Source: a virus
Virus record (IMG/VR): IMGVR_UViG_3300010287_000003
Direction: 5' to 3' (one strand)
Length of the DNA stretch: 31,111 bases
Shown: positions 1 through 31,111 of the stretch, piece by piece
How the letters are laid out: each line of letters begins with the position of its first letter
Numbering within the stretch: position 1 is the first letter of the stretch
Notes under the pieces: generated by a model
Seen by the model: the letters and a program-made list of their open reading frames with translations, nothing else
The model's database searches: none
What the model was told of the DNA's origin: nothing
Program-made: the position numbers and the translations under genes

Positions 1-123
1 ACGAACTGGGTAGCTATCTGGCCGACATTATCAAGAAGCATGCCGAGCCGCAGACGGCCATCTCCGGCGCCGCCAAGAGCGACCTGAAGAAGGGCGATAA
101 CGTGTGGTTTCTGCCCGAGGGCG
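1..123 (+). repeat. Terminal overlap, identical to 30989..31111 (circular closure of the contig)
   Basis: Base-by-base comparison of the first 123 nt with the last 123 nt shows no mismatch. Confidence 0.97.
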
Positions 124-626
124 CGAAGGTCGAGACGCTGCTGGCAGACATCGACATCCCCGGCGTGCAATCGTTCCTGAAGCAGCTCGAAGACAACGTG
201 CGCGAGAGCCTACCGGAAAGCGCATTTGACGAGCTGAAGAGCAAGACGGAGATCGCTACGGCCACGCTGGAGCTACAGCTTCAGGAACTGGTGCTGAAGG
301 TGAAGCGGTGCAGGCCGAACTACGACGCCGGGATTGTCAAGGCGATGCGCCTGGCGGGGCGGGCAGCGGCGGACATGGGACTGAGCGACGTGGCGCCGCT
401 GGACGATGAACTGCTGGAACTGGACGACGACCGCCCGGTGTTGCGGGCCGACCTGGACACGCGCGAGCGGGCTGACTACCTGCTAAAAAGTGGGGCGCCA
501 CACGAAAAAGTGTGGGAAGCGCTGGGCGTGGAACAGGACGAGATCGCGGAGTGGCGGCGCATCCTGGACGAACGCCGGGCGAACTTTAACGACATGCTCG
601 ACAGCGACGGAGAGACCGAACTGTGA
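1..626 (+). CDS. Portal protein, C-terminal part (5'-partial in this linearisation; N-terminal part is 30277..31111)
   Basis: Frame 3 is open from base 3 to TGA 624-626. Bases 1-123 duplicate 30989-31111, so the frame opened at ATG 30277 reads straight through. Joined product is about 445 aa, directly downstream of the large terminase and upstream of a Mu F/gp7-like gene. Track ORF 102..626 is only the part after an internal GTG. Confidence 0.85.
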   Translation, partial: ELGSYLADIIKKHAEPQTAISGAAKSDLKKGDNVWFLPEGAKVETLLADIDIPGVQSFLKQLEDNVRESLPESAFDELKSKTEIATATLELQLQELVLKVKRCRPNYDAGIVKAMRLAGRAAADMGLSDVAPLDDELLELDDDRPVLRADLDTRERADYLLKSGAPHEKVWEALGVEQDEIAEWRRILDERRANFNDMLDSDGETEL

Positions 627-1837
627 TCGTCAGCAGCCGGGCGGAGCAGGTAGCCGCCGACCGTGAGACGCAGAAGGCGATCACCGACCTGATGCGCCAG
701 ATCGCCGAGCGAGTTGCCGGGGCGCTGCTGGAATGGACGAGCGAGGACGGCACGGTGCCGCTTAGCAGCTCGCGGGCGCTCCGCGATCGGGTGCGGGCCA
801 GCATCGAACCTTTGTTCGTGTCGCGGGTACGGCTGACCGGCGACGAACTGGACGCCGAGCGCGCGCACGTGGACCGGCTGATCGCCCAGGCGCGGCAGGA
901 CCTGGCCGGAGCGAAGGGGCAGACGCGGACTCGGCTGCTGGCGCGGCTGAAGATGCTCGCCACGCGCGGGGAAACGCTAGGCGCCGGCTGGGCGCTGCTG
1001 GCGTTCCGGAACGGGGAGCCGCGGTCGCCGTATGCGCGGATCGTCCTGGGCGGGACGGAGCAGGTCACGCGGGCGGTAGTGCTGAGGCACGCAGGCGTGA
1101 TCGAAACGCTGCTAAAGCAGGATCCGGAGTTGGTCGATTGGCTGCGCGGTGCGCGGCGCGACGGCGATCTGTTCGGGCGGATGATGCGCGGCCAGCCGGT
1201 GTTGACCTGGCCGGACACGCGCGGGTACGCGCTGAGCGATCGCATCTGGCAGGTGAGCGAAAGCACGCTGGCGCGGATCGACGCGCTGCTAGACGAAGGG
1301 ATCGCACAGGGCCGGGCAGCCGTGCGGATCGCGAAGGACTTAGAACAGTTCTTGCGTCCGGAGCGGCGCGGTGTGGTCACGCGGACGCCTTACGGGTCGT
1401 TGGGTAGCTTTGACGCGCGACGACTGGCGCGGAGCGAGATTACGCGAGCGGCGAGCGTAGCGAATTACGTGTGCGGCCTAACCAGTCCGTTCGTCGTGCG
1501 GGCGCGCTACCACCTGAGCGGGAGCCACAGCGCGGACAACTGTGACGGCTCGTGCGACCGGCATTATGCCGAGGATCAGGCGCAGGGTGGCTTCGAGCCG
1601 GGCGAGGTGCCGCTGCCGATGCTGGACACGCACCCGCAGTGCATGTGCTACATCACGCATGAGACGGCGGACCGCGCGGCAGTGGTGGCGCGGCTCAGAG
1701 AGTTCATGAGGCAGGACCTGGCGGGGACGGCACGGCGCGGCGCGCCGCCGACTCCGATACTGGTTGATTTGTTCGTGGGCGCCCTGATCGGGCGCGTGGT
1801 GACCGGGGCGTTGCCCGTAAAAAACGAAACGGAGTGA
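623..1837 (+). CDS. Head morphogenesis / minor capsid protein (Mu F / SPP1 gp7-like)
   Basis: 404-aa ORF with GTGA overlap of the portal stop. C-terminal LARSEITRA ... HPQCMCY motif is typical of the Mu F/gp7 domain. Synteny is portal - gp7 - scaffold - capsid. Confidence 0.8.
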   Translation: MIVSSRAEQVAADRETQKAITDLMRQIAERVAGALLEWTSEDGTVPLSSSRALRDRVRASIEPLFVSRVRLTGDELDAERAHVDRLIAQARQDLAGAKGQTRTRLLARLKMLATRGETLGAGWALLAFRNGEPRSPYARIVLGGTEQVTRAVVLRHAGVIETLLKQDPELVDWLRGARRDGDLFGRMMRGQPVLTWPDTRGYALSDRIWQVSESTLARIDALLDEGIAQGRAAVRIAKDLEQFLRPERRGVVTRTPYGSLGSFDARRLARSEITRAASVANYVCGLTSPFVVRARYHLSGSHSADNCDGSCDRHYAEDQAQGGFEPGEVPLPMLDTHPQCMCYITHETADRAAVVARLREFMRQDLAGTARRGAPPTPILVDLFVGALIGRVVTGALPVKNETE

Positions 1838-1840
1838 GAC

Positions 1841-2365
1841 ATGGGTGAGGACCAGAAGGACCAGGAGCAGCAGGCGCCTGATCCGCAAGACGAGCAGCAG
1901 GAGCAACAGACCGATCAGGGCAAGGAACCGCCGGGGCCGGTGCCTTATGACCGGTTCGCCGAGATCAACAAGAAGCTGCGCGCGGCGGAAGCCAAGCTCA
2001 AGAAGCTGGAAGACGAACAGCGCGCGGCGGAAGAAGCCAAGATGAAGGAGCAGGGCAATTACAAGTCGCTGCTCGAACAACGCGAAAACGAGCTGAAGAC
2101 GCTCCGCCTGGAGAAAGAACGGCTGCGCGTGGCGACGGCGAAAGGGCTGCCGGTAGAGCTGGCGGACCGGCTGCAAGGCGAGACGGCAGAAGAACTGGAA
2201 GCCGACGCCGACAAGCTGCTGGCGCTGCTGAAGGTGAAGCCGCAAACGCCCGGCGTCCCGCCGCCATCGTCCGGCGGCTCGCCAAGCGACAAGCCGGACT
2301 TCTCAAAAATGACGCCAGCACAGATCCGGGAGTGGAGCGAGAAACACGGCTGGGGCCGCCGATAA
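1841..2365 (+). CDS. Capsid scaffolding protein
   Basis: 174 aa. Acidic/Gln-rich N-terminus followed by a long Lys/Glu/Ala coiled-coil-like segment (AEAKLKKLEDEQRAAEEAKMKEQ...). Lies directly upstream of the capsid gene. Confidence 0.7.
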   Translation: MGEDQKDQEQQAPDPQDEQQEQQTDQGKEPPGPVPYDRFAEINKKLRAAEAKLKKLEDEQRAAEEAKMKEQGNYKSLLEQRENELKTLRLEKERLRVATAKGLPVELADRLQGETAEELEADADKLLALLKVKPQTPGVPPPSSGGSPSDKPDFSKMTPAQIREWSEKHGWGRR

Positions 2366-2451
2366 AGCCCTGAAACGCGCGTGGCGTTGCACGTAAAACT
2401 CGAACGCGGACGTGAAAACTGTCGAGCAGAGTGCAACAGGAGAGATCTACA

Positions 2452-3375
2452 GTGGGACTAATCAACTCGATTGACATTGCCACGGCGGCGGAGGCCATCC
2501 CGACGATTGTCGCGGCCCGCGCGCTTGGCAGCCTGAAATCGAACACGGTTCTGGCGCGGCTGGTGAACCGCAACTGGTCGAATGAGGTCGCCCAGTACGG
2601 TTCGACCGTCAAAATCCCCATGCCGGGGGCGCTGGTGGCGAATGACAAGCTCGCACAGAGCCAGGTCACGCTGCAGAACCCGGCGCTGGACTCGAAGTCG
2701 GTCACGCTAGACCGGCACAAGGAAGTGAGCTTCCTGATCGAAGACGTTGCCGCGGCGCTGAGCCGGCCCGAGCTGCTGGACATCTACATGGCAGAGGGGA
2801 TCGTCCGGATTGCAGAGGCGATGGACAGCGACATCGCGGCGCTGTTCAGTGGCCTGGTCCAGTCGGTCGACGCGACCGCCGGGCTGGACGAAGAGCACTT
2901 CCGCGATGCGCGCCGGCTGATCAACGCCGCAAAGGCGCCGATGGCAAACCGCTATGCCGTGCTGCACGAGGATGCCGAGTACGAGTTCCTCGGCATCGAA
3001 AAGGCCGTCAAGGACGACTACAAGGGCAGCCTGGGCGGGGCTGTCGCCGACGCGTGGACCGGGCGGTTCATGGGCTTTCAGACCTTCATGGACCAGCAGA
3101 TCGCGGTTGTCGAGGGCACAGATCCCGATCCGGACGTGTGCCAGAACCTGTTCTTCCACCGGGACGCCTTCGTGCTGGTGACGCGGCCTCTGCCGCGGGC
3201 GCCGGAAGGGCTAGGCGTGGTGCAGACGGTGATGGACGAGGACGGGATCGGGCTGCGCGTCACGATGGGGTACAGCAAGGATTACCTGGGTCTCCAGGTG
3301 ACGATCGATGTGCTGTACGGCGTGGAAGTGCTGCGCGAAGATTTCGGCGTTGCCGTCCGGACGCAGGGCATGTAG
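2452..3375 (+). CDS. Major capsid protein
   Basis: Frame is open from GTG 2431. GTG 2452 has AGGAGA 8 nt upstream and is the preferred start. About 307 aa, follows the scaffold gene and is followed by a strong GC hairpin. Family not verifiable without a search. Confidence 0.75.
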   Translation: MGLINSIDIATAAEAIPTIVAARALGSLKSNTVLARLVNRNWSNEVAQYGSTVKIPMPGALVANDKLAQSQVTLQNPALDSKSVTLDRHKEVSFLIEDVAAALSRPELLDIYMAEGIVRIAEAMDSDIAALFSGLVQSVDATAGLDEEHFRDARRLINAAKAPMANRYAVLHEDAEYEFLGIEKAVKDDYKGSLGGAVADAWTGRFMGFQTFMDQQIAVVEGTDPDPDVCQNLFFHRDAFVLVTRPLPRAPEGLGVVQTVMDEDGIGLRVTMGYSKDYLGLQVTIDVLYGVEVLREDFGVAVRTQGM

Positions 3376-3401
3376 CGAGCCGCCGTTGAGGTGCATGGGA
3401 T

Positions 3402-3429
3402 CGGGCGCGGTGCGAGCGTGCCGCGCCCG
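3402..3429 (+). terminator. GC-rich hairpin after capsid gene (9-bp stem CGGGCGCGG/CCGCGCCCG, 10-nt loop)
   Basis: Stem pairing checked by hand. Lies 27 nt after the capsid stop. No canonical U-tract; followed 3 nt later by the 21-bp palindrome. Confidence 0.4.
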
Positions 3430-3432
3430 GTG

Positions 3433-3453
3433 ATCTGATAACGGTTATCAGAT
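3433..3453 (+). repeat. 21-bp palindrome copy 1 (ATCTGATAACGGTTATCAGAT), intergenic
   Basis: Exact match to the four other copies. Perfect 10-bp arms around a central G. Confidence 0.97.
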
Positions 3454-3472
3454 GGAGAGAGGACAGACCAGC

Positions 3473-3739
3473 ATGGCCGAAGAGAAGAACGCGCCCGAGC
3501 CGCAGGCGCAGGAAAAGAAGGCGCCGGAGAAGAAGGAAAAGCGCGTGCGCTACTTCATCGTCAACCCCGCCGGTGCGGTGCACCAGGTGAGCCGCGAGCA
3601 CGCGCAATGGCGGCTGAAGCAAGCTGGCTGGCGCATGGCGACCGACGAAGAGATCGCACGGTATGAGAAGACGTCCGTGCAGGAAGCGGGCAAGCCGATC
3701 GCCAAGCCGCACAGCACGGAATTGCCGGAGACTGAGTAA
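3473..3739 (+). CDS. Hypothetical protein (Lys/Glu-rich N-terminus)
   Basis: Frame is open from ATG 3452, which overlaps the palindrome. ATG 3473 is preceded by GGAGAGAGG at about 10 nt. 88 aa, no recognisable motif. Confidence 0.55.
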   Translation: MAEEKNAPEPQAQEKKAPEKKEKRVRYFIVNPAGAVHQVSREHAQWRLKQAGWRMATDEEIARYEKTSVQEAGKPIAKPHSTELPETE

Positions 3740-4116
3740 TGCCTCTGACGGCGGACGGCCTGGCGCGACTGCGGCGGCTGATCGGAGACACCGGCGACAC
3801 GCCAGCGTTCTCTGATGGCGAGCTGGAGACGATCTTCCGCGACAACGGCGAGGACCTGGCACGGACGATCGTGGAGTGCCTGGACGGGCTGCTCGCCGAC
3901 GCGGCGAAGCGCGTGAGCTACCGGCAGGGGCAGAGCTTCCAAGACGACAACAAGCTGTTTGACCACCTGCTAAGGCTGCGCGCCCTGTGGGAGCGCCGGG
4001 CCGGGATGCATCGGGAGCCGGTTGAGTCCGGCGATCTGACCTATGCGTTCTACGACAAGGACGGGACGGACATCCCCGACGAGTCGTGGGACGATCTGGG
4101 CTGGATGCTGAACTGA
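3739..4116 (+). CDS. Putative head-tail connector/adaptor protein
   Basis: 125 aa, TAATG overlap with the upstream gene. Position is between the capsid and tail genes. Assignment by synteny and size only. Confidence 0.45.
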   Translation: MPLTADGLARLRRLIGDTGDTPAFSDGELETIFRDNGEDLARTIVECLDGLLADAAKRVSYRQGQSFQDDNKLFDHLLRLRALWERRAGMHREPVESGDLTYAFYDKDGTDIPDESWDDLGWMLN

Positions 4117-4481
4117 TGCCGTACCTAGACGCCTGGCGCGGGCGGCGCCACACCAGCGATGCGGCTTCACGCGCGGCTGCGGCCTGGGAACGCATCCAGG
4201 ACCAGGCGCGGGAGATCGTAATTCTGCGCGGCGATCTGGATCTACCACCGCAGACGGTGCGGCTCGAAGTAGCACAGACCGTGATCGGCGAGGTGAGCGG
4301 CGGTGCAGGCCTCGCCGCGACGCAGACGGTCGTGGTGATGGGTGTAGCCGATCATCCGACGGTGCCGGACCTGGACATTCGCCGGGGCGACCGATTCGTA
4401 ATCGACGGCGCGGAGTACCGGGTGGTGGACGTCAACCGCTACCCGGGCGAGGTGCAGGCGATGACCGAAAGGAGCCGGTGA
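4116..4481 (+). CDS. Putative head closure / head-tail joining protein
   Basis: ATG 4116 overlaps the upstream TGA (TGATG). The track ORF from 4086 would overlap the previous gene. 121 aa; assigned by synteny. Confidence 0.45.
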   Translation: MPYLDAWRGRRHTSDAASRAAAAWERIQDQAREIVILRGDLDLPPQTVRLEVAQTVIGEVSGGAGLAATQTVVVMGVADHPTVPDLDIRRGDRFVIDGAEYRVVDVNRYPGEVQAMTERSR

Positions 4482-4482
4482 G

Positions 4483-4854
4483 GTGGCGCAGTCAGCGACG
4501 ATCCGGATCGAGTGGGACCAAAGCAGTCTGCGCCAGGTGGACGCCGCAATCGTCGATTATGGCGAGCGGGTTATGACGGCCGTCCGAGCCGTGGCTGACT
4601 ACTTCCGCCCGGTGTTGGAAGACTACGCGCGGCAGAACGCGAGCTGGACCGACCGGACCGGGAACGCGCGCCAGACGCTGCACGCCTGGGTTGACGAGGT
4701 GGCGCGTGACATCGTGGAGCTGTGGCTCGGTCACGGCATGGACTACGGGCTGTGGCTCGAAGTTCGCTGGGGCGGACGGTACGCGATCGTCTGGCCGACG
4801 ATCGAGCAGCACTTGGGGCAGGTGGCGCAGATGTTGCGGGAGATCTTCGCGTGA
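4483..4854 (+). CDS. Putative neck/tail-completion protein (HK97 gp10-like by size and position)
   Basis: 123 aa, GTG start with AAAGGAG upstream. Lies in the neck gene block. Confidence 0.45.
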   Translation: MAQSATIRIEWDQSSLRQVDAAIVDYGERVMTAVRAVADYFRPVLEDYARQNASWTDRTGNARQTLHAWVDEVARDIVELWLGHGMDYGLWLEVRWGGRYAIVWPTIEQHLGQVAQMLREIFA

Positions 4855-5288
4855 GGCTGGAACAGGCGGTCCGAGAGCTGCTGGAAGGCGACGAAGTGCT
4901 GAGCGATCTGCTGACCGGCGGGATCTACGACGCGGATGAAATGGACCGTGACAACTGGACGCTGCAAAACGTCAAGCGCGCGCCGAGCGGGCGGCTGCTG
5001 CCGTTCGCGGTGCTGCGCTGGGGCGGGGATGTGCCCGGCGGCGGCCTGAACACCAGCGGGCGCGTGACGCTGGACGTGTGGATTTACGAGGACAGCGGCT
5101 TTTCGCACATCCGCCCGGCGATGGAGCGCGTGCGCGAGCTGCTGCACCTGCGGAGTTTCAGCACGAGCGAGAAAAGCGTGGCGCGGGGGATGTGGCTGGG
5201 CGGCCTGGGCGAAGGCGTCGCCGACGAACTGGGCAAGGCCAGCCGGAACCGCGCGCGCATCCAGTTTACCTACGCTTGGAGGGCATGA
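4851..5288 (+). CDS. Putative tail terminator / tail completion protein
   Basis: GTG 4851 overlaps the upstream stop (GTGA). The upstream part of track ORF 4722..5288 overlaps the previous gene. 145 aa, immediately before the major tail gene. Confidence 0.45.
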   Translation: MRLEQAVRELLEGDEVLSDLLTGGIYDADEMDRDNWTLQNVKRAPSGRLLPFAVLRWGGDVPGGGLNTSGRVTLDVWIYEDSGFSHIRPAMERVRELLHLRSFSTSEKSVARGMWLGGLGEGVADELGKASRNRARIQFTYAWRA

Positions 5289-5842
5289 TGGGATTTGGAG
5301 ATAAGCCGTTTGGGCTGACAGACCTGAAGGTCGCCGTGCTCAACGCTGACGGGACGTATGGGACGCCGGTGGCGCTGCCGGAAGGCCGCAAGCTGGTAAT
5401 GGCAGCCAAGACGGTCACAAGCAAGCTGCCGGGCTACCTGGGCGCGACCGCGGCGGTGGCGACGGTGGTCCAGGACGTGGAAGTGACGATCGACGGCGGG
5501 ACCGTTCCGAAGGAGTTTCTGGCGGCGGTGTTGGGGCTGACGGCGGAGACCGGCGGCACGACGCCGGATGCGACGAAGAGCCTGAATCTCGAAGTCCGCA
5601 AGCCGTTCCCCTACTTCGGGGTGATCGGCGTGGCGCTCGACGATGACGGCGGCGACACGCACTTCGGGCTGCCGAAGGTGAAGCTGACCGAACTGCCGGA
5701 GTGGACGGCCCAGAACGAGGACAACCTCTTTGTGACGTCGTCCATGAAGGGGCTGGCGATCGCCGACGACGCAGGCAAAGCGATCTACCTGCTGAGCCAT
5801 GAGACGGCGGCAGAAGCCGACTTCACCGAGATTTTCGCGTAG
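5285..5842 (+). CDS. Major tail protein
   Basis: ATGATG at 5285 overlaps the upstream TGA, with GGAGGG upstream. 185 aa. Located before the chaperone pair and tape measure, and followed by a strong hairpin as for the capsid gene. Confidence 0.6.
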   Translation: MMGFGDKPFGLTDLKVAVLNADGTYGTPVALPEGRKLVMAAKTVTSKLPGYLGATAAVATVVQDVEVTIDGGTVPKEFLAAVLGLTAETGGTTPDATKSLNLEVRKPFPYFGVIGVALDDDGGDTHFGLPKVKLTELPEWTAQNEDNLFVTSSMKGLAIADDAGKAIYLLSHETAAEADFTEIFA

Positions 5843-5861
5843 AGCGCGACGAGACCATGAG

Positions 5862-5887
5862 CCGGGGCGCTGAGCGAGGCGCCCCGG
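5862..5887 (+). terminator. GC-rich hairpin after major tail gene (9-bp stem CCGGGGCGC/GCGCCCCGG, 8-nt loop)
   Basis: Pairing checked by hand. Lies 20 nt after the stop codon; followed by TT and then the palindrome. Confidence 0.4.
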
Positions 5888-5889
5888 TT

Positions 5890-5910
5890 ATCTGATAACG
5901 GTTATCAGAT
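5890..5910 (+). repeat. 21-bp palindrome copy 2, intergenic
   Basis: Exact ATCTGATAACGGTTATCAGAT. Confidence 0.97.
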
Positions 5911-5930
5911 GCACCGGAGAGGGTAGCAGG

Positions 5931-6401
5931 ATGGAAATCACCAAAGGCTCAGCGTGGCGGACGACGGAAGACGTGGAGTTGCCCAGCGGCAATGTAGCGC
6001 GGCTGCGCAAGCCGGACGTGCTGGCGCTGATCATGTCGAACGGCGAGATCCCGGACGTGCTGAGCGCGCAGTTGCTCGCCGGGATGCAAGGCGGTGCGGC
6101 GCCGAAGCAGATCGAACTCACGGCGGAGAACGTCAGCGGGTTGCTGGAAGTGGTCAACACGGTCACACGGGCGTCGTTCGTCCTGCCTCGCATTGTGGAC
6201 AAGCCCGAAGCCGAGATGACCGAAGACGAGATCGGGATCGAGCACGTGGCGTTTAACGACCGGGTGTTCGTGCTCAAGTGGGCGATGGGGGGCAGCATCG
6301 CGGCTGCACAGCGGTTTCCTGACTCCCCGGCGCGCGTGGGAACTGTACCGGCAGGCGGAAGCCTTCGGAAGGGCGCCAAGCGAGCTGCTAAGCGTCAGTG
6401 A
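5931..6401 (+). CDS. Tail assembly chaperone (G-like, short form)
   Basis: 156 aa, GGAGAGGG RBS. Sits between the major tail and tape-measure genes. Overlapped at its 3' end by an open alternative frame that runs to the tape-measure start. Confidence 0.65.
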   Translation: MEITKGSAWRTTEDVELPSGNVARLRKPDVLALIMSNGEIPDVLSAQLLAGMQGGAAPKQIELTAENVSGLLEVVNTVTRASFVLPRIVDKPEAEMTEDEIGIEHVAFNDRVFVLKWAMGGSIAAAQRFPDSPARVGTVPAGGSLRKGAKRAAKRQ

Positions 6402-6612
6402 CGACGACACCTGGGGCGCGTGGATGATTAACCGGGCGGTGTGGGCGGCGGGCGCCTTCATCGCCGGGAAGCTGAGCGAGCGAGACGGAAAAGGCAAGCC
6501 GCGCTGGACGGTGGAGCAAATTTTGAGCGGGCAAGCGGCAGAGCGACCGATGAAGAACGCGGCGGCACGAGCGCAGATGATGTTCGGCAACCTGATAGGT
6601 GATCGGCGATGA
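6289..6612 (+). CDS. Frameshift extension of the tail assembly chaperone (T-like part, reached by +1/-2 shift)
   Basis: Frame 1 is open 6220-6612 and ends in an ATGA overlap with the tape-measure start. A G6 run lies at 6287-6292. Hand-counted GC3 is 32/40 in frame 1 versus 19/33 in frame 0 over about 6300-6420. Track ORF 6424..6612 is its distal part. Confidence 0.5.
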   Translation, partial: GAASRLHSGFLTPRRAWELYRQAEAFGRAPSELLSVSDDDTWGAWMINRAVWAAGAFIAGKLSERDGKGKPRWTVEQILSGQAAERPMKNAAARAQMMFGNLIGDRR

Positions 6613-9539
6613 CGATAGCGAACCTGGGCGACGCAAAAGGGCGCATCATCCTGGATGCCAGTGGGGTGCAGGCCGGGATTGATGAGGCGCGCCGGACGTT
6701 CGCCGATGGGATGCGTGGAATTGGTGACAGCCTGACCGACGTAGGCAAGTCACTGTCCATCCTGACGGCGCCGCTCATGCTGTTCGGGACGCTTGGCATT
6801 AAGGCGGCGGCGGATTTCGACGCGGCAATGCGCGAGCTGAGCGCGCGGACGGGGATCGTCGGCGACGACCTGGAGCGGATGCGGCAGGCCGCGATCGAGA
6901 TGGGGGAAACCACCGTCTTCAGCGCGGTGGACGCTGCGAACGCGCTGCTCCAGCTCACTAGCTCTGGCCTGAGCGCGGACGAAGCGCTGGCGGTTCTGCC
7001 GGCGGTGATGTATGGCGCCGCGGCGGCAGGAACGGACCTGGGCGACACGGCCGACTGGGTAACGGACATCTTGGCGCAGTTCGGCTTGAGCGCCGAAGAT
7101 GCGAACTGGGTGATCGACACGCTCGTCAAGACGGCGGGTAGCGGCTCGGCGACGGTGCAGGACCTGGCGCTCGGTTTCCAGAACGCCGGTTCGATCGCGG
7201 CGCTGTTTGGGCTGTCGGTCGATGAGGTGGCGGCGACGCTGCAAGTCTTCAGCGAAAACGGTATTAAAGGCGCTGAGGCGGGTACGCAGCTTAAGTCGAT
7301 GCTCACTAACATGACGAGCCAGACGCCCGACACAATCGCGGCCTGGAACGAACTGGGCGTGTCGATGTTCGACGCCCAGGGCAACATGCGCGACCTGGAT
7401 GCCGTGATTGACGACCTCAACGCGGCGATGGCCGACATGACGCAGGAAGAGCGCATCTCGTATATCCAGCGGCTGGCCGGGGCTTACGGGCAGGCAGGGC
7501 TTCAGGCGCTGCTGGCGGCCGGCGGCACAGACGAAATGCTGGCAGCAATGGACGGAGCTGCCGGGGCGATCGACGTCGCTAATGCCAGGATGGAAGGCTG
7601 GCACGGTGCGACCGAGGGGCTGAGCGGCTCGATCGAAACGTTCATGATCAACGTCCTGACGCCGTTCATGAACGATAAGCTGGCGCCGATGGTGAACCAG
7701 CTCGCCGGAGTGGTCGATTACATTAACCAGTGGGCGCTGAAGAACCCTGAGCTGACCTCTACGCTGGTGCTGATGCTGGCGGTGCTGACGGCGTTGGGGC
7801 CGATCATGGTGGTGCTCGGGACGATCATCACCAACACGAGCACGGTATTCGGTGCGATGACCGCGACGGCAAAGCTGCTCGGCGCGGCGATCGGCGGCAT
7901 CGGGTGGCCGGTGCTGCTGGTTATCGCGGCCGTCGGCGCGCTGGCGGCGGCCTGGTCCACCAACTTCCTCGGAATCCGCGACACGGTGATGGGTGTCGTG
8001 GATGAAATCACCCCGAAGCTGCAAGCCATCTATGACACGCTGAAGAACGGCGACGTCGAAGGGGCCGTCGGCAAGGTCGGCGAACTGGTGGAGAGCGCCA
8101 AGAGCGCGATCGAGACGGCGCTGCCGGACATCCAGGCGAAGATGAGCGAGTGGACGGCGGCGTTTTTGGACTGGCTGCCGCCGCTGGACGAGCTGACGCG
8201 CGAGCTTGGCACGCTGGCACTGAACATCGGCGTGTGGATTGGCGACAAGGCGCTGGAAATCGCGGGCTGGCTGCTGGACTGGGCGAATGCCTTCCTGGCG
8301 TGGATCGCGCCGCAGATCCCGACCATCCTGGCAGAGCTGGGCGTGCTGGCGACGGAACTGCTCAACTGGATCGGGACGGAAGCCCTGGCGCTCGCCGAAA
8401 AGCTGGCGCTGTGGGCGGCGGAGCTGGTGGCGTGGATCGCGCCACAGATTCCGCTGGTGCTGGCGGAACTCGGCGCGCTGGCAACGGAGTTGCTGAACTG
8501 GGCCGGGGAGCAGGCGCTCGCCATTGGCGAAAAGCTGCTGGAATGGGCGAATGCCTTCCTGGCGTGGATCGCGCCGCAGATCCCGACCATCCTGGCAGAG
8601 CTGGGCGTGCTGGCGACGGACTTGCTCAACTGGATCGGCGAGCAGGTGGCGGTGATCGGCGAAAAGCTGTTGGAATGGGCGGGCGCCTTTGTGGACTGGA
8701 TCGTCCCGGCGGCGGCCGACATGCTGCTGGAGCTGCCGGGGCTGCTGGCGGACCTGACGAAATGGATCCTGGACGTAATCCCGGACATTGTGGCGAACAT
8801 CCTGCTGTGGGCGGCGGAGTTCGTCAACTGGATCGGGCCGGTGGCGGCGGACATGGTGGTCGCGCTGGGCGACGTCGTCTCCGCGGTCGTCAACTGGATT
8901 CTGAGCGAGTTTGTTCCGGCGCTGATCGCAGAGGCGCCGGGCATGATGGCGGCGCTGATCCAGTTTGTGTACGAAGCGGTGACGAAGATCCCCGAAGCGC
9001 TGGGCGAGTTTCTGGGCGCGGTCACGAACTGGCTTGCGAACGACATGCTGCCCGCGCTGTTCAACGCAGCGATCGACCTGGGCAAATCGATCCTGGACGG
9101 CATTATCTCCGGCCTGGGGAACCTGGCGCGGGAACTGGCGCGGGTGATTGACGAGGCGCTGCCAGACAAGGTGAGCCTCGGCTCGATCCACGTGCCGGAC
9201 CTGGGACCGCTGGGCGGCGGGTACGACGTAGAAGTGGGCTTTGACCTGCCGGCCAATCCGCTTCAGGAACTAATGGGCATTATGGACAAGGGCGGTAAGG
9301 GGCTGGCCGACGTGCCGTACCTTATCGGTCGCGGCGCTCAACCAGAACTGTTCATCCCCGACTCGCCGGGGACGTTCTACCCGCGCGGGCAGTATCCCGA
9401 GGACCTGCTGAACGGGGGAGACACCTACAACGTTTTCGTAGACGTGCCGCCCATCCTGCTCCAGCAGGAGCCGCAGATCGAAGATAACGCGCGGTTGTTC
9501 GGCGAGCGGCTGGTCGCCGCACTACAAGCGATGGGGTAG
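6609..9539 (+). CDS. Tail tape measure protein
   Basis: 976 aa, the largest ORF. N-terminal TP901-type core-like segment (AADFDAAMRELSARTG ... TVFSAVDAANALLQL), hydrophobic segments mid-protein and Trp-periodic tandem repeats. Follows the chaperone pair. Confidence 0.9.
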   Translation: MTIANLGDAKGRIILDASGVQAGIDEARRTFADGMRGIGDSLTDVGKSLSILTAPLMLFGTLGIKAAADFDAAMRELSARTGIVGDDLERMRQAAIEMGETTVFSAVDAANALLQLTSSGLSADEALAVLPAVMYGAAAAGTDLGDTADWVTDILAQFGLSAEDANWVIDTLVKTAGSGSATVQDLALGFQNAGSIAALFGLSVDEVAATLQVFSENGIKGAEAGTQLKSMLTNMTSQTPDTIAAWNELGVSMFDAQGNMRDLDAVIDDLNAAMADMTQEERISYIQRLAGAYGQAGLQALLAAGGTDEMLAAMDGAAGAIDVANARMEGWHGATEGLSGSIETFMINVLTPFMNDKLAPMVNQLAGVVDYINQWALKNPELTSTLVLMLAVLTALGPIMVVLGTIITNTSTVFGAMTATAKLLGAAIGGIGWPVLLVIAAVGALAAAWSTNFLGIRDTVMGVVDEITPKLQAIYDTLKNGDVEGAVGKVGELVESAKSAIETALPDIQAKMSEWTAAFLDWLPPLDELTRELGTLALNIGVWIGDKALEIAGWLLDWANAFLAWIAPQIPTILAELGVLATELLNWIGTEALALAEKLALWAAELVAWIAPQIPLVLAELGALATELLNWAGEQALAIGEKLLEWANAFLAWIAPQIPTILAELGVLATDLLNWIGEQVAVIGEKLLEWAGAFVDWIVPAAADMLLELPGLLADLTKWILDVIPDIVANILLWAAEFVNWIGPVAADMVVALGDVVSAVVNWILSEFVPALIAEAPGMMAALIQFVYEAVTKIPEALGEFLGAVTNWLANDMLPALFNAAIDLGKSILDGIISGLGNLARELARVIDEALPDKVSLGSIHVPDLGPLGGGYDVEVGFDLPANPLQELMGIMDKGGKGLADVPYLIGRGAQPELFIPDSPGTFYPRGQYPEDLLNGGDTYNVFVDVPPILLQQEPQIEDNARLFGERLVAALQAMG
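8151..8939 (+). repeat. Six in-frame tandem repeats of about 132 bp (43-44 aa) inside the tape measure gene
   Basis: Units start at the Trp codons at 8151, 8280, 8412, 8544, 8676 and 8808. Units 2 and 4 share about 76 identical nt (from 8280 and 8544). Confidence 0.85.
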
Positions 9540-9544
9540 AGAGT

Positions 9545-10243
9545 ATGAGGCGACATTGGCAATACCTCAAGTACGTGCTGCGCCACAAGTGGTTCGTGTT
9601 TCGGGCCGGGCTGAAGCTGCGCGTGCCGCTGCTGGCGCTGCTGTTGCACGACTGGGACAAGTTCACTCCGGGGATGTGGCTCCCCTATGCGCGGACCTTT
9701 CGCAAGCCGAATGGCGAGGGGCAGTACGAGCCGTCCGACGCCTTCTTTCACGCCTGGAACGGGCATGAGAAGCGTAATAAACACCACTGGCAGTACTGGG
9801 TGCTGGTCAAAGACAGCGGCGAGCTGGTGCCGCTGCCGATGCCTGATCGCCACCGGCGGGAGATGCTGGCGGACTGGATCGGCGCGGGGCGGGCGCTTGG
9901 CAAGCCGGACACGCGAGCATGGTATCAAGCGAACAGCCGGAAAATCATGTTGCATCCGGAGACGCGGGCCTGGGTCGAACGGCAGTTGGAAGTGATCACC
10001 GACGACCTGGTCGAGCAGCTCGCCGACGTGCAGCACGGTATCTGGTCGCACTGGATGCGCCACCTGTTCGGAGTGGCACAGGAGAACGAAGACGGCAGCC
10101 GGACGATCCCGGTTGACAAGGTCGAGCGCTGGACACGCCAGATGGAAACGCCGTACAGCGAATTGCCACGCGAAGAGCAGTACAGCGACCTCGAACAGGC
10201 GTTCAAGGTGGTGGCGTTGCTGAAGCAGGAGCTATTTAAGTGA
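9545..10243 (+). CDS. Hypothetical two-part protein (His-rich HD-like N-half; RyR-like C-half)
   Basis: 232 aa. N-half has LLLHDWDKF ... HAWNGHEKRNKHHWQYW. C-half has QHGIWSHWMRH ... PYSELPREEQYSDLEQ, resembling bacterial/phage RyR-type repeats. Not a recognisable tail protein. Confidence 0.5.
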   Translation: MRRHWQYLKYVLRHKWFVFRAGLKLRVPLLALLLHDWDKFTPGMWLPYARTFRKPNGEGQYEPSDAFFHAWNGHEKRNKHHWQYWVLVKDSGELVPLPMPDRHRREMLADWIGAGRALGKPDTRAWYQANSRKIMLHPETRAWVERQLEVITDDLVEQLADVQHGIWSHWMRHLFGVAQENEDGSRTIPVDKVERWTRQMETPYSELPREEQYSDLEQAFKVVALLKQELFK

Positions 10244-11106
10244 TTCCGCTGAGGTTTATGAGCCGGCAGGGCGTGTACGTCTTCCCGCCGGGACTGACGC
10301 AGAACACAGAAATGCGCCTGGGCGGGCTGGTGAGCCATACGAACCGGCTGCCGGGGATGGATGGCGCGTTCGACCAGTACGGACACGGGCCGTCACCGCT
10401 GGAAGTCGGGAACGTGCGCGTGACGTTCGGGCTGGTGGACGAGAGCGGCGAGGCGCTGGACGCCCAGCGCGACGCGGTGATGGCGCTCGCGAGTTGGGGC
10501 AAGGGGATGCTGGTGGCGCAGCCGACGATCCCCGGCGCGAAGGAGCGGTACTGCTGGGCGCGGGCGAACAACATCCGGATCGCGGAAACACCGAGCGGTG
10601 ACAGCGAGCTGATCCAGCAAGTAACGATTGACTTCCAGGTGGCAGAAGCGCGCTGGCACGTTAACCGTTACAGCGTGGGCCGGTGGGGCTATGGGTTGAC
10701 GTGGGGCGGCGGCTCGAAGTGGGGCGGCGACGCACCGGTGCAGGCCTGCGCCGGGATGCTGACGGCATTCGAGGTGGAAAACGCCGGGATTGTGCCCGCG
10801 CTGCCGCGCATCGTAATCACGGTGGGCGAGGGACAAAGCGTGACGAACTGGACGCTGGAGCGCATCGTCGGCGTGGATATCGCGGACCGGGTGAGCCTGG
10901 CCGGGCCGCTGGCTGCCGGAGAGGTGGCAGAAATCGACTGCCGCGCGGCGGCCGTGCGGGTGAACTACGAGGACGCATACAGCCGCCTGACCGCGCTGCG
11001 CCCGTCCTGGATGGAGCTGCCGCCGGGCGAGAGCGCGCTGATCGTCCGGATGGGCGCGGGAGACGCGTGCAGCGTGCGGCTGACCTACGAGGACGAGTAC
11101 CTGTAG
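10240..11106 (+). CDS. Distal tail protein (Dit-like)
   Basis: 288 aa, GTGA overlap with the upstream gene. Lies in the block after the tape measure. Assigned by size and position. Confidence 0.55.
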   Translation: MIPLRFMSRQGVYVFPPGLTQNTEMRLGGLVSHTNRLPGMDGAFDQYGHGPSPLEVGNVRVTFGLVDESGEALDAQRDAVMALASWGKGMLVAQPTIPGAKERYCWARANNIRIAETPSGDSELIQQVTIDFQVAEARWHVNRYSVGRWGYGLTWGGGSKWGGDAPVQACAGMLTAFEVENAGIVPALPRIVITVGEGQSVTNWTLERIVGVDIADRVSLAGPLAAGEVAEIDCRAAAVRVNYEDAYSRLTALRPSWMELPPGESALIVRMGAGDACSVRLTYEDEYL

Positions 11107-11120
11107 AAAGAGAGGCGAGC

Positions 11121-12113
11121 ATGGCAGCACCGCAAGGACCGACGGCGCTGACGCTGAGCGGGATTGTAGACGGACAGGAGATCGACGCGGCGGACGTGAC
11201 CACGCCGCTGAGTGAGGCGGCGGTAGCGATTGACGAGGCGCGGCGGACGGTGGCCGTGACTGAAGGCGACACCGTGCTGAAGTATCTGGGCGAGGCGCTG
11301 GCAGCCGGGAGCGGAATCAGCCTGACGGTGGAAGACGCCGGCGGGAGCAAGACGATCCGGATTGAGAGCGACAGCGTGCCGCCAGGCACAATGCAGCCGT
11401 GGTTCGGCTCGCCGGTGGCTGTGCCGGCAGGGTATCTGCTGTGCAACGGCCAGCACGTGAGCATGACGACCTACAAGCGGCTGCTGGACCTGTTCATCGC
11501 CGGGGCGGCCTACTATGGCACGACGCTGGGCGCCATGTTCGGGATGCACGCCGAACAGACTTTCACCGCGGACGCGGCGACAAACAAGCTGCTAAAGGCG
11601 GCGCACGGCCTGGCAAACGGCACGGTGATGGTGCTGCACAGCACCGGAACACTTCCGGCCCCGCTGGCGCCGAACACCGCGTACTACGTGGTGAATGCGG
11701 CGACGAACGACTTCCAGGTGAGCCTGACGGAAGGCGGCGCGCCGGTGGACATCACCAGCGCTGGGTCGGGGACTCACACTTTTTATACGCAGTTCCGAGT
11801 GCCGGATATGCGCGGGCGGTTTGCGCTGGGCCTGGACGCGATGATCAGCGGGCAGAGCGCCAACCGCGTGACGGCGGCGGCGGCGGACCAGCTCGGCGGG
11901 ACGGGCGGTGCAGAGAGTCACACGCTGACGGTCAATGAGATGCCGAGCCACAGCCATTCACTGACGACCTTTACAGGCACTAGCGGCAACAATCTGTCGG
12001 GAATTTCGCAGACGGGAGGCGGCCCCACTCTCTCCACAGGCAACCGAGGCGGTGGGCAGGCGCACAACAACATGCCGCCGTACCTGGGCGTGCTGTGGAT
12101 CATCAAGACGTAG
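11121..12113 (+). CDS. Tail fibre protein with C-terminal phage tail-collar domain
   Basis: ATG 11121 with AGAGAGG upstream; the longer track ORF from 10683 overlaps Dit and is Arg/Gly-rich. C-terminus FRVPDMRGRF ... ESHTLTVNEMPSHSH ... QAHNNMPPYLGVLWIIKT matches the tail-collar (MdpB-like) pattern. Confidence 0.75.
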   Translation: MAAPQGPTALTLSGIVDGQEIDAADVTTPLSEAAVAIDEARRTVAVTEGDTVLKYLGEALAAGSGISLTVEDAGGSKTIRIESDSVPPGTMQPWFGSPVAVPAGYLLCNGQHVSMTTYKRLLDLFIAGAAYYGTTLGAMFGMHAEQTFTADAATNKLLKAAHGLANGTVMVLHSTGTLPAPLAPNTAYYVVNAATNDFQVSLTEGGAPVDITSAGSGTHTFYTQFRVPDMRGRFALGLDAMISGQSANRVTAAAADQLGGTGGAESHTLTVNEMPSHSHSLTTFTGTSGNNLSGISQTGGGPTLSTGNRGGGQAHNNMPPYLGVLWIIKT

Positions 12114-12212
12114 CAACTCCCCCCATCCCCGGCCCTTCCCCCATCAAGAGGGAAGGGGAAAAAAAACGGGTGAGGGGCTAAGCAGCGGACACGAAGAAGG
12201 GAGAAAGCAAAG

Positions 12213-12758
12213 GTGGCGAATTTGACGAATGTAGGCGTGCCGACGGTGGCGAACAAGGCGTTCGTGCCGCTGGCGGTCGAGGCGGGGATTGTGGACGTGA
12301 TCGCGTCGATCGTCACACTAGCGATGGACAAGCGCACGCTGCTGGAGCGGCTGGTGGAAGCGCTAGAAGATACGAACCCGCCGCTGGCGGCGGCGCTGAA
12401 CCTGGACACGCTGGACGCGATTCTGGCGTACATGGCGAAGATTCAGAAGTCGCCGGTGGCGCTGACGAGCGACCTGCCGGAGATGCTCAACGCGAATGGC
12501 CCGGCGAGTGTGACGGCGGCGCGGGACGCAGGTGTGCCGGGGCAGGTGAACGTGACCTTCAGCGCGCAGCCGGAAGGGTGGCTCTACGCGATCTACCTGG
12601 ACGGGGTGATGGCGAAAGTTGGGAGCCTGGCGGGCACCAGCGGGTTCGTGAACGAAGCGATCCAGGACGTGCCGGAAGGGGCGCATACGATCCGCGTGCT
12701 GTTCGTGACTCCGGAGCTGGCAATCACGCGGTTCGGGCCGATCGCGGAGATCGCGTAA
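12213..12758 (+). CDS. Hypothetical tail-associated protein
   Basis: 181 aa, GTG start with GGGAGAAAG upstream. No recognisable motif. Confidence 0.5.
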   Translation: MANLTNVGVPTVANKAFVPLAVEAGIVDVIASIVTLAMDKRTLLERLVEALEDTNPPLAAALNLDTLDAILAYMAKIQKSPVALTSDLPEMLNANGPASVTAARDAGVPGQVNVTFSAQPEGWLYAIYLDGVMAKVGSLAGTSGFVNEAIQDVPEGAHTIRVLFVTPELAITRFGPIAEIA

Positions 12759-12759
12759 C

Positions 12760-13983
12760 GTGCGACTGTGGGTGGACGTGCTGAATGCTGCCGGTGATCG
12801 GCTGGGGCCGGGGCCGGTGGTGGCCGCGCAGACGGCGACGGTGCAGCGCGTGCTGGATGGCGCGGGCGGCTGGTCGCTAAGCCTGCCCGCGGGCGAGCGG
12901 CGGCACCTAGAGTTGTTGCGCGAAGGGAACCGCGTGGTGATCTGGGGGGAGCAGCTTGGCGCGGCGCGGCGGCTGGGCGGCGGACAGATTGAGGAGGTCA
13001 CGCTGCGCGCCGCGGCGGACGGCGCCGTGATGATGGTGAAGGGGCCGGACCGGCTGGCAGAGCTGAAGCACGCAAGCACGCTGCTCAACCGGCAGTATAC
13101 CGGCGCGGCGATCGCGGCGGTGGCGAGCGAGCTGGCAGGGCTGGCCGGATGGACGGCAATCGTCGAGAGCGGGTTAGGCGCGACGACGCTGGGGTTCAAC
13201 GGCGAAAGCGCGCTGAAGGCGCTGCAAACGCTGATCGAAATGCACGGGCTGCACCTGCGCCTGGGCGAGGGCGATCGCACGGTGGAGATCGGGACGTTCG
13301 GCGAGGACTGCGGCATGCGGCTGATCCAGCGGCGAGCGCTGGGGATCGACGTGTACGACAACCCTCTCGTGACGCTGATCGAGAGCATCACCGTCAGGCG
13401 AGACGAGCGGGAGATCGTCAACTGGATTCTACCGCTGGGCGCGAAGCCGAAAGAGGGGGAGCCGCGCGTCACGCTGGCCTATAGCACGCGGAGCGGGCCG
13501 TATGCGATCAAAAGCATGGTCGGTCCGGATGGGAGCGCGCTGTACTACCTGACTGACGCGGCCAGCGAGGCACGGTATGGCAGGCGGCAGGCGGTGAAGG
13601 TCTATGACCAGGTCAAGGCTGCCAGCGCTGCGCCAGCGGACATGACGGCGGCGGCGAACGCGCTGTATGACGCGGCGGCGAGCGAGCTGACGCGGTCGAA
13701 CCAGCGGCAGGAGAGCTATGACCTGACGCTGGTCGGCGTGAAGCAGACGATCAGGCCGGGGGACCTGGTGCGCGTGGTGTATCAGGGCGCGGTAGAGCGC
13801 GACGGCGAGCGAGTGGCCTGGCTGGACACGGACGATCTGTACTGGGTGGTGGAAGTGTCGGAGACCTGGGGGAGCGAAGGGCACACGGTCAGGGTGAGCG
13901 TGTCGAATGTGGACCGGGTGGCAGAGGATGCGGCGCAGACGGTGGCGCGGACGGTGGCGAAGGTCCGCGTGATGGAGGTGTGA
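12760..13983 (+). CDS. Tail-tip protein (Tal-like N-terminal structural domain)
   Basis: 407 aa. The N-terminus (MRLWVDVLNAAGDRLGP...) and size resemble the short Tal / tail-hub proteins of siphoviruses. Assignment by resemblance only. Confidence 0.5.
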   Translation: MRLWVDVLNAAGDRLGPGPVVAAQTATVQRVLDGAGGWSLSLPAGERRHLELLREGNRVVIWGEQLGAARRLGGGQIEEVTLRAAADGAVMMVKGPDRLAELKHASTLLNRQYTGAAIAAVASELAGLAGWTAIVESGLGATTLGFNGESALKALQTLIEMHGLHLRLGEGDRTVEIGTFGEDCGMRLIQRRALGIDVYDNPLVTLIESITVRRDEREIVNWILPLGAKPKEGEPRVTLAYSTRSGPYAIKSMVGPDGSALYYLTDAASEARYGRRQAVKVYDQVKAASAAPADMTAAANALYDAAASELTRSNQRQESYDLTLVGVKQTIRPGDLVRVVYQGAVERDGERVAWLDTDDLYWVVEVSETWGSEGHTVRVSVSNVDRVAEDAAQTVARTVAKVRVMEV

Positions 13984-14486
13984 TGGATCAGGCGATTATC
14001 GGGCTGCTGGTGGGCTTGGGCAGCTTGCTGACAGCGGGAGGTATTGGCGCGCGGCTGCTGTTCAAGCGGATGGAAACGCTCGAACAGGCGAACGCGACCT
14101 ACCAGGAGAAAATCCGCAAAGAGCGCGATGACCTCAAGCGGCAGGTGGCCGATCTTGAGGCGCGAGTGGCGAAGGTTCCGGCGCTGCAAAAGCAGGTGGA
14201 TACACTGATCCAGCAGATCGCGGAGATGCAAGAGCGGCAGGCCGAAACGGAGAAGGCGCTCGCCGAGGCGAACGACCGCGAGAATGCCTTGCAGCGCGAG
14301 AACGACGAACTGCGGACCGACCGGGACAAGTGGAAGCAAGAAGCGCACGATCTCCAGACGGCGAACGCGACCTATGAGAAGGCGCTGACGCTGCTGGGCA
14401 TGGAGCGCCTGGAACGTGAGAAGGCGGAAGTGGCGCCGCCGAACGGCGGTGTGGTCAAAGAGCAGGCAGAGAAACAGGAGAGCTAA
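13983..14486 (+). CDS. Membrane-anchored coiled-coil protein (lysis-cassette associated)
   Basis: ATG 13983 has GGAGG 5 nt upstream; GTG 13980 is the alternative start. N-terminal TM segment (IIGLLVGLGSLLTAGGIGARLLF) followed by about 130 aa of heptad-like Glu/Lys/Gln-rich sequence. Confidence 0.55.
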   Translation: MDQAIIGLLVGLGSLLTAGGIGARLLFKRMETLEQANATYQEKIRKERDDLKRQVADLEARVAKVPALQKQVDTLIQQIAEMQERQAETEKALAEANDRENALQRENDELRTDRDKWKQEAHDLQTANATYEKALTLLGMERLEREKAEVAPPNGGVVKEQAEKQES

Positions 14487-14488
14487 GC

Positions 14489-14902
14489 ATGTTCGAGAAT
14501 CCGACGATCCAATCGGTTGCGACCATCGGCGTTGCGGCGCTGCTGGTCATCGTGTTCGTGGTGCTGGCGCTGGGGCTGCTGTGGCTGAGCCTGGCGCTGG
14601 TCAAGCGCATCCGCGCGGAAATGGCGCGGGCAGGGGTGACGCCGGGTCAGGTGGACCAGGCGCTCGGCGGTCTGGCGAATGTGCCGGGGTTTCTGCGCCC
14701 GCTGGTGGACGAGCCGACCGACCTGGCGATTGTGCTGCTGGCGTCGGCGTTCCGGCGCGATCCGGTGACGGTGGTTAACCAGCTTGACGTGACTCTGAAG
14801 GCACTCGGAAAACTGACTATGCTGCTGCCGGAGCTGCGCGACGCGCTGGGACTGAACGAGCAGGTGAGCGAGAGCGACCACGTTGAAACGGCTCACGGGT
14901 AG
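14489..14902 (+). CDS. Putative holin-like membrane protein
   Basis: 137 aa with a long hydrophobic stretch (VATIGVAALLVIVFVVLALGLLWLSLALV). Immediately upstream of the lysin candidate, which it overlaps. Confidence 0.45.
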   Translation: MFENPTIQSVATIGVAALLVIVFVVLALGLLWLSLALVKRIRAEMARAGVTPGQVDQALGGLANVPGFLRPLVDEPTDLAIVLLASAFRRDPVTVVNQLDVTLKALGKLTMLLPELRDALGLNEQVSESDHVETAHG

Positions 14903-16328
14903 TAATTGGCTATGGCTCGGCGCGATCGCCTGGGTGCTGCTGATCATCGTGACGTGGCACAGCGAGGACCTGGCGGCGACGCCGGTTGTGGCGCAGGGCA
15001 GCGGCGCATCTGATAACGGTTATCAGATAGAGCCGGGGTGGTACATGCGGTTGGGCGAGCTGTACTGGGACGAGGCGACGGGGCACCTGCTGTTATGCAG
15101 CGAGTGGTCTACCGACTGCCCGCCGGGCGCGCCGGTGACTCCGGAGCCGAGCGAGCTGCCGGTCATAATCCCATCCATAACTTACACCCCGGATTTGACT
15201 GCTACACCACCGCCGACCAACACGCCGCGCCCCAGTCCGACGCCGACTCTGACACCGAGCGCGACGCCGGGCATGCCGACGCCGACGCCCGAAATGAAGT
15301 GCTGGGGCACGGTGACGGCGACCAGGCTCAACGTGCGCGACAAGCCCAACGGAACTGTTCTGGGGCAGGTGGCGCAGGGCGACACGCTGGCGCTGGAAGG
15401 CGTGCGCTACGGCGAGGACGGCAGCAAGTGGTATCTGATCTACTGGTTGCCGGACGTGACCGGGTTTGTGGCCGTGCAGTATGTCGAGGTCGATCAGGAT
15501 GCGGCGTGCGGCCACCTGATCGACCGCCCCATGCTGGGCTGGACGGTCGTCCCTGGCGCGAGCCGGGACGCGCTGCTGCTGGCGGGCGATCTGATGATGG
15601 CGGGCGGGATCACACCGTCTGCCACAATCACCAGCGACGGAGAGACGGCGAGCGTGCTGCACGACGCGGGCTGGTTTGTCGTCGTGCGAATGTGGGCGAT
15701 CTGGCCCGGCGACTGCCCGGACATGAGCCTGCCGCCGGCGACGTCGGCGCGGCTGCGCGTCGAATATCTGGAGCGGCAGCACGGCGGGGCGCGGTTCAGC
15801 GCGGCGCAGCTCACCAATGAGTGCGCCTGGCCGAGCGCGGCGTACCTGCGCGACTGGCTGATCGCCGCGGTCGGCGAGTGTGACGATCGGGGCTGGTCGT
15901 GCATCCCGGTGACGTTTAACACCGGGGCGCCGGAGTTGACCTGGCTGGCGACGCTGCGCCCAGCGCTGCGCCTGATGCGCGAGCGCGGCCACTACCTGGG
16001 TTACAATGCCTACCCGTATGACGCGGACCGGTCGCTGTGCGAGGTGAACGACTGGACAAGTTACACCACCTACCGCTGGCGGAAGTTCGCGGAAGAGATC
16101 CCGGTGGACGAGCTGCCGCTGCTCTACCTCACGGAAGCGGCGCGGGGTGACGGCGCGCAGCCGGTGGTGATCGAAGATACGACCTGCTTCGTGGCCGCGA
16201 CGCGCGGCGAAGTGGTGGCGGTCAATTTTTGGTATGACGGCGTGGCGCTGGCACCGTGGACGGGCGCGGCCTGGTCGAACGGAGCGAAGTGGGAAGCGGC
16301 GCGCCAGTGGGCGCGAGCGCTGATCTGA
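14883..16328 (+). CDS. Putative endolysin: signal-anchor + Pro/Thr linker + SH3b-like + C-terminal TIM-barrel-like domain
   Basis: 481 aa, TTG start. N-terminal hydrophobic segment (WLWLGAIAWVLLIIVTW), PT-rich linker and an SH3b-like segment (ATRLNVRDKPNGTVLGQVAQGDTL ... WYLIYW ... GFVAVQYVE). C-terminal about 280 aa carries NEC ... GHYLGYNAY ... LTEAA spacing reminiscent of clan GH-A hydrolases. Confidence 0.5.
   Translation: MKRLTGSNWLWLGAIAWVLLIIVTWHSEDLAATPVVAQGSGASDNGYQIEPGWYMRLGELYWDEATGHLLLCSEWSTDCPPGAPVTPEPSELPVIIPSITYTPDLTATPPPTNTPRPSPTPTLTPSATPGMPTPTPEMKCWGTVTATRLNVRDKPNGTVLGQVAQGDTLALEGVRYGEDGSKWYLIYWLPDVTGFVAVQYVEVDQDAACGHLIDRPMLGWTVVPGASRDALLLAGDLMMAGGITPSATITSDGETASVLHDAGWFVVVRMWAIWPGDCPDMSLPPATSARLRVEYLERQHGGARFSAAQLTNECAWPSAAYLRDWLIAAVGECDDRGWSCIPVTFNTGAPELTWLATLRPALRLMRERGHYLGYNAYPYDADRSLCEVNDWTSYTTYRWRKFAEEIPVDELPLLYLTEAARGDGAQPVVIEDTTCFVAATRGEVVAVNFWYDGVALAPWTGAAWSNGAKWEAARQWARALI
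15008..15028 (+). repeat. 21-bp palindrome copy 3, inside the lysin candidate (encodes SDNGYQ)
   Basis: Exact ATCTGATAACGGTTATCAGAT. TCT at 15009 is in frame with the 14883 start. Confidence 0.97.
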
Positions 16329-16391
16329 GGACGAGAGGGGACAAGGGAAATGGCACTGATCGAACAGACAGTGGATACCGCGGGCGCTGCT

Positions 16392-16652
16392 TTAGCCGCC
16401 CGGGCAGATGCTTTCGCAGGGCACGCCGTCCGCGTCGCCGTCTCGCGCGGTGCAGCCGCACTGCTCTAGCTGGTAGTACGCTTCTTCGCAGGTCATCGTT
16501 TTGCATGTTTTCGTGCAATCGCAGGTGTACGGCGCGGCTTGCGGCGCGGCGGCTGACTCCTGCGCCGGGTGGGGCTGGTCGGACTGGACGACTCCGACGC
16601 TGACGATCAGGGCGAAGACGATCGCGGCAAGATAGTAGATAATGTCTCTCAC
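16392..16652 (-). CDS. Secreted/membrane-anchored Excalibur calcium-binding domain protein
   Basis: GTG 16652 has AGGGGGA 5 nt upstream (track ORF extends to 16742). 86 aa: hydrophobic N-terminus, then CDCTKTCKTMTCEEAYYQLEQCGCTARDGDADGVPCESIC, which matches the Excalibur DxDxDGxxCE pattern. Confidence 0.7.
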   Translation of the reverse strand: MRDIIYYLAAIVFALIVSVGVVQSDQPHPAQESAAAPQAAPYTCDCTKTCKTMTCEEAYYQLEQCGCTARDGDADGVPCESICPGG

Positions 16653-16726
16653 GGTGATCCCCCTGGTGGCGTGTGCGCTGGCTTTAGGATAGCTGGCTCG
16701 CGCAACGGCGCAAGCTGGAAAGCACA

Positions 16727-16751
16727 AGCGCCCCGATCGCACCGGGGCGCT
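16727..16751 (-). terminator. Hairpin downstream of the 728-aa gene (9-bp stem AGCGCCCCG/CGGGGCGCT, 7-nt loop)
   Basis: Lies 17 nt after the reverse-strand stop at 16768. On the reverse strand it is followed by UGUGCUUUCC, a weak U-tract. Confidence 0.4.
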
Positions 16752-16767
16752 GTGTTGGATGGTGGGA

Positions 16768-18954
16768 TTAGGCTTCGTCTGGGTCGTCGGGCTGGAGCAC
16801 GATCAGCAGCCCGGTAAGCGAATTCAGCGCGCCGCGGGCGCACACCTGCGCCTTGTCGATGCGCAGCGCCAGTGCTTCGGCGTCCTTGTCGGAGAGCTTC
16901 CCGGCGAGGTACATGCTGGCTTGGGTGACACGTGTGGCGCGAGATGCGCTGTTGATCAGGCGGTCCAGCTCGACCACTGTGCGCTGGTAGAGGCGCTGGA
17001 CGGCGGCCGGCGGCTCGTTATCCGCCTCGTCGGGTAGCGCGGCGAGCAGCTTGGCGTAGACGTCGCGCCCGGCGTCGGTCAGGACGTAGCCGGTGCACCA
17101 CTGGCTGCCCGATGACCACTTGTTGACCGGGGCGATCCAGCCCTCGCGGATGGCGAGCTTGGCGGCAGGGCTGGTGTCAGTGTAGTCGGCGCCGTCCCAG
17201 GCGGCCGCGAGCAGCGACTCGGAGTTGGGGCGCAGCTCGTGGAGCAGGTGCAGCAGCGGCACATGCTGATCGGCGGGGATGACGGCGAGCGGATCGGGCG
17301 GGGCAACGCGCTTGACTACGCCCGGCTGTGGACGCGCGAGCTTGCCCGCGCCGATCAGCAGGTTCAGAGCGCGGTGGAAGCGGTCGTTTTGCAGACCGCT
17401 TTTCTGGCGGAGCGTTTCGAGTAGCGTGGCTTCGTCTTCCAGCAGGTCGAGCAGGCGATCGGCGTCAAGGGCGGTTTGCGTGGGCGGGAGCGACTTTTCC
17501 CAGTCTTCGGCGTCAGCTTCGTGCTCGTCCGGCTCGTCCTCGTAGTCGCCGGTGCAGTCGTCCGCCAGCTCATCATCCGGCGTCGCTTCGGCTTCGGCCT
17601 CGGTCTGCTGGCGGCGGGCGTCGTCTTCGGCCATGCTCTGCTGCCACTCTTCGCTGCCTTCGGGGATCTCTTCGCGTTCATCCGGATCGAGCACGTCGAG
17701 CAGGCGCTCGCCTTCAGGGACTTCGCGCCCGGCGGGCTTCTTAATCCACACCGAGAGCGGCGAGAGGGTGAAGCGCTCCAGCTCGCCCGCTTCGCACAGG
17801 GCGTCGATCGCGGCGTTGAGCACGTCCTCATTCATGAGGGTGTGTGAGCGGAGCCAGGCGATCTTGATGGATGAGAGCGTCGGGAAGTCGCGCTGGTGTT
17901 GCGCCACGACGCGGCGCAGCAAATTCACTGCCTCTTCGTCGGCGAACGGCTTGGCTTTGGTAGGACCGGCCGGCAGGTAGAGGTCACGGAGACGCCGCAC
18001 GCGCTGCTCGCTGACGAGGGTTTCCAGCGCGCGCCGCAGGGCTTCCAGCCCTGCCTTATCGTCAAGGCCGATATCCAGCAGCTCGCGGATTTGTGCGGTG
18101 GTGAGAGGCTTCTGGAGCAGGTCCAGGATGCGCGCCTGCAACTCGGTTCCGCAATTCACTCGGAAGAAGTCGCGGCCTTCGACGAGCGTCAGCGGGTCCG
18201 CTTGCTCGGTGCCATACAACCGGTCGTGGAGCGCGTAAGCGTCGAATTCGATTTTGGCCTGGCCGTCCCAGACGCCTGCCGTGACCAGCTTGCGGGCGAC
18301 ATCCACCGCGCGGTGTTCGGCACCATCGTCGCTGCGCCCCAGGATAACAATCGCGTCGCGGTCGAACTTGGCGTTTAACTCCGCTTCGACGCGGGCGCGG
18401 GCTGCTTCAACGCGAGCCTCGGAGTTGACGTTCTGCGTGTAGGTTTCGCCGCCGCGCTGAAACAGGCGCGTCTCGGGCATCTGATAACCGTTATCAGATA
18501 GCTCGCGGCGGATCTTAGACACAAGGGGCTGAGACACCATGCAGCGGCGGGCGATTTCATGATCGGACCACTGGCACCACTCGTCGTCCCCGAGCAGCAT
18601 GAGGACGGCACGGCGCTTGTCCTCGTTGCTGCGCCGGACGCCGTGGCTCGCGTTGGCCTTGACCGCGGCGAGGATTGCGTCACGCTTGGAGCCGGGATGG
18701 ACCGTCGCGTTGATCGCGGTGCGCTGGAGCCGTTTCGCGGCGCGGATGCGGTGCCAGCCGTCGCCGATCCAGTACCACTCGCCGTCGTAGAACAGTTCTA
18801 CATCGGGGAGCTGCGTTCCGGCGGCCATCGCGTTAGCGTAGTCTTCGATCGCGCTCTCGTCGAACACGGCGCGCGCCTGGGTGTCTTCGTCCTCGCGGAT
18901 GCGATCCAGCGGGACCATCTTCGTTTGAACTTCCTCGTCGAACAGGGTGGTCAT
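16768..18954 (-). CDS. Large ParB/Srx-domain protein with HTH and several winged-helix-like modules
   Basis: 728 aa, AGGAG RBS. N-terminus (VPLDRIREDEDTQARAV ... WYWIGDGWHRIRAAKRL ... GSKRDAILAAVKANASHG) fits the ParB N-terminal fold, followed by HEIARRCMVSQPLVSKIRR (HTH). Also has an acidic linker and repeated wH-like segments. Confidence 0.7.
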   Translation of the reverse strand: MTTLFDEEVQTKMVPLDRIREDEDTQARAVFDESAIEDYANAMAAGTQLPDVELFYDGEWYWIGDGWHRIRAAKRLQRTAINATVHPGSKRDAILAAVKANASHGVRRSNEDKRRAVLMLLGDDEWCQWSDHEIARRCMVSQPLVSKIRRELSDNGYQMPETRLFQRGGETYTQNVNSEARVEAARARVEAELNAKFDRDAIVILGRSDDGAEHRAVDVARKLVTAGVWDGQAKIEFDAYALHDRLYGTEQADPLTLVEGRDFFRVNCGTELQARILDLLQKPLTTAQIRELLDIGLDDKAGLEALRRALETLVSEQRVRRLRDLYLPAGPTKAKPFADEEAVNLLRRVVAQHQRDFPTLSSIKIAWLRSHTLMNEDVLNAAIDALCEAGELERFTLSPLSVWIKKPAGREVPEGERLLDVLDPDEREEIPEGSEEWQQSMAEDDARRQQTEAEAEATPDDELADDCTGDYEDEPDEHEADAEDWEKSLPPTQTALDADRLLDLLEDEATLLETLRQKSGLQNDRFHRALNLLIGAGKLARPQPGVVKRVAPPDPLAVIPADQHVPLLHLLHELRPNSESLLAAAWDGADYTDTSPAAKLAIREGWIAPVNKWSSGSQWCTGYVLTDAGRDVYAKLLAALPDEADNEPPAAVQRLYQRTVVELDRLINSASRATRVTQASMYLAGKLSDKDAEALALRIDKAQVCARGALNSLTGLLIVLQPDDPDEA
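18479..18499 (-). repeat. 21-bp palindrome copy 4, inside the 728-aa ParB-like gene (encodes SDNGYQ on the reverse strand)
   Basis: The + strand reads ATCTGATAACCGTTATCAGAT, so the central base is G on the sense (reverse) strand. In frame with start 18954. Confidence 0.97.
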
Positions 18955-18966
18955 GCCTAAAAACTC

Positions 18967-19125
18967 CTAGTAAATCTGGCCGCAGATTGCGACGCCAGCG
19001 AACAGCACAATGAAGGGCCAGAGGCAGCCGAGCCATTTCCGAAAGCTGCCCTGAACGCGGACGCGGCCGCCGGCGATCAGCATCATCGGCTGGCGGGCTG
19101 CTGGATCTTCGGGTAGATTCTTCAT
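18967..19125 (-). CDS. Small membrane protein (52 aa; alternative start 19140)
   Basis: MKNLPEDPAARQPMMLIAGGRVRVQGSFRKWLGCLWPFIVLFAGVAICGQIY has a C-terminal TM segment. AAAGGAAG lies upstream of ATG 19125. The rest of the longer track ORF is Arg/Pro-rich and unlikely. Confidence 0.4.
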   Translation of the reverse strand: MKNLPEDPAARQPMMLIAGGRVRVQGSFRKWLGCLWPFIVLFAGVAICGQIY

Positions 19126-19190
19126 CGGGCTTCCTTTCATGGTGGCGCGGGCGTGTTTGCGGCACGCCCGCGCGCTGCGCTGTGAAGGGG

Positions 19191-19559
19191 CTAGCTGTTG
19201 CCGGGGCGGGCCAGACGAGGTTCCGCCCTGGTGCTTTCTACGAGGCTCGTGAGAGCAGCGTTCGTTTCGTGCGCTGCGCGGGCGGCTGTTGCCCACAGAT
19301 CCCACACGGCGGCGATGTTGGGGCTGCGCGTGACCGCCGCATAGTCCGTCAGGAACTCTTTTTCGACGATGACCAGGTCCTCGGGCCGGGCGTAGTAGTA
19401 CGTGTTCCAGGCGATTTCGACACGGATGTAGGTCGGGCCGACAGCGTCCACGACGCCGAGCCGTCCGGCGGGGAGCGTCGCGTCGGGGCGGTTGCGGTTC
19501 TGCAGGTCCTTCTTTGGGGCGACCAGGTCGCCGACTTCGATGCAGTCCATTGTCCTCAT
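19191..19559 (-). CDS. Hypothetical protein
   Basis: 122-aa ORF in the leftward operon with normal amino-acid composition and no recognised motif. Confidence 0.55.
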   Translation of the reverse strand: MRTMDCIEVGDLVAPKKDLQNRNRPDATLPAGRLGVVDAVGPTYIRVEIAWNTYYYARPEDLVIVEKEFLTDYAAVTRSPNIAAVWDLWATAARAAHETNAALTSLVESTRAEPRLARPGNS

Positions 19560-19562
19560 TCC

Positions 19563-20351
19563 TTAAACCTGGGCCGGGGCGGGCGCGGGTAAAACTTCGA
19601 TGGCGGCGACGACGTCTTCGAGGCTGACGCCTTTCGGCAGGAGCGCGGCGTGAATGCGAACGCCAGTCACTTCGAGCGTTTCCGGCTCCGGCTCAGACTG
19701 CGAGCGGAACGGGTAGAAGGGGCGGCCGATGACAACTTTCAGATCGTCCGACGTGGGCAGACCGAGCCGACGACGGTAGTAATCCTCGTTGTGTTGCAGT
19801 CGGCTGTACTCACGCCGCAGGTCGGCGAGTTCGCTCCGCGTCTTTGAGAGCGCATCTTTCGCCTCTTCGAGCTGCCGGAGCAGCGAGTTTTCGTACTCGT
19901 CACGACCGGTGCAGATGCTGGCGTAGCGCTGCGCCTCGGCGCGCGTCTCGCCGATGATGCGGGCCTGGCTTTCGCGCAGATCTTCGGACACCTTCAGTTT
20001 GCGCGTCAGCTCGCCGATGCGCTGGCGCTGGCGCCACCAGCTCCGCAGGGCGACGGAGCGCAGACGAGCCGCCGTCTCGGGATTGCGGCGCAGAAGCCGG
20101 TATTGCCGGTAGGCTTCGCGGTAGGCAGCGCGGATGCTTTTGCTGCTGCTGCCGACGGGCGTGGACTGGAGATGCAGTAGCGGGAAGATCACAACCCAGC
20201 GGCCACCCCAGTCGGAGTGGATGCGCATGTGCAGCAGCGTGTTTCCGCTGGGATCGATCCAGGCGGTTTCTTGCAGGTCCTTGTCGCCGATCTTGGAAAC
20301 GCGAAGATTGCGTGTGTTCGGCCTGAAGATGTTGGAGTTCTTCTCAGACAT
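19563..20351 (-). CDS. Hypothetical protein with central coiled-coil, first gene of the leftward operon
   Basis: 262 aa, AGGAG RBS. Lies downstream of a strong leftward promoter. No HTH recognised. Confidence 0.6.
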   Translation of the reverse strand: MSEKNSNIFRPNTRNLRVSKIGDKDLQETAWIDPSGNTLLHMRIHSDWGGRWVVIFPLLHLQSTPVGSSSKSIRAAYREAYRQYRLLRRNPETAARLRSVALRSWWRQRQRIGELTRKLKVSEDLRESQARIIGETRAEAQRYASICTGRDEYENSLLRQLEEAKDALSKTRSELADLRREYSRLQHNEDYYRRRLGLPTSDDLKVVIGRPFYPFRSQSEPEPETLEVTGVRIHAALLPKGVSLEDVVAAIEVLPAPAPAQV

Positions 20352-20476
20352 AATTGGCTCCTATTGGTTCTATACGGTCTCAATGGTATATCCATTCTGA
20401 ATTTCGTGCTTGGGGATGGCGCTCCTTTCGCGTGGCGGGGCTTGTGTCTGCCGCGTCATTCAGACTACTTGTAATC

Positions 20477-20505
20477 ATGATAAAAGAAGTCTCAATGAAA
20501 GTCAA
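20477..20505 (-). promoter_or_regulatory. Leftward early promoter (TTGACT - 17 nt - TATCAT on the reverse strand)
   Basis: The reverse complement of 20461-20510 reads agttgTTGACTttcattgagacttctttTATCATgatt. The spacer contains the repeated motif CATTGAGAC. Confidence 0.6.
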
Positions 20506-20525
20506 CAACTAGTCTCTATCGTATG

Positions 20526-20555
20526 TTGACAAAAGAGAACCGGGTGCTTTATCCT
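20526..20555 (+). promoter_or_regulatory. Rightward early promoter (TTGACA - 17/18 nt - TTATCC/TATCCT)
   Basis: TTGACA at 20526-20531 and a -10-like hexamer at 20549-20555. Lies about 40 nt upstream of the XRE-gene start and back-to-back with the leftward promoter. Confidence 0.55.
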
Positions 20556-20591
20556 AGAAACGAAACGGCCACTTCTAGCAAGGTGGGATGT

Positions 20592-20900
20592 ATGGACCAA
20601 TCGAGAACGGCGAGCGAACCAAAACGCAGGTTAAGACTGAGGAATCGCTTCGCGGAACTCCTGGCCGCGCACCAGCGGACGACACGCCGTAACTGGAAAT
20701 ATGAAGAGATTTCCAAAGTGACAGGAGTCTCTCCCGGTACGTTGTCTTCTTACGCGCAGAACAAGGTCACTCGATATGACGAAGTGACCGTTGTGCCGCT
20801 GATGGAGTTTTTTGGCCTCACCGACGTCGGCAAGCTTTTGGTGCTCGAAGAAGAAGAGGTCGAAGACGAGGGGCAGCAAAAAGCCGTCGCGGCGGGATAG
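20592..20900 (+). CDS. XRE-family HTH transcriptional regulator (Cro/CI-like)
   Basis: ATG 20592 with AAGGTGGGA upstream; the track ORF start 20523 would include the promoter. NWKYEEISKVTGVSPGTLSSYAQNKVTRYD is a typical HTH_XRE; the C-terminal tail is acidic. Confidence 0.75.
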   Translation: MDQSRTASEPKRRLRLRNRFAELLAAHQRTTRRNWKYEEISKVTGVSPGTLSSYAQNKVTRYDEVTVVPLMEFFGLTDVGKLLVLEEEEVEDEGQQKAVAAG

Positions 20901-20995
20901 CACCACGACGGCGAGCGCGAGCGCGGTGAAGTCGCGTCGCGCCTGAAATTGAGTATAGTAATTTTTGTGCCTCAATGCAGCGTTAAGGATTTAGC

Positions 20996-21559
20996 ATGTT
21001 TCGCGCAATTCTCATAGTCGTTGTCCTGTTCGGCCTGGCGATCCCGGCGGCGAGCGGGCAAGAAGAACAACGGTTCGAGGGGGCAGGGATGGACGTGTGG
21101 GTGCCGGGTGGCTGGCAGGTGACGGAGACTGACGACGACGTCGTGCTGACCAATCTGCCGACTGACAAGCCGGACTGGCTGGCGACGATCGAGCCGGGGC
21201 GGGTGACCGCGCACCTGGCGCCGCTGAGCGCGCTGGTCGAGAGCGGAATCCTGACGGACGATCCGGCGTTTCTCGCGGGCACTTACACCGGTGTCGCGCT
21301 GACGACGAACGCGTTTATGAGCGCGTTCTCGCCGACGCCGTCCGCCGAGCCGCTGACGTACACGATCAGCGAGCTGGTGGAAGAGGACGGCGTGTGGTCG
21401 GTGGAGATGACGATCGGCGGCGGAAAACCGGTCGATCTACTGATCGTCGTAGTGGAAGACGCCTTTGTGCTTACCGCTAGCGCGCCGCGTGGGGAACTGG
21501 GCCAGTGGCGTGACGTGCTGAACGAGATCGCGGCAAAGGCCGTCGCTGCGACCGCCTGA
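20996..21559 (+). CDS. Secreted hypothetical protein (signal peptide)
   Basis: The N-terminus of this 187-aa ORF, MFRAILIVVVLFGLAIPAASGQ, looks like a signal peptide. Function unknown. Confidence 0.6.
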   Translation: MFRAILIVVVLFGLAIPAASGQEEQRFEGAGMDVWVPGGWQVTETDDDVVLTNLPTDKPDWLATIEPGRVTAHLAPLSALVESGILTDDPAFLAGTYTGVALTTNAFMSAFSPTPSAEPLTYTISELVEEDGVWSVEMTIGGGKPVDLLIVVVEDAFVLTASAPRGELGQWRDVLNEIAAKAVAATA

Positions 21560-21635
21560 TCTTTAACAACTGAGGACCTCGCCGAGCCTGGGCAGTAGGG
21601 GGCTGGCAGAGGGAGAGTTTTGGACAAAGACGCAG

Positions 21636-21665
21636 AGGTCCCGGGTTCAAGTCCCGGCACCCCGA
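21636..21665 (+). other. tRNA 3'-end fragment (T-arm + acceptor 3' strand + discriminator A); probable attP core
   Basis: CCGGG-TTCAAGT-CCCGG followed by CACCCCG-A. No complementary 5' acceptor strand (CGGGGTG) or anticodon arm lies upstream. About 40 nt from the integrase gene end. Confidence 0.65.
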
Positions 21666-21704
21666 CTAACACTCTCCCCTTTTTGTACCCCTTTTGGCAC
21701 TCTA

Positions 21705-22676
21705 CTACCCTGCGCCAAGCTGATGCTTAGCAGCAGGGTTTTGTTTTATCTGCTGCGGCTGCCAGTAGTGCAGATCGAGCAGCGCCCCGGCCTGGCGTAG
21801 ATCCGTTTCGTCCACGTCCTGGTAGTACTCCAGCGTCGTCGTGATGCTGGTGTGTCCCAGGTAGTGCTGAGTGATACGGGGAGCGACATGCTCGCGGGCA
21901 AACTTCAACCCCACACGATGACGCAAGCTGTGCGCGCCCAGGCGGCGCGAAAGCCCGGCTGTTTTGCACAGACGCCGGATGACCTCGCTGATCGCACGTG
22001 GCGAGAGGCGGGCAGAGCCACGCCACGGTGTGAAGACGTAATCCGTCGGCTTGTCGGGCCGGGCTTCGAGCCATGCGCGGATGGCGTCGGCTGTCTCCGC
22101 GTTGAAGTAGATGCGGCGGCGCCGGTTCCCCTTGCCGTTCACCAGCGCAGAACAGTTGTCCAATTCGAGGTCGCGGATTCGCAGACCTGCCGCTTCGCCG
22201 GCACGACAGCCCGAATTGGCGAGCAGGAGCACGAGCGCCCGATCGCGCGGCTTGAAGCGCGACGCGGCGAGCAACATCTCCAGCTCGTCATCCGTGGCGG
22301 CCTTGCCCTGACCAAGCGGCAGCGCAGGGCGGCGATTGACGAGGTAACCAGCGGGCGAGGCGTCGATAAGGCCAGAGCGCTCGCACCAGCGAAAGAAGGA
22401 CTTAATCATCTTGACATTTTTATAGATGGTCGCCGGAGCAAGGGGGGCCTGGACCGCCGGGCGGCGGGTGTGCGTGGCGTACTTGGTTGTGCGCGTTCGC
22501 ATCGCCGTCACGTAGGCGTCGATGTCTTCGGGCCGGACAAGGGAGATCGGTCGCTGCGGCCCGATCGCGGCGACGAACTCGGTGAGGAAGCGGCGATACG
22601 TCTGCTTCGTCTGGTCAGCGCGATCGACCAGCAGATAGCGGCGTAACGCCTCTTCGAGCGTGATGGGTTCGGTCAT
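21705..22676 (-). CDS. int: Tyrosine recombinase / phage integrase
   Basis: 323 aa with SGCRAGEAAGLRIRDL, HSLRHRVG and LGHTSITTTLEYY (the R..HxxR..Y catalytic pattern). Adjacent to the tRNA fragment. Confidence 0.9.
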   Translation of the reverse strand: MTEPITLEEALRRYLLVDRADQTKQTYRRFLTEFVAAIGPQRPISLVRPEDIDAYVTAMRTRTTKYATHTRRPAVQAPLAPATIYKNVKMIKSFFRWCERSGLIDASPAGYLVNRRPALPLGQGKAATDDELEMLLAASRFKPRDRALVLLLANSGCRAGEAAGLRIRDLELDNCSALVNGKGNRRRRIYFNAETADAIRAWLEARPDKPTDYVFTPWRGSARLSPRAISEVIRRLCKTAGLSRRLGAHSLRHRVGLKFAREHVAPRITQHYLGHTSITTTLEYYQDVDETDLRQAGALLDLHYWQPQQIKQNPAAKHQLGAG

Positions 22677-22826
22677 GAGTACACCTTACGAATGAAGCGA
22701 AATTCCCAAAAAACAACGTCAGCGGGATAGCTCGCCGCTGGCTGACCGACGCAGGTAGGGCTGCGCGCGGCACATGCAGTATAGCATGATTCGCCCCGCA
22801 CACAGCCCACGACAGGACTTAGACAA

Positions 22827-23972
22827 ATGGACAGTGAGAAACCTGTAGAAATCAGGGATGAAGGCACGACGGATCGCTATTTCCACGTCATGTTGAACAT
22901 GGCGGACGACGACCTCGATCCATATGAATACCGTCTGCTGGGGCACTACCGGCGCGTGTGCGGGGCGCAGAATGTGCCATGCACCGAGGGGACGCGGAAG
23001 ACCGCCGAGCGGTGCAAGATGAGCGCCGGGAAGGTGTCGGAGACGCGCGCAGCGCTGGCAGCGGCAGGCTGGATTAAGCTGGCCGAAGACGGCAACCGGG
23101 TGATCGTGACGCTGATTGATCGCATGCCCGAAAATGTTGCCCGTTATAGCGCCGATAAGCGTTCACCTGATGAACGTTCACCACATGAACGTTCTGGGAA
23201 TCGCAAAAACGTTCACCGTATGAACGTTTCGTTCACCACACGAACAAAACGTTCACCACATGAACGCAAACGTTCACCTGGTGAACGGAAGAAAGAACTT
23301 ATTAAGAAACAACCATTCAAAGAGCCAGCAAAAACATCATCAAGCAGCGATCGGGGAGATCGGACAGGCGGCGAGCAGGTTGATGATGATGGCTTCATCA
23401 GAAACCAAGCCGAGCTGATCGGTTTGAGCCGTGAAAACTGCGAGAAGCTGCTCGCGGTGGGCGTGGAGCGCGCAACGGGGCTGCTGATCGCAGCGCGACG
23501 TAAGGCGAAGACGAACCCGGCGGGCCTGCTGCTCGCGATGCTGGGCAGCGAACAGCCGCCTTCAGCGGACGATCTGTCGCTGGTGCCGCTGGCGCTGGAG
23601 CTGGGGACGACGGAGCCGGATCGGCTGGATCGCGAGCAACGGGGGCGACAGCTTCGCCAGTTTGCCGCGCGCCAGAACGGTTCTGATCTGGCGGCGAGCA
23701 CGCCGGACCGGTCCGCGCAGGACGTGTGGCAGCAGGTGATCGGGCAACTGCGGGTGCAGCTTAACCGGGCGACGTTCGACACGTGGCTAGACGGCATGAC
23801 CGCGGAGCAGTTCGCCGATGGCGTGCTGACGGTCCGCGCTAAGCACGCGTACGGGGCGGACTGGTGCAAGAAGAATCTCCAGCCGCTGGTGGACCGGCTC
23901 GCGTCCACGGCGGCCGGGCAGGCGATCCGAGTGGTGTTCGAGGCTCCGGCGTGGATGGTCGCCAGGAGCTAA
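22827..23972 (+). CDS. Replication initiator (N-terminal wHTH, iteron-encoded linker, C-terminal DnaA-domain-I-like module)
   Basis: 381 aa. N-terminus YEYRLLGHYRRVCG ... KMSAGKVSETRAALAAAGWIKL (wHTH). The internal iteron array is translated in varying frames. C-terminus DVWQQVIGQLRVQLNRATFDTWL ... GADWCKKNL ... IRVVFEA resembles the DnaA N-terminal domain. Confidence 0.65.
   Translation: MDSEKPVEIRDEGTTDRYFHVMLNMADDDLDPYEYRLLGHYRRVCGAQNVPCTEGTRKTAERCKMSAGKVSETRAALAAAGWIKLAEDGNRVIVTLIDRMPENVARYSADKRSPDERSPHERSGNRKNVHRMNVSFTTRTKRSPHERKRSPGERKKELIKKQPFKEPAKTSSSSDRGDRTGGEQVDDDGFIRNQAELIGLSRENCEKLLAVGVERATGLLIAARRKAKTNPAGLLLAMLGSEQPPSADDLSLVPLALELGTTEPDRLDREQRGRQLRQFAARQNGSDLAASTPDRSAQDVWQQVIGQLRVQLNRATFDTWLDGMTAEQFADGVLTVRAKHAYGADWCKKNLQPLVDRLASTAAGQAIRVVFEAPAWMVARS
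23161..23286 (+). repeat. Six iterons GTTCACCNNNYGAAC (putative origin of replication), followed by an AT-rich tract 23287-23350
   Basis: Copies lie at 23161, 23176, 23211, 23231, 23251 and 23272 (15 nt each, GTTCA/TGAAC inverted arms). The downstream ggaagaaagaacttattaagaaacaaccattcaaagagccagcaaaaacatcat is strongly A/T-enriched. Confidence 0.7.
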
Positions 23973-24043
23973 AAAAACGGGGCCGGGCCGCACGGTCGCG
24001 GCGCCAGCCCCAGTGTGAAGATGCTTGAAGGAGAGGGTAGCAC

Positions 24044-24808
24044 ATGATCACTTTTGCGGCAATCAATGAGAAGGGCGGGTCGGGCCGCACGACAGCGTTT
24101 GTCAACCTAGCGGCGGGTCTCGCCGTGCGGGGGAAGCGGGTGTTGCTGATCGACACCGACGAGCAAGGTCACGCGACCATTGCCTACGGCTTTGAGAAGT
24201 TCGCGGGGCTGTACGACCTGATGGTGCGCGGCGCCAAGTGGTTTGACGTGGCGATTCCGGTGGACGCCGAGCGATACGGCAGCCGGGGCCTGAGCAATCT
24301 CTACCTGGTCGGCTCGAACGTTGAGACACGGACCATCGCGCTCAACATTGACGACAAGTGGCGGCTCGCCAAGCGCCTCGCCGAAGTTTCGGATATGTTC
24401 GACGTGTGCCTGATCGACACGTCCCCCACTCCATCCGCGCTGCACAGCACGGTGTTCCTGGCGGCAGATTACATCATCTGTCCGACAGAGCTTGAGGTCC
24501 TCGGGCTGGACGGCTTGCACGAGTCGATTAAGCGGGTACAGGCGGTGCGGGTGCTGGAAGGCAAGGACCTGCGCGTCGCGGGAATTGTGCCGAACAAGTG
24601 CCGCCTGACGACGCTTGAGCACAAAGAGAACCTGGCCCGGCTGCAAGAGAGTTTCGGCGCGGCGGTCTGGCCGCCGATCACGCTGAGCATTATCTGGCCC
24701 GAGGCGATGGCTTTCGGGCGCCCGGTGATCGTCCATGCGCCCGATCACGACGCGGCGTTTTCGGTGTGGGAAATGGTAGACCGCGTGGAGGCACTTTGCA
24801 ATGGCTAG
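24044..24808 (+). CDS. parA: ParA/Soj-family partition ATPase-like protein (Walker A Lys replaced by Arg)
   Basis: 254 aa with NEKGGSGRTT (deviant Walker A), VLLIDTDEQG and FDVCLIDTSP. GGAGAGGG RBS. Confidence 0.8.
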   Translation: MITFAAINEKGGSGRTTAFVNLAAGLAVRGKRVLLIDTDEQGHATIAYGFEKFAGLYDLMVRGAKWFDVAIPVDAERYGSRGLSNLYLVGSNVETRTIALNIDDKWRLAKRLAEVSDMFDVCLIDTSPTPSALHSTVFLAADYIICPTELEVLGLDGLHESIKRVQAVRVLEGKDLRVAGIVPNKCRLTTLEHKENLARLQESFGAAVWPPITLSIIWPEAMAFGRPVIVHAPDHDAAFSVWEMVDRVEALCNG

Positions 24809-26288
24809 TAGACGGCGGCAGGGAGATCGGATCGGACCGCTCGTAGGCGAGCGTGAGACGCCGTCGGACGCGGCGCAGCGGATCTATGGCACGGTGCGGC
24901 GCGTGAAGCTGGATGAAATCCGGATCGTGGACAGCGTTCAGGTGCGGGTAGACGGGCTGGACGAAGAGCGTGTTGAGCGCTACACGGAATTTCTGCTCGC
25001 CGGTGGCACCTTCAAAGATGCGATCGTGGTCTACCAGGATGGGCCGGACCTGATTCTCGCGGCAGGGTTCCACCGGTGTGAGGCGTACCGGCGCGCACTG
25101 GAGCGCTTTGAGCCGAGTGGGGATGCGCAAGCACTGGCGCCGTTGATGGCGGAAATTCGGACCGGCGGGCATGAGGCGGCGATCGAGTTCGCTGAAGAGG
25201 ACAATCTGGCGCACGGGTTGGAACTGTCGCCACGGGATAAAAGGTACATCCTGGAGCGCCGTTTCAAGCGCGGGCATGAGTGGGCGTCGTTGAGCAACCG
25301 AGCACTGGCAGCAAAGTTAGGCGTCTCTGACATGACGATCGGCCGCTGGCGGGCGGAGATCGAAGAGAAAACAGGTGCAACAAATGTTGCACGTGGGCGC
25401 GTCGGCAAGGATGGCAAGACCTACGATGTGAGCGGGCAGCAGATCGCGGCGGCACGCGAGGCGCTGGCGAGGCTGGCTCTGCCGCCGCTTGACAAGGACC
25501 AGCGCGAAGTAGTGCGGCGGTCCATCATCACCAGCATTGACTACATCAAGATGGCGCAGTACGGCTCCGGCTGTAAATACCGTCAGTACCTGCCCTATGC
25601 GCTCGCGGTGGAGTTGGAAGCCGACGAGCCGCGTGTGTCGCTGGTGAACTGGATGCGAGGCGAGCTGCCGAAGTGGCAGGAAGAGCAGGACGAGGCGCGC
25701 CGGACCGAGGAGCAGGCGGCACGCGCGCGCCTTAAGGAACATCTGCTGGCGGTGTTGCTGCGCGGGCCATTCGACCTGACGCAGATGATTGGATTGGACG
25801 GGCTTGCTGGCTTGACTCCGCGCGCGTGCTGGGATGTGGTCCATGATCTGATGCGCGAGGGGGCGATCCGGCGCGTGTCGGATGACGTGTATGAGCTGGT
25901 GCGCGCCGCCGAGCCGAGCGAAACTGAGCCGCTATCTGATAACGGTTATCAGATGGACGAGCCGGAGCCGGAAGCGGATTGGCTCGATGCGACGGTCAAG
26001 CGGGCGGCGGGAGTGGCCCTGCGGGATAATACGTCAATCGAATACGAGAGCGACGAGGCGATGGCGGCGAGGTTAACCGAGTTACTGCGCGTCGGCTCGC
26101 ATGTCTTGTGCGACCTGGAAGATGTGCTGGAGCAGACAGCACCGGTGCCGGAGTGGGTGTTGTCGAAGCTCGATGACTTGAGCAAATTGCTACATGGTCA
26201 TCCAGGCCAAGACGACGATATTTGGAATCCCGGGCTGAACAGCTTGCTGGCCGACCTGAACACGAGAAGCAGAAGGGAGCGGGAATGA
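24801..26288 (+). CDS. ParB/Srx-domain HTH protein (ParB-like partner of ParA)
   Basis: 495 aa; its start overlaps the parA stop. KLDEIRIVDSVQVR ... LILAAGFHRCEAYRRA (ParB N-domain-like), LAAKLGVSDMTIGRWR (HTH) and a wH-like segment. The acidic linker carries the palindrome. Confidence 0.7.
   Translation: MASRRRQGDRIGPLVGERETPSDAAQRIYGTVRRVKLDEIRIVDSVQVRVDGLDEERVERYTEFLLAGGTFKDAIVVYQDGPDLILAAGFHRCEAYRRALERFEPSGDAQALAPLMAEIRTGGHEAAIEFAEEDNLAHGLELSPRDKRYILERRFKRGHEWASLSNRALAAKLGVSDMTIGRWRAEIEEKTGATNVARGRVGKDGKTYDVSGQQIAAAREALARLALPPLDKDQREVVRRSIITSIDYIKMAQYGSGCKYRQYLPYALAVELEADEPRVSLVNWMRGELPKWQEEQDEARRTEEQAARARLKEHLLAVLLRGPFDLTQMIGLDGLAGLTPRACWDVVHDLMREGAIRRVSDDVYELVRAAEPSETEPLSDNGYQMDEPEPEADWLDATVKRAAGVALRDNTSIEYESDEAMAARLTELLRVGSHVLCDLEDVLEQTAPVPEWVLSKLDDLSKLLHGHPGQDDDIWNPGLNSLLADLNTRSRRERE
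25934..25954 (+). repeat. 21-bp palindrome copy 5, inside the 495-aa ParB-like gene (encodes SDNGYQ)
   Basis: Exact ATCTGATAACGGTTATCAGAT. TCT at 25935 is in frame with the 24801 start. Confidence 0.97.
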
Positions 26289-26545
26289 GCACGGTGAAGG
26301 TCACAATTCCGCTGAGGCAGACCGGAGTGGTCGCAGTCCGCCTGCAGGACGAGTGTAAAGAGCTGATCGAAACGCGCGTGCAAGAACTGTTCCGGGCGAT
26401 GTTCCCGCCAGGCAGCGACGGCCCACCGGAAGGCTTCAGCATCGGCGCGCTGTACGAGCAGGCGGCGTGCGAGGTGGCGCAGATAGAGGCTGAGATCCAG
26501 GCGGCGATCCAGCGCGACATGGATCAAGAGGTCGGTGAGGAGTGA
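26285..26545 (+). CDS. Hypothetical protein (86 aa)
   Basis: ATG 26285 overlaps the upstream stop (ATGA). The upstream part of the track ORF from 26222 overlaps the ParB-like gene. Confidence 0.5.
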   Translation: MSTVKVTIPLRQTGVVAVRLQDECKELIETRVQELFRAMFPPGSDGPPEGFSIGALYEQAACEVAQIEAEIQAAIQRDMDQEVGEE

Positions 26546-26727
26546 GCGGTCCATCATGCCCCTACTGCGGGGGGGAGAATGTATGCTACCAGGGCATTGA
26601 CGACGGCCTGGGGCCTTACGGCGACTGCATCGGGGATGTGTACATCTGCGAGGACTGCGATCTAGAGTTCGAGGGACACATCATCCCGTATGGTGCGCTG
26701 CTCGATGACGAGGACGGTGAGGAATGA
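26542..26727 (+). CDS. Small zinc-ribbon protein
   Basis: 61 aa with CPYCGG ... CEDCD (two CxxC pairs) and an acidic tail. GTGA overlap upstream and ATGA overlap downstream. Confidence 0.55.
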   Translation: MSGPSCPYCGGENVCYQGIDDGLGPYGDCIGDVYICEDCDLEFEGHIIPYGALLDDEDGEE

Positions 26728-27284
26728 GTGCAAAGCTGATCGCCAAAGGCTATCCGCCTGAGTGGGTGAGCGGCGAGATCCAGAGCGAAATCTATGAACG
26801 CGCAAACTGGCGCTGCGAGCACTGCGGCGAGGAGTTTCATGAGGGCACGACCATCGCCAAGACAGCGCGCAACGCGGATGGCAAGCCGCGCATCCTGACG
26901 GTGCACCACCTGGACGGCAACCCGGCGAACTGCGACTGGACGAACCTGCTCGCTTGCTGCCAGGTCTGCCACCTGCACATTCAAGCGGTTTGGAAGCCCG
27001 GCGGCGTGCTGCCCGCGCACTGGGAGCAGCCGCCGCGGTGGATCGCCGAACGCGAGCTGCCGTATAAGCCGAACGGCCAACTCTCACTGTGGCCGCGTAT
27101 GAGGTACACGTTCATCGGCGACGCGCTGACGGCTCCGCGCCTGGTGGGATTGCAGTGCGATCCGGTTCGCCGGCGCGATGGCCGCTGCGTGGTTAGCGTC
27201 AAGATGGCAACTGCGCTGGTGGTGGATGGCCTCGGTCGAAAGTACGTGGTGCCGAGGCGCCGTTTGAGGCTGAACGAACGATGA
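26724..27284 (+). CDS. HNH endonuclease
   Basis: 186 aa. WRCEHCGEEFHEG ... LTVHHLDGNPANCDWTNLLACCQVCHLHIQ is a typical HNH/zinc-finger motif. Confidence 0.8.
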   Translation: MSAKLIAKGYPPEWVSGEIQSEIYERANWRCEHCGEEFHEGTTIAKTARNADGKPRILTVHHLDGNPANCDWTNLLACCQVCHLHIQAVWKPGGVLPAHWEQPPRWIAERELPYKPNGQLSLWPRMRYTFIGDALTAPRLVGLQCDPVRRRDGRCVVSVKMATALVVDGLGRKYVVPRRRLRLNER

Positions 27285-27589
27285 CAACTGGTAAATACAA
27301 CGACTTGAACCGGGAACTGGAAAACGTGCAGCTTCTTCCGCGACCGCCGCTTGTGTTTCACAGAACAGAGCAGCTAGAGGACTTCGGCAGGCGCGTTAAG
27401 GCGGCGTTTCAGGCTTTCGGCGTTACTGCGGAAGATGTTATCTGCGCCGTGCGTTCTGCCGGGATCAGCTTTCTGAACTTACTCCGGGAGATCGAGCCGA
27501 CACCGGCGCCGCCCACACGCCGGAAGGCACACGGTCGGCTGCGGAGCCAGCGCGAGCTGCGCGACATTAGGAGACAGCGGGGCCTATGA
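27281..27589 (+). CDS. Hypothetical protein (102 aa, basic C-terminus)
   Basis: ORF with ATGA overlaps at both ends; no motif recognised. Confidence 0.5.
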   Translation: MTTGKYNDLNRELENVQLLPRPPLVFHRTEQLEDFGRRVKAAFQAFGVTAEDVICAVRSAGISFLNLLREIEPTPAPPTRRKAHGRLRSQRELRDIRRQRGL

Positions 27590-27831
27590 GCAAGCGGCGG
27601 CGACGGACGCGGGCGGATGATGTGTTCGACCTGATCTGCCGGATCGCGCAAGAGAACTGCGGCGCGACGCCGAACTCCCGCGTGATCGCGGACGCGCTCG
27701 GGCTGAGCCAGTCGCGGGTGCAGCAATTGCTCATGCGGCTGCAACTCGATCGACGGATCACGTACATCGACCGCTACACGTACCGGGTGGAGCGGTCGGT
27801 GTGGGAGCCGCCGCCCGATGCGAGAATTTAG
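27586..27831 (+). CDS. Small winged-helix DNA-binding protein (candidate late regulator)
   Basis: 81 aa. CGATPNSRVIADALGLSQSRVQQLLMRLQLDRRITYI resembles LexA/MarR-type wHTH. It is the last gene before the late-operon leader. Confidence 0.5.
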   Translation: MSKRRRRTRADDVFDLICRIAQENCGATPNSRVIADALGLSQSRVQQLLMRLQLDRRITYIDRYTYRVERSVWEPPPDARI

Positions 27832-27840
27832 GAAGTGTTG

Positions 27841-27873
27841 ATGTGAACATGCTCAGGAAAACAGTGTTCACAT
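27841..27873 (+). promoter_or_regulatory. Inverted repeat ATGTGAACA - 15 nt - TGTTCACAT just upstream of the candidate late promoter
   Basis: The 9-bp arms were checked by hand. It ends 7 nt before the -35 hexamer and lies in the most AT-rich part of the intergenic region. Confidence 0.5.
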
Positions 27874-27880
27874 AAGTAGA

Positions 27881-27909
27881 TTGTTTATGTTCTAAAGCTG
27901 TTCTATCAT
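27881..27909 (+). promoter_or_regulatory. Candidate promoter of the packaging/structural operon (TTGTTT - 17 nt - TATCAT)
   Basis: Hexamers and the 17-nt spacer were counted by hand. The -10 is the same TATCAT as in the leftward early promoter. Confidence 0.45.
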
Positions 27910-28255
27910 TGTAGCTGAAGCGAATTGACGAGCCGCCGCAGGGTCTCCTCAAATTCCGTGCAGTAAGTCAACGGCGGCTCACTCCCTACCCCCGAACGCG
28001 GGCGGTCAGCAGTGGCCGCCCAGGGGAAGATGCTGAATGGGGGTGCCGCCGAGATCCCCGAGGCAGGAAGGTGAAAGCGGTATAAGCCCTTCCAATCCTT
28101 CGGCCCGATCGGGGCCAGGATGCAAAAAAGGCGCGCTGGCAGGATGCGTCACCCAGGGGAGTAAAGGCCAGCATAAGGCTCCCCACTCGCCGGGCTGATC
28201 ACCGGGCGGGCAGCAGTGACCAGGCGCGGCCCCTGTGCAGGCCGCTTGAGGAACG

Positions 28256-28296
28256 ACGGCACAGCGTCGAACTTTGACGTTGTGCCGTTTTCGATT
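28256..28296 (+). terminator. Intrinsic-terminator-like hairpin (13-bp stem, 7-nt loop) followed by UUUUCGAUU, upstream of terS
   Basis: ACGGCACAGCGTC-gaacttt-GACGTTGTGCCGT has 12 Watson-Crick pairs plus one G-U. A T-run follows directly. Confidence 0.55.
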
Positions 28297-28309
28297 CCGG
28301 AGCAGGCAA

Positions 28310-28420
28310 GTGATCGGAGTCTTCATCCTGGCAGTGTTCATCCTCGTGGTGTCGGCGATCGTGCAGCTCGCAGCGCCGGGCACGATGGATGACCGTCTGT
28401 TCGCGGAGCCGGGGCGCTGA
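28310..28420 (+). CDS. Possible 36-aa hydrophobic micro-protein (not in ORF track)
   Basis: GTG 28310 has GGAG 8 nt upstream and encodes VIGVFILAVFILVVSAIVQLAAPGTMDDRLFAEPGR. Its TGA is 2 nt before the terS ATG. Confidence 0.3.
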   Translation: MIGVFILAVFILVVSAIVQLAAPGTMDDRLFAEPGR

Positions 28421-28422
28421 TC

Positions 28423-28824
28423 ATGGCCCCGCGGCGGCAATGGACCGACGAAGAAAAGGCGGAGATTCTGGCCGCGCTGGACGCCAATCAAGGCAACGTC
28501 AAGCGGACGGCCCGGCAGTGTGGCGTGCCGATCAGCACGCTGCGCGGCTGGGTGAAAGGCCGGGGAACCAACGCCGGAGTGGCGAAGTTGCGCCCCGAAA
28601 AAAAGGGCGACCTGGCCGACGCGCTGGAAGAAATCGCCTGGAAGATTGTGGAGCTGCTGCCGGACAAGCTGGAGACGGCGGAAGTGCGGGAACTGGCAAC
28701 GCTGCTGGGCGTGTCGCTGGACAAGCTGCTGGTGCTGCGCGGCAAGGCGAACAACCGGACCGAGGTCAGCGGCGTGCAGATTTACGTCCCCGACAACGGG
28801 CGGCAGAGTAACCAGGTGGCATGA
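28423..28824 (+). CDS. terS: Terminase small subunit (HTH type)
   Basis: 133 aa. N-terminal HTH (QGNVKRTARQCGVPISTLRGWVKG). ATGA overlap with the large terminase. Confidence 0.7.
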   Translation: MAPRRQWTDEEKAEILAALDANQGNVKRTARQCGVPISTLRGWVKGRGTNAGVAKLRPEKKGDLADALEEIAWKIVELLPDKLETAEVRELATLLGVSLDKLLVLRGKANNRTEVSGVQIYVPDNGRQSNQVA

Positions 28825-30284
28825 CAGAGATCCGGCCCCAGGCGGCGCAGGAACGGTTCTTAGCGTCGCCGGCTGATATTGTGATTTACGGCGGGGCGGC
28901 TGGCGGCGGCAAGACGTGGTCACTGCTGGTCGAACCGGTCAGGCACATTAACAACCCGGCCTTTCGCGCGGTGCTGTTCCGGCGGGCATACCCGCAGATC
29001 ATCAATCCGGGTGGGATGCACGACGAAGCGCAGAAGCTGTACCCGCTGCTGGGCGGCTCGGCGACACAGCCATCCAGCGGGATTACGTGGACGTTTCCTA
29101 GCGGGGCGGTGGTGCGGTTCGCGCACCTGCAGCACGACAAGTCGGTCTACGACTGGCAGGGCGCGCAGATTCCGCTCATCGGCTTTGACGAGCTGACGCA
29201 CTTCAGCGAGGCGCAGTTCTGGTACATGCTGAGCCGCAACCGCTCATTATCCGGCGTTCGCCCATATGTTCGGGCGACGACGAACCCGGAGCCGAACTGG
29301 GTGGCGCGGCTGCTGGACTGGTGGATCGGCGAGGACGGCTACGCGATTCCGGAGCGGGGCGGGCATATCCGTTGGTTCGTGCGCTTCGGCGGCGAGCTGG
29401 TGTGGGCCGACAGTCCGGACGAGCTGACGAGCAAGTATCGCGGGGTCGAGCCAAAGAGCCTGACGTTTATCCCGGCGCGGCTCGAAGACAACCGCGTGCT
29501 GATGGACCGCGATCCCGGTTACCTGGCGAACCTGCTGGCGCTGCCGCTGGTCGAACGCGAGCGACTGCTCGGCGGTAACTGGAAGATCCAGCCGAGCGGC
29601 GGAAAGGTGTTCAACCGGGGCTGGTTCGAGATCGTGGCGCCCCAGGATGTGCCGCGCGGCGGCGTGGAGTGCCGGTTTTGGGACCTGGCCGCGACGGAGA
29701 AGAAGCTGAAAGGCAACGATCCGGACTTTTCGGCGGGCGTGAAGGTTCGCAAGGTAGAGGACCGGTACTACGTGATGGACTGCATCGCCGTCCAGGCCGG
29801 GCCGGCGGAAGTGGACCGGCTGATCATCAGCACGGCGCTACGCGACAGCGAGCAGGCGCGGCGCAGCGGGACGCGATACATGGTCCGCTGGGAGACGGAG
29901 CCGGGCAGCGCTGGGAAGCGTGAGACAAGCCGCCTGGTGAAGATGCTGGACGGCTACGACGCAAAGGGCGAGAGGCCGACCGGTGACAAGCTGACACGGG
30001 CGAAGGCGCTGAGCGCGCAAAGCGAACAAGGGTTCGTATTGCTGGTGGCCGGGGCGTGGAACGAGGGCTGGCTGACGCACATGCACCACCAACCGGACTG
30101 GGACCATGACGACATTATGGACGCGAGCAGCGGGGCGTATAACGCGCTGGTCAATCCGGGTGCGGAGTCGGGTTTTGTGGACTGGTACGGCGAGGCGCCG
30201 GAGCCGGTGGAGATCGAACCGGTGCGCGCAGACGACGAGATCGCCGATATGTTAGCGCGCTACGAGGCGGAGATAGATGGCTGA
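28821..30284 (+). CDS. terL: Terminase large subunit
   Basis: 487 aa. Walker A YGGAAGGGKTW, Walker B LIGFDELTHF and a C-terminal nuclease-like half. Followed by the portal gene. Confidence 0.9.
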   Translation: MTEIRPQAAQERFLASPADIVIYGGAAGGGKTWSLLVEPVRHINNPAFRAVLFRRAYPQIINPGGMHDEAQKLYPLLGGSATQPSSGITWTFPSGAVVRFAHLQHDKSVYDWQGAQIPLIGFDELTHFSEAQFWYMLSRNRSLSGVRPYVRATTNPEPNWVARLLDWWIGEDGYAIPERGGHIRWFVRFGGELVWADSPDELTSKYRGVEPKSLTFIPARLEDNRVLMDRDPGYLANLLALPLVERERLLGGNWKIQPSGGKVFNRGWFEIVAPQDVPRGGVECRFWDLAATEKKLKGNDPDFSAGVKVRKVEDRYYVMDCIAVQAGPAEVDRLIISTALRDSEQARRSGTRYMVRWETEPGSAGKRETSRLVKMLDGYDAKGERPTGDKLTRAKALSAQSEQGFVLLVAGAWNEGWLTHMHHQPDWDHDDIMDASSGAYNALVNPGAESGFVDWYGEAPEPVEIEPVRADDEIADMLARYEAEIDG

Positions 30285-31111
30285 GATTAAGAGCCTGTTC
30301 GACCGCGATGAATTTAAGCCGTTCAAGGCGCAGTGGGACAGGCGACAAACCGAACTGGCGCGCCGCTACGACTATTACACCGGCGACGTCTACAACCGGC
30401 ACAAGTACCGCTTTGGCTGGTGGCTGGGGCAGCGGCTGTATCGCGGCATTCGCCCGCTGTTTCTGCCGTTCGCGCGGGCGGTGGACGTGGACGCCGGGAT
30501 CATCCCCGGCGGGTGGGCGTTTAAGCAGGAAGCGCCGGACGCCTGGCGGACAGCCCGCAAACAACTGTTCGCCTGGTCGGAGTGGGCGACGCAAGGCGTG
30601 CTGTACGTGCATTACGGGGCGATCTTCGGCGTGAGCGGGCTGAAGGTGGCCGACCTGCGCGAAGAGAAGAAGGTCGTGATCGCGCCGGTCGATCCGCGCA
30701 AGTTCATGCTGGTGCGCGGGAGCGGCTACAGCCAAGCGCCGATGATGGCGATCACGATTGAGCAGCGCGAGGGGGCGGACGGCAAGCCTTACGAGTACGG
30801 CGAGGTGATCACGCCGGACAGCATCACGACCTTCCGCAACGGCCAGCCGGAAGGCTTCGAGAACCGTCCGGAGAGCTATCCGAACGCGCTGGGCGCGGTG
30901 CCCTATATCGAAGTGCGGCACATCGAAACGGGCGAGGACCTGGGCGAGTGCACGTTCCAGAAGCCGATGTTGATTTTGGACGAGCTGAACGAACTGGGTA
31001 GCTATCTGGCCGACATTATCAAGAAGCATGCCGAGCCGCAGACGGCCATCTCCGGCGCCGCCAAGAGCGACCTGAAGAAGGGCGATAACGTGTGGTTTCT
31101 GCCCGAGGGCG
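30277..31111 (+). CDS. Portal protein, N-terminal part (runs off the window end; continues at base 1..626 through the overlap)
   Basis: ATG 30277 overlaps the terL stop (30282-30284). The frame is open to the last base. It is not in the ORF track because it has no stop inside the window. Confidence 0.85.
   Translation, partial: MAEIKSLFDRDEFKPFKAQWDRRQTELARRYDYYTGDVYNRHKYRFGWWLGQRLYRGIRPLFLPFARAVDVDAGIIPGGWAFKQEAPDAWRTARKQLFAWSEWATQGVLYVHYGAIFGVSGLKVADLREEKKVVIAPVDPRKFMLVRGSGYSQAPMMAITIEQREGADGKPYEYGEVITPDSITTFRNGQPEGFENRPESYPNALGAVPYIEVRHIETGEDLGECTFQKPMLILDELNELGSYLADIIKKHAEPQTAISGAAKSDLKKGDNVWFLPEG

Follow-up and report, generated by a model that had tools for sequence, protein, structure and literature searches.

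A single 21-bp palindrome occurs five times in the window, by which we mean the whole stretch of 31,111 nucleotides of viral DNA analysed here, and the question is what reads it. An earlier note on this DNA took the copies for binding sites of a dimeric DNA-binding protein of the element and held the DNA itself to be under selection. Comparison with related sequences argues for both points and narrows the choice of binder.

Five copies of one palindrome

The window is a complete circular phage-plasmid of ~31 kb. An exact terminal repeat of 123 bp leads to a circular assembly of ~30,988 bp, and the gene set comprises a tyrosine recombinase, an iteron-type Rep, a ParA, two ParB-fold proteins of 728 and 495 residues (p728 and p495) and a siphovirus late region (Table 1). 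The iterons and the AT-rich stretch inside the Rep gene are the probable plasmid origin.

The palindrome reads ATCTGATAAC-S-GTTATCAGAT. Its arms are identical throughout, and the central base, read on the + strand, is C in site 4 and G in the other four copies. Our search recovered the same five copies as the earlier note; the window held no further matches with up to three mismatches and no isolated half-sites, and the 7-mer TGATAAC was confined to the five copies. Not one of 100 dinucleotide-preserving shuffles contained any match. Also as first described, the motif is AT-rich (7/21 G+C, against 64.6% for the window), the sequences flanking the copies are unrelated, and two copies are intergenic, behind the capsid and major tail genes, with three inside ORFs. 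On the circle, successive sites are 2.5, 9.1, 3.5, 7.5 and 8.5 kb apart, and the farthest point of the 31 kb lies about 4.6 kb from any site.

A search near sites 1 and 2 turned up no σ70-like promoters, and a classical operator role is therefore not evident. Sites 3, 4 and 5 share the reading frame S-D-N-G-Y-Q. Site 3 is truly intragenic, since relatives of 33–46% identity keep the N-terminal transmembrane segment encoded upstream of it. The 481-aa protein that hosts it is the lysin candidate of the earlier note.

Table 1. Palindromes, hairpins and genes of the window referred to in the text.
Feature	Position	Strand	Context
GC-rich hairpin, 14-bp stem	3400..3431	+	directly upstream of site 1
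Site 1, 21-bp palindrome	3433..3453		intergenic, major head gene (phrog_283) / 88-aa gene; directly 3' of GC hairpin
GC-rich hairpin, 12-bp stem	5860..5889	+	directly upstream of site 2
Site 2, 21-bp palindrome	5890..5910		intergenic, major tail gene (phrog_88) / tail assembly chaperone gene; directly 3' of GC hairpin
481-aa protein gene	14883..16328	+	N-terminal transmembrane helix, weak SH3_3 match; hosts site 3
Site 3, 21-bp palindrome	15008..15028		in frame, residues 43-48 (SDNGYQ) of the 481-aa protein, linker behind the N-terminal transmembrane helix
p728 gene	16768..18954	-	orphan ParB/Noc/KorB-fold protein; ParB-N domain, HTH with wing, long rare C-terminal region with winged-helix modules
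Site 4, 21-bp palindrome	18479..18499		inside p728 gene, residues 152-158, immediately behind HTH-coding segment; family-canonical position
p728 HTH, residues 131-154	18493..18564	-	recognition helix ...VSQPLVSKIRREL
p728 ParB-N (ParB/Srx) domain, residues 10-121	18592..18927	-	GWHRIRA motif replacing GERRxRA
Tyrosine recombinase	21705..22676	-	kept adjoining Rep-ParA-ParB in relatives
Rep	22827..23972	+	DnaA_N-like domain at C-terminus
Six CGTTCACC-type iterons, then AT-rich stretch	23160-23287		inside Rep gene
ParA-type Walker ATPase	24044..24808	+	AAA_31, E 6e-31; ParA_partition
p495 gene, ParB-fold protein	24801..26288	+	overlaps parA end; contains site A and site 5
p495 HTH-coding segment	25290-25370	+	
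Site A, palindrome GTGCAACA-AA-TGTTGCAC	25375..25392		single copy, directly behind p495 HTH-coding segment
Site 5, 21-bp palindrome	25934..25954		in frame, p495 gene linker, residue 379 onward; junction is the start of the conserved C-terminal module

Conservation of the site and its link to p728

At the level of sequence, comparison of relatives shows that selection acts on the DNA of the sites, since the 21-mer stays unchanged while the coding sequence around it varies. Site 1 is exact in five relatives (L012, L098, L134, L137 and L138) and site 2 in relatives as low as 92.5% nucleotide identity. In L001 the 21-mer sits in a perfect run of 25 bp on a background of ~70% identity, and in L111 and L106 it is kept at the position of site 3 within indel-rich linkers, the 481-aa homologs being only 33–46% identical. 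The outer ATCT…AGAT bases are invariant. The 21-mer is a mosaic breakpoint in L012, where its central base is flipped (Gly to Arg). Among 185,579 species genomes the motif was found in single copies only and never as a multicopy REP- or MITE-like family, so that the host REP-like element contemplated in the earlier note finds no counterpart there.

The 728-aa and 495-aa proteins, labelled ParB-like in the earlier note, both match PHROG 1033 (E 8e-19 and 3e-13, respectively). The AF2 model of the p728 N-terminus (pLDDT 91) shows, as a prediction, a ParB fold; against the PDB it scores highest with Noc, ParB with CDP or CTPγS, PadC and KorB (probability 1.0 each), the best being Noc (7nfu, E 6e-8), which agrees with that label. 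No ParA partner goes with p728. Its clamp behaviour is uncertain, because the glutamate and the first arginine of the CTP motif are replaced (GWHR versus GERR).

The family was surveyed in 80 IMG/VR loci encoding homologs of the p728 N-terminus, a palindrome being defined by at least 9 of 10 paired arm positions over 20–21 bp. At the position of p728 residues ~150–158, here called canonical, 39 of 79 phage homologs carry a palindrome, against 0.43% of control windows, and site 4 falls exactly there. About 40% of family members have none at this position, and the Acaryochloris plasmid members mostly lack it. The palindromes are 44 distinct ones with 41 distinct inner cores. Their outer NNCT…AGNN bases are conserved, and the hypervariable cores covary with the recognition helix of the protein encoded around them. 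Thus a GGAA(A)TTCC core is paired with a ‘KT’ helix (7/7 versus 0/39 others, p = 2e-8) and an AAC(G)GTT core with an F/L helix (p = 0.003), both statistics ignoring kinship. The rule is obeyed by pREB4, though its site is upstream of the gene; in L143 and L144, by contrast, the same SQPFVSKLR helix is accompanied by a related palindrome that is only imperfect.

The exact 21-mer stands at the canonical position in about 12 metagenomic p728 homologs that are only 40–64% identical, with an SQP(F/L)V helix in nearly all, and it is present in L001 and L101 too. No other window protein co-occurred with it in L001/L019 or in the metagenomic loci. The DNA-binding module can be exchanged: two loci, P0136 and L013, keep a p728-like C-terminus (68% identity for P0136) behind an N-terminus that is DUF3102; they are without the 21-mer and have instead an in-gene GTGCAAA-N-TTTGCAC directly behind their own helix, of which L013 carries an additional, dispersed copy. 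On these comparisons the site tracks p728-type proteins. An in-gene recognition site of a ParB-like protein is apparently an undescribed arrangement present in hundreds of phages, of which the five 21-mers would be one variant.

Across the 80 loci, the neighbours include a DEAD-box helicase at +1/+2 (47/80) and a Toprim protein (23/80), and in lambdoid prophages the gene directly follows a cro-like gene. This location in replication modules (helicase, primase) or behind cro hints at a replication rather than a regulatory role.

We consider it reasonably probable that the five 21-mers are double-stranded-DNA recognition sites of p728, with genome-wide control as the proposed output. Among the four proteins that the earlier note had offered as binders, the evidence speaks for the 728-aa protein and against the ParA-linked 495-aa protein, which has a site of its own.

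Competing explanations

The protein might bind the palindromes as origin-like or helicase-loading sites for lytic-mode replication, which we hold to be unlikely, if still worth serious attention. Replication and recombination modules are the typical setting of the family, its lambdoid members occupy the position of λ O, and the 21-mer of L115 is located within a primase gene. Moreover, the in-gene site right behind the DNA-binding domain resembles the layout of λ O/ori, where the site lies within the gene directly behind that domain. With λ O/oriλ, P1 RepL/oriL and SPP1 G38P (oriL, oriR) the p728 family shares a site just downstream of the part of the binder's gene that encodes this domain, a specificity that diversifies among relatives, and cro or helicase/primase genes adjoining many members. 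The origins of these initiators, however, are iteron arrays with AT-rich unwinding regions, whereas the family site is a single palindrome with no iteron array and no adjacent AT-rich unwinding element. The window has no phage helicase or primase, a classical iteron origin with its AT-rich stretch appears to be present already inside its Rep gene, and five origins in 31 kb would be unusual.

That the 21-mers form a dispersed parS centromere of ParA and p495 is improbable. In its favour, ParA in this phage-plasmid is encoded directly upstream of p495, the presumed partition ParB, and one 21-mer lies within the p495 gene and is kept in all p495 genes with a type-I C-terminus. N15, likewise a phage-plasmid, has four natural IR centromere sites bound by SopB (PMC7205306), and these (IR1-4, GTGCGACCNNGGTCGCAC) are a few identical palindromes scattered in the phage genome. 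In N15, though, the binder is the ParA(SopA)-linked SopB, whereas here the ParA-linked p495 tracks the single-copy site A, presumed to be its cognate site (parS). Site A covaries with the p495 recognition helix in all nine relatives while the 21-mer is unchanged across three differing helix/site-A alleles, which suggests that the 21-mers are probably not the partition centromere. Furthermore, the 21-mer also accompanies p728-type genes in contigs that showed no p495 or ParA homolog, and physical linkage accounts for its tie to the p495 C-terminal module, site 5 being the module junction.

Very unlikely, in our estimate, is a coupling of phage expression to metal status in which a metalloregulator of the host's Fur family (Zur, Fur or Mur) would act through these sites. 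The central 15 bp of the 21-mer, TGATAACGGTTATCA, resemble the Fur box, which in its 7-1-7 form is TGATAAT-N-ATTATCA. They are identical to those of an EMSA-validated Zur operator of C. glutamicum (cg0042/cg0043; TAATGATAACGGTTATCATTT) of the same 10-1-10 architecture (PMC2823685), and the earlier statement that the sequence matches nothing known has to be corrected. The match is probably coincidental; with only ~65,000 possible 7-1-7 palindromes, a chance match to a published operator is plausible. On either side the three outermost bases differ, the invariant ATCT…AGAT agreeing with the outer bases of the ParB-like family and not with the A/T-rich Zur flanks. In addition, the site follows the helix of a phage protein at a fixed position in the gene of that protein, and it has the single-copy distribution described above. 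Where it occurs outside the canonical position, its neighbours are MGE genes (endolysin-type peptidase, XRE, primase) and in no case genes of metal homeostasis.

Less credible still is an RNA hairpin as the selected unit, whether as an aid to termination, a signal for RNase III or processing, or an element acting in translation. The 21-mer can form a 9-bp stem (−7 kcal/mol), sites 1 and 2 stand directly behind strong GC hairpins and ahead of an RBS, and the sense-strand central base is G in all five window copies. Yet this base flips in L012, L102 and L111, three copies lie inside ORFs, in differing transcripts and on both strands, and no U-tract terminators were detected. Family-wide, the symmetry reaches the centre (position 9 at 0.91, position 10 at 0.75), with innermost positions that could not pair in a hairpin staying symmetric; 10 of the 44 palindromes are spacerless, and G·T pairs, which make up only 4 of 34 mismatches, show no enrichment. 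The symmetry and the unfavoured G·T pairs point to recognition of double-stranded DNA, not RNA, and argue against this suggestion of the earlier note.

The chance is equally slim for its other suggestion, a mini-palindrome that is selfish or passive (mobile as a short insertion, or a conserved microhomology marking recombination junctions between phage modules, with no binding protein): site 5 is an exact mosaic breakpoint, the 21-mer is found in frame in linkers of unrelated genes (481-aa protein, p495, L115 primase) and arrays of differing palindromes of its class are seen in non-coding DNA, but none of the species genomes searched has it in multiple copies as a REP or MITE element would be, the window shows neither target-site duplications nor degenerate copies, canonical position and helix covariation are unexpected for a selfish repeat, and breakpoints at a conserved 21–25-mer are an expected by-product of any conserved site.

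Proposed action of p728 and comparison with known systems

If the sites are read by p728, a dimer would contact each palindrome through the HTH recognition helix (…SQPLVSKIR…), with one monomer per half-site. Site 4, inside the p728 gene behind its HTH-coding segment, would be the family-typical copy and could provide autoregulation. The four extra copies would have been gained by the phage-plasmid lineage at sequence-tolerant places, these being two intergenic positions that follow hairpins and, with the in-gene copy included, three linkers within proteins. By analogy with KorB and Noc, the sites may nucleate or load p728 genome-wide. The output that we prefer is genome-wide transcriptional control of the plasmid prophage, with a roadblock or silencing at operon junctions, which would lie where the capsid and tail-tube genes end, where the lysis-region gene starts and where the rep-par operon meets the packaging and late genes; silencing is here an argument from the positions of the sites. 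The ParA–p495 pair would use site A as its centromere. Binding by p728, its stoichiometry as a dimer, loading or sliding that depends on a nucleotide and the effect on regulation are inferred, and so is the function of the sites, be it silencing or a roadblock, segregation or an origin.

KorB of plasmid RK2 silences promoters at a distance from its OB sites, acting as a CTP-dependent sliding clamp (PMC11790492). It shares the predicted ParB fold of p728 and is among its structural matches. Like the 21-mers, the OB sites are scattered along a mobile replicon, with some located far from promoters, and their core TTTAGCGGCTAAA is an odd-length palindrome with a central G/C, although the sequences are unrelated. 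KorB differs in that it is also the partition ParB for IncC and cooperates with the clamp-lock KorA; in the window p495 is the protein with the ParA partner, no KorA-like partner was identified for p728, and GWHR stands for GERR. To our knowledge, an in-gene canonical site is not a KorB feature. Noc of Bacillus, the top structural match, is also an orphan ParB paralog without a ParA partner, and its NBS palindromes are likewise dispersed across the replicon. It is chromosomal, carries a membrane-targeting helix at its N-terminus and serves to control the division site, whereas p728 has an acidic N-terminus and a winged-helix C-terminal extension of ~540 aa.

Silencing by the stoperators of cluster A mycobacteriophages works through a block to elongation (PMC9283540, PMC6550527). 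They too are many identical sites, intergenic and intragenic, across a temperate phage genome, but they are asymmetric, 13–14 bp long, oriented relative to transcription and bound by a monomeric immunity repressor, whereas the 21-mer is a perfect palindrome whose central base flips between relatives and whose candidate binder has a ParB fold. Of the analogies drawn in the earlier note, KorB comes closer, as does Noc, which we add here; the stoperators fail on symmetry and orientation, and N15/SopB is the weakest of the three because p495 has its own site. In L088, another palindrome allele is likewise placed behind terminator-type hairpins.

The element and its five palindromes

The two ends of the window are exact direct repeats, with the portal gene running across the resulting junction, indicating a circular assembly, so that the window is read as a complete circular genome of ~30,988 bp. 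Independent assemblies of this contig exist in ENA, Logan and JGI data (31,043-31,129 bp). By its gene set, a siphovirus late region with a plasmid-type module, it is classed as a phage-plasmid, and the iterons and AT-rich stretch inside the Rep gene mark the probable plasmid origin. No nucleotide match to INPHARED phages was returned by megablast with 25 kb of the window, and the INPHARED protein search gave just three records, all uncultured; hence there is no cultured model phage. The relatives L012, L014, L098 and L102 have related palindromes in their Rep genes. The tape-measure gene contains an internal repeat, and a gene for an HNH endonuclease (HNH_3, ZorE-like HNH) lies ~1.1 kb upstream of the TerS-like and TerL genes, a layout typical for HNH-assisted cos packaging.

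Coordinates of the features discussed, by locus
Locus	Feature	Coordinates	Remarks
Window	Terminal direct repeat	1-123; 30989-31111	123 bp, exact
Window	Siphovirus late region		TerS-like protein, TerL, SPP1-type portal, head morphogenesis protein, scaffold, major head protein, major tail protein, chaperone, tape measure
Window	Plasmid-type module		Tyrosine recombinase, Rep with DnaA_N-like domain, ParA, p495 gene overlapping the parA end
Window	Site 1	3433-3453	
Window	Site 2	5890-5910	
Window	Site 3	15008-15028	
Window	Site 4	18479-18499	
Window	Site 5	25934-25954	
Window	Tape-measure internal repeat	8270-8374; 8534-8638	~105 bp, ~97% identical
Window	p728 gene	16768-18954	Minus strand
Window	Iterons, then AT-rich stretch	23160-23340	Six, CGTTCACC-N4-GAACG-type; inside Rep gene
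Window	p495 gene	24801-26288	Plus strand
Window	Site A	25375-25392	GTGCAACA-AA-TGTTGCAC, single-copy palindrome directly after p495 HTH-coding segment
Window	HNH endonuclease gene	26724-27284	
L007	Palindrome array	1340-1475	
L008	CRISPR array	~888-1323	7 repeats, 60-61-bp spacing
L012	21-mer	4194-4214	
L013	DUF3102-type palindromes	1531-1555; 16837-16861	GTGCAAA-N-TTTGCAC core
L088	Second class allele	1959-1978; 19561-19580	ATCTGCGAATATTCGCAGAT, 17.6 kb apart
L112	Palindrome array	961-1016	
L115	21-mer	834-854	In frame
L117	Palindrome array		
L120	Palindrome array	618-810	Tandem, within family-gene linker
L123	Palindrome array	1248-1336	
L124	Palindrome array	620-668	
L127	Palindrome array	52-216	
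L143	ParB-N/HTH family gene	9390-10888	Lambdoid-type prophage
L144	ParB-N/HTH family gene	9315-10807	Lambdoid-type prophage
L145	DUF3102-type palindrome	294-316	GTGCAAA-N-TTTGCAC core

The earlier note had described five perfectly conserved copies of a 21-bp palindrome (the 21-mer), and a pattern search of the window returned exactly these five copies of ATCTGATAAC-S-GTTATCAGAT, with no extra match at up to three mismatches and no isolated half-sites. Enrichment held against shuffling as well (0 matches in 100 shuffles). The copies are 2.5-9.1 kb apart and are kept in relatives; the DNA flanking them is unrelated among copies, and their G+C content is 7/21 vs 64.6% in the window. The central base of the sense strand is G in 5/5 window copies and C in L012, L102 and L111.

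Comparison with relatives shows that selection acts on the 21-mer DNA itself. Sites 1-3 are exact in relatives as low as 92.5% nucleotide identity, and the L001 homolog (49% amino-acid identity) has a 25-bp perfect run at the site against a background of ~70% identity. L111 and L106 keep site 3 within an indel-rich linker, in a host protein of 33-46% identity. Site 5, compared with the L012 copy, is an exact mosaic breakpoint, with unalignable sequence upstream and near-identical sequence downstream; the 21-mer here joins the variable middle domains of the p495 gene to a conserved C-terminal module, and likewise in L098, L101 and L102. All intragenic copies are read in the frame S-D-N-G-Y-Q, which the flipped central base turns into SDNRYQ in L012. 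Another linker insertion in a gene of a mobile element is seen in L115, where the 21-mer lies in a phage/plasmid primase, between the Zn-ribbon and DUF7146/Toprim domains.

Two ParB-fold proteins and the proposed assignment of their sites

Two window proteins, the orphan p728 (728 aa) and the ParA-linked p495 (495 aa), had been labelled ParB-like, and PHROG 1033 bears out both labels, with matches to residues 12-148 of p728 (E 8e-19) and 28-180 of p495. Profile matches of p728 include ParB and Spo0J chains. The AF2 model of its N-terminus (pLDDT 91.3) comprises an α/β domain, an HTH with the recognition helix at residues 142-154, and a β-hairpin wing. The best PDB matches of this model in Foldseek were Noc, ParB with CDP or CTPγS, PadC and KorB, at probability 1.0 over 145-169 columns. 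As modelled, p728 has the ParB/Srx-type N-terminal domain followed by an HTH that the ParB/Noc/KorB family requires. Neither PADLOC defence models nor NCBIfam gave a match for p728 or p495.

The motifs of ParB CTPases are the QPR box, GERRxRA and ENLQR. p728 keeps the family invariants Q26-x-R28, G66-x-H68-R69 and N101. Its nucleotide motif, GWHRIRA, fits GxxRxRA but departs from GERRxRA by E to W and R to H, which makes CTP-dependent clamp chemistry uncertain for p728. The C-terminal 540 residues are rare (54 relatives in 1.8 billion representatives) and carry winged-helix-like modules; the relatives have such modules behind a ParB-N/HTH or a DUF3102 N-terminus, and in some of them a Dam methylase forms the end of the protein.

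In 9/9 p495-family genes a palindrome of the site A type stands right after the gene's own HTH-coding segment, and its allele changes with the helix. The 21-mer is unchanged across three p495 helix alleles, and it is present in other contigs that have neither p495 nor ParA. Outside this lineage the 21-mer co-occurs with none of the other proteins of the window. The proteins of L013 and P0136 (the latter at 68% identity) combine a p728-like C-terminus with a DUF3102 N-terminus; for both the 21-mer is absent and GTGCAAA-N-TTTGCAC is found in the gene after their own helix, so that a swap of the DNA-binding module seems to swap the site. Because site A covaries with p495 while the 21-mer stays constant, because the site follows the module, and because no other protein co-occurs with it, we assign the 21-mers to p728 as the predicted binder and site A to the ParA-p495 partition pair; site A is presumably the parS of p495. 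The window is a compact test case: one 31-kb replicon encodes two ParB-fold proteins, and the gene of each contains a different palindrome, so that a ParA-paired protein with a single site is set against an orphan with five dispersed sites.

The DUF3102 system of L013 and L145 is an independent analogue of that in the window. Its second copy in L013 lies 15 kb away, intergenic and just upstream of the block of packaging genes.

In-gene palindromes and the recognition helix

Site 4 comes right after the part of the p728 gene that codes for the HTH and encodes residues 151-158, at the end of the recognition helix. The peptide SDNGYQ, which had been expected to be conserved in the family, was missing from all of 120 homologs. 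The homologous DNA position was inspected in 80 IMG/VR loci with homologs of the p728 N-terminus, taken from >565 matches. A palindrome of 20-21 bp with at least 9/10 arm positions paired was present at the position equivalent to site 4 in 39/79 loci vs 0.43% of control windows, and in 39/39 clear cases it was single-copy within its locus. Dispersed copies had been expected as a general trait of phages encoding this family; the expectation failed, as palindromes recurred in merely ~5/80 loci.

The 44 distinct palindromes share the outer bases NNCT…AGNN (ATCT, CACT or TACT) and have 41 different inner cores. The core GGAA(A)TTCC accompanies a '(D/H)KTV' helix in 7/7 cases vs 0/39 others (p = 2e-8, kinship ignored), and AAC(G)GTT with an 'x(F/L)V' helix (p = 0.003, likewise ignoring kinship); these tests span different outer-base types. 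The exact 21-mer occupies the canonical position in ~12 metagenomic homologs of 40-64% identity, nearly all with an SQP(F/L)V helix. By these associations the inner core appears to track the recognition helix. From the in-gene palindromes, this covariation and the module swap, the 21-mer is predicted to be a palindromic nucleation site read by the p728 HTH, as in the ParB family. Under such a helix code, changing SQPLV of p728 to SDKTV would shift its site preference towards ATCTNNGGAAATTCCNNAGAT. The family pattern of conserved outer bases, hypervariable core and matching helix would amount to a readable code of protein-DNA specificity. It offers dozens of naturally occurring pairs of protein and site that seem to be orthogonal and could serve ParB/parS-type DNA-labelling tools and studies of incompatibility between co-infecting elements.

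Several loci show variations of this arrangement. In L143 and L144 the family gene comes directly after a divergent cI-like/cro-like pair, the slot of λ O; as a same-helix test these loci gave a partial match only, with an imperfect palindrome (CACTCCAAAC|GTTATGAGTG). Co-resident Acaryochloris plasmids, used as a test of orthogonality, carry a different subtype (ParB-N, HTH, degenerate methyltransferase), mostly without an in-gene palindrome. Both ATCTGCGAATATTCGCAGAT copies of L088 stand directly against intrinsic-terminator hairpins, and the in-gene allele of that locus, ATCTGCAAACGGTTTGCAGAT, is a different one. TGGCAACGTTGCCA occurs five times in L095. In seven loci (Table) the 21-mer has, at a distance of tens of bp, arrays of differing palindromes that belong to the ATCT/CACT/TACT class; some stand in tandem in a linker of a family gene (L120) and others are non-coding, one of these loci being in the chromosome of Singulisphaera sp. 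PoT.

Proposed role of the sites and competing explanations

Sites 1 and 2 directly follow GC hairpins of 14 bp and 12 bp where the capsid gene and the tail-tube gene end, respectively, and a different allele in L088 is likewise placed against terminators. Site 3 lies where the lysis-region gene begins; an intergenic position, with the gene starting at ATG 15045, was rejected as the upstream transmembrane segment is conserved. Site 5 lies between the rep-par operon and the packaging and late genes, all on the same strand. Several identical palindromic sites are thus dispersed over one replicon, as in a KorB-type operator set. This placement and the fold of p728 suggest, by analogy, that a ParB-type protein, once loaded, controls the whole genome in the manner of KorB. 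A consensus scan for promoters and terminators near sites 1 and 2 gave nothing relevant; the promoters sought were σ70-like, a type that may not be that of the host, and no KorA-like partner, the co-repressor that locks the KorB clamp, was identified.

We propose that p728 belongs to a large phage and plasmid family of ParB-fold proteins (>565 in IMG/VR), each gene of which would carry a hypervariable palindrome matched to its helix. A palindrome behind the HTH-coding segment would promote loading in cis during translation, and a specificity orthogonal to that of competing elements. In the present lineage the site may have been multiplied into a genome-wide loading set, giving a second, ParA-independent ParB system that would silence or organise the plasmid prophage. 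Heterologous palindrome arrays elsewhere could be multi-specificity decoy or hijack sites against several such proteins. Taken together, an apparently undescribed ParB family carrying its own sites, a multiplied loading set here and decoy arrays elsewhere make up a tentative picture, and as a whole a somewhat doubtful one.

CTP-dependent clamps of the ParB family do more than segregate DNA, an example being the membrane tethering by Noc. Systems in which a ParB-family protein has dispersed palindromes are already known (KorB, Noc, N15), and silencing by a CTP-dependent clamp is described for KorB (PMC11790492). A survey of 2025 lists orphan ParB-like genes of temperate phages as of unknown function (PMC12315714). 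In the literature we found no description of an in-gene site that runs through a whole family and has a hypervariable core matched to the helix, of a replicon that combines two such protein-site pairs, or of a multiplied orphan-protein site. Should genome-wide silencing turn out to start from these sites as loading points, a phage would be seen to use a KorB-like mechanism.

A real alternative keeps p728 as the binder and makes the sites origins or helicase-loading points of the λ O type. As with λ O, the site is within the binder's gene, after the part coding for the DNA-binding domain, and typical family members adjoin helicase and primase genes or come directly after cro, a neighbourhood that sustains this alternative. 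However, an iteron array with an AT-rich unwinding region is not seen at the 21-mers, which have one palindrome per site; that structure sits in Rep.

A centromere (parS) of the N15 or type I ParABS kind would be expected to co-vary with the ParA-linked ParB. Site A does so but the 21-mer does not, and its occurrence without p495 and ParA also counts against this role, which we do not favour. A host Zur/Fur box is suggested by the central 15 bases, which match a validated C. glutamicum Zur operator at 15/15 positions, and by the inverted repeat (7-1-7 or 10-1-10). The outer bases, however, are invariant and non-Zur, and the 21-mer is linked to a phage protein and has only genes of phages and mobile elements as its context, not promoters of metal-homeostasis genes, so that this reading is improbable. 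An RNA hairpin, too, is disfavoured by the family palindromes, since their innermost positions are still complementary (0.91 and 0.75), the spacer is absent in 10/44, and G·T pairs are only 4/34 of the mismatches; the pattern fits a duplex site bound by a dimer rather than an RNA stem.

A selfish repeat is hardly compatible with the 19-mer core, which was never multi-copy in 185,579 species-representative genomes. Nor did GTDB representative genomes, as an indirect test, show a REP- or MITE-like host repeat (the earlier note had named a REP-like element): there was at most one copy of the core per genome. The likeness to the stoperators of cluster A mycobacteriophages, also raised there, does not hold: these are asymmetric, fixed in orientation to transcription and bound by the immunity repressor, whereas the 21-mer is a perfect palindrome whose sense-strand central base flips in relatives. 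A role as targets of the tyrosine recombinase is rejected on logical grounds, since recombination between five symmetric sites spread over the element would scramble an essential genome, and the 21-mer tracks p728, not the recombinase.

The seven occurrences of the 19-mer core in these genomes, each single, include several remnants of p728-like genes and one CRISPR spacer in a Deinococcus sp. MAG (L008, NZ_JANYGJ010000032.1). This spacer of 32 nt, CCGCTCT-ATCTGATAACGGTTATCAGAT-AGAG, contains the 21-mer; its flanks are unlike those of all five window sites, so its target is a relative, and it hints at Deinococcus-type hosts. In metagenome Ga0185299 four contigs of 93-417 kb (L108, L109, L110 and L116) carry one 21-mer each, in a p728N-like gene or a truncated remnant, which suggests that they come from one genome in which the gene family or element has several copies. 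This genome is possibly that of a planctomycete, compared with the remnant in a Gemmataceae MAG (L006) and the Singulisphaera array (L007).

What the first reader, a model, noticed from the sequence alone, without database searches (positions are those of the whole stretch)
15008..15028. Intragenic palindromes are always read as S-D-N-G-Y-Q, and the central base tracks transcription direction
The 21-mer has one closed frame on either strand (ATC TGA TAA...) and two open ones (SDNGYQ and LITVIR). All three coding copies use the same frame. They read GASDNGYQIE in the lysin candidate (15009-15026), RELSDNGYQMP in the 728-aa ParB-like protein (reverse strand, 18498-18481) and EPLSDNGYQMD in the 495-aa ParB-like protein (25935-25952). 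In each, the central base is G on the sense strand (GGT Gly, not CGT Arg). In the two intergenic copies G is on the strand of the flanking genes. All five copies therefore share one polarity relative to local transcription, roughly a 1-in-16 coincidence if orientation were random. 21 nt is 7 codons, so the site is frame-neutral. Each coding copy lies in an apparent inter-domain linker: after the signal anchor, just after the HTH, and in a Pro/Glu-rich linker. By contrast, the ori iterons at 23161-23286 are translated in all three frames. This points to a DNA/RNA element tolerated in linkers with an added strand-specific constraint, or to a heptapeptide that is itself functional.
Basis: partly seen in the sequence, partly recalled or inferred. 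Interest (0 to 1): 0.7.

Follow-up and report, generated by a model that had tools for sequence, protein, structure and literature searches.

The report
ParB-like protein's dispersed palindromic binding sites
The five identical 21-base palindromes are most likely the docking sites of a ParB-like DNA-binding protein encoded by this 31-kb phage-plasmid, one of them inside that protein's own gene as in many of its relatives, while the shared reading frame is a tolerance effect and the "polarity" is a coincidence.

Summary
ATCTGATAAC(G/C)GTTATCAGAT occurs five times exactly (0 expected). Three copies are coding, all read S-D-N-G-Y-Q, and in all five G is on the locally transcribed strand.

The peptide is not the selected object. 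Homologues mostly lack it, it uses rare codons, and close relatives read SDNRYQ at the same positions. One sibling element has both orientations, so the polarity rule fails. The constant frame has a simple cause: one frame is closed on both strands, and the other open one gives hydrophobic LITVIR with the two rarest codons.

The 21-mer appears to be the cognate site of the 728-aa ParB-like/HTH protein (16768-18954, minus strand). In 50 of 80 protein-ascertained viral homologues, a 20-23 bp palindrome lies at the same gene position, just after the recognition helix. It differs between lineages through compensatory changes and falls in all three frames. Its inner hexamer tracks the helix sequence, and its outer tetranucleotide tracks the following beta-hairpin. 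The window is unusual in having four extra dispersed copies.

The closest analogues are KorB-OB, BisD-bisS and the N15 dispersed centromeres. The downstream function (loading, partition or silencing) is inferred, not shown.

The parts
3433..3453 (.). 21-bp palindrome copy 1. Intergenic, between the 314-aa ORF (2431-3375) and the next + strand gene. It lies directly after a GC-rich hairpin and before a GGAGAGAGG ribosome-binding site.
   Evidence: same position conserved in siblings L141 (12590) and L142 (12669)
5890..5910 (.). 21-bp palindrome copy 2. Intergenic, between ORF 5078-5842 and ORF 5931-6401, directly after a GC-rich hairpin.
15008..15028 (.). 21-bp palindrome copy 3, inside the 481-aa envelope-anchored 'lysin candidate', read as SDNGYQ.
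   Evidence: homologues carry SDNGYQ, SDNRYQ, SGNSYQ or nothing here
18479..18499 (.). 21-bp palindrome copy 4, inside the 728-aa ParB-like gene just after the recognition-helix codons. This is the family-typical 'own gene' copy.
25934..25954 (.). 21-bp palindrome copy 5, inside the ParA-linked 495-aa ParB-like gene, in a predicted disordered linker.
16768..18954 (-). 728-aa ParB-like protein. It has a ParB-N fold, an HTH (helix VSQPLVSKIR) and a beta-hairpin wing, followed by a long C-terminal region. It is the proposed binder of the 21-mer.
   Evidence: phrog_1033; PF02195 on homologues; AF2; Foldseek matches to Noc, ParB and KorB; helix-to-site code
24801..26288 (+). 495-aa ParB-like protein, overlapping the end of parA. 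It is a paralogue in the same family (phrog_1033).
24044..24808 (+). ParA-type ATPase.
   Evidence: AAA_31 E=6e-31, CbiA
25372..25395 (.). A different, single-copy palindrome, CAGGTGCAACaaatGTTGCACGTG, just after the HTH of the 495-aa ParB. It is the candidate cognate site (centromere) of the ParA/ParB pair.
   Evidence: compensatory variants at the same place in L142, L143 and L144
14883..16328 (+). 481-aa protein with an N-terminal hydrophobic anchor, a Pro/Thr-rich linker and a weak SH3_3 match. It hosts copy 3.
3400..3431 (+). GC-rich hairpin (14-bp stem) immediately upstream of copy 1.
5860..5889 (+). GC-rich hairpin (12-bp stem) immediately upstream of copy 2.

Best explanation
The 21-mer is the cognate palindromic DNA site (parS- or operator-like) of the 728-aa ParB-like/HTH protein, presumably bound as a symmetric dimer.

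In this protein family the cognate site normally sits as a single copy inside the protein's own gene, in the codons that follow the recognition helix. This phage-plasmid kept that copy (18479) and acquired four more: two just upstream of late structural genes, one in the lysin-candidate gene and one in the parB gene. The five sites are spaced 2.5-9 kb apart around the 31-kb genome.

Inferred function, not shown: the sites nucleate the ParB-like protein over the whole element, for plasmid-prophage maintenance and/or to damp lytic genes. This would resemble KorB at OB sites, BisD at bisS sites or SopB at the dispersed N15 centromeres.

The constant SDNxYQ frame arises because it is the only translatable reading that a linker tolerates. 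The central base is free to be G or C, because a symmetric site looks the same from either side. The uniform polarity in this genome is therefore chance.
For: Copies and codon usage.
- There are five exact copies against 0 expected.
- The site uses non-preferred codons: TCT is 6% of Ser codons and GGT 11% of Gly codons.

Family-wide palindromes.
- The same 21-mer lies at the same place in diverged homologues, after '..VSQPFVSK.R...' (L001, L041, L046, L051, L053, L056).
- Homologues found by protein alone carry other palindromes there with compensatory arm changes: ATCTCCAAACgGTTTGGAGAT and ATCTGCAAACgGTTTGCAGAT.
- 50 of 80 viral loci have at least 9 of 10 arm pairs matched, mostly 25-28 codons after W126. 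These fall in frames 0, 1 and 2 in 10, 18 and 22 loci.
- Palindrome density in that window is 5.23 per kb against 0.256 per kb elsewhere in the same loci.
- Three SANGLQ homologues share 21 of 21 site bases, while their flanks are 22-69% identical.

Recognition code.
- The outer tetranucleotide follows the wing type: ATCT with R(N/G)G in 20 of 20, CACT with KHG in 17 of 17, TACT with HHxTG in 2 of 2.
- Helix similarity correlates with inner-hexamer similarity (r = 0.41; 0 of 2000 permutations reached this, also between outer classes).
- The VSQPFV helix goes with (G/A/T)ATAAC in the window, L062, L100, L146 and L147.

Fold and published parallels.
- The fold is ParB/Noc/KorB-like.
- BisD loads at two intragenic 11+1+11 palindromes (PMC12409273).
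Against: - No binding experiment exists.
- A direct Pfam scan of the 728-aa protein gave no hit at E <= 0.01. Family assignment rests on phrog_1033, on the homologues' precomputed PF02195 hits and on the predicted fold.
- About 30 of the 80 homologues show no clear palindrome at that position.
- In 50 viral homologues the palindrome is single copy within +-10 kb, so dispersal is not a family trait and its purpose here is unknown.
- Those homologues usually sit next to helicase and primase genes. That hints at a replication-origin role in the family rather than partition or regulation.
- Shared ancestry inflates helix-to-site correlations.
- The transcribed palindrome also folds as an RNA hairpin.
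Confidence: 0.75

Rival explanations
1. The 21-mers are the centromere (parS) of the ParA / 495-aa ParB partition system, dispersed as in phage-plasmid N15.
For: A parA-parB operon is present. One copy lies in parB, and homologues P0122-P0126 also carry it there. Dispersed centromeres are known for N15 (own knowledge; the papers listed were not read).
Against: - The 495-aa gene has its own different palindrome right after its own HTH (25372-25395). Homologues in L142-L144 show compensatory variants of it at the same place.
- ParB homologues P0127-P0134 lack the 21-mer-encoded peptide, and L144, which carries P0129, has no 21-mer-like sequence.
- The recognition code ties GATAAC to the VSQPxV helix and ATCT to the RGG wing of the 728-aa protein. 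The 495-aa helix is VSDMTIGRWR.
Confidence: 0.1
2. The element acts as an RNA hairpin, for example as a processing, stability or pausing signal. This would give it a transcription-linked polarity.
For: All copies are transcribed and fold into a 9-bp stem with a 3-nt loop, with z-scores from -2.5 to -4.8. The intergenic copies directly follow strong GC hairpins. Compensatory arm changes would also preserve an RNA stem.
Against: - Base identity, not just pairing, tracks the HTH helix and wing sequences.
- Spacers of 0-3 nt, which make poor loops, are common in the family.
- Both loop variants (CGG and CCG) occur at homologous sites in close relatives.
- There was no Rfam match, and no U-tract terminator at these sites.
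Confidence: 0.07
3. The heptapeptide S-D-N-G-Y-Q is itself functional, and the palindrome is a by-product.
For: The same peptide occurs in three proteins of the window. Gly is kept in all ParB-internal copies seen.
Against: - Two copies are intergenic.
- Identical rare codons are used in all copies.
- Relatives read SDNRYQ.
- The peptide is absent from most homologues.
- Family palindromes encode unrelated peptides in three frames.
Confidence: 0.01
4. The palindrome is a selfish or recombinational 21-bp insertion, such as a recombinase or resolvase target or a miniature mobile repeat, unrelated to the ParB-like protein.
For: It behaves as a clean 7-codon insertion in variable linkers. A tyrosine recombinase is encoded at 21705-22676.
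Against: - Five recombination sites in one 31-kb genome would promote deletions and inversions.
- There are no target-site duplications or conserved flanks.
- The site co-varies with the HTH of the gene that carries it across the family.
Confidence: 0.05

Closest known systems
BisD-bisS of ICEclc (ParB-like CTP clamp; PMC12409273)
   Same: A ParB-like protein on a mobile element. Its site is a long perfect inverted repeat with a single central base (GAGCTATCCCCnGGGGATAGCTC, 11+1+11), present in more than one copy, and both copies lie inside genes.
   Different: The bisS sites are not in the bisD gene. BisD has a canonical CTP pocket and a BisC partner. Neither CTP binding nor sliding nor activation has been tested here, and the sequences are unrelated.
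KorB-OB of IncP plasmid RK2
   Same: A ParB-family protein that is both a partition protein and a global regulator. It binds many identical copies of a palindrome with a free central G/C (TTTAGCSGCTAAA), spread over the replicon (own knowledge). KorB is among the structural matches (8qa8, 8qa9).
   Different: KorB partners with IncC/ParA. Here a separate ParA-linked paralogue exists. I know of no OB site embedded after the KorB recognition helix. Regulation has not been shown here.
Dispersed sopC-like centromeres of phage-plasmid N15
   Same: A temperate phage maintained as a plasmid, with several single palindromic ParB (SopB) sites scattered through the genome, including the late-gene region (own knowledge; the papers listed were not read).
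   Different: The N15 sites belong to the ParA-partnered SopB. Here the evidence points to an orphan ParB-like paralogue, and the protein family and site sequence differ.
Origin inside the initiator gene (lambda O / ori-lambda)
   Same: The binding sites of a DNA-binding protein lie within its own coding sequence (ori-lambda lies within gene O; PMC6022878, abstract). That they occupy an inter-domain linker there is my own knowledge. The window's own Rep gene does the same with six iterons. Viral homologues of the ParB-like gene usually precede helicase and primase genes. phrog_678 'replication initiation O-like' gave a weak hit on the L001 homologue.
   Different: There is a single palindrome rather than an iteron array with an AT-rich region. 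The fold is ParB-like, not O-like. In the window the gene is not next to replication genes.
parS inside spo0J (parB) of Bacillus subtilis
   Same: A ParB site located within the parB coding sequence (own knowledge).
   Different: It is one of several conserved chromosomal parS sites with a universal sequence. It is not a lineage-specific site tied to the recognition-helix codons.

Membership tests
ParB/Srx-fold DNA-binding proteins (PF02195 + HTH): the 728-aa protein | ParB N-terminal domain fold | tested here: met
   phrog_1033 E=8e-19. Most homologues carry precomputed PF02195 hits. The AF2 model matches Noc, ParB, KorB and PadC with E from 1e-7 to 1e-5. A direct Pfam scan gave no hit at E <= 0.01.
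ParB/Srx-fold DNA-binding proteins (PF02195 + HTH): the 728-aa protein | Helix-turn-helix DNA-binding domain after the N-terminal domain | tested here: met
   AF2 gives helices 131-138 and 142-154, then a beta-hairpin at 162-175. The Foldseek alignments span about 145-160 residues, including the DNA-binding domain of ParB, Noc and KorB.
ParB/Srx-fold DNA-binding proteins (PF02195 + HTH): the 728-aa protein | Specific palindromic cognate site | tested here: inconclusive
   There is strong comparative evidence: embedded palindromes with compensatory changes and a helix/wing-to-base code. There is no binding assay.
ParB/Srx-fold DNA-binding proteins (PF02195 + HTH): the 728-aa protein | NTP (CTP) binding through the GxxR motif, with clamp and sliding behaviour | not testable with these tools
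   G66-W-H-R69 fits GxxR, and D65, G66, H68 and R69 are invariant. The canonical GERRxR arginines are absent, and there is no biochemistry.
ParABS plasmid partition system | parA-parB operon | tested here: met
   ParA at 24044-24808 overlaps the start of the 495-aa ParB-like gene. The same arrangement is seen in L141-L144.
ParABS plasmid partition system | The 21-mer is the centromere bound by the ParA-partnered ParB | tested here: not met
   The 495-aa ParB carries its own distinct post-HTH palindrome. Its distant homologues lack the 21-mer-encoded peptide, and L144 has no 21-mer-like sequence. The recognition code assigns the 21-mer to the 728-aa paralogue. This test is comparative, not experimental.
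Dispersed ParB-type operator/centromere networks (KorB-OB, BisD-bisS, N15 IRs) | Several identical palindromes spread over one mobile element, including intragenic copies | tested here: met
   Five exact copies, three of them intragenic. Siblings L141 and L142 have at least two each. L144 has an analogous set for a different DNA-binding head.
Dispersed ParB-type operator/centromere networks (KorB-OB, BisD-bisS, N15 IRs) | Effect on transcription or partition | not testable with these tools
   Only position is known. Two copies sit between a hairpin and the next late gene's ribosome-binding site. No sigma-70-like promoter was found nearby.
Initiator gene containing its own origin (lambda O type) | Array of iterons plus an AT-rich unwinding region inside the initiator gene | tested here: not met
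   There is a single palindrome per gene and no AT-rich flank. The window's Rep gene (22827-23972) does meet the iteron part of this feature.
Intrinsic terminator | GC-rich stem followed by a U tract | tested here: not met
   The palindrome is AT-rich with no T run, and the scan found none at the sites.

The most novel reading that the evidence does not exclude
A large family of phage and plasmid ParB-like proteins may form self-addressed cassettes. At least 531 IMG/VR stretches encode a relative, and 50 of the 80 examined carry the feature.

Each gene carries its own recognition palindrome in the codons immediately after its recognition helix. Helix, wing and site therefore co-diversify as one unit of under 100 bp, following a readable code in which the helix specifies the inner hexamer and the wing the outer tetranucleotide.

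Such an arrangement would allow loading in cis on the gene that has just been transcribed and translated. It would also allow rapid evolution of new, mutually orthogonal specificities among co-resident elements. Elements such as this phage-plasmid could then broadcast the address by seeding extra copies into linkers and intergenic gaps.
Probability: 0.55. Interest if true: 0.8.

Novelty: new variant of a known kind. Interest (0 to 1): 0.62.

Why it matters
Taken alone, the window shows a familiar theme: a ParB-type protein with several palindromic sites on a mobile element. It also gives a clean worked example of how a DNA site can be hidden in coding sequence, since only one reading of the site is tolerable.

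The comparative result is broader. A widespread, uncharacterised viral ParB-like family appears to keep its binding site inside its own gene, and protein and site change together. If confirmed, this would have three uses:
- It would provide a natural set of dozens of orthogonal protein-site pairs, usable for DNA labelling or synthetic regulation.
- It would provide a recognition code for this HTH-plus-wing module.
- It would explain how co-resident phages and plasmids avoid cross-talk between maintenance or replication modules.

Tried and rejected
- The Pfam scan of the two ParB-like proteins and the lysin candidate gave nothing useful at E <= 0.01. NCBIfam gave only noise.
- The PDB sequence search gave only marginal ParB hits.
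- GenBank phages gave three weak metagenomic hits. PLSDB plasmids gave none. The element is therefore not a described phage or plasmid.
- Rfam gave no match.
- The promoter and terminator scan around the intergenic copies found no sigma-70-like promoter and no terminator at the sites.
- Extra copies of each homologue's own palindrome were sought in 50 viral loci and none was found, so dispersal is not general.
- Isolated half-sites were sought in the window and none was found.
- The cluster look-up gave no taxonomic or source names, so the host remains unknown.
- Literature searches for an own-gene ParB site in this family found only general analogues.
- I considered that orientation might follow replication direction. 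GC skew is uniformly positive, and the sibling L141 has mixed orientation on one strand, so I dropped this idea.
Full report

Yes. The window is a 65% GC, 31.1-kb element. It carries phage structural genes, a large terminase (28821-30284), a tyrosine integrase, a Rep protein with a DnaA_N-like C-terminal domain, ParA, and two ParB-like proteins of 495 and 728 aa. Proteins identical to the window's occur on contigs of at most 31,111-31,129 bases, so the window may be a complete phage-plasmid genome; this is not shown.

ATCTGATAACGGTTATCAGAT occurs exactly five times, four with G central on the + strand and one (18479) with G on the - strand. None was expected in shuffles. One frame is closed on both strands (I**). 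One reads LITVIR in either orientation. One reads SDNGYQ or SDNRYQ. All three coding copies read SDNGYQ.

The linker locations also hold. In the AF2 model of the 728-aa N-terminus (pLDDT 88.6), S153-Q158 span the end of recognition helix 142-154 and the loop before a beta-hairpin at 162-175. In the 495-aa protein the peptide lies in a segment with pLDDT below 50 (residues 369-416). In the 481-aa protein it lies in a variable stretch after the N-terminal hydrophobic anchor.

**2. Peptide or DNA?**

DNA. Under this genome's codon usage, TCT makes up 6% of Ser codons, GGT 11% of Gly codons, and GAT and TAT 28-29% of theirs. The exact codon string therefore has a probability of about 3.5e-4 per copy, yet all copies are identical.

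A protein search with the 728-aa N-terminus returned 190 homologues. In the 120 listed, the position after the HTH is hypervariable, and only P0001 reads SDNGYQ. In the 495-aa family the heptapeptide is an insertion in a gap-rich linker and is absent from P0127-P0134. In the lysin-candidate family it is present only in close relatives.

**3. Is the polarity real?**

No.
- The lysin homologue in L027 reads CTA TCT GAT AAC CGT TAT CAG ATA, which is LSDNRYQI. It differs from the near-identical P0143 (SDNGYQ) at that residue.
- P0136 is 81% identical to the window protein and reads SDNRYQ.
- In the parB family, P0124 and P0126 read SDNRYQ. Their DNA in L141 and L143 has C on the sense strand.
- The sibling element of L141 has C on the sense strand in parB and G in its intergenic copy. 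The lysin-candidate protein P0146, whose longest carrying contig has the same length (30,440 bases), reads SDNGYQ.
- A primase gene in L033 carries the site as SDNRYQ, in the linker between its zinc ribbon and toprim domains.

Outside the ParB-internal context, G and C on the sense strand are about equally frequent. The 5-of-5 agreement in the window (1 in 16) is best read as chance. This is expected physically, because a perfect palindrome with one central base is the same object seen from either side.

**4. Is the frame rule real?**

Yes, but the reason is ordinary. Every coding copy found is read as SDN(G/R)YQ and none as LITVIR. This holds in the 728-type ParB genes, the 495-type parB genes, the lysin candidates, the L033 primase and possibly a C-terminal tail in L008. 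LITVIR is hydrophobic and beta-branched, and it needs ATA and AGA, which make up 3% and 2% of their families and are the rarest codons here. SDNxYQ is polar and suits disordered linkers. With about four independent contexts the statistical support is modest (about 1 in 16), but the selective logic is simple.

**5. What is the 21-mer?**

A scan for the 19-base core TCTGATAACNGTTATCAGA across public collections found 56 loci. In many high-GC hits the 21-mer lies in homologues of the 728-aa protein at the same place, '..VSQPFVSK.R...SDNGYQ..' (L001, L041, L046, L051, L053, L056).

From the peptides I predicted that homologues reading SANGLQ and SPNGLE would encode variant palindromes. Their DNA confirmed it: ATCTGCAAACgGTTTGCAGAT and ATCTCCAAACgGTTTGGAGAT, with both arms changed in a compensatory way.

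I then fetched 80 viral loci by protein similarity alone. The search patterns lay outside the site region. Fifty loci have a palindrome with at least 9 of 10 arm pairs, almost always 25-28 codons after the invariant W126. Spacers are 0-3 nt, and the palindromes fall in all three reading frames in 10, 18 and 22 loci. Palindrome density in that 122-nt window is 5.23 per kb, against 0.256 per kb in the rest of the same loci. Three SANGLQ homologues share 21 of 21 site bases while their flanks are 22-69% identical. P0001, the one SDNGYQ homologue found by protein alone, has 20 of 21 bases; its single synonymous change, AAC to AAT, lies next to the centre.

**6. Protein and site change together.**

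Among 42 non-redundant pairs:
- The outer tetranucleotide follows the type of the beta-hairpin after the site. ATCT goes with R-(N/G)-G in 20 of 20, CACT with K-H-G in 17 of 17, and TACT with H-H-x-T-G in 2 of 2.
- The inner hexamer follows the recognition helix. Helix similarity against hexamer similarity gives r = 0.41, reached by 0 of 2000 permutations. The same holds for pairs from different outer classes, with permutation within classes.
- The helix VSDKTV goes with TCGGAA in all three outer classes. Helices of the form xxFV go with ..AAC.
- VSQPFV goes with (G/A/T)ATAAC in the window, L062, L100, L146 and L147.

The predicted fold is ParB/Noc/KorB-like. I therefore assign the 21-mer to the 728-aa protein, whose helix is VSQPLVSKIR and whose wing is of the RGG type.

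The ParA-linked 495-aa paralogue has its own different palindrome just after its own HTH (25372-25395, single copy). Homologues show compensatory variants there: GGTGGCAAaaatTTGCCACC in L142 and CTGGCAAaaatTTGCCAG in L144. This makes it a poor candidate for binding the 21-mer.

**7. What does it do here?**

This part is inference. In the viral homologues the palindrome is single copy. The gene usually sits in a replication and recombination module, with a DEAD-like helicase at position +1 to +3 in 41 of 69 loci, together with toprim-like, RusA-like and ATPase genes. An origin-type role in the family as a whole is therefore possible, by analogy with ori-lambda inside gene O (PMC6022878, abstract). 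At least one homologue follows a ParA gene (L059).

The window differs. Replication is covered by a Rep gene that has six iterons inside it, and partition by ParA and the 495-aa ParB. The 728-aa gene points leftward beside the regulatory region. The site has been multiplied to five copies spaced 2.5-9 kb apart around the circle. Two of them lie between a GC-rich hairpin and the ribosome-binding site of the next late gene.

The best-fitting known behaviours are those of KorB at OB sites, SopB at the dispersed N15 centromeres (both from my own knowledge) and BisD at bisS. BisD's site is an 11+1+11 palindrome whose two copies are both intragenic (PMC12409273). I therefore favour nucleation of a ParB-like complex over the whole element, for maintenance and/or damping of lytic genes. 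I give this roughly 0.5, conditional on the binding assignment. A plain operator or roadblock role, or an origin-related role, are the alternatives.

The related 48-kb element L144 supports a modular view. Its counterpart protein shares the region after the DNA-binding head (56% identity over 149 aa, matching residues 192-336 of the 728-aa protein). However, it has a DUF3102-type HTH head, with a different palindrome right after that helix and a second perfect copy 15 kb away.

**8. Rivals.**

- RNA hairpin. The transcribed sites fold. However, base identity tracks protein sequence, spacers of 0-3 nt are common, both loop variants occur, and there is no Rfam match or U tract.
- Centromere of the ParA/495 system. 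See sections 6 and 7.
- Functional peptide. Excluded by sections 2 and 3.
- Recombination site or mobile repeat. There are no conserved flanks or duplications, and five such sites would destabilise the genome.

**9. Novelty.**

Multiple and intragenic ParB-type sites on mobile elements are known, so the window itself is a new variant of a known kind. I did not find any description of the family-wide arrangement, in which the cognate palindrome is embedded right after the recognition helix and co-diversifies with helix and wing. The literature held here is incomplete, so this claim of novelty is provisional.

**Limits.**

- There is no experimental binding data.
- The helix-to-site correlation is not fully corrected for shared ancestry.
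- Gene calls in the fetched loci are ORF-based.
- The host is unknown.
- Orientation in some relatives is inferred from peptides (G or R) rather than from DNA.

Noticed in passing
window 25372-25395: A second, unrelated palindrome, CAGGTGCAACaaatGTTGCACGTG, sits just after the HTH of the ParA-linked 495-aa ParB and is single copy. Homologues carry compensatory variants at the same place (L142, L143, L144). It is likely the true centromere of the ParA/ParB pair.
   Followed up: partly
window 23157-23289 (inside Rep gene 22827-23972): Six roughly 16-nt palindromic iterons, CGTTCACCnnATGAACG, spaced 15-35 nt apart inside the Rep coding sequence. They are conserved in L141-L143. This is an origin inside the initiator gene, as in lambda O.
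   Followed up: partly
window 3400-3431 and 5860-5889: Strong GC-rich hairpins (12-14 bp stems, no U tract) end the upstream ORFs 2431-3375 and 5078-5842. Each is followed immediately by a 21-mer copy and then the next gene's ribosome-binding site. The tandem arrangement may matter for read-through control.
   Followed up: partly
L144 1-1818 (-), 1533, 14014, 16839: In a 48-kb relative, the counterpart of the 728-aa protein shares part of the region after the DNA-binding head (56% identity over 149 aa) but has a DUF3102-type HTH head. A different palindrome (ACCGTGCAAAtTTTGCACAGT) follows that helix, with a perfect second copy and a variant elsewhere. This looks like a head-plus-sites module swap.
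   Followed up: partly
L007, L008, L022, L025, L026, L034, L045: In Planctomycetes genomes (L007 Gemmataceae, L008 Singulisphaera) and in large metagenome contigs of unknown origin, the 21-mer sits in what look like decayed fragments of ParB-like genes ('..VSKVRKGASDNGYQMK..'). Several fragments occur on different large contigs of one metagenome.
   Followed up: no
L015, L019, L023, L024, L030, L038, L039, L040: A low-GC (about 40%) repeated element shares the core with a central A/T and T..A flanks (TTCTGATAACTGTTATCAGAA). It has conserved flanks and lies in non-coding context in one set of samples. It is probably a separate repeat family.
   Followed up: no
L009 180-198 and 6007-6025: A Deinococcus MAG contig has two copies with central A, 5.8 kb apart, both apparently intergenic.
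   Followed up: no
window 4784-4804: Another near-perfect palindrome, CGATCGTCTGgCCGACGATCG, lies inside a + strand ORF and is conserved in sibling L142 (14020). Its meaning is unknown.
   Followed up: no
P0138 (lysin-candidate homologue): It reads SGNSYQ at the site position. This may be a decayed or variant palindrome, but the DNA was not fetched.
   Followed up: no

Follow-up and report, generated by a model that had tools for sequence, protein, structure and literature searches.

The window analysed here (31,111 nt) raises the question of what a phage does with an orphan ParB-like protein of 728 aa, encoded last in a leftward operon, and with a long palindrome that recurs over its genome. 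The window is a complete, circular phage genome of 30,988 bp, a point given too little weight in the initial annotation, and the phage is temperate. Besides the 728-aa protein, which was taken for the main DNA binder without regard to these other genes, it encodes a Rep (Rep-like gene, 22827-23972, + strand), followed by ParA (24044-24808, +) and, directly 3′ of the latter, another ParB paralogue, 495 aa long (24801-26288, +), as well as an integrase whose gene is adjoined by an attP-like tRNA/tmRNA fragment. On the integrated map, the leftward cassette sits between the lysis genes and attR. A survey of 80 phage loci related by terminase (937 kb) yielded neither a homologue of the N-domain nor a repeated long palindrome.

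The leftward cassette and its divergent regulator

As originally described, four leftward genes lie behind a strong promoter-like site, TTGACT-17-TATCAT (20477..20505, - strand; 10/12 positions matched), in the order 262, 122, 52 (membrane) and 728 aa. Consensus-like hexamers are found at the aligned position in the relatives L056 and L001, and the site in the window is bracketed and overlapped by operator-like repeats. Directly 5′ of the first cassette gene, a leader of ~45 nt, TACCATTGAGACCGTATAGAACCAATAGGAGCCAATT-ATG (20352..20400, -), is conserved in an alignment that spans the window, L053, L056, L005, L001 and L006; neither an RNA fold signal nor an Rfam match was found for this leader. 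The first gene (19563..20351, -) encodes a coiled-coil protein of 262 aa with one helix of 106 residues (91-196) in the AlphaFold2 model. Its L001 homologue holds a domain found elsewhere in the ParB-like protein, and among loci a domain of ~70 aa shuttles between these two proteins. The 122-aa product of the second gene (19191..19559, -) is without a recognised fold, and all its homologues reside within the same cassette and none outside. The small membrane ORF most plausibly encodes 52 aa (18967..19125, -), a size shared by homologues in five related loci; its product has a C-terminal membrane-spanning hydrophobic stretch, and a PF..L..GV stretch is kept in six loci. The 728-aa gene (16768..18954, -) is the fourth, and a terminator-like hairpin is located just 3′ of it (16727..16751, -).

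None of the four operon proteins contains a CI-like or S24 domain. The earlier statement that nothing resembles CI thus holds for the leftward operon but not beyond it, since the divergent gene (20523..20900, +) encodes an XRE-type regulator with a Cro/CI-type HTH, which is weak here and clear in relatives. Its true start is probably M24 at 20592, giving 102 aa, and a promoter-like site of the gene reads TTGACA-18-TATCCT (20526-20555, +). The C-terminal tail of the regulator persists in relatives that have an RHH fold for DNA binding, and a signal-peptide gene accompanies the XRE gene on the divergent side. The four-gene cassette with its divergent regulator was seen in five further contexts. 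Among them are chromosomal surroundings that do not look like phage, where it is intact and without ParA, and one chromosomal copy adjoins GIY-YIG, Type ISP restriction and Fic genes. Intact chromosomal cassettes would also fit a host-beneficial function.

Architecture of the 728-aa protein

Profile searches and Foldseek bear out the ParB/Srx N-domain (18592-18927) that had been read from the sequence, and the AlphaFold2 model supports the HTH (18493-18564; residues 131-154), the acidic linker (17500-17736; predicted to be disordered, residues 407-485) and the winged-helix modules, about four in number (winged helices at 17743-18150 and 17038-17478). The remaining parts, likewise on the - strand, are a small mobile domain (18169-18387) and a helical C-terminus (16795-17007; modelled as a helical hairpin, residues 650-720). 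In the model (mean pLDDT 70, pTM 0.30), winged-helix topologies occupy residues 269-328, 340-404 and 493-549, and a winged-helix-like module lies within residues 555-639. Residues 12-148 give an E of 8e-19 against PHROG 1033 ('ParB-like partition protein'), and a family profile matches Myxococcus ParB 7bnk at E 1.7e-9; Pfam ParB_N did not reach E 0.1 against the single sequence. Foldseek pairs the N-domain with Noc, ParB, KorB, PadC and Srx, each with a probability of 1.0, and also matches tandem-winged-helix proteins such as SelB (1lva). Residues Q26, R28, R69 and N101 are equivalents of Q52, R54, R95 and N127 of Myxococcus ParB, which contact phosphate (PMC13229309). The catalytic Glu of GERR is replaced by Trp67 and the Glu of ENxxR by Ala100, so that hydrolysis, and hence the normal clamp cycle, may be absent; the nucleotide specificity of ParB-like proteins is unpredictable from sequence (PMC12704722). 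The predicted fold starts at residue 10 and is without an N-terminal ParA-activating peptide.

Five copies of a 21-bp palindrome

The palindrome ATCTGATAAC(G/C)GTTATCAGAT occurs five times in the phage genome with zero mismatches to the pattern with a central S (expected, 0 in 100 shuffles), at 3433, 5890, 15008, 18479 and 25934, and its placement had been described correctly. Two copies are intergenic and sit immediately upstream of late-gene ribosome-binding sites: one follows the major capsid gene (3433..3453), ahead of the next gene, 5 nt past a GC-rich hairpin and directly against the ribosome-binding site; the other separates the major tail gene from that of the tail chaperone (5890..5910) and lies 2 nt past a GC-rich hairpin. 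A third copy (15008..15028) encodes SDNGYQI in the linker past the N-terminal membrane anchor of a 481-aa lysin-like gene, and is found at the same place in L053, L001, L061 and L066. The copy within the 728-aa gene (18479..18499) encodes L-S-D-N-G-Y-Q-M, residues 152-159, directly past the recognition helix. The last one (25934..25954) falls in the gene of the second ParB paralogue, where it encodes part of the acidic C-terminal linker (LSDNGYQM, residues 378-385); the homologous linker in L054 carries the palindrome as well. The farthest point of the circle from any copy is ~4.6 kb away. No recognisable promoter-like sites are present at the five palindromes.

Probable pairing of the palindrome with the 728-aa protein

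It had been hypothesized that the 728-aa protein nucleates on the dispersed palindromes, and comparative evidence supports this in three ways: the 21-mer is kept in the gene, a palindrome recurs across the family at that position, and the half-site changes in step with the recognition helix. Among homologues found via protein or gene neighbourhood, those of L001, L002, L004, L005, L006 and L056 harbour the identical 21-mer in the same codons, and this identity holds down to homologues of 39-43% protein identity. The codons TCT, GAT, GGT and TAT of the 21-mer are rare, representing 6-26% of their synonymous sets in the phage genome, and the joint probability of its six codons is 2e-4. Furthermore, among 46 distant N-domain homologues, which come from many phyla, 22 carry a perfect palindrome of different sequence at the homologous position past the HTH (arms of 8-18 bp, centre at most 75 nt from that position and mostly within ~12 nt), against a background of 1.6% of 4,647 windows (P ~1e-27). 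Recognition helix SQPF goes with half-site GATAAC (in a Burkholderia locus too), SNxF with GT[GTC]AAC, SDxF with GC[AG]AAC, and HHDT with CTGGCGGA, in Nostoc as well as in a phage ParB. For these motifs, which were picked by hand, the Mantel r is 0.69, matched by 0 of 20,000 permutations, a correlation to which shared descent adds because the site is only 30-60 nt from the helix codons.

The second ParB paralogue, which has a basic N-terminal extension, follows the same pattern: its gene contains, at the family-typical place past the HTH, a single-copy near-palindrome, GTGCAAC-AAAT-GTTGCAC (25375..25392), that is probably its own site. The helix VSDM goes with GTGCAA(A)C in L046 too, and in L054 the helix and site of this paralogue are swapped together. 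The ParA-linked ParB of L001 is another member of this family, and three sites of its own type are dispersed in that locus.

Taken together, these comparisons make it very probable that the 21-bp palindrome is the cognate site of the 728-aa protein. Across the loci compared, protein and palindrome are shown to be inherited together, with the presumptive site written in the linker-coding DNA just past the recognition helix. The DNA target of 'orphan' ParB-like proteins may therefore often be readable from their own gene, since roughly every second related gene, in a sample that spans many bacterial phyla, shows the gene-plus-site arrangement.

Proposed function and alternatives

We propose that the 728-aa protein is an orphan ParB-like DNA loader. 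Its dimers would bind the five dispersed palindromes and, with nucleotide bound, would close into clamps and spread over the entire phage genome; together with the three operon partners and the divergent XRE regulator, the clamps would constitute a long-range regulator in the style of KorB-KorA or BisD-BisC. This regulator would more probably silence than activate, keeping the long rightward lytic unit of the resident prophage repressed. We assign a probability of about 0.4 to this regulatory reading as a whole, including spreading and long-range regulation. Most other family members have a single in-gene site within 10 kb and no more, so that genome-wide action would be special to this phage group.

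It could be argued that the palindromes are not sites of the 728-aa protein at all, but RNA hairpins or targets of the XRE regulator, the 495-aa ParB or a host protein. An RNA element is conceivable for the two intergenic copies, which come after a GC-rich hairpin and abut a ribosome-binding site; however, with arms 0-1 nt apart a full hairpin is impossible, and the central base occurs in either orientation to the reading frame (SDNGYQ, SDNRYQ). As for other binders, the regulator fold changes from XRE to RHH in L001 whereas the palindrome is constant, which argues that the divergent regulator is not the palindrome binder; the 495-aa paralogue has a helix that goes with another half-site, and the palindrome is kept where a homologue of ParA or the 495-aa ParB is not in view. 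This explanation thus seems very improbable. Alternatively, the same protein-site pair may act with the opposite sign, in an early or induction-phase operon whose 728-aa product would activate or facilitate late genes from a distance, in the way of BisD-BisC on ICEclc. The operator-like repeats at the operon promoter, which flank as well as overlap it, raise the possibility that the operon is repressed in lysogens, and, if so, an activator or lytic-phase role would be favoured. The XRE and signal-peptide genes on the other side form a typical layout of lysogeny-expressed genes, two palindromes are immediately 5′ of late-gene ribosome-binding sites, and BisD, whose loading palindromes lie within genes and have a central N, activates promoters over ~50 kb jointly with BisC (PMC12409273). 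We nevertheless consider activation improbable, as promoter-like sites were not found at the palindromes and intact chromosomal cassettes are hard to square with a lytic activator.

Another possibility, which we regard as rather unlikely, is that the prophage carries the cassette for defence or exclusion; the in-gene site would then allow the module to regulate or mark itself, and incoming DNA would be the target of the winged-helix modules and the partner proteins. Like a moron, the cassette is inserted in the stretch from the lysis genes to attR and has a promoter and a terminator-like hairpin of its own; one chromosomal copy is followed by the restriction-associated neighbourhood described above, and a part in defence or anti-defence is suspected for orphan ParB folds of mobile elements (PMC12704722). 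Yet PADLOC gave 0 hits for the four cassette proteins, the independent defence-island neighbourhoods seen number one, and the four extra exact sites in conserved places (lysin linker, parB linker) are left unexplained. A further possibility is that the five palindromes are dispersed centromeres of a plasmid-like prophage, as in N15, with the 728-aa protein being a second or accessory centromere binder acting with ParA, or a genome compactor. The phage does carry Rep, ParA and a ParB paralogue, the L001 ParA-linked ParB of the same family has its three dispersed sites, and one 21-mer copy lies inside the ParA-linked parB gene. However, the cassette is also found without ParA; the fold of the 728-aa protein, beginning at residue 10, leaves no ParA-activating peptide, whereas the 495-aa paralogue possesses a basic extension and a site of its own; and the phage has an integrase and an attP-like site. 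A centromeric role appears quite unlikely.

Comparison with known systems

The proposed loader resembles KorB of plasmid RK2 in combining a ParB fold and an HTH on a mobile element with one palindromic site in many copies over its own replicon, and Foldseek matches it to the KorB structures 8qa8 and 8qa9. The O_B consensus of RK2 KorB is TTTAGCSGCTAAA; both sites are odd-length palindromes with a free central G/C. KorA and TrbA are small site-specific partners of KorB with a conserved docking part and a divergent DNA-binding part (PMC11790492, PMC13584720), to which the conserved C-terminal tail of the XRE- or RHH-type regulator offers a parallel. In contrast, KorB also serves the IncC ParA as its ParB and carries an N-terminal peptide that interacts with ParA, whereas the 728-aa protein is an orphan with a separate paralogue beside ParA. 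It also differs in its approximately four winged-helix modules, its C-terminus and the loss of the hydrolysis Glu; the three other cassette proteins are without a KorA- or TrbA-like match, and repression by the 728-aa protein is a proposal. The BisD-BisC/bisS system of ICEclc (Pseudomonas) likewise involves an orphan ParB-like protein with an extra C-terminal domain on an integrating element, and long palindromes inside genes with one free central base; together with its partner protein, BisD has a reach of tens of kb (PMC12409273). However, BisD activates transfer genes and keeps GxxR and ENxxR, where the 728-aa protein reads ANxxH, and the ICE has two sites as opposed to five on the phage.

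N15-type phage-plasmids are temperate, encode ParA and ParB, and have palindromic site copies scattered among phage genes; the N15 Sop system reportedly affects late gene expression. Here, by contrast, the paralogue with which the dispersed sites covary is an orphan encoded away from the parAB operon, the one linked to ParA has a single site of another kind, and an integrase and attP-like site are present. With ParB-parS and Noc-NBS the 728-aa protein shares the N-domain fold and HTH (best structural matches Noc 7nfu and ParB 6t1f, 6sdk and 7bnk) as well as equivalents of the phosphate-binding residues, and there is a precedent for an in-gene site in the parS inside B. subtilis spo0J. Nevertheless, the NCBIfam Noc model gives it 14 bits versus a cutoff of 315, and it departs from ParB-parS in being without a ParA partner or ParA-activating peptide, in its odd 21-bp palindrome and in a C-terminal extension of ~540 aa. 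The nearest relatives of its N-domain and HTH, at 45-56% identity, are methyltransferase-fused ParB-like prophage proteins (MT-A70 and Dam fusions), a class that is enriched in prophages and whose role is not known (PMC12704722). The 728-aa protein differs from these in having winged-helix modules in place of the enzymatic domain and in belonging to a four-gene cassette; many distant homologues selected by the N-domain likewise have a palindrome at this in-gene position.

Five copies of one palindrome

A 21-bp palindrome with a free central G or C, ATCTGATAAC(G/C)GTTATCAGAT, occurs five times in the window (3433, 5890, 15008, 18479 and 25934), where none would be expected by chance, and on the 31-kb circle the largest gap between copies is 9.1 kb. 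Three of the five are parts of genes, in which they encode SDNGYQ(M/I). One (18479) spans residues 152–159 of the 728-aa ParB-like protein, directly after the recognition helix, another (25934) falls in the acidic C-terminal linker of a 495-aa ParB paralogue, and the third (15008) in the linker that follows the membrane anchor of a lysin-like protein. The codons used (TCT, GAT, GGT and TAT) are rare in this genome, and under genome codon usage the six-codon spelling has a P of about 2e-4. The central base is found in both orientations relative to the reading frame, so that the residue is either Gly or Arg. Each of the two intergenic copies is preceded, at a distance of 2–5 nt, by a GC-rich hairpin without a T-run (3404–3427; 5864–5887), and abuts the ribosome-binding site of the late gene that comes next. 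We also considered the palindromes as RNA hairpins or terminators, an unlikely reading that was rejected since the arms are only 0–1 nt apart, no T-run follows, and the central base is found either way round.

Site and protein across the family

The initial annotation had proposed that the 728-aa protein binds the dispersed palindromes. This is now strongly supported by conservation of the 21-mer, by a family-wide in-gene site and by covariation of helix and half-site, and from these comparisons we put the probability of such binding at about 0.85. Homologues of the 728-aa protein down to 39–43% protein identity carry the identical 21-mer at the same codons (loci L001, L002, L004, L005, L006 and L056 of our database searches). 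They were retrieved by protein search or through neighboring genes and not through the DNA pattern; loci retrieved by the 21-mer itself were left out of the argument, and only protein-found loci were counted. Comparison thus shows the 728-aa protein and the 21-mer to be a co-inherited pair.

Scanning 185,579 species genomes with the family alignment yielded 46 loci (L007–L052), from Chloroflexota, Planctomycetota, Cyanobacteria, Proteobacteria, Acidobacteria and others, which share only the N-domain and the HTH with the family. A perfect palindrome with arms of 8–18 bp is centered within 75 nt of the equivalent of residue 155 in 22 of them, mostly within about 12 nt, against a background of 1.6% of 4,647 windows from the same 46 loci (P about 1e-27). 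These in-gene palindromes sit some 400–460 nt from the start of the respective ParB-like gene, just after the HTH codons; they differ in sequence, have the common shape CTGnnAAC-n-GTTnnCAG, and their inner half-site bases track the first residues of the recognition helix. The phage group pairs helix SQPF with half-site GATAAC, as does, independently, a Burkholderia locus; SNRF, SNTF and SNPF go with GTGAAC, GTCAAC and GTTAAC, respectively, SDxF with GC[AG]AAC, and SHxF with G[GT]xAAC; two cyanobacterial loci (Nostocales) and a phage ParB pair HHDT with CTGGCGGA. With motifs extracted by hand, the covariation of helix and half-site gave a Mantel r of 0.69, reached in none of 20,000 permutations, a figure to which common descent adds, helix and site being tightly linked. 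Because both arms change jointly yet stay perfectly complementary, the comparison shows selection on a symmetric DNA site, and it points to recognition, by the HTH of the 728-aa protein, of the palindrome on its own replicon.

Searched with the 21-mer, JGI metagenomes yielded 26 loci, of which many lie in SQPF-type ParB-like genes and two in lysin-like linkers; having been selected by the pattern itself, these show its contexts only. Neither an N-domain homologue nor a repeated long palindrome was found in 80 terminase-related IMG/VR loci (937 kb), and most other loci of the family have a single in-gene site only within 10 kb, so the five-fold dispersal of the site is, on this comparison, a trait of this phage group. 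Searching IMG/VR with the 728-aa protein or the lysin-like protein turned up no relatives, and tblastn of the N-domain against phage records returned four weak records, the best of them lacking an in-gene palindrome.

The leftward operon and the fold of its 728-aa protein

What had been described of the leftward operon (16768–20351, minus strand) was borne out. Its promoter-like site, TTGACT-17-TATCAT, lies at 20505..20477, the 262-, 122- and 728-aa genes are as annotated, and the membrane ORF is best read as one of 52 aa (18967–19125), as in the homologues. No CI-like protein had been seen in it, and indeed none of the four proteins has an HTH_3/XRE or S24 match. The domains ascribed to the 728-aa protein, a ParB/Srx N-domain, an HTH, an acidic linker and winged-helix-like modules, were likewise recovered. 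The N-domain matches PHROG 1033 'ParB-like partition protein' (E 8e-19), a profile built from 17 members of the family hits Myxococcus ParB (MxParB, 7bnk; E 1.7e-9), and Foldseek with the AlphaFold2 model returned Noc, ParB, KorB, PadC and Srx (sulfiredoxin) at probability 1.0; Pfam ParB_N on the single sequence did not reach E 0.1. The N-terminus belongs to the ParB/Srx (ParB-CTPase fold) superfamily. The model (pLDDT 70, pTM 0.30) predicts the HTH at residues 131–154, a beta-hairpin and then a small domain at about 190–262, two winged helices at 269–404, a disordered acidic linker at 407–485, two further winged-helix-like modules at 493–639 and, at the end of the protein, a helical hairpin at 650–720, which showed no detectable homology to C-terminal domains known from ParB proteins. 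Foldseek also matches SelB and TFIIIC, that is, tandem winged helices, in agreement with the modeled architecture.

Set against Myxococcus ParB, whose residue roles have been described (PMC13229309), Q26 and R28 of Box I align with Q52 and R54, and G66-W67-H68-R69 with the Box II GxxR residues G92-E93-R94-R95; the Box I Q/R and Box II GxxR positions are invariant in the 17 family members. Equivalents of the phosphate-contacting residues are kept by this alignment (Q26, R28, R69 and N101). The hydrolysis (catalytic) Glu of GERR, E93, is replaced by W67, and the ENxxR box reads A100-N101-A-S-H104 (ANxxH), the Asn being its sole kept residue. The nucleotide specificity of ParB-fold proteins is unpredictable from sequence (PMC12704722).

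The ParA-linked paralogue

The 495-aa ParB-like protein (24801–26288, plus strand) shares 25% identity over 366 residues with the 728-aa protein and has a different recognition helix, VSDMTI. Its gene carries a single-copy near-palindrome, GTGCAAC-AAAT-GTTGCAC (25375–25392), at the family-typical place, and this pairing of a VSDM-type helix with GTGCAAC matches the SDM-GTGCAA(A)C pairing of a planctomycete locus. The ParA-linked gene of the close relative L054 has helix HHDT (VHHDTV) and the site TGGCGGA-TT-TCCGCCA at the same place (489–504). Between the window and L054, helix (VSDMTI to VHHDTV) and site (GTGCAAC to TGGCGGA) have been exchanged together, as one recombined module. The ParA-linked ParB of L001 (430 aa) belongs to the same family; the palindrome within its gene represents a third type and has two further related copies. 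As judged from these relatives, the family includes true ParA partners, and within the window the orphan 728-aa protein appears to be paired with the five exact sites and the ParA-linked 495-aa protein with the single GTGCAAC one. The 495-aa protein was also considered as the main binder of the 21-mer and was rejected, because its own helix pairs with a different half-site and the 21-mer exists without that protein.

The conserved cassette

Together with a divergent regulator gene the four operon genes form a cassette of constant order: regulator, coiled-coil protein of 227–312 aa, protein of about 120 aa, membrane protein of 52 aa and ParB-like protein of 594–755 aa. It is found in close relatives of the window (L002, L053 and L054), in a phage-like Chloroflexi contig that also encodes Rep, ParA, ParB and an integrase (L001), in L056 and L006, and in a chromosome beside ribosomal protein genes, where GIY-YIG, Type ISP restriction and Fic genes come after it (L004 and L005). 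Homologues of the three partner proteins were found only in this cassette; searches with the 262- and 122-aa proteins returned only 5–6 proteins, several of which mapped to it. The 262-aa protein is predicted to contain one helix of 106 residues, and a fold search with its model gave no match better than E 0.29. Pfam, NCBIfam and PADLOC yielded nothing informative for the 262-, 122- and 52-aa proteins.

A domain of about 70 aa (residues 190/192–262 of the 728-aa protein; 18169–18387) is missing from the L001 orthologue; in L001 it is instead the counterpart of the 262-aa protein that carries it, N-terminally (L001 7363–7600). No other part of the C-terminal region is as widespread, and many other proteins combine this domain with ParB_N, DUF3102 or Dam. 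The divergent regulator is of XRE type in most loci and of RHH type in L001 (6481–6690), and both types end in [ED]DEGQxKAVAxG (20862–20900 in the window), a shared tail which may be a docking or degradation peptide. The shift of the 70-aa domain and the shared tail appear to tie the parts of the cassette together. The XRE protein was rejected as binder of the palindrome, since the fold of the regulator changes while the site stays invariant.

The window regulator (20523–20900, plus strand) has weak HTH_31/HTH_3 matches below cutoff, and its relatives have clear HTH_3 matches. A rightward promoter-like site, TTGACA-18-TATCCT, falls within the annotated start of the ORF (20523–20592), and translation probably begins at M24 (20592), for a protein of 102 aa, the length called in L053. 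The first cassette gene is immediately preceded by a leader of some 45 nt (20352–20400, minus strand), which is kept in L053, L056, L005, L001 and L006, whose proteins are only 27–52% identical; it contains GTCTCAATG, which is present also in the promoter spacer (20489–20497), and it gave no RNA fold signal (z = -0.2). The leftward promoter is flanked on both sides by an inverted repeat, AGACTACTTGT/ACAACTAGTCT (20462–20472; 20505–20515), and both divergent promoters contain or adjoin AGTCTC(A/T)AT repeats (20376–20384, 20488–20496 and 20511–20519). These promoter-flanking repeats are candidate operators of the XRE protein.

Genome organization

Bases 1–123 recur without change, as a direct repeat of 123 bp, at 30989–31111, the other end of the window; the contig therefore represents the genome in full, circular or terminally redundant and 30,988 bp long. 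Its G+C content is 65%, its nearest relatives come from a Chloroflexi bin and from metagenomes of anaerobic type, and megablast of 16000–21000 against 50,697 phage records gave no match. The plus strand has one long unit comprising a Rep-like gene (22827–23972), ParA (24044–24808; PHROG 164, E 1e-35; NCBIfam ParA_partition), the 495-aa ParB-like gene, an HNH gene, the large terminase (28821–30284) and, across the junction and up to 16328, head, tail and lysin-like genes. On the minus strand a tyrosine integrase (21705–22676) adjoins a weakly matching tRNA/tmRNA-like 3' fragment at about 21599–21663, which on this weak evidence is probably the attP core; ARAGORN found no tRNA in the window, and an Rfam scan of it gave no match. 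The integration module (integrase and attP-like fragment) thus coexists with a plasmid-type module (Rep-like, ParA and ParB paralogue), a combination shared with L001 and L054.

The Rep-like gene has a DnaA_N-like end and, at 23249–23287, two adjacent inverted repeats of GTTCAC/GTGAAC type, one of which is kept in L054 (2590–2606); these may mark an origin or iteron region. Four tandem 132-nt copies, 61–79% identical to the reference copy, lie in the tape-measure gene (976 aa) at 8241–8835. After the terminator-like hairpin of the leftward operon comes the gene of a 116-aa membrane-anchored Cys-rich protein with a DGDADGVPCE motif (16392–16742, minus strand; PHROG 5854), which is probably a separate inserted gene because it is missing in the close relative L053. 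In L001 a protein with a Pfam AcrIC5 (anti-CRISPR) match is encoded near the integrase (15490–15951).

Discussion

As to mode of action, we infer that the 728-aa protein would load at the five sites in a nucleotide-dependent manner and then spread. ParB typically covers 10–15 kb around a site (PMC12409273), and with a largest gap of 9.1 kb the whole phage genome would therefore be within reach. The sign that we favor is repression, with the long lytic unit kept silent while the phage is resident, because the operon comes with a promoter-like site and a terminator-like hairpin of its own, because in the integrated map it falls between the lysis genes and attR, and because the cassette stays intact in chromosomal settings. 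Silencing of the lytic unit by the 728-aa protein is plausible. The opposite sign, in which the protein would act as an activator, is a real possibility, since operator-like repeats overlap the operon promoter.

Rather than silencing, the cassette could serve in defense, a reading for which the PADLOC 2.0 models gave no match beyond coiled-coil noise for the 262-aa protein (LmuB, E 0.004; JetC, E 0.03). Partition is another rival explanation of the 728-aa protein and its palindromes. The ParB of a canonical ParABS system is adjacent to ParA and carries a ParA-activating peptide, of LG[KR]GL type (PMC12704722), whereas the 728-aa protein has neither. No ParA is present among the leftward operon proteins or in view beside the cassettes in L004, L005, L006 and L056, the ParA of the window precedes the 495-aa paralogue and not the 728-aa gene, and the 728-aa protein starts with MTTLFDEEVQTK, its first strand running from residue 10 in the model, and lacks the activating peptide at its N-terminus.

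Returning to silencing, a multi-winged-helix ParB-like protein would maintain or silence the prophage together with coiled-coil, small and membrane partners. In the orphan ParB-like family, including methyltransferase fusions, helix and linker-codon site would form a portable specificity cassette with a readable recognition code. The joint proposition, that a cross-phylum orphan ParB-like family carries an in-gene loading site, that in a Chloroflexi-type phage group the site has multiplied until the genome is covered throughout, and that the protein is there the main factor of prophage maintenance or silencing, is doubtful when taken as a whole. If true, it would amount to ParB-based phage immunity without a CI-type repressor in that role.

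A parS site inside spo0J is a precedent for an in-gene site, and the dispersed centromeres of N15 are one for scattered sites. No paper describing the in-gene site rule was found in a literature coverage that is incomplete, and the family-wide regularity may be new. Orphan ParB-fold proteins are very common on phages, plasmids and ICEs, with target and function unknown for almost all, and the 2025 survey of the ParB-CTPase fold, in which the word palindrome is absent, records orphan, prophage-enriched and methyltransferase-fused ParB-like proteins whose roles are unknown (PMC12704722). Should the in-gene palindrome be the cognate site, the DNA target of many orphan ParB-like proteins could be read from their own genes, and the pairs of helix and half-site would constitute a testable recognition code. 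A temperate phage that spreads five ParB-like loading sites over its genome would be the phage counterpart of KorB/BisD long-range control, offering lysogeny control or genome coating independent of classical promoter operators.

The nearest working models, by analogy, are KorB with KorA/TrbA (PMC11790492, PMC13584720) and BisD with BisC (PMC12409273). Operator copies of a KorB-type regulator are dispersed over the element, as the five sites are here over a 31-kb circle. In KorA and TrbA the DNA-binding domains diverge but the C-terminal domain that docks onto KorB is retained (PMC13584720); the regulator tail of the cassette, kept across XRE and RHH types, is reminiscent of this. The bisS sites of BisD are in-gene palindromes with a free central base (PMC12409273), features found here as well, and the resemblance of the present system to a BisD-type activator is one of architecture and in-gene sites. 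The system may be seen as a phage-borne variant of ParB-like regulators of the KorB/BisD kind.

Follow-up and report, generated by a model that had tools for sequence, protein, structure and literature searches.

Work by Lin and Grossman from 1998 is said to have placed a parS site of Bacillus subtilis inside the coding sequence of spo0J, the gene for its ParB protein. In the prophage-plasmid N15, the centromere sites are dispersed over the genome. The SopAB system of this linear plasmid, which has no integrase, employs four separate single-palindrome sites, IR1-4 (PMC7205306, with reference to Ravin and Lane 1999), and these are bound by the ParA partner SopB, a protein with a canonical ParB N-terminal domain. 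RK2 carries 12 dispersed OB operators for KorB. This protein works as a CTP-dependent sliding clamp and represses at long range (PMC11790492); it has CTP-binding boxes and is itself the partner of a ParA protein, IncC. In the cluster A mycobacteriophages, repA-parABS prophages such as RedRock and Miko are maintained extrachromosomally, and in this best-studied case integration and rep/par modules are alternatives, with parABS replacing the integration cassette (PMC7157519). Finally, divergent ParB folds have been described on mobile elements, namely in the orphan ParB-CTPase-fold proteins of prophages (PMC12704722), in BisD of ICEclc (bioRxiv 10.1101/2024.09.16.613209) and in the CTP-independent ParT of SCP2 (PMC12260392). 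In the portions of these three sources that we draw on, such proteins often lack the ParA-binding motif LG(R/K)GL, differ in their use of NTP or make no use of it, and act in regulation instead of segregation; the same portions describe them neither with a site at a conserved codon position of their own gene nor as paired separate protein/site modules in one small phage.

The stretch of DNA analysed here (the window, 31,111 nt) is the complete genome, of about 31 kb, of a temperate siphophage whose host group is probably Chloroflexota/Anaerolineae. Positions 30989..31111 are identical to bases 1-123, and from this 123-base terminal overlap it follows that the window is one circularised genome unit of 30,988 bp. 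Independent assemblies of the phage yielded contigs of 31,043 and 31,129 bp, and four of the seven contigs that encode the exact 495-aa protein described below fall into the 20-50 kb bin, with a maximum of about 31 kb and none of the seven being longer than this bin.

The phage has both a tRNA-Pro integration module and a plasmid-like block in the order rep, parA and parB-like. The tyrosine integrase is encoded on the minus strand (21705..22676; PF00589 at 2e-30) beside an attP core (21629..21667, plus strand) that copies the 3' end of tRNA-Pro, as is typical of a tyrosine-integrase/tRNA-attP module. This core is identical over 38-39 nt to the 3' ends of full tRNA-Pro genes on many metagenome contigs, and the window itself contains no complete tRNA gene. 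The replication initiator gene rep (22827..23972, plus strand) encodes a protein with a DnaA_N-like C-terminus (PF11638 at 8e-8, phrog_270 at 5e-5) and holds, just upstream of the Par cassette, six iterons CGTTCACCnnnTGAACG (23160-23286), which locate the origin inside rep. Related iterons are found inside the rep genes of two related contigs, L004 and L006; L002 has such iterons at 6817 and 6838. About ten distinct relatives share the order int (minus strand), rep, parA and parB-like (contigs L003, L004/L005, L006, L090, L093 and L094-L097). The coexistence of an integrase/attP and a Par cassette, which the initial annotation had pointed out, is thus real and no accident of a single genome, given the gene order kept in these relatives. 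As in the cluster A prophages, whose origin is likewise presumed to be within or beside repA, the rep, parA and parB-like genes form one block in a temperate siphophage. In contrast to these prophages, both modules are present and conserved across relatives, and a single in-gene palindrome takes the place of the arrays of 8-bp direct repeats that flank the cluster A genes as parS.

A dual lifestyle, either integrated or as a plasmid, is plausible. One could also imagine that the phage is maintained by integration only and that the ParA/ParB-like pair acts in the lytic or the establishment phase, be it in the positioning of replicating DNA, in exclusion or in regulation. The attP core being the tRNA-Pro 3' end adjoining int, the Lys-to-Arg exchange in the Walker A motif of ParA, the presence of relatives on MAG contigs as long as 440 kb and the WD40 and SH3 genes beyond int in L095 all agree with this view. 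However, the 42 metagenome loci with the attP core include no attL or attR junction and no case of a full tRNA together with int, as expected of the integrated form, and a rep origin with parA/parB is the classic layout for plasmid maintenance (PMC7157519). In the opposite version, the recombinase would be a dimer resolvase of the Cre/Xer kind that serves a plasmid prophage, in line with the assembly of unit-length circles only. P1 Cre is a precedent for such a resolvase in a plasmid prophage, but the tRNA-derived core speaks against a pure resolvase here. From our point of view, both exclusive integration and its opposite version are unlikely.

Within the cassette, parA (24044..24808, plus strand) encodes a 254-aa ATPase of the ParA/Soj type (AAA_31 at 6e-31, CbiA at 7e-17 and phrog_164, annotated as 'ParA-like', at 1e-35), and its stop overlaps the ATG of the 495-aa ORF (24801..26288, plus strand) by 8 nt (ATGGCTAG). 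As in ParABS systems, a co-oriented parB-like gene hence lies next to a Walker ATPase gene, an arrangement kept in about ten relatives. The Walker A motif of the window ParA reads KGGSGRTT, departing from the deviant Walker A consensus KGGxxK[ST]; the Lys-to-Arg exchange is common to L003, L094 and L002, and the ParA proteins of other relatives have KGGVGKT. The NCBIfam model for a 'KGGVGR-motif variant' gives the window ParA 34 bits against a cutoff of 90. With Arg in place of the P-loop Lys, this ParA may not be a working ATPase.

The 495-aa protein matches phrog_1033 ('ParB-like partition protein') at 3e-13 and contains an AGFHR box and an HTH at about residues 160-190; residues 291-366 form a winged-helix-like domain, and helices lie at the C-terminus. 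Its AF2 model is confident at residues 30-190 (pLDDT 85-90), and in the PDB Foldseek ranks ParB, Noc, KorB and Spo0J as most similar to it (E = 6e-6 to 8e-4); the predicted fold is that of ParB, with an N-terminal ParB/sulfiredoxin fold followed by the HTH as in the ParB/Srx superfamily. The family is small, with 14 homologues in 5.8e9 proteins, and shares a conserved basic N-terminus, MASRR, in which S3, R5 and R6 are nearly invariant. The ParA-activating N-terminal motif LG(R/K)GL is absent from the 495-aa protein, and the MASRR peptide of the ParA-linked family could be a contact with ParA.

A second, orphan ParB-fold protein with an HTH (728 aa; 16768..18954, minus strand) matches phrog_1033 at 8e-19. 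It shares 25% identity with the 495-aa protein in BLASTP (E = 1e-8), and the two family profiles align with a probability of 99.6% (E = 1e-23), the post-HTH segment included. Through its N-terminal 175 aa, it is a member of a large phage family with 194 protein matches and at least 570 stretches in viral contigs, whose profile matches ParB in the PDB at 1e-6 and sulfiredoxin at 1.5e-5; its long C-terminal part gave no PDB or Pfam match.

In both proteins, the GERRxRA box II is altered to a form that keeps one Arg and a His: in an alignment with Spo0J, AGFHRCEA of the 495-aa protein and DGWHRIRA of the 728-aa protein lie opposite AGERRFRA. The motif is AG[FW]HR throughout the ParA-linked family and DG[FWY]HR in 119 of the 120 relatives of the 728-aa protein among the matches listed. 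The GCHR motif of sulfiredoxin resembles such a box II with one Arg and a His. In the box III (ENLQRxDL) region, EEDNLAHGLELSPRDK aligns to LLENLQREDLSPLEEA. Nucleotide specificity is reportedly unpredictable from sequence (PMC12704722), and any NTP dependence of the two proteins would be putative. Taken together, the initial annotation was right in describing a ParA-like gene that overlaps the start of a ParB-fold/HTH gene, a larger paralogue of 728 aa with an alignable post-HTH segment, and a (D/A)G(W/F)HR motif in place of GERRxRA. The profile comparison with PF02195 (ParB_N) that it had suggested turned out negative, as the 495-aa protein has no match even at E <= 10 and the 728-aa protein reaches E = 0.15 and 12.5 bits against a gathering cutoff of 26.3; most relatives of the 728-aa N-terminal domain have a precomputed PF02195 match.

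As a rule that about 70% of the relatives follow, a dyad site of about 18-25 bp is written into the gene directly downstream of the codons for the HTH recognition helix. Of 74 distinct relatives of the N-terminal domain of the 728-aa protein, 72% had perfect inverted arms of at least 7 nt in the post-HTH stretch, as compared to 1.7% of 518 control stretches from the same genes; with arms of at least 8 nt, the values are 68% and 0 of 518. The palindrome is absent in about 28% of the relatives and in the chromosomal-context loci L098-L103. Its sequence varies among lineages with the symmetry kept, so that the arms covary: pairs 5-9 from the centre are symmetric in all 37 odd-centred sites, and pairs 5 and 6 of these sites use all four Watson-Crick types. 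Most relatives have an odd centre and some an even one, the arms measure 7-14 nt and the unpaired centres up to 9 nt, a variability in centre parity and arm span that is unusual for a fixed dimer geometry. The site also covaries with the recognition helix (partial Mantel r 0.34, p = 0.0005, with the rest of the domain controlled and phylogeny uncorrected), xKTV helices being paired with a GGAAATTCC centre and x(F/L)V helices with AACnGTT. Helix and site are at most 30 nt apart, and their correlation may stem from this physical linkage. Both palindromes fall into regions that the AF2 model shows as disordered, where the protein can tolerate a constraint at the DNA level. In other phages, too, an ATCTG-N11-CAGAT unit of their own is present two to three times, once within the ParB-like gene. 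These features recall Spo0J, a ParB-fold/HTH protein with a palindromic site in its own gene, further site copies elsewhere on the replicon and a small Soj-type ParA partner. The phage family differs from it in that the site occupies one fixed post-HTH codon position and diversifies by lineage, in having (D/A)G[FWY]HR instead of GERRxRA, and in a site length of 18-25 bp instead of 16 bp.

Freely covarying arms around an unpaired centre of 0 to 9 nt would also be expected of RNA or single-stranded DNA hairpins with a role in mRNA processing or stability, in termination control or as translational operators, and all five copies of the 21-mer described below lie in transcribed operons, the first two directly after GC-rich hairpins and the first three 16-20 nt before start codons. 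Nevertheless, 29 of 53 palindromes keep their symmetry up to a centre of 0-1 nt, which fits a dyad site in double-stranded DNA better than a hairpin, since a loop could not use such symmetry. The palindromes moreover display no excess of sense-strand G-T wobbles (7 GT versus 32 AC) and hence no G-U tolerance, match no Rfam family and are followed by no T-tract, and a terminator scan remained at chance level. The invariance of all 21 positions of the 21-mer in its five copies and in distant relatives further indicates sequence-specific recognition rather than selection on structure only. We therefore regard hairpins as a very improbable explanation.

In the 495-aa gene, the position just after the HTH-coding segment is occupied by an 18-bp palindrome, GTGCAACAAATGTTGCAC (25375..25392; GTGCAACA-AA-TGTTGCAC; referred to as site B), which is present in a single copy within the window. 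At the homologous place, each phage-type ParA-linked orthologue has a different single-copy palindrome of its own, such as CAGGTGGCCGGAATCCGGCCACCTG in L002, TCAACTGGCAAAAATTTGCCAGTTGA in L006 and GACTGGTGCACATGCACCAGTC in L094, all of them even-centred with a ...GCAAATGC...-like core. On the basis of this positional homology and the orthologue-specific palindromes, we assign site B to the ParA-linked protein and consider it the candidate centromere, or parS, of the cassette. The earlier statement that no other centromere-like repeat is present by the cassette is consequently incorrect, with site B in the 495-aa gene and the six rep iterons upstream.

The palindrome on which the initial annotation had focused is a different one, a 21-mer (ATCTGATAACSGTTATCAGAT) that occurs exactly five times in the window (0.00 copies expected from 100 shuffles), with no further copy in the window at up to three mismatches. 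Copy 1 (3433..3453) is intergenic, in the order stop of the major head gene (2431-3375; phrog_283 'major head protein' at 1e-39), GC-rich hairpin, 21-mer, RBS and ATG at 3473, and is kept in L003 and L090. Copy 2 (5890..5910) repeats this order between the major tail gene and the ATG at 5931 of a tail assembly chaperone gene, and copy 3 (15008..15028) lies 16 nt upstream of the ATG (15045) of a 427-aa gene at the late operon's end. Copy 4 (18479..18499) is located in the 728-aa gene directly after the HTH, the family-typical in-gene site, and copy 5 (25934..25954) in the C-terminal linker of the 495-aa gene (residues 378-385), which is disordered in the AF2 model (pLDDT < 50 at residues 369-416). 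Each ParB-like gene does contain the 21-mer once, as had been noted, and both copies are read as LSDNGYQM; the proposed echo of a parS in parB holds for the presence in both genes and not for a homologous placement, which is post-HTH in the 728-aa gene and in the linker in the 495-aa gene. No sigma-70-like promoter was predicted in bases 1-20000, where the sigma-70 model may not fit the host, and no association of the 21-mers with promoters was found.

Five identical 21-mers could in principle be the dispersed parS of the parA/495-aa cassette, as originally suggested, with ParA segregating an episomal prophage in a manner similar to N15. The four separate single palindromes IR1-4 of the N15 centromere (PMC7205306), the assembly of unit-length circles of about 31 kb only, and the exact copy inside the parB-like gene, which is kept in all orthologues with the same C-terminal module (L003 and L090-L093), are compatible with such a role. 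However, this copy sits in a variable linker off the family site position, and the 21-mer tracks the C-terminal module rather than the HTH type: it is found only in the 495-aa orthologues P0001-P0006, of which P0002, P0003 and P0005 share their N-terminal and HTH sequence with P0008 and P0009, proteins without the 21-mer. The ParA-linked orthologues, in addition, each have a different even-centred palindrome at the post-HTH place. In L001, by contrast, a homologue of the 728-aa protein with 49% protein identity has the identical 21-mer in the same codons (intact at 21/21 positions in L001/L008, versus 74% nucleotide identity in the flanks), and no ParA or 495-type gene was seen in the approximately 24 kb sampled of L001/L008. 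Given this and the copy at the family site position, the 21-mer is probably cognate to the 728-aa protein and probably not the centromere of the cassette, and a role as dispersed parS thus appears improbable. The other original suggestion, KorB-type sites, is viable for the 728-aa protein instead of the ParA partner, with five identical dispersed palindromes of which three lie 16-20 nt before start codons.

In L092, the 21-mer in the linker of the 495-aa gene is conserved and no 728-type gene was seen on this short contig, an observation that counts against the explanation we prefer.

The genomic position of the 728-type relatives leads to a further alternative. These genes are located in early/replication modules, after cro-like and before helicase/primase genes, so that their in-gene site could be an origin or a place where an initiator binds. 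The DG[FWY]HR proteins would then be origin-binding or nicking initiators following the logic of lambda O and ori, and the additional 21-mers secondary origins or replication-control sites. The gene in L089 directly follows a cro-like gene and that in L088 directly precedes helicase and primase genes, as in an initiator slot, and a site within the gene just past the DNA-binding domain mirrors lambda O and the rep gene of the window itself. The window, however, already has rep with six iterons, and the ParA-linked family follows the same rule while adjoining a separate rep gene. Furthermore, an origin usually consists of several iterons and an AT-rich stretch rather than of a single palindrome, and the gaps between late genes would be an odd place for it. 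An origin function of the palindromes is, in our opinion, quite improbable.

From the genes, folds, sites, their conservation and covariation and the synteny, we infer that the phage possesses two separate ParB-like protein/site pairs with in-gene sites, the 495-aa protein with site B and the 728-aa protein with the 21-mer, a proposal to which we assign even odds. Each dimer would bind its own in-gene palindrome through the HTH. The 495-aa protein would take site B as parS and, together with ParA, would position or segregate replicating or episomal phage DNA. The orphan 728-aa protein would bind the 21-mer, which in this lineage would have been multiplied to five sites in its own gene, in three short gaps of the late operon and in the linker of the 495-aa gene. 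At these points all over the genome the protein would load or bind, similar to KorB, Noc or BisD, for gene control or DNA organisation, and the copies might couple the two systems. The arrangement thus resembles N15 in that a temperate phage with a ParA/ParB-type pair employs isolated perfect palindromes instead of a tandem array, and differs from it in that a second, orphan paralogue appears to own the dispersed sites. Likewise, KorB is among the top structural matches of the 495-aa model and acts, as a ParB-family protein, via identical palindromes scattered over a mobile replicon, whereas in the phage the ParA-coupled and dispersed-site roles seem to be split over two paralogues.

Judging from sequence data, one could tentatively go further and regard the phage ParB-fold/HTH family, with its at least 570 stretches in viral contigs and sites such as ATCTG-N11-CAGAT or CACTG-N11-CAGTG, as portable protein-plus-site modules with a site of about 21 bp in the disordered linker behind the recognition helix. 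As the site is written right after the helix, protein specificity and site would diversify and move together. Such modules could be stacked, as in the present phage with one ParA-coupled module and one orphan module with five dispersed sites, and additional copies could be seeded in intergenic gaps and protein linkers, giving rise to a genome-wide binding network.

If this proves true, the sites of hundreds of uncharacterised phage ParB-like proteins would be readable straight from the gene, and the family would supply separate protein/site pairs as a ready panel for labelling DNA or for synthetic partition, as well as a natural system for the co-evolution of HTH specificity and a physically linked target. 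It would further mean that a group of temperate phages, probably of Chloroflexota, stably keeps integration together with plasmid-type rep/par modules, and that the two roles of KorB, ParA partner and dispersed-site binder, are split between two paralogues.

Since bases 1-123 are an exact repeat of bases 30989-31111, the window represents a genome in circularised form, 30,988 bp long. Its G+C content is 62-68% except for one region of 55% at 20-21 kb. The plus strand carries the genes for the terminase (28423-30284), the portal (between terminase and major head in gene order), the major head protein (2431-3375), the major tail protein (5078-5842) and a tape measure protein of 976 aa, followed up to 16328 by genes of the distal tail and the lysis region. 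Beyond these lie a leftward operon (16392-20351, minus strand), the gene of an HTH regulator (20523-20900), the attP core (21629-21667) with the adjoining tyrosine integrase gene (21705-22676, minus strand), rep (22827-23972), parA (24044-24808), the gene of a 495-aa ParB-like protein (24801-26288), small genes and an HNH gene (26724-27284). Inside the tape measure gene, a 132-nt unit (44 aa) is present in four tandem copies at 8241-8835. Between the HTH regulator and attP, a secreted-type gene (20996-21559), in or beside the sole low-GC stretch (55%, 20001-21000), encodes a 187-aa protein with a signal-peptide-like N-terminus and no family match; lysogenic-conversion or moron genes are typically found at such a place. 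PADLOC found no link to a defence system.

No GenBank phage was found to be alike at the DNA level (megablast of 22000-28000), and in tblastn against GenBank phages the 495-aa protein gave no match and the N-terminal domain of its 728-aa paralogue three records, metagenomic only, with no cultured relative. In genome collections, relatives of the 495-aa protein are almost all located on contigs of Chloroflexota/Anaerolineae MAGs, and from the binning of these contigs the host phylum is probably Chloroflexota.

The call of a parA-like gene in the initial annotation is solid (AAA_31 at 6e-31, phrog_164 at 1e-35), and its stop indeed runs 8 nt past the ATG of the 495-aa gene. The Walker A motif of the product (residues 10-17; 24071-24094) reads KGGSGRTT, with arginine in place of the P-loop lysine; this form is common to the window and three related loci (L003, L094, L002), whereas other relatives have KGGVGKT, and the members of this Lys to Arg sub-lineage are putative ATPases. 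For the 495-aa protein, the proposed comparison with Pfam ParB_N (PF02195) gave no match even at E <= 10, and neither ParB-like protein had a match above threshold in Pfam or NCBIfam. Despite this failure, its ParB-like nature is borne out by phrog_1033 (3e-13) and by an AlphaFold model based on the 14 members of its family. The model is confident over residues 30-190, predicts a ParB fold and has its best PDB matches in M. xanthus and B. subtilis ParB-CDP, Noc, Caulobacter ParB, KorB and Spo0J. The 728-aa protein (16768-18954, minus strand) is a true paralogue, as had been proposed (BLASTP 25% identity, E = 1e-8), and the profile-profile comparison of the two families (probability 99.6%) extends across the post-HTH segment; its C-terminal 538 aa had no match in a PDB sequence search. 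Also correct was the reading that both proteins have replaced the arginine patch GERRxRA of canonical CTP-dependent ParB clamps, namely by AGFHR (495 aa) and DGWHR (728 aa), both of which align to GERR of Spo0J. DG[FWY]HR is found in 119 of the 120 listed relatives of the 728-aa protein and AG[FW]HR throughout the 495-aa family.

When the post-HTH codons (LSDNGYQM in the 728-aa gene) were mapped onto 80 related loci, most relatives proved to carry at this position a palindrome of their own and of different sequence, such as CATCTGCAAACGGTTTGCAGATG in L014, GTCTATCTGGGGAAATTCCCCAGATAGAC in L018, CATACTGCGAACAGTTCGCAGTATG in L037, CCTCACTGATACATTGTATCAGTGAGG in L080 and ATCTGGATGATCATCCAGAT in L002. 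Perfect arms of at least 7 nt occur in 72% of 74 distinct relatives as compared to 1.7% of 518 control windows from the same genes, and arms of at least 8 nt in 68% as compared to none. Of the 37 distinct odd-centred sites, every one is symmetric at pairs 5-9 as counted from the centre, with all four Watson-Crick types represented at pairs 5 and 6 and near-invariance at pairs 7 and 8 (CTG...CAG), and the site architecture is (A/C)(T/A)CTG-N11-CAG(A/T)(T/G), mostly of 21 nt. The ParA-linked family follows the same rule at the homologous post-HTH position. In the 495-aa gene this palindrome is site B, GTGCAACA-AA-TGTTGCAC at 25375-25392, directly 3' of the HTH-coding segment, which had been overlooked in the statement that no other centromere-like repeat is visible. 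The corresponding palindromes are CAGGTGGCCGGAATCCGGCCACCTG in L002, TCAACTGGCAAAAATTTGCCAGTTGA in L006, CAGGTGGCAAAAATTTGCCACCTG in L090-L092 and GACTGGTGCACATGCACCAGTC in L094, while L095, L096, L097, L104 and L105 each have their own, and every one is even-centred and present as a single copy. Half-sites of the 21-mer, the exact palindrome in the 728-aa gene, or of site B were not found elsewhere in the window above chance for 7-mers or longer. The in-gene palindrome is absent from six chromosomal-context Anaerolineae loci (L098-L103). These lie on MAG contigs of 39-440 kb and have ParA and a ParB-like gene (~40% identical), preceded at 2-3 kb by a homologue of the window's HTH regulator, while an integrase is absent within 10 kb. 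They may represent a domesticated or chromosomal form of the module.

A palindrome within a gene could also act as a hairpin in the sense-strand RNA, but both the wobble count and the symmetry at the centre speak against this. In 29 of 53 palindromes the symmetry is complete up to a centre of 0 or 1 nt, which the loop of a hairpin could not use, and sense-strand G-T pairs are not favoured (7 versus 32 A-C); Rfam gave no match at gathering thresholds. The 21-mer is identical at all 21 positions in the five window copies, L001, L003 and L090-L093, although the flanks of the L001 copy have only 74% DNA identity to the window. Half-site sequence correlates with that of the recognition helix when the rest of the domain is controlled for (partial Mantel r = 0.34, p = 0.0005), with the caveat that the two are separated by less than 30 nt and would be co-inherited anyway. 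Helices of the xKTV type pair with a GGAAATTCC centre, those of the x(F/L)V type with AACnGTT. We infer that the in-gene palindromes are dyad dsDNA sites that would be recognised by the product of the very gene that contains them. A parS site lies within spo0J, and the location of the candidate site in the gene of its presumed binder follows the same logic.

The five copies of the 21-mer ATCTGATAACSGTTATCAGAT (at 3433, 5890, 15008, 18479 and 25934) were confirmed, with 0.00 expected and none more at up to three mismatches, and the question arises which of the two proteins they belong to. In the 728-aa gene, the 21-mer (copy 4) occupies the post-HTH position of the family. A 38.9-kb IMG/VR contig (L001/L008) encodes a 324-aa homologue of the 728-aa protein (49% identical) with the identical 21-mer at the same codons as the sole copy in the contig, and no ParA or 495-type gene was seen in the ~24 kb sampled. 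In the 495-aa gene, the 21-mer (copy 5) falls into a linker modelled as disordered (residues 369-416) and is found there only in orthologues with one common C-terminal module (P0001-P0006). Two orthologues without it (P0008, P0009) have the same N-terminal and HTH sequence as three with it (P0002, P0003, P0005), so that the HTH of the ParA-linked protein does not predict its presence. One locus (L091) combines a truncated 728-type gene (58% identity) with the 21-mer in a 495-type linker. From position homology, covariation and co-occurrence, the most economical reading would be that each protein has a separate site of its own, site B for the 495-aa protein and the 21-mer for the 728-aa protein. 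The initial observation was largely correct and its interpretation half right.

Copies 1 and 2 are located in the gaps that follow the major head gene and that separate the major tail and tail chaperone genes, each after a GC-rich hairpin, and copy 3 lies 16 nt upstream of the ATG at 15045; L003 and L090 have both copy 1 and copy 5 at matching positions. The hairpins, just 3' of the major head gene (3404-3431, GGGCGCGG...CCGCGCCC) and of the major tail gene (5864-5889, CCGGGGCGC...GCGCCCCGG), lie 2-4 nt before the 21-mer, are not followed by a T-tract and may be terminators or mRNA-stability elements. A scan of 1-20000 found no promoter-like sites, and terminators at chance level. Since intergenic gaps, like disordered protein linkers, tolerate 21 bp, position alone does not prove a regulatory role. 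A MITE-like mobile element is a less likely reading of the 21-mer: there is no target-site duplication, the flanks share nothing beyond the 21 nt, and the fixed in-gene position would be left unexplained. Most relatives have a single copy of their own palindrome (within the <= 20 kb sampled), and the multiplication of an in-gene unit is not unique to this phage, as two other IMG/VR phages (L199/L189 and L203) carry ATCTGGGGAAWTTCCCCAGAT once in the ParB-like gene and one or two times more elsewhere. A further IMG/VR phage (L081, IMGVR_UViG_3300025732_000002), which encodes a relative of the 728-aa N-terminal domain, has five dispersed copies of the palindrome TGGCAACGTTGCCA (1228, 1751, 6091, 9498, 17554), one of them ~500 nt upstream of that gene, and may represent an independent dispersed-site network. 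In the ParB-like linker of L093 (~4151-4205), the 21-mer is followed 10 nt on by another ATCTG-N11-CAGAT unit whose inner sequence differs (ATCTGGCAACAGTTTACAGAT, coding LSGNSLQI), and such linkers may collect sites of more than one specificity. Palindromes also coincide with mosaic recombination junctions, since the only block without nucleotide homology between the window and L003 (otherwise 93-99% identical), 25436-25917, is bounded by site B on the left and the 21-mer on the right, and since the P0004 protein is a composite with its junction exactly at the 21-mer.

Six CGTTCACCnnnTGAACG iterons within rep (23160-23286), coding a repeated RSPHER-like peptide, had likewise been overlooked and place the origin within rep, as in lambda O, where the origin lies inside the initiator gene. 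L004 and L006 have related iterons in their rep genes, and a palindrome of this kind is repeated in L002 at 6817 and 6838. The proposed integrase/attP pair is upheld by PF00589 at 2e-30 and by an adjoining core (21629-21667), 38-39 nt of which are identical to the 3' end of tRNA-Pro genes, which makes attP credible. Apart from two short attP-type fragments (L136, L145), a search for integrated forms with the core yielded nothing but host tRNA-Pro genes, and no attL/attR junction was recovered. Seven contigs encode the exact 495-aa protein, four of them in the 20-50 kb bin (including 31,043 and 31,129 bp) and none longer. The remarked co-existence of partition and integration modules recurs in the order int(-)/rep/parA/parB-like in ~10 distinct, otherwise mosaic relatives, which makes it a stable design. 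In cluster A mycobacteriophages, parABS takes the place of the integration cassette (PMC7157519), so that one module or the other is present, whereas here integration and rep/par modules are found together.

Through its N-terminal 175 aa, the 728-aa protein is a member of a large phage family (194 protein matches, most with a precomputed PF02195 match; at least 570 IMG/VR stretches). A related-locus search with the full 728-aa protein found no viral relative, and its relatives were reached through alignment of the N-terminal domain. In other phages (L087-L089), a DG[FWY]HR ParB-like/HTH gene is located in an early operon, directly 3' of a cro-like gene in L089 and directly followed by helicase and primase genes in L088. 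For the family at large, this early-operon placement suggests a role in replication or early control.

Among known systems, the cassette would work most like a chromosomal-type ParABS with parS inside parB, and it adjoins rep and the origin as in the RepA-parABS prophages of mycobacteriophages. The dispersed 21-mers resemble the IR1-4 sites of N15 (PMC7205306) and the KorB operators of RK2 (PMC11790492), but here the roles of ParA partner and dispersed-site protein appear to be split between two paralogues. Also described are divergent orphan ParB folds of prophages with unpredictable NTP use, in a recent survey (PMC12704722), ParB-like segregation without CTP by ParT (PMC12260392) and the ParB-like activator clamp BisD (bioRxiv 10.1101/2024.09.16.613209). 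A limited literature search turned up no account of a site that keeps to one conserved codon position and co-diversifies with the HTH. Overall, the ParA/ParB cassette itself belongs to an already known kind of system; the site-in-gene rule, combined with two separate modules in a single 31-kb phage, is a new variation that is worth testing.

Follow-up and report, generated by a model that had tools for sequence, protein, structure and literature searches.

Late-gene switches have been worked out in a handful of model systems (lambda Q, HK022 put, Mu C, P2 Ogr and RinA), and those in phages of uncultured, high-GC environmental hosts are essentially unknown. In the late control region of phage lambda, the gene for the regulator Q lies directly 5' of a dedicated late promoter (PR') that yields a short terminated leader transcript (6S RNA), and the terminator tR' stands between this promoter and the entire late operon; the protein acts through sites in or near the promoter, the Q-binding element being located between the -35 and -10. 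To our knowledge, lambda 6S RNA needs no conserved, covarying hairpins. In the N/nut system of the same phage, the gene for a small protein with an Arg-rich N-terminus adjoins a conserved hairpin, invariant in its loop, that lies 5' of a terminator; N is intrinsically disordered, and boxB, a 5-bp stem capped by a GNRA-like pentaloop, is accompanied by boxA. Phages of Gram-positive bacteria encode the late activators RinA, ArpU and LtrC just 5' of terS, with a controlled promoter between the two genes, and we know of no description in which these systems have a terminator and a long, structured leader that is conserved.

HK022 put and Tn916 canT are precedents for RNA antiterminators that act in cis beside insulating terminators (PMC9378689; PMC11658703). 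The put element comprises two stem-loops of the nascent RNA (~70 nt, with an RNA triplex), with a promoter upstream and terminators downstream, and it antiterminates without any phage protein, via the beta' zinc-binding domain (PMC9378689). Tn916 pairs a terminator, T1, with the cis antiterminator canT, which works without element proteins (PMC11658703); the transposon thereby insulates genes whose expression by readthrough is harmful, and relies on the RNA to get past its own terminators.

Here we compare with these systems a leader region just 5' of terS in the window, by which we mean the whole 31,111-nt stretch of viral DNA analysed (IMG/VR record IMGVR_UViG_3300010287_000003). The likeness to the lambda late region lies in the order of parts: a regulator gene directly 5', a promoter that would be dedicated to the late genes, a predicted short terminated leader transcript, a terminator between that promoter and the entire late operon, and candidate protein-binding repeats in and near the promoter. 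Unlike Q, however, the 81-aa protein encoded here is a LexA-N-like winged helix with no Q-family match in family and fold searches; no pause element was seen, and the leader, in contrast to 6S RNA, has conserved, covarying RNA hairpins. Two of these, termed H1 and H2 (~60 nt), are adjacent stem-loops just before the terminator hairpin H3 and resemble put in layout only, whereas linkage to a regulator gene is invariable here. The parallel with Tn916 is a possible need for insulation, since co-directional rep and par genes lie 5' of the late operon, although the order of parts and the host phylum differ. An Arg-rich N-terminus encoded beside an invariant-loop hairpin recalls N/nut, but the present protein folds as a winged helix, the stem of H1 extends over 9 bp and its loop over 7 nt, and we identified no boxA. 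With RinA, ArpU and LtrC the locus shares a small DNA-binding regulator gene before terS and a candidate controlled promoter between them, without homology. We regard the leader as a new RNA motif in a known kind of regulatory layout.

Results

The window was assembled as a circle, its ends overlapping by 123 nt, so that calling it a genome is fair. The phage is temperate and possibly plasmid-like. Upstream of the leader region lie an integrase gene, a rep gene that contains a DnaA_N domain and iterons, ParA, and a ParB-like gene, all on the + strand with the sole exception of the integrase, and an HNH endonuclease gene is found two ORFs 5' of the leader. Relatives of TerL point to Chloroflexota as the host group; that sigma-70-type promoter and terminator rules apply in the host is an assumption made throughout.

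The original prediction had described positions 27832-28422 as a leader of about 590 nt and as the longest non-coding stretch in the genome. Codon-position GC periodicity is indeed missing in scanning intervals that start at 27781-28201 (spread <=0.15, against a genome median of 0.35), and this is one of the two longest aperiodic runs in the window, sharing that rank with a comparable run at 20281-20760. The non-coding span nevertheless shrinks to 27832-28309 (~478 nt), because a 36-aa micro-ORF at its 3' end (28310-28420) is a real gene. Folding of the + strand is more stable than that of all 100 shuffled sequences (z = -3.07; z = -1.65 for the - strand). The micro-ORF, a membrane-type protein (VIGVFILAVFILVVSAIVQLAAPGTMDDRLFAEPGR), is preceded by the ribosome-binding site GGAG (28299-28302; whole unit 28299-28420, + strand), starts with GTG at 28310 and has a stop codon that ends at 28420. 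Compared with its counterpart in lineage L125, 36 of 111 nt differ; third codon positions account for 20 of these, the reading frame is undisturbed and the C-terminus is retained. In L170, L180, L175 and L178 the same slot holds non-homologous hydrophobic micro-ORFs. The first recognisable late gene follows on the + strand at 28423-28824 and encodes a terS-like helix-turn-helix protein of 133 aa (Pfam HTH_Tnp_1 and HTH_28), with terL downstream at 28821-30284 (Terminase_6N/6C, phrog_979).

What metagenome relatives have in common is a ~110-nt core at the 3' end of the leader (28186-28291, + strand), which consists of three hairpins. H1 (28186-28210) has a 9-bp stem, CUCGCCGGG/CCGGGCGGG, and a 7-nt loop, CUGAUCA (28195-28201); H2 (28226-28245) is the GCGGCC-loop-GGCCGC hairpin already noted in the original prediction; and H3 (28256-28291) is a 13-bp stem with the loop GAACUUU followed by UUUU. 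Among 12 distinct cores aligned with MAFFT, pairing extends to 94.5% of cells and both sides have changed in 7 pairs, a result that none of 500 shuffles equalled and that compares with 34-43% pairing in slid controls; RNAalifold independently returned the same three hairpins. When diverged members were added (alignment A4, which was fitted to the model and includes one spurious reverse-strand row), 93.6% of cells remained paired and 21 of 29 pairs had changed on both sides, against 33-45% pairing in controls. Conservation and covariation, the lack of which would have counted against the original prediction, hold for the leader's 3' hairpins. At four stem positions of A4 most pairs are G.U and would be A.C mismatches on the opposite strand, which indicates that the structure belongs to the + strand.

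Each hairpin contributes to this signal. The H1 stem is CCUGCGG/CCGCAGG in L133 and CCUCCGG/CCGGAGG in L155, and includes an A-U pair in L120, while the loop reads CUGAUCA or CUGAUCC in 15 of 17 elements (CUGAUCC in L125 and L155; L134 is without the motif). Six of the seven H2 pairs change on both sides in A4, with variants as different as GCGAGGC/GCCUCGC (L170) and GCUGCUC/GGGCGGC (L177); in these two distant lineages all three helices and the H1 loop are kept, although the sequences of both H2 and H3 are different. No target for the CUGAUCA loop was found: TGATCAG occurs eight times in the window against three expected, to be set against a background in which GATC itself has about twice its expected frequency genome-wide. 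A copy of CUGAUCA at the start of terS (28417-28423) could pair with the loop, but is not conserved in L125 or L179 and is treated as a coincidence.

H3 has the sequence form of an intrinsic (Rho-independent) terminator, a GC-rich hairpin directly before a U-run on the transcribed strand (hairpin 28256-28288, then TTTT), as originally predicted, and our own scan showed it to be the cleanest such candidate among the + strand hairpins of the window (-24.5 kcal/mol with context). A terminator scan missed it; the probable cause is that the stem, extended by G.U pairing, takes up part of the U-run. Hairpin and U-run are retained with compensatory changes in 17 elements, the stem reading GACCCA/UGGGUC in L123, and both are present even where the sequence is wholly different (L170 and L177). 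A CGACG/CGUCG mini-hairpin sits within the H3 5' arm; reading of the sequences and alignments brought to notice no alternative antiterminator pairing that would compete with H3. The ribosome-binding site of the first late ORF begins no more than 25 nt past H3 in the lineages read (7 nt past the U-run in the window), leaving no room there for a promoter, and so all late transcription must pass H3.

The 5' 250 nt of the leader are, by contrast with this invariant core, a mosaic of exchangeable hairpin modules. The first hairpin, P1 (27930-27980, + strand; GAGCCGCCG/CGGCGGCUC), was correctly foreseen, with arms GAGCCGCCG and CGGCGGCTC at 27930-27938 and 27972-27980; it is retained in L120 and L129, and an analogous GC-rich first helix is found in L136, L145, L133, L123 and L155. 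P2 (27990-28026, + strand; CCCC...GGGCGG-loop-CCGCCC-A-GGGG) has a constant stem and a variable loop in relatives (L129 GGGCGG/CCGCCC, L125 GGGGCGGC/GCCGCCCC, L136 GGGCGGC/GCCGCCC). The following module (28039-28093, + strand), common to L120, L125 and L129, combines a possible pseudoknot recognised by eye (GGGG, GCCGCC, CCCC) with a hairpin whose loop, GAAAGCGGYRUAA, is conserved and whose stem covaries (GGAAGG/CCUUCC, AGAGC/GCUCU, AGGGC/GCCCU, AGGU/ACCU). An extra module at 28100-28185 (+ strand; GGCCC-GAUCG-GGGCC, an A-run, GGCGC...GCGUC and GGGGAG...CUCCCC) is not present in L120, L125 and L129 but recurs in L157/L161, which have a different terminase, a distribution that marks the leader as a recombinational mosaic. 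Two repeats had been pointed out here. The sequence CCCAGGGGA does occur twice (at 28019, in P2, and at 28152, in the extra module), these being its only copies in the window against 0.17 expected. The 19-nt direct repeat at 27999 (in P2) and 28203 is likewise real, with 17 of 19 positions identical, but relatives do not keep it as such: what recurs there is GGGCGG alone, in the arms of two different helices, and we reject the 19-nt sequence as a functional repeat.

Upstream of the leader lies a promoter-like sequence, TTGTTT-17-TATCAT (27881-27909, + strand; -35 at 27881-27886, -10 at 27904-27909), which direct reading places where the original prediction had it. It matches 8 of 12 consensus positions, under sigma-70-type rules that may not be those of the host, and for this reason went unlisted in a promoter scan. 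TTG and the -10 (TATCAT, TATCCT, TACCAT or TAYACT) are retained between lineages, and the first GC-rich helix always begins 16-23 nt past the -10 in the lineages compared. A direct repeat, TGTTCTA (27888-27894 and 27899-27905), overlaps the spacer and the -10; the weak -35 fits dependence on an activator. Reading by eye of the interval from about +1 to +25 gave no convincing -10-like hexamer of the kind that forms a promoter-proximal pause element. The 9-bp inverted repeat predicted at 27841-27873 was also found (ATGTGAACA-N15-TGTTCACAT, arms 27841-27849 and 27865-27873) and is a probable operator about 47 nt 5' of the -10. Its TGTYC half-sites are retained in relatives with a similar recognition helix in the upstream regulator, and lineages with a YSTVYHH helix have another repeat (TTATTCGATAA type) at the equivalent position, such that the repeat changes together with the recognition helix. 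GTTCAC is shared by this operator and by repeats at 23160-23290; the latter are CGTTCACC..ATGAACG iterons within the rep gene and a different site.

The regulator gene itself (27586-27831, + strand) encodes the 81-aa protein, with the Arg-rich N-terminus KRRRRTR, weak matches to LexA_DNA_bind and DtxR-N, and a match to HTH_24. Its AlphaFold model (pLDDT 91) has the topology H-H-H-beta-beta, and the nearest folds are PefI (the best structural match, although marginal at E = 0.009), LexA-N and MntR; some homologues have weak FaeA matches. The model shows a winged helix of the generic DNA-binding kind. Homologues number 93 in the protein database, and one is encoded 5' of the core in every lineage with a readable, alignable upstream gene (the window, L120, L123, L125, L129, L133, L136, L145, L147, L157/161, L162, L169, L170 and L177), with the Arg-rich arm weak in some (L147, L133). 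At four further loci with a homologue (L175, L176, L178 and L168), the core is missing and a different long leader is found instead.

The genes 3' of the core, in contrast, change. The terminases there belong to different families (Terminase_6N; Terminase_3 plus Terminase_2; TerL_nuclease-type), and in L155 and L170 the core precedes a ParB-like or N6_N4_Mtase (DNA methyltransferase) gene. The cores of L136, L145, L155 and L157 have 72-81% nucleotide identity to that of the window, yet tblastn of the window TerL against these four loci gave no match; conversely, L120 and the window are 99.8% identical in TerL but only 83% in the core, and the L120 core has a stretch from the H1 3' arm to H2 identical to that of L157. 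L180 and L181 do not differ from L123 as far as the H3 loop, from where they continue into another late module, and H3 is thus a recombination junction. Because the winged-helix gene stays with the element while the terminase genes change, its product is the natural candidate partner of the RNA. The slot between promoter and H3 can hold other RNAs, with a genuine tRNA gene in L134 and T-arm-like motifs in the leaders of L175, L176 and L178.

Searches for known RNA families, which the original prediction had proposed as a check, matched none in the window or the region. Rfam 15 at gathering thresholds gave no family for the whole window (riboswitches, tmRNA, 6S and GOLLD/ROOL/HEARO included), a search of 27700-28500 at E <= 10 returned only miRNA and EBER2 noise, and ARAGORN reported no tRNA or tmRNA in the window; across 12 related loci, Rfam yielded the tRNA in L134, one sub-threshold Chloroflexi-1 match elsewhere and nothing more. 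The leader region had no blastn match among 50,697 GenBank phages, and neither blastn nor nhmmer found it in 82 IMG/VR loci picked by TerL or TerS similarity. Covariance model R1 likewise gave nothing below E = 0.1 in 97 loci with TerL relatives, which indicates that the element does not track TerL. A pattern scan of metagenomes returned 31 loci, of which 23 were chance matches in coding sequence and were discarded. The motif was not found described in a literature search; one published catalogue includes unnamed candidate RNAs 5' of terminases in IMG/VR (PMC10690425), to which the element could not be mapped.

Discussion

Taken together, these observations make it on balance probable that the region controls the late operon (packaging and structural genes) by means of a regulated, terminated leader. 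The original prediction had likened the order of winged-helix gene, promoter, structured leader, terminator and late genes to lambda Q and put; the layout proves conserved in about a dozen lineages and its 3' hairpins covary, while the parallel with Q lacks a Q homologue and a visible pause element. In the mechanism that we propose, the weak-(-35) promoter at 27881-27909, flanked and overlapped by TGTTC-type repeats, would be governed by the adjacent 81-aa winged-helix protein, and transcription starting near 27916 would produce a structured leader of ~375 nt made of exchangeable 5' hairpin modules and the invariant 3' core of H1 (CUGAUCA loop), H2, and H3 with its U-run. H3 would stop polymerases arriving from the co-directional rep, parA, parB-like, HNH and winged-helix genes, as well as most of those from the late promoter, and the late genes would come on only upon readthrough of H3. 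H1 and H2, just 5' of H3, would be the most likely site at which a readthrough agent recognises the nascent RNA: nut-like if readthrough requires a trans factor, for example the Arg-rich winged-helix protein, put/canT-like if RNA alone suffices. Every transcript that reaches H3 carries H1 and H2, so that a factor-free cis antiterminator would defeat H3 for readthrough from early genes too and make the terminator pointless; this argues for a trans factor, and the invariable linkage of the winged-helix gene argues for a protein partner. Transcription of the region, termination at H3, the role of the winged-helix protein, and passage of H3 by antitermination (nut-, put- or Q-like) or by simple leak are what we infer from the nucleotide sequence.

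Other readings account for parts of the same evidence. The region might encode a stand-alone small RNA, either the whole promoter-to-H3 unit or a processed ~110-nt H1-H2-H3 species, that acts in trans on targets in host or phage through the exposed CUGAUCA loop while late genes are served by leak through H3. The core is built like an sRNA that ends in a terminator, with an invariant loop, stems that covary and a 5' part that varies, the loop start CUGA presumably fits the YUNR U-turn motif, RNA genes are hosted in the promoter-to-H3 slot, and the L120 core, set against TerL identities, suggests that the element is swapped among phages as a cassette. We nonetheless consider this reading unlikely, if distinctly possible: no target was found, the excess of TGATCAG has to be set against the enrichment of GATC, and a fixed place no more than 25 nt 5' of the first late ribosome-binding site, together with linkage to a regulator, is what a cis-element predicts. 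A riboswitch- or T-box-like attenuator, in which a bound metabolite or RNA decides whether H3 forms, would suit a long structured leader with a terminator directly 5' of the regulated genes, and the conserved loop and possible pseudoknot of the 28039-28093 module could belong to an aptamer; but the putative aptamer modules are dispensable (missing in L133, L123, L145 and L136), no conserved pairing that rivals H3 was seen by eye, and Rfam gave no match even at its most permissive setting, and we regard an attenuator as improbable. A little less probable again is that conservation of the core mainly reflects its use as a homology patch for recombination between early and late modules, with termination as its only function. 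The L180/L181 switch, the independence of core identity from flanking-gene identity and the breaking of assembly contigs here all accord with such a patch, which, however, needs no compensatory base changes, and yet L170 and L177 keep three helices and the H1 loop.

Two explanations place the function in DNA rather than RNA. The original prediction had offered, as an alternative, a cos or pac site with repeats bound by TerS, to which the H3 palindrome can be added as the cleavage site. The position directly 5' of terS and near an HNH endonuclease gene would agree with this, as would several Logan contigs that start 160-184 nt 5' of terS, in or just before H3. The same core, however, precedes three types of packaging module, with unrelated terS and terL families, as well as the ParB-like and N6_N4_Mtase genes of L155 and L170; the 19-nt repeat is unconserved, and the G.U pairs make the structure strand-specific. 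Contig ends cluster near H3 but fall at different bases, those that approach from the left are scattered 141-444 nt past the winged-helix stop codon (assembly contigs only) at a strain-level mosaic junction, and many contigs span the site. With the switch of L180 and L181 lying within H3 itself, the contig starts more probably reflect mosaicism than a physical end. Terminase_6N with an SPP1-type portal typically goes with headful packaging, which we also count against this alternative, and we hold a packaging site to be very unlikely. Scarcely more credit, and by our estimate slightly less, is due to a DNA-level element centred on the GATC of CTGATCA, be it a PapI/PefI-type methylation-sensitive switch or a single-strand origin hairpin. 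PefI is the best structural match of the regulator, FaeA matches occur among its homologues, and the loop contains a GATC in a genome enriched for it; the PefI match, though, reflects a generic winged-helix fold, the loop motif is altered in L125 and L155 and missing in L134, and a duplex GATC needs no covarying flanking stems.

The unit of winged-helix gene, promoter, RNA and terminator therefore has the appearance of a portable late-gene on/off switch and not of a packaging site. In its most specific form, which we put forward as a speculation with a rather low chance of being right as a whole, H1 and H2 would be a new nut/put-like RNA for processive antitermination, the ~80-aa winged-helix protein would bind both the operator DNA of the late promoter and the CUGAUCA hairpin, and the switch would be joined to unrelated packaging modules by recombination at its terminator, in temperate phages whose hosts are Chloroflexota-like. 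The locus is a compact and comparatively well-supported candidate, with a conserved RNA motif outside Rfam and a regulator family of at least 93 members, and its candidate terminator, H3, doubles as the joint at which mosaic genomes recombine their early and late halves. If H1 and H2 are an antitermination signal, they would extend a very short list by a new RNA/protein class and supply a small part for the control of readthrough; if they are not, the motif would still be a practical marker of the early/late boundary in metagenomic phage contigs.

Genome organization and extent of the leader

The window is a circular assembly whose terminal overlap of 123 nt (1-123 and 30989-31111) leaves a genome of ~30,988 bp, with genes mostly on the + strand. 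A tyrosine integrase is encoded on the - strand (21705-22676), followed on the + strand by a rep gene (a 381-aa ORF with a DnaA_N domain, 22827-23972), ParA (24044-24808), a ParB-like protein (24801-26288), an HNH endonuclease (26724-27284), an 81-aa winged-helix (wHTH) protein (27586-27831), a terS-like HTH protein (28423-28824), TerL with Terminase_6N/6C domains (28821-30284) and an SPP1-type portal. Because the circular assembly encodes the integrase together with the ParA and ParB-like proteins, the phage is judged temperate, possibly persisting as a plasmid prophage. Within the rep ORF, six palindromic iterons of the CGTTCACC(N2-3)ATGAACG type (23160-23290) probably mark a replication origin inside its own initiator gene, an arrangement like that of lambda O. 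The window contains 259 GATC sites, where dinucleotide-preserving shuffles predict 135 +/- 10.

Every sequence feature that the original prediction had listed for the leader, which lies between the wHTH gene and terS, is present where it had been placed. The + strand of 27915-28296 folds with a z-score of -3.07, more stable than 100 of 100 shuffles (z = -1.65 for the - strand), and codon-position GC spread is at most 0.15 in windows starting at 27781-28201, versus a genome median of 0.35. On the + strand of the window, no other terminator-like structure is as clean as the hairpin at 28256-28288 with its following UUUU; a terminator-scan tool did not report it, probably because part of the U-run is taken up by a G.U extension of the stem. 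Judged by sequence comparison, the micro-ORF that follows (28310-28420) is a real gene. Between the window and the related locus L125, 36 of its 111 nt differ, and codon position 3 accounts for 20 of these differences; the frame is intact, hydrophobic residues of the membrane segment are exchanged for hydrophobic ones, and the C-terminus PGTMDDRLFxEPGR is kept. The non-coding stretch is thus limited to 27832-28309, so that the ~590-nt non-coding leader first proposed (27832-28422) stands for that portion and falls for 28310-28420.

In five lineages the first ORF after the leader encodes a hydrophobic peptide of 33-42 aa with a single membrane segment (window, 28310-28420; L170, 4877-4978; L180, ~2030-2150; L175, ~4155-4285; L178, ~700-825); the five peptides share no homology. 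Upstream, a 102-aa ORF between the HNH and wHTH genes (27281-27589) nearly lacks codon-position GC periodicity, was left uncalled by the gene caller behind L119 and L120 and is absent from relatives; it may be non-coding, in which case the untranslated zone would reach further, into the region 5' of the wHTH gene.

A three-helix core shared by related leaders

A search for known RNA families returned no match in Rfam 15, either for the whole window at gathering thresholds or for the leader region at E <= 10; ARAGORN found neither tRNA nor tmRNA, and the GenBank phages searched held no similar sequence. TerL-based retrieval from IMG/VR and GTDB yielded relatives of at most 61% identity, the nearest in Chloroflexota MAGs, none with a similar leader. 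Alignable leaders came from the contigs of TerS homologues (61-98% identity), and an exact-pattern scan derived from their alignment recovered further lineages from IMG/VR and JGI metagenomes (L136/L166, L145/147/158/162, L155 and L157/161); homologues of the winged-helix protein led to L169, L170-173 and L177.

All recovered lineages have in common a ~110-nt 3' core (28186-28291 in the window) consisting of H1, a 7-9-bp stem with the loop CUGAUCA (CUGAUCC in L125 and L155), H2, a 6-7-bp stem, and H3, a long hairpin with a U-run. When 12 distinct cores are aligned with MAFFT, 94.5% of cells are paired and seven pairs have changed on both sides; 0 of 500 shuffles reach the observed value, and slid 3' partners are 34-43% paired. 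Unguided RNAalifold recovers the same three helices. With diverged members added, 93.6% of cells are paired (33-45% in controls) and 21 of 29 pairs have changed on both sides, in an alignment biased towards structure by being fitted to the model and by one spurious reverse-strand row. Although the H2 and H3 sequences of L170 and L177 are wholly different, their helices are retained, as are the H1 loop and the U-run. Conserved, covarying structure in relatives, on which the original prediction had staked itself, is thus seen in all three helices. Moreover, G.U pairs predominate at four stem positions, indicating that the structure is a feature of the + strand and not a symmetric DNA site.

The H1 loop heptamer CTGATCA recurs exactly at 28417-28423, across the micro-ORF stop and terS start (GCTGATCATGG), a repeat not conserved in L125 or L179. 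On the MAG contig of L169 (2881-3900), the H1 5' arm is disrupted (CCUCAUGAUCA), the downstream terS frame is broken and no gene is called over 1.1 kb; this looks like a decaying prophage whose element is decaying too.

Variable surroundings and a candidate winged-helix partner

The 5' 250 nt of the leader are modular. They comprise the first two hairpins, P1 and P2; a possible pseudoknot plus hairpin with the loop GAAAGCGGYRUAA, common to the window, L120, L125 and L129; and an 85-nt module absent from L120, L125 and L129 and present in L157/L161. Short leaders (L133, L123, L145, L136) consist of a single 5' helix and the core, and in L134 a genuine tRNA gene fills the 5' part. This tRNA (942-1014) scores 38.9 bits in Rfam, with an odd 4-base anticodon loop call from ARAGORN, and lies immediately 5' of the core (H1'-H2-H3, 1021-1128), whose H1 loop is GGACG-like, not CUGAUCA. 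The lineages read carry a -10-like hexamer (TATCAT, TATCCT, TACCAT or TAYACT), and in nine of them the first GC-rich helix begins 16-23 nt past it; of the indirect support for the putative promoter (27881-27909) and RNA 5' end, this is the best.

Four wHTH-homologue loci have another structured leader of ~350-450 nt and no core (L175, 3750-4160; L176, 2155-2560; L178, 240-700; L168, 2105-2600). A terminator-like hairpin overlaps the -10 in L175, L176 and L168 and lies directly 3' of it in L178; L175, L176 and L178 contain a tRNA-like acceptor/T-arm motif (e.g. GCGCTGGGTTCGACCCCCAGCGGCGCGAC), followed after the leader in L175 and L178 by a hydrophobic micro-ORF. Rfam and ARAGORN recognised nothing in these four leaders, which may represent a second leader class or attP-like tRNA fragments.

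Every lineage with a readable, alignable upstream gene encodes, 5' of the core, a homologue of the 81-aa protein; in L134 the similarity is too weak to decide, and the L155 contig does not extend far enough. The gene is directly upstream of the core in the lineages read except L170, where three inserted cassettes intervene. These tandem cassettes (2780-4495) each comprise a near-identical ~110-nt leader (GTTACAT...TCGTATCATGCAGTCATGGATTGGACCG), one ORF (86, 154 and 154 aa, no Pfam match) and a hairpin with T-run, and look like inserted moron genes. The predicted model of the 81-aa protein is a three-helix winged helix (pLDDT 91) with PefI, LexA-N and MntR as nearest folds, a generic DNA-binding type. 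The family has at least 93 members, with invariant G26, P29, W73 and P76 and a C-terminal S-x-W-x-P-P-P motif. The inverted repeat upstream of the promoter has TGTYC half-sites where the recognition helix is SRVxQL and is of the TTATTCGATAA type where it is YSTVYHH, as expected if the wHTH protein binds there. One homologue, P0020 (165 aa), fuses an extra ~85-aa N-terminal domain with weak FaeA and Sigma70_r3 matches to the wHTH domain, which may hint at partner function.

The packaging genes 3' of the core differ between lineages: HTH terS with Terminase_6N/6C in the window, Terminase_2 with Terminase_3 in L161, an unrelated terS with a TerL_nuclease-type TerL in L136, and in L147 another Terminase_6N without a tblastn match to the window TerL. 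A ParB-like protein lies downstream of the core in L155, and a DNA methyltransferase (N6_N4_Mtase) in L170. From the wHTH gene through the H3 loop, L180 and L181 do not differ from L123; within the H3 3' arm they change over to a different micro-ORF and late module. Core identity is likewise uncoupled from that of flanking genes: in L120, TerL is 99.8% and the core only 83% identical to the window's, and the part of that core from the H1 3' arm to H2 matches L157 exactly; in L129, TerS is 83% and the core 96% identical to the window's. By these comparisons H3 is a mosaic joint, which accounts for the many de Bruijn contigs that begin or end in or near it. Left-approaching contigs end 141, 247, 259, 282 and 444 nt past the wHTH stop and many others span the site, so that the breaks are read as graph branch points rather than genome termini.

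A proposed role in late-operon control

The ribosome-binding site of the first late ORF starts 7 nt past the H3 U-run in the window, and at most 25 nt past H3 in the other lineages read, leaving no room for a promoter between them; every late transcript must therefore cross H3. The rep, par, HNH and wHTH genes are co-directional with the late operon, and in the absence of H3 their transcripts would continue through the packaging genes, which would be a problem in a plasmid prophage or lysogen. The sequence is read most economically as follows: H3 would insulate the late operon, a dedicated promoter controlled by the wHTH protein would drive the leader, and H1 and H2, whose structure and H1 loop sequence are conserved directly before H3, would license readthrough. 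Since H1 and H2 are on every transcript reaching H3, a factor-free mechanism of the put/canT type would cancel the insulation, which favours a trans factor. The obvious candidate for it, though unproven, is the wHTH protein, whose N-terminus is Arg-rich.

Among five rival explanations, the likeliest is a trans-acting sRNA ending at H3, supported by the tRNA and tRNA-like inserts at this position in other leaders. Next comes a ligand-sensing attenuator, although its candidate aptamer modules are dispensable and no pairing that competes with H3 was seen on reading the sequences. That the core is a mere recombination patch is less likely again, given the covariation of its stems. The packaging site that the original prediction had offered as an alternative (TerS sites in a cos or pac region) ranks fourth and is disfavoured, having failed a specificity test, and a GATC-centred DNA switch comes last, on marginal evidence.

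For the insulator-and-readthrough reading, precedents include lambda Q-PR'-tR', lambda N/nut, HK022 put (PMC9378689) and Tn916 T1/canT (PMC11658703), none of them homologous to the window element; the 81-aa protein does not match the Q family in family and fold searches, and the likeness to put is confined to layout. The terminated leader with regulated readthrough originally envisaged thus holds in layout and conservation, its mechanism being a proposal. On the sequence comparisons made here, the phage regulatory architecture is of a familiar type, and the conserved RNA motif within it, which has a partner protein family, is new.
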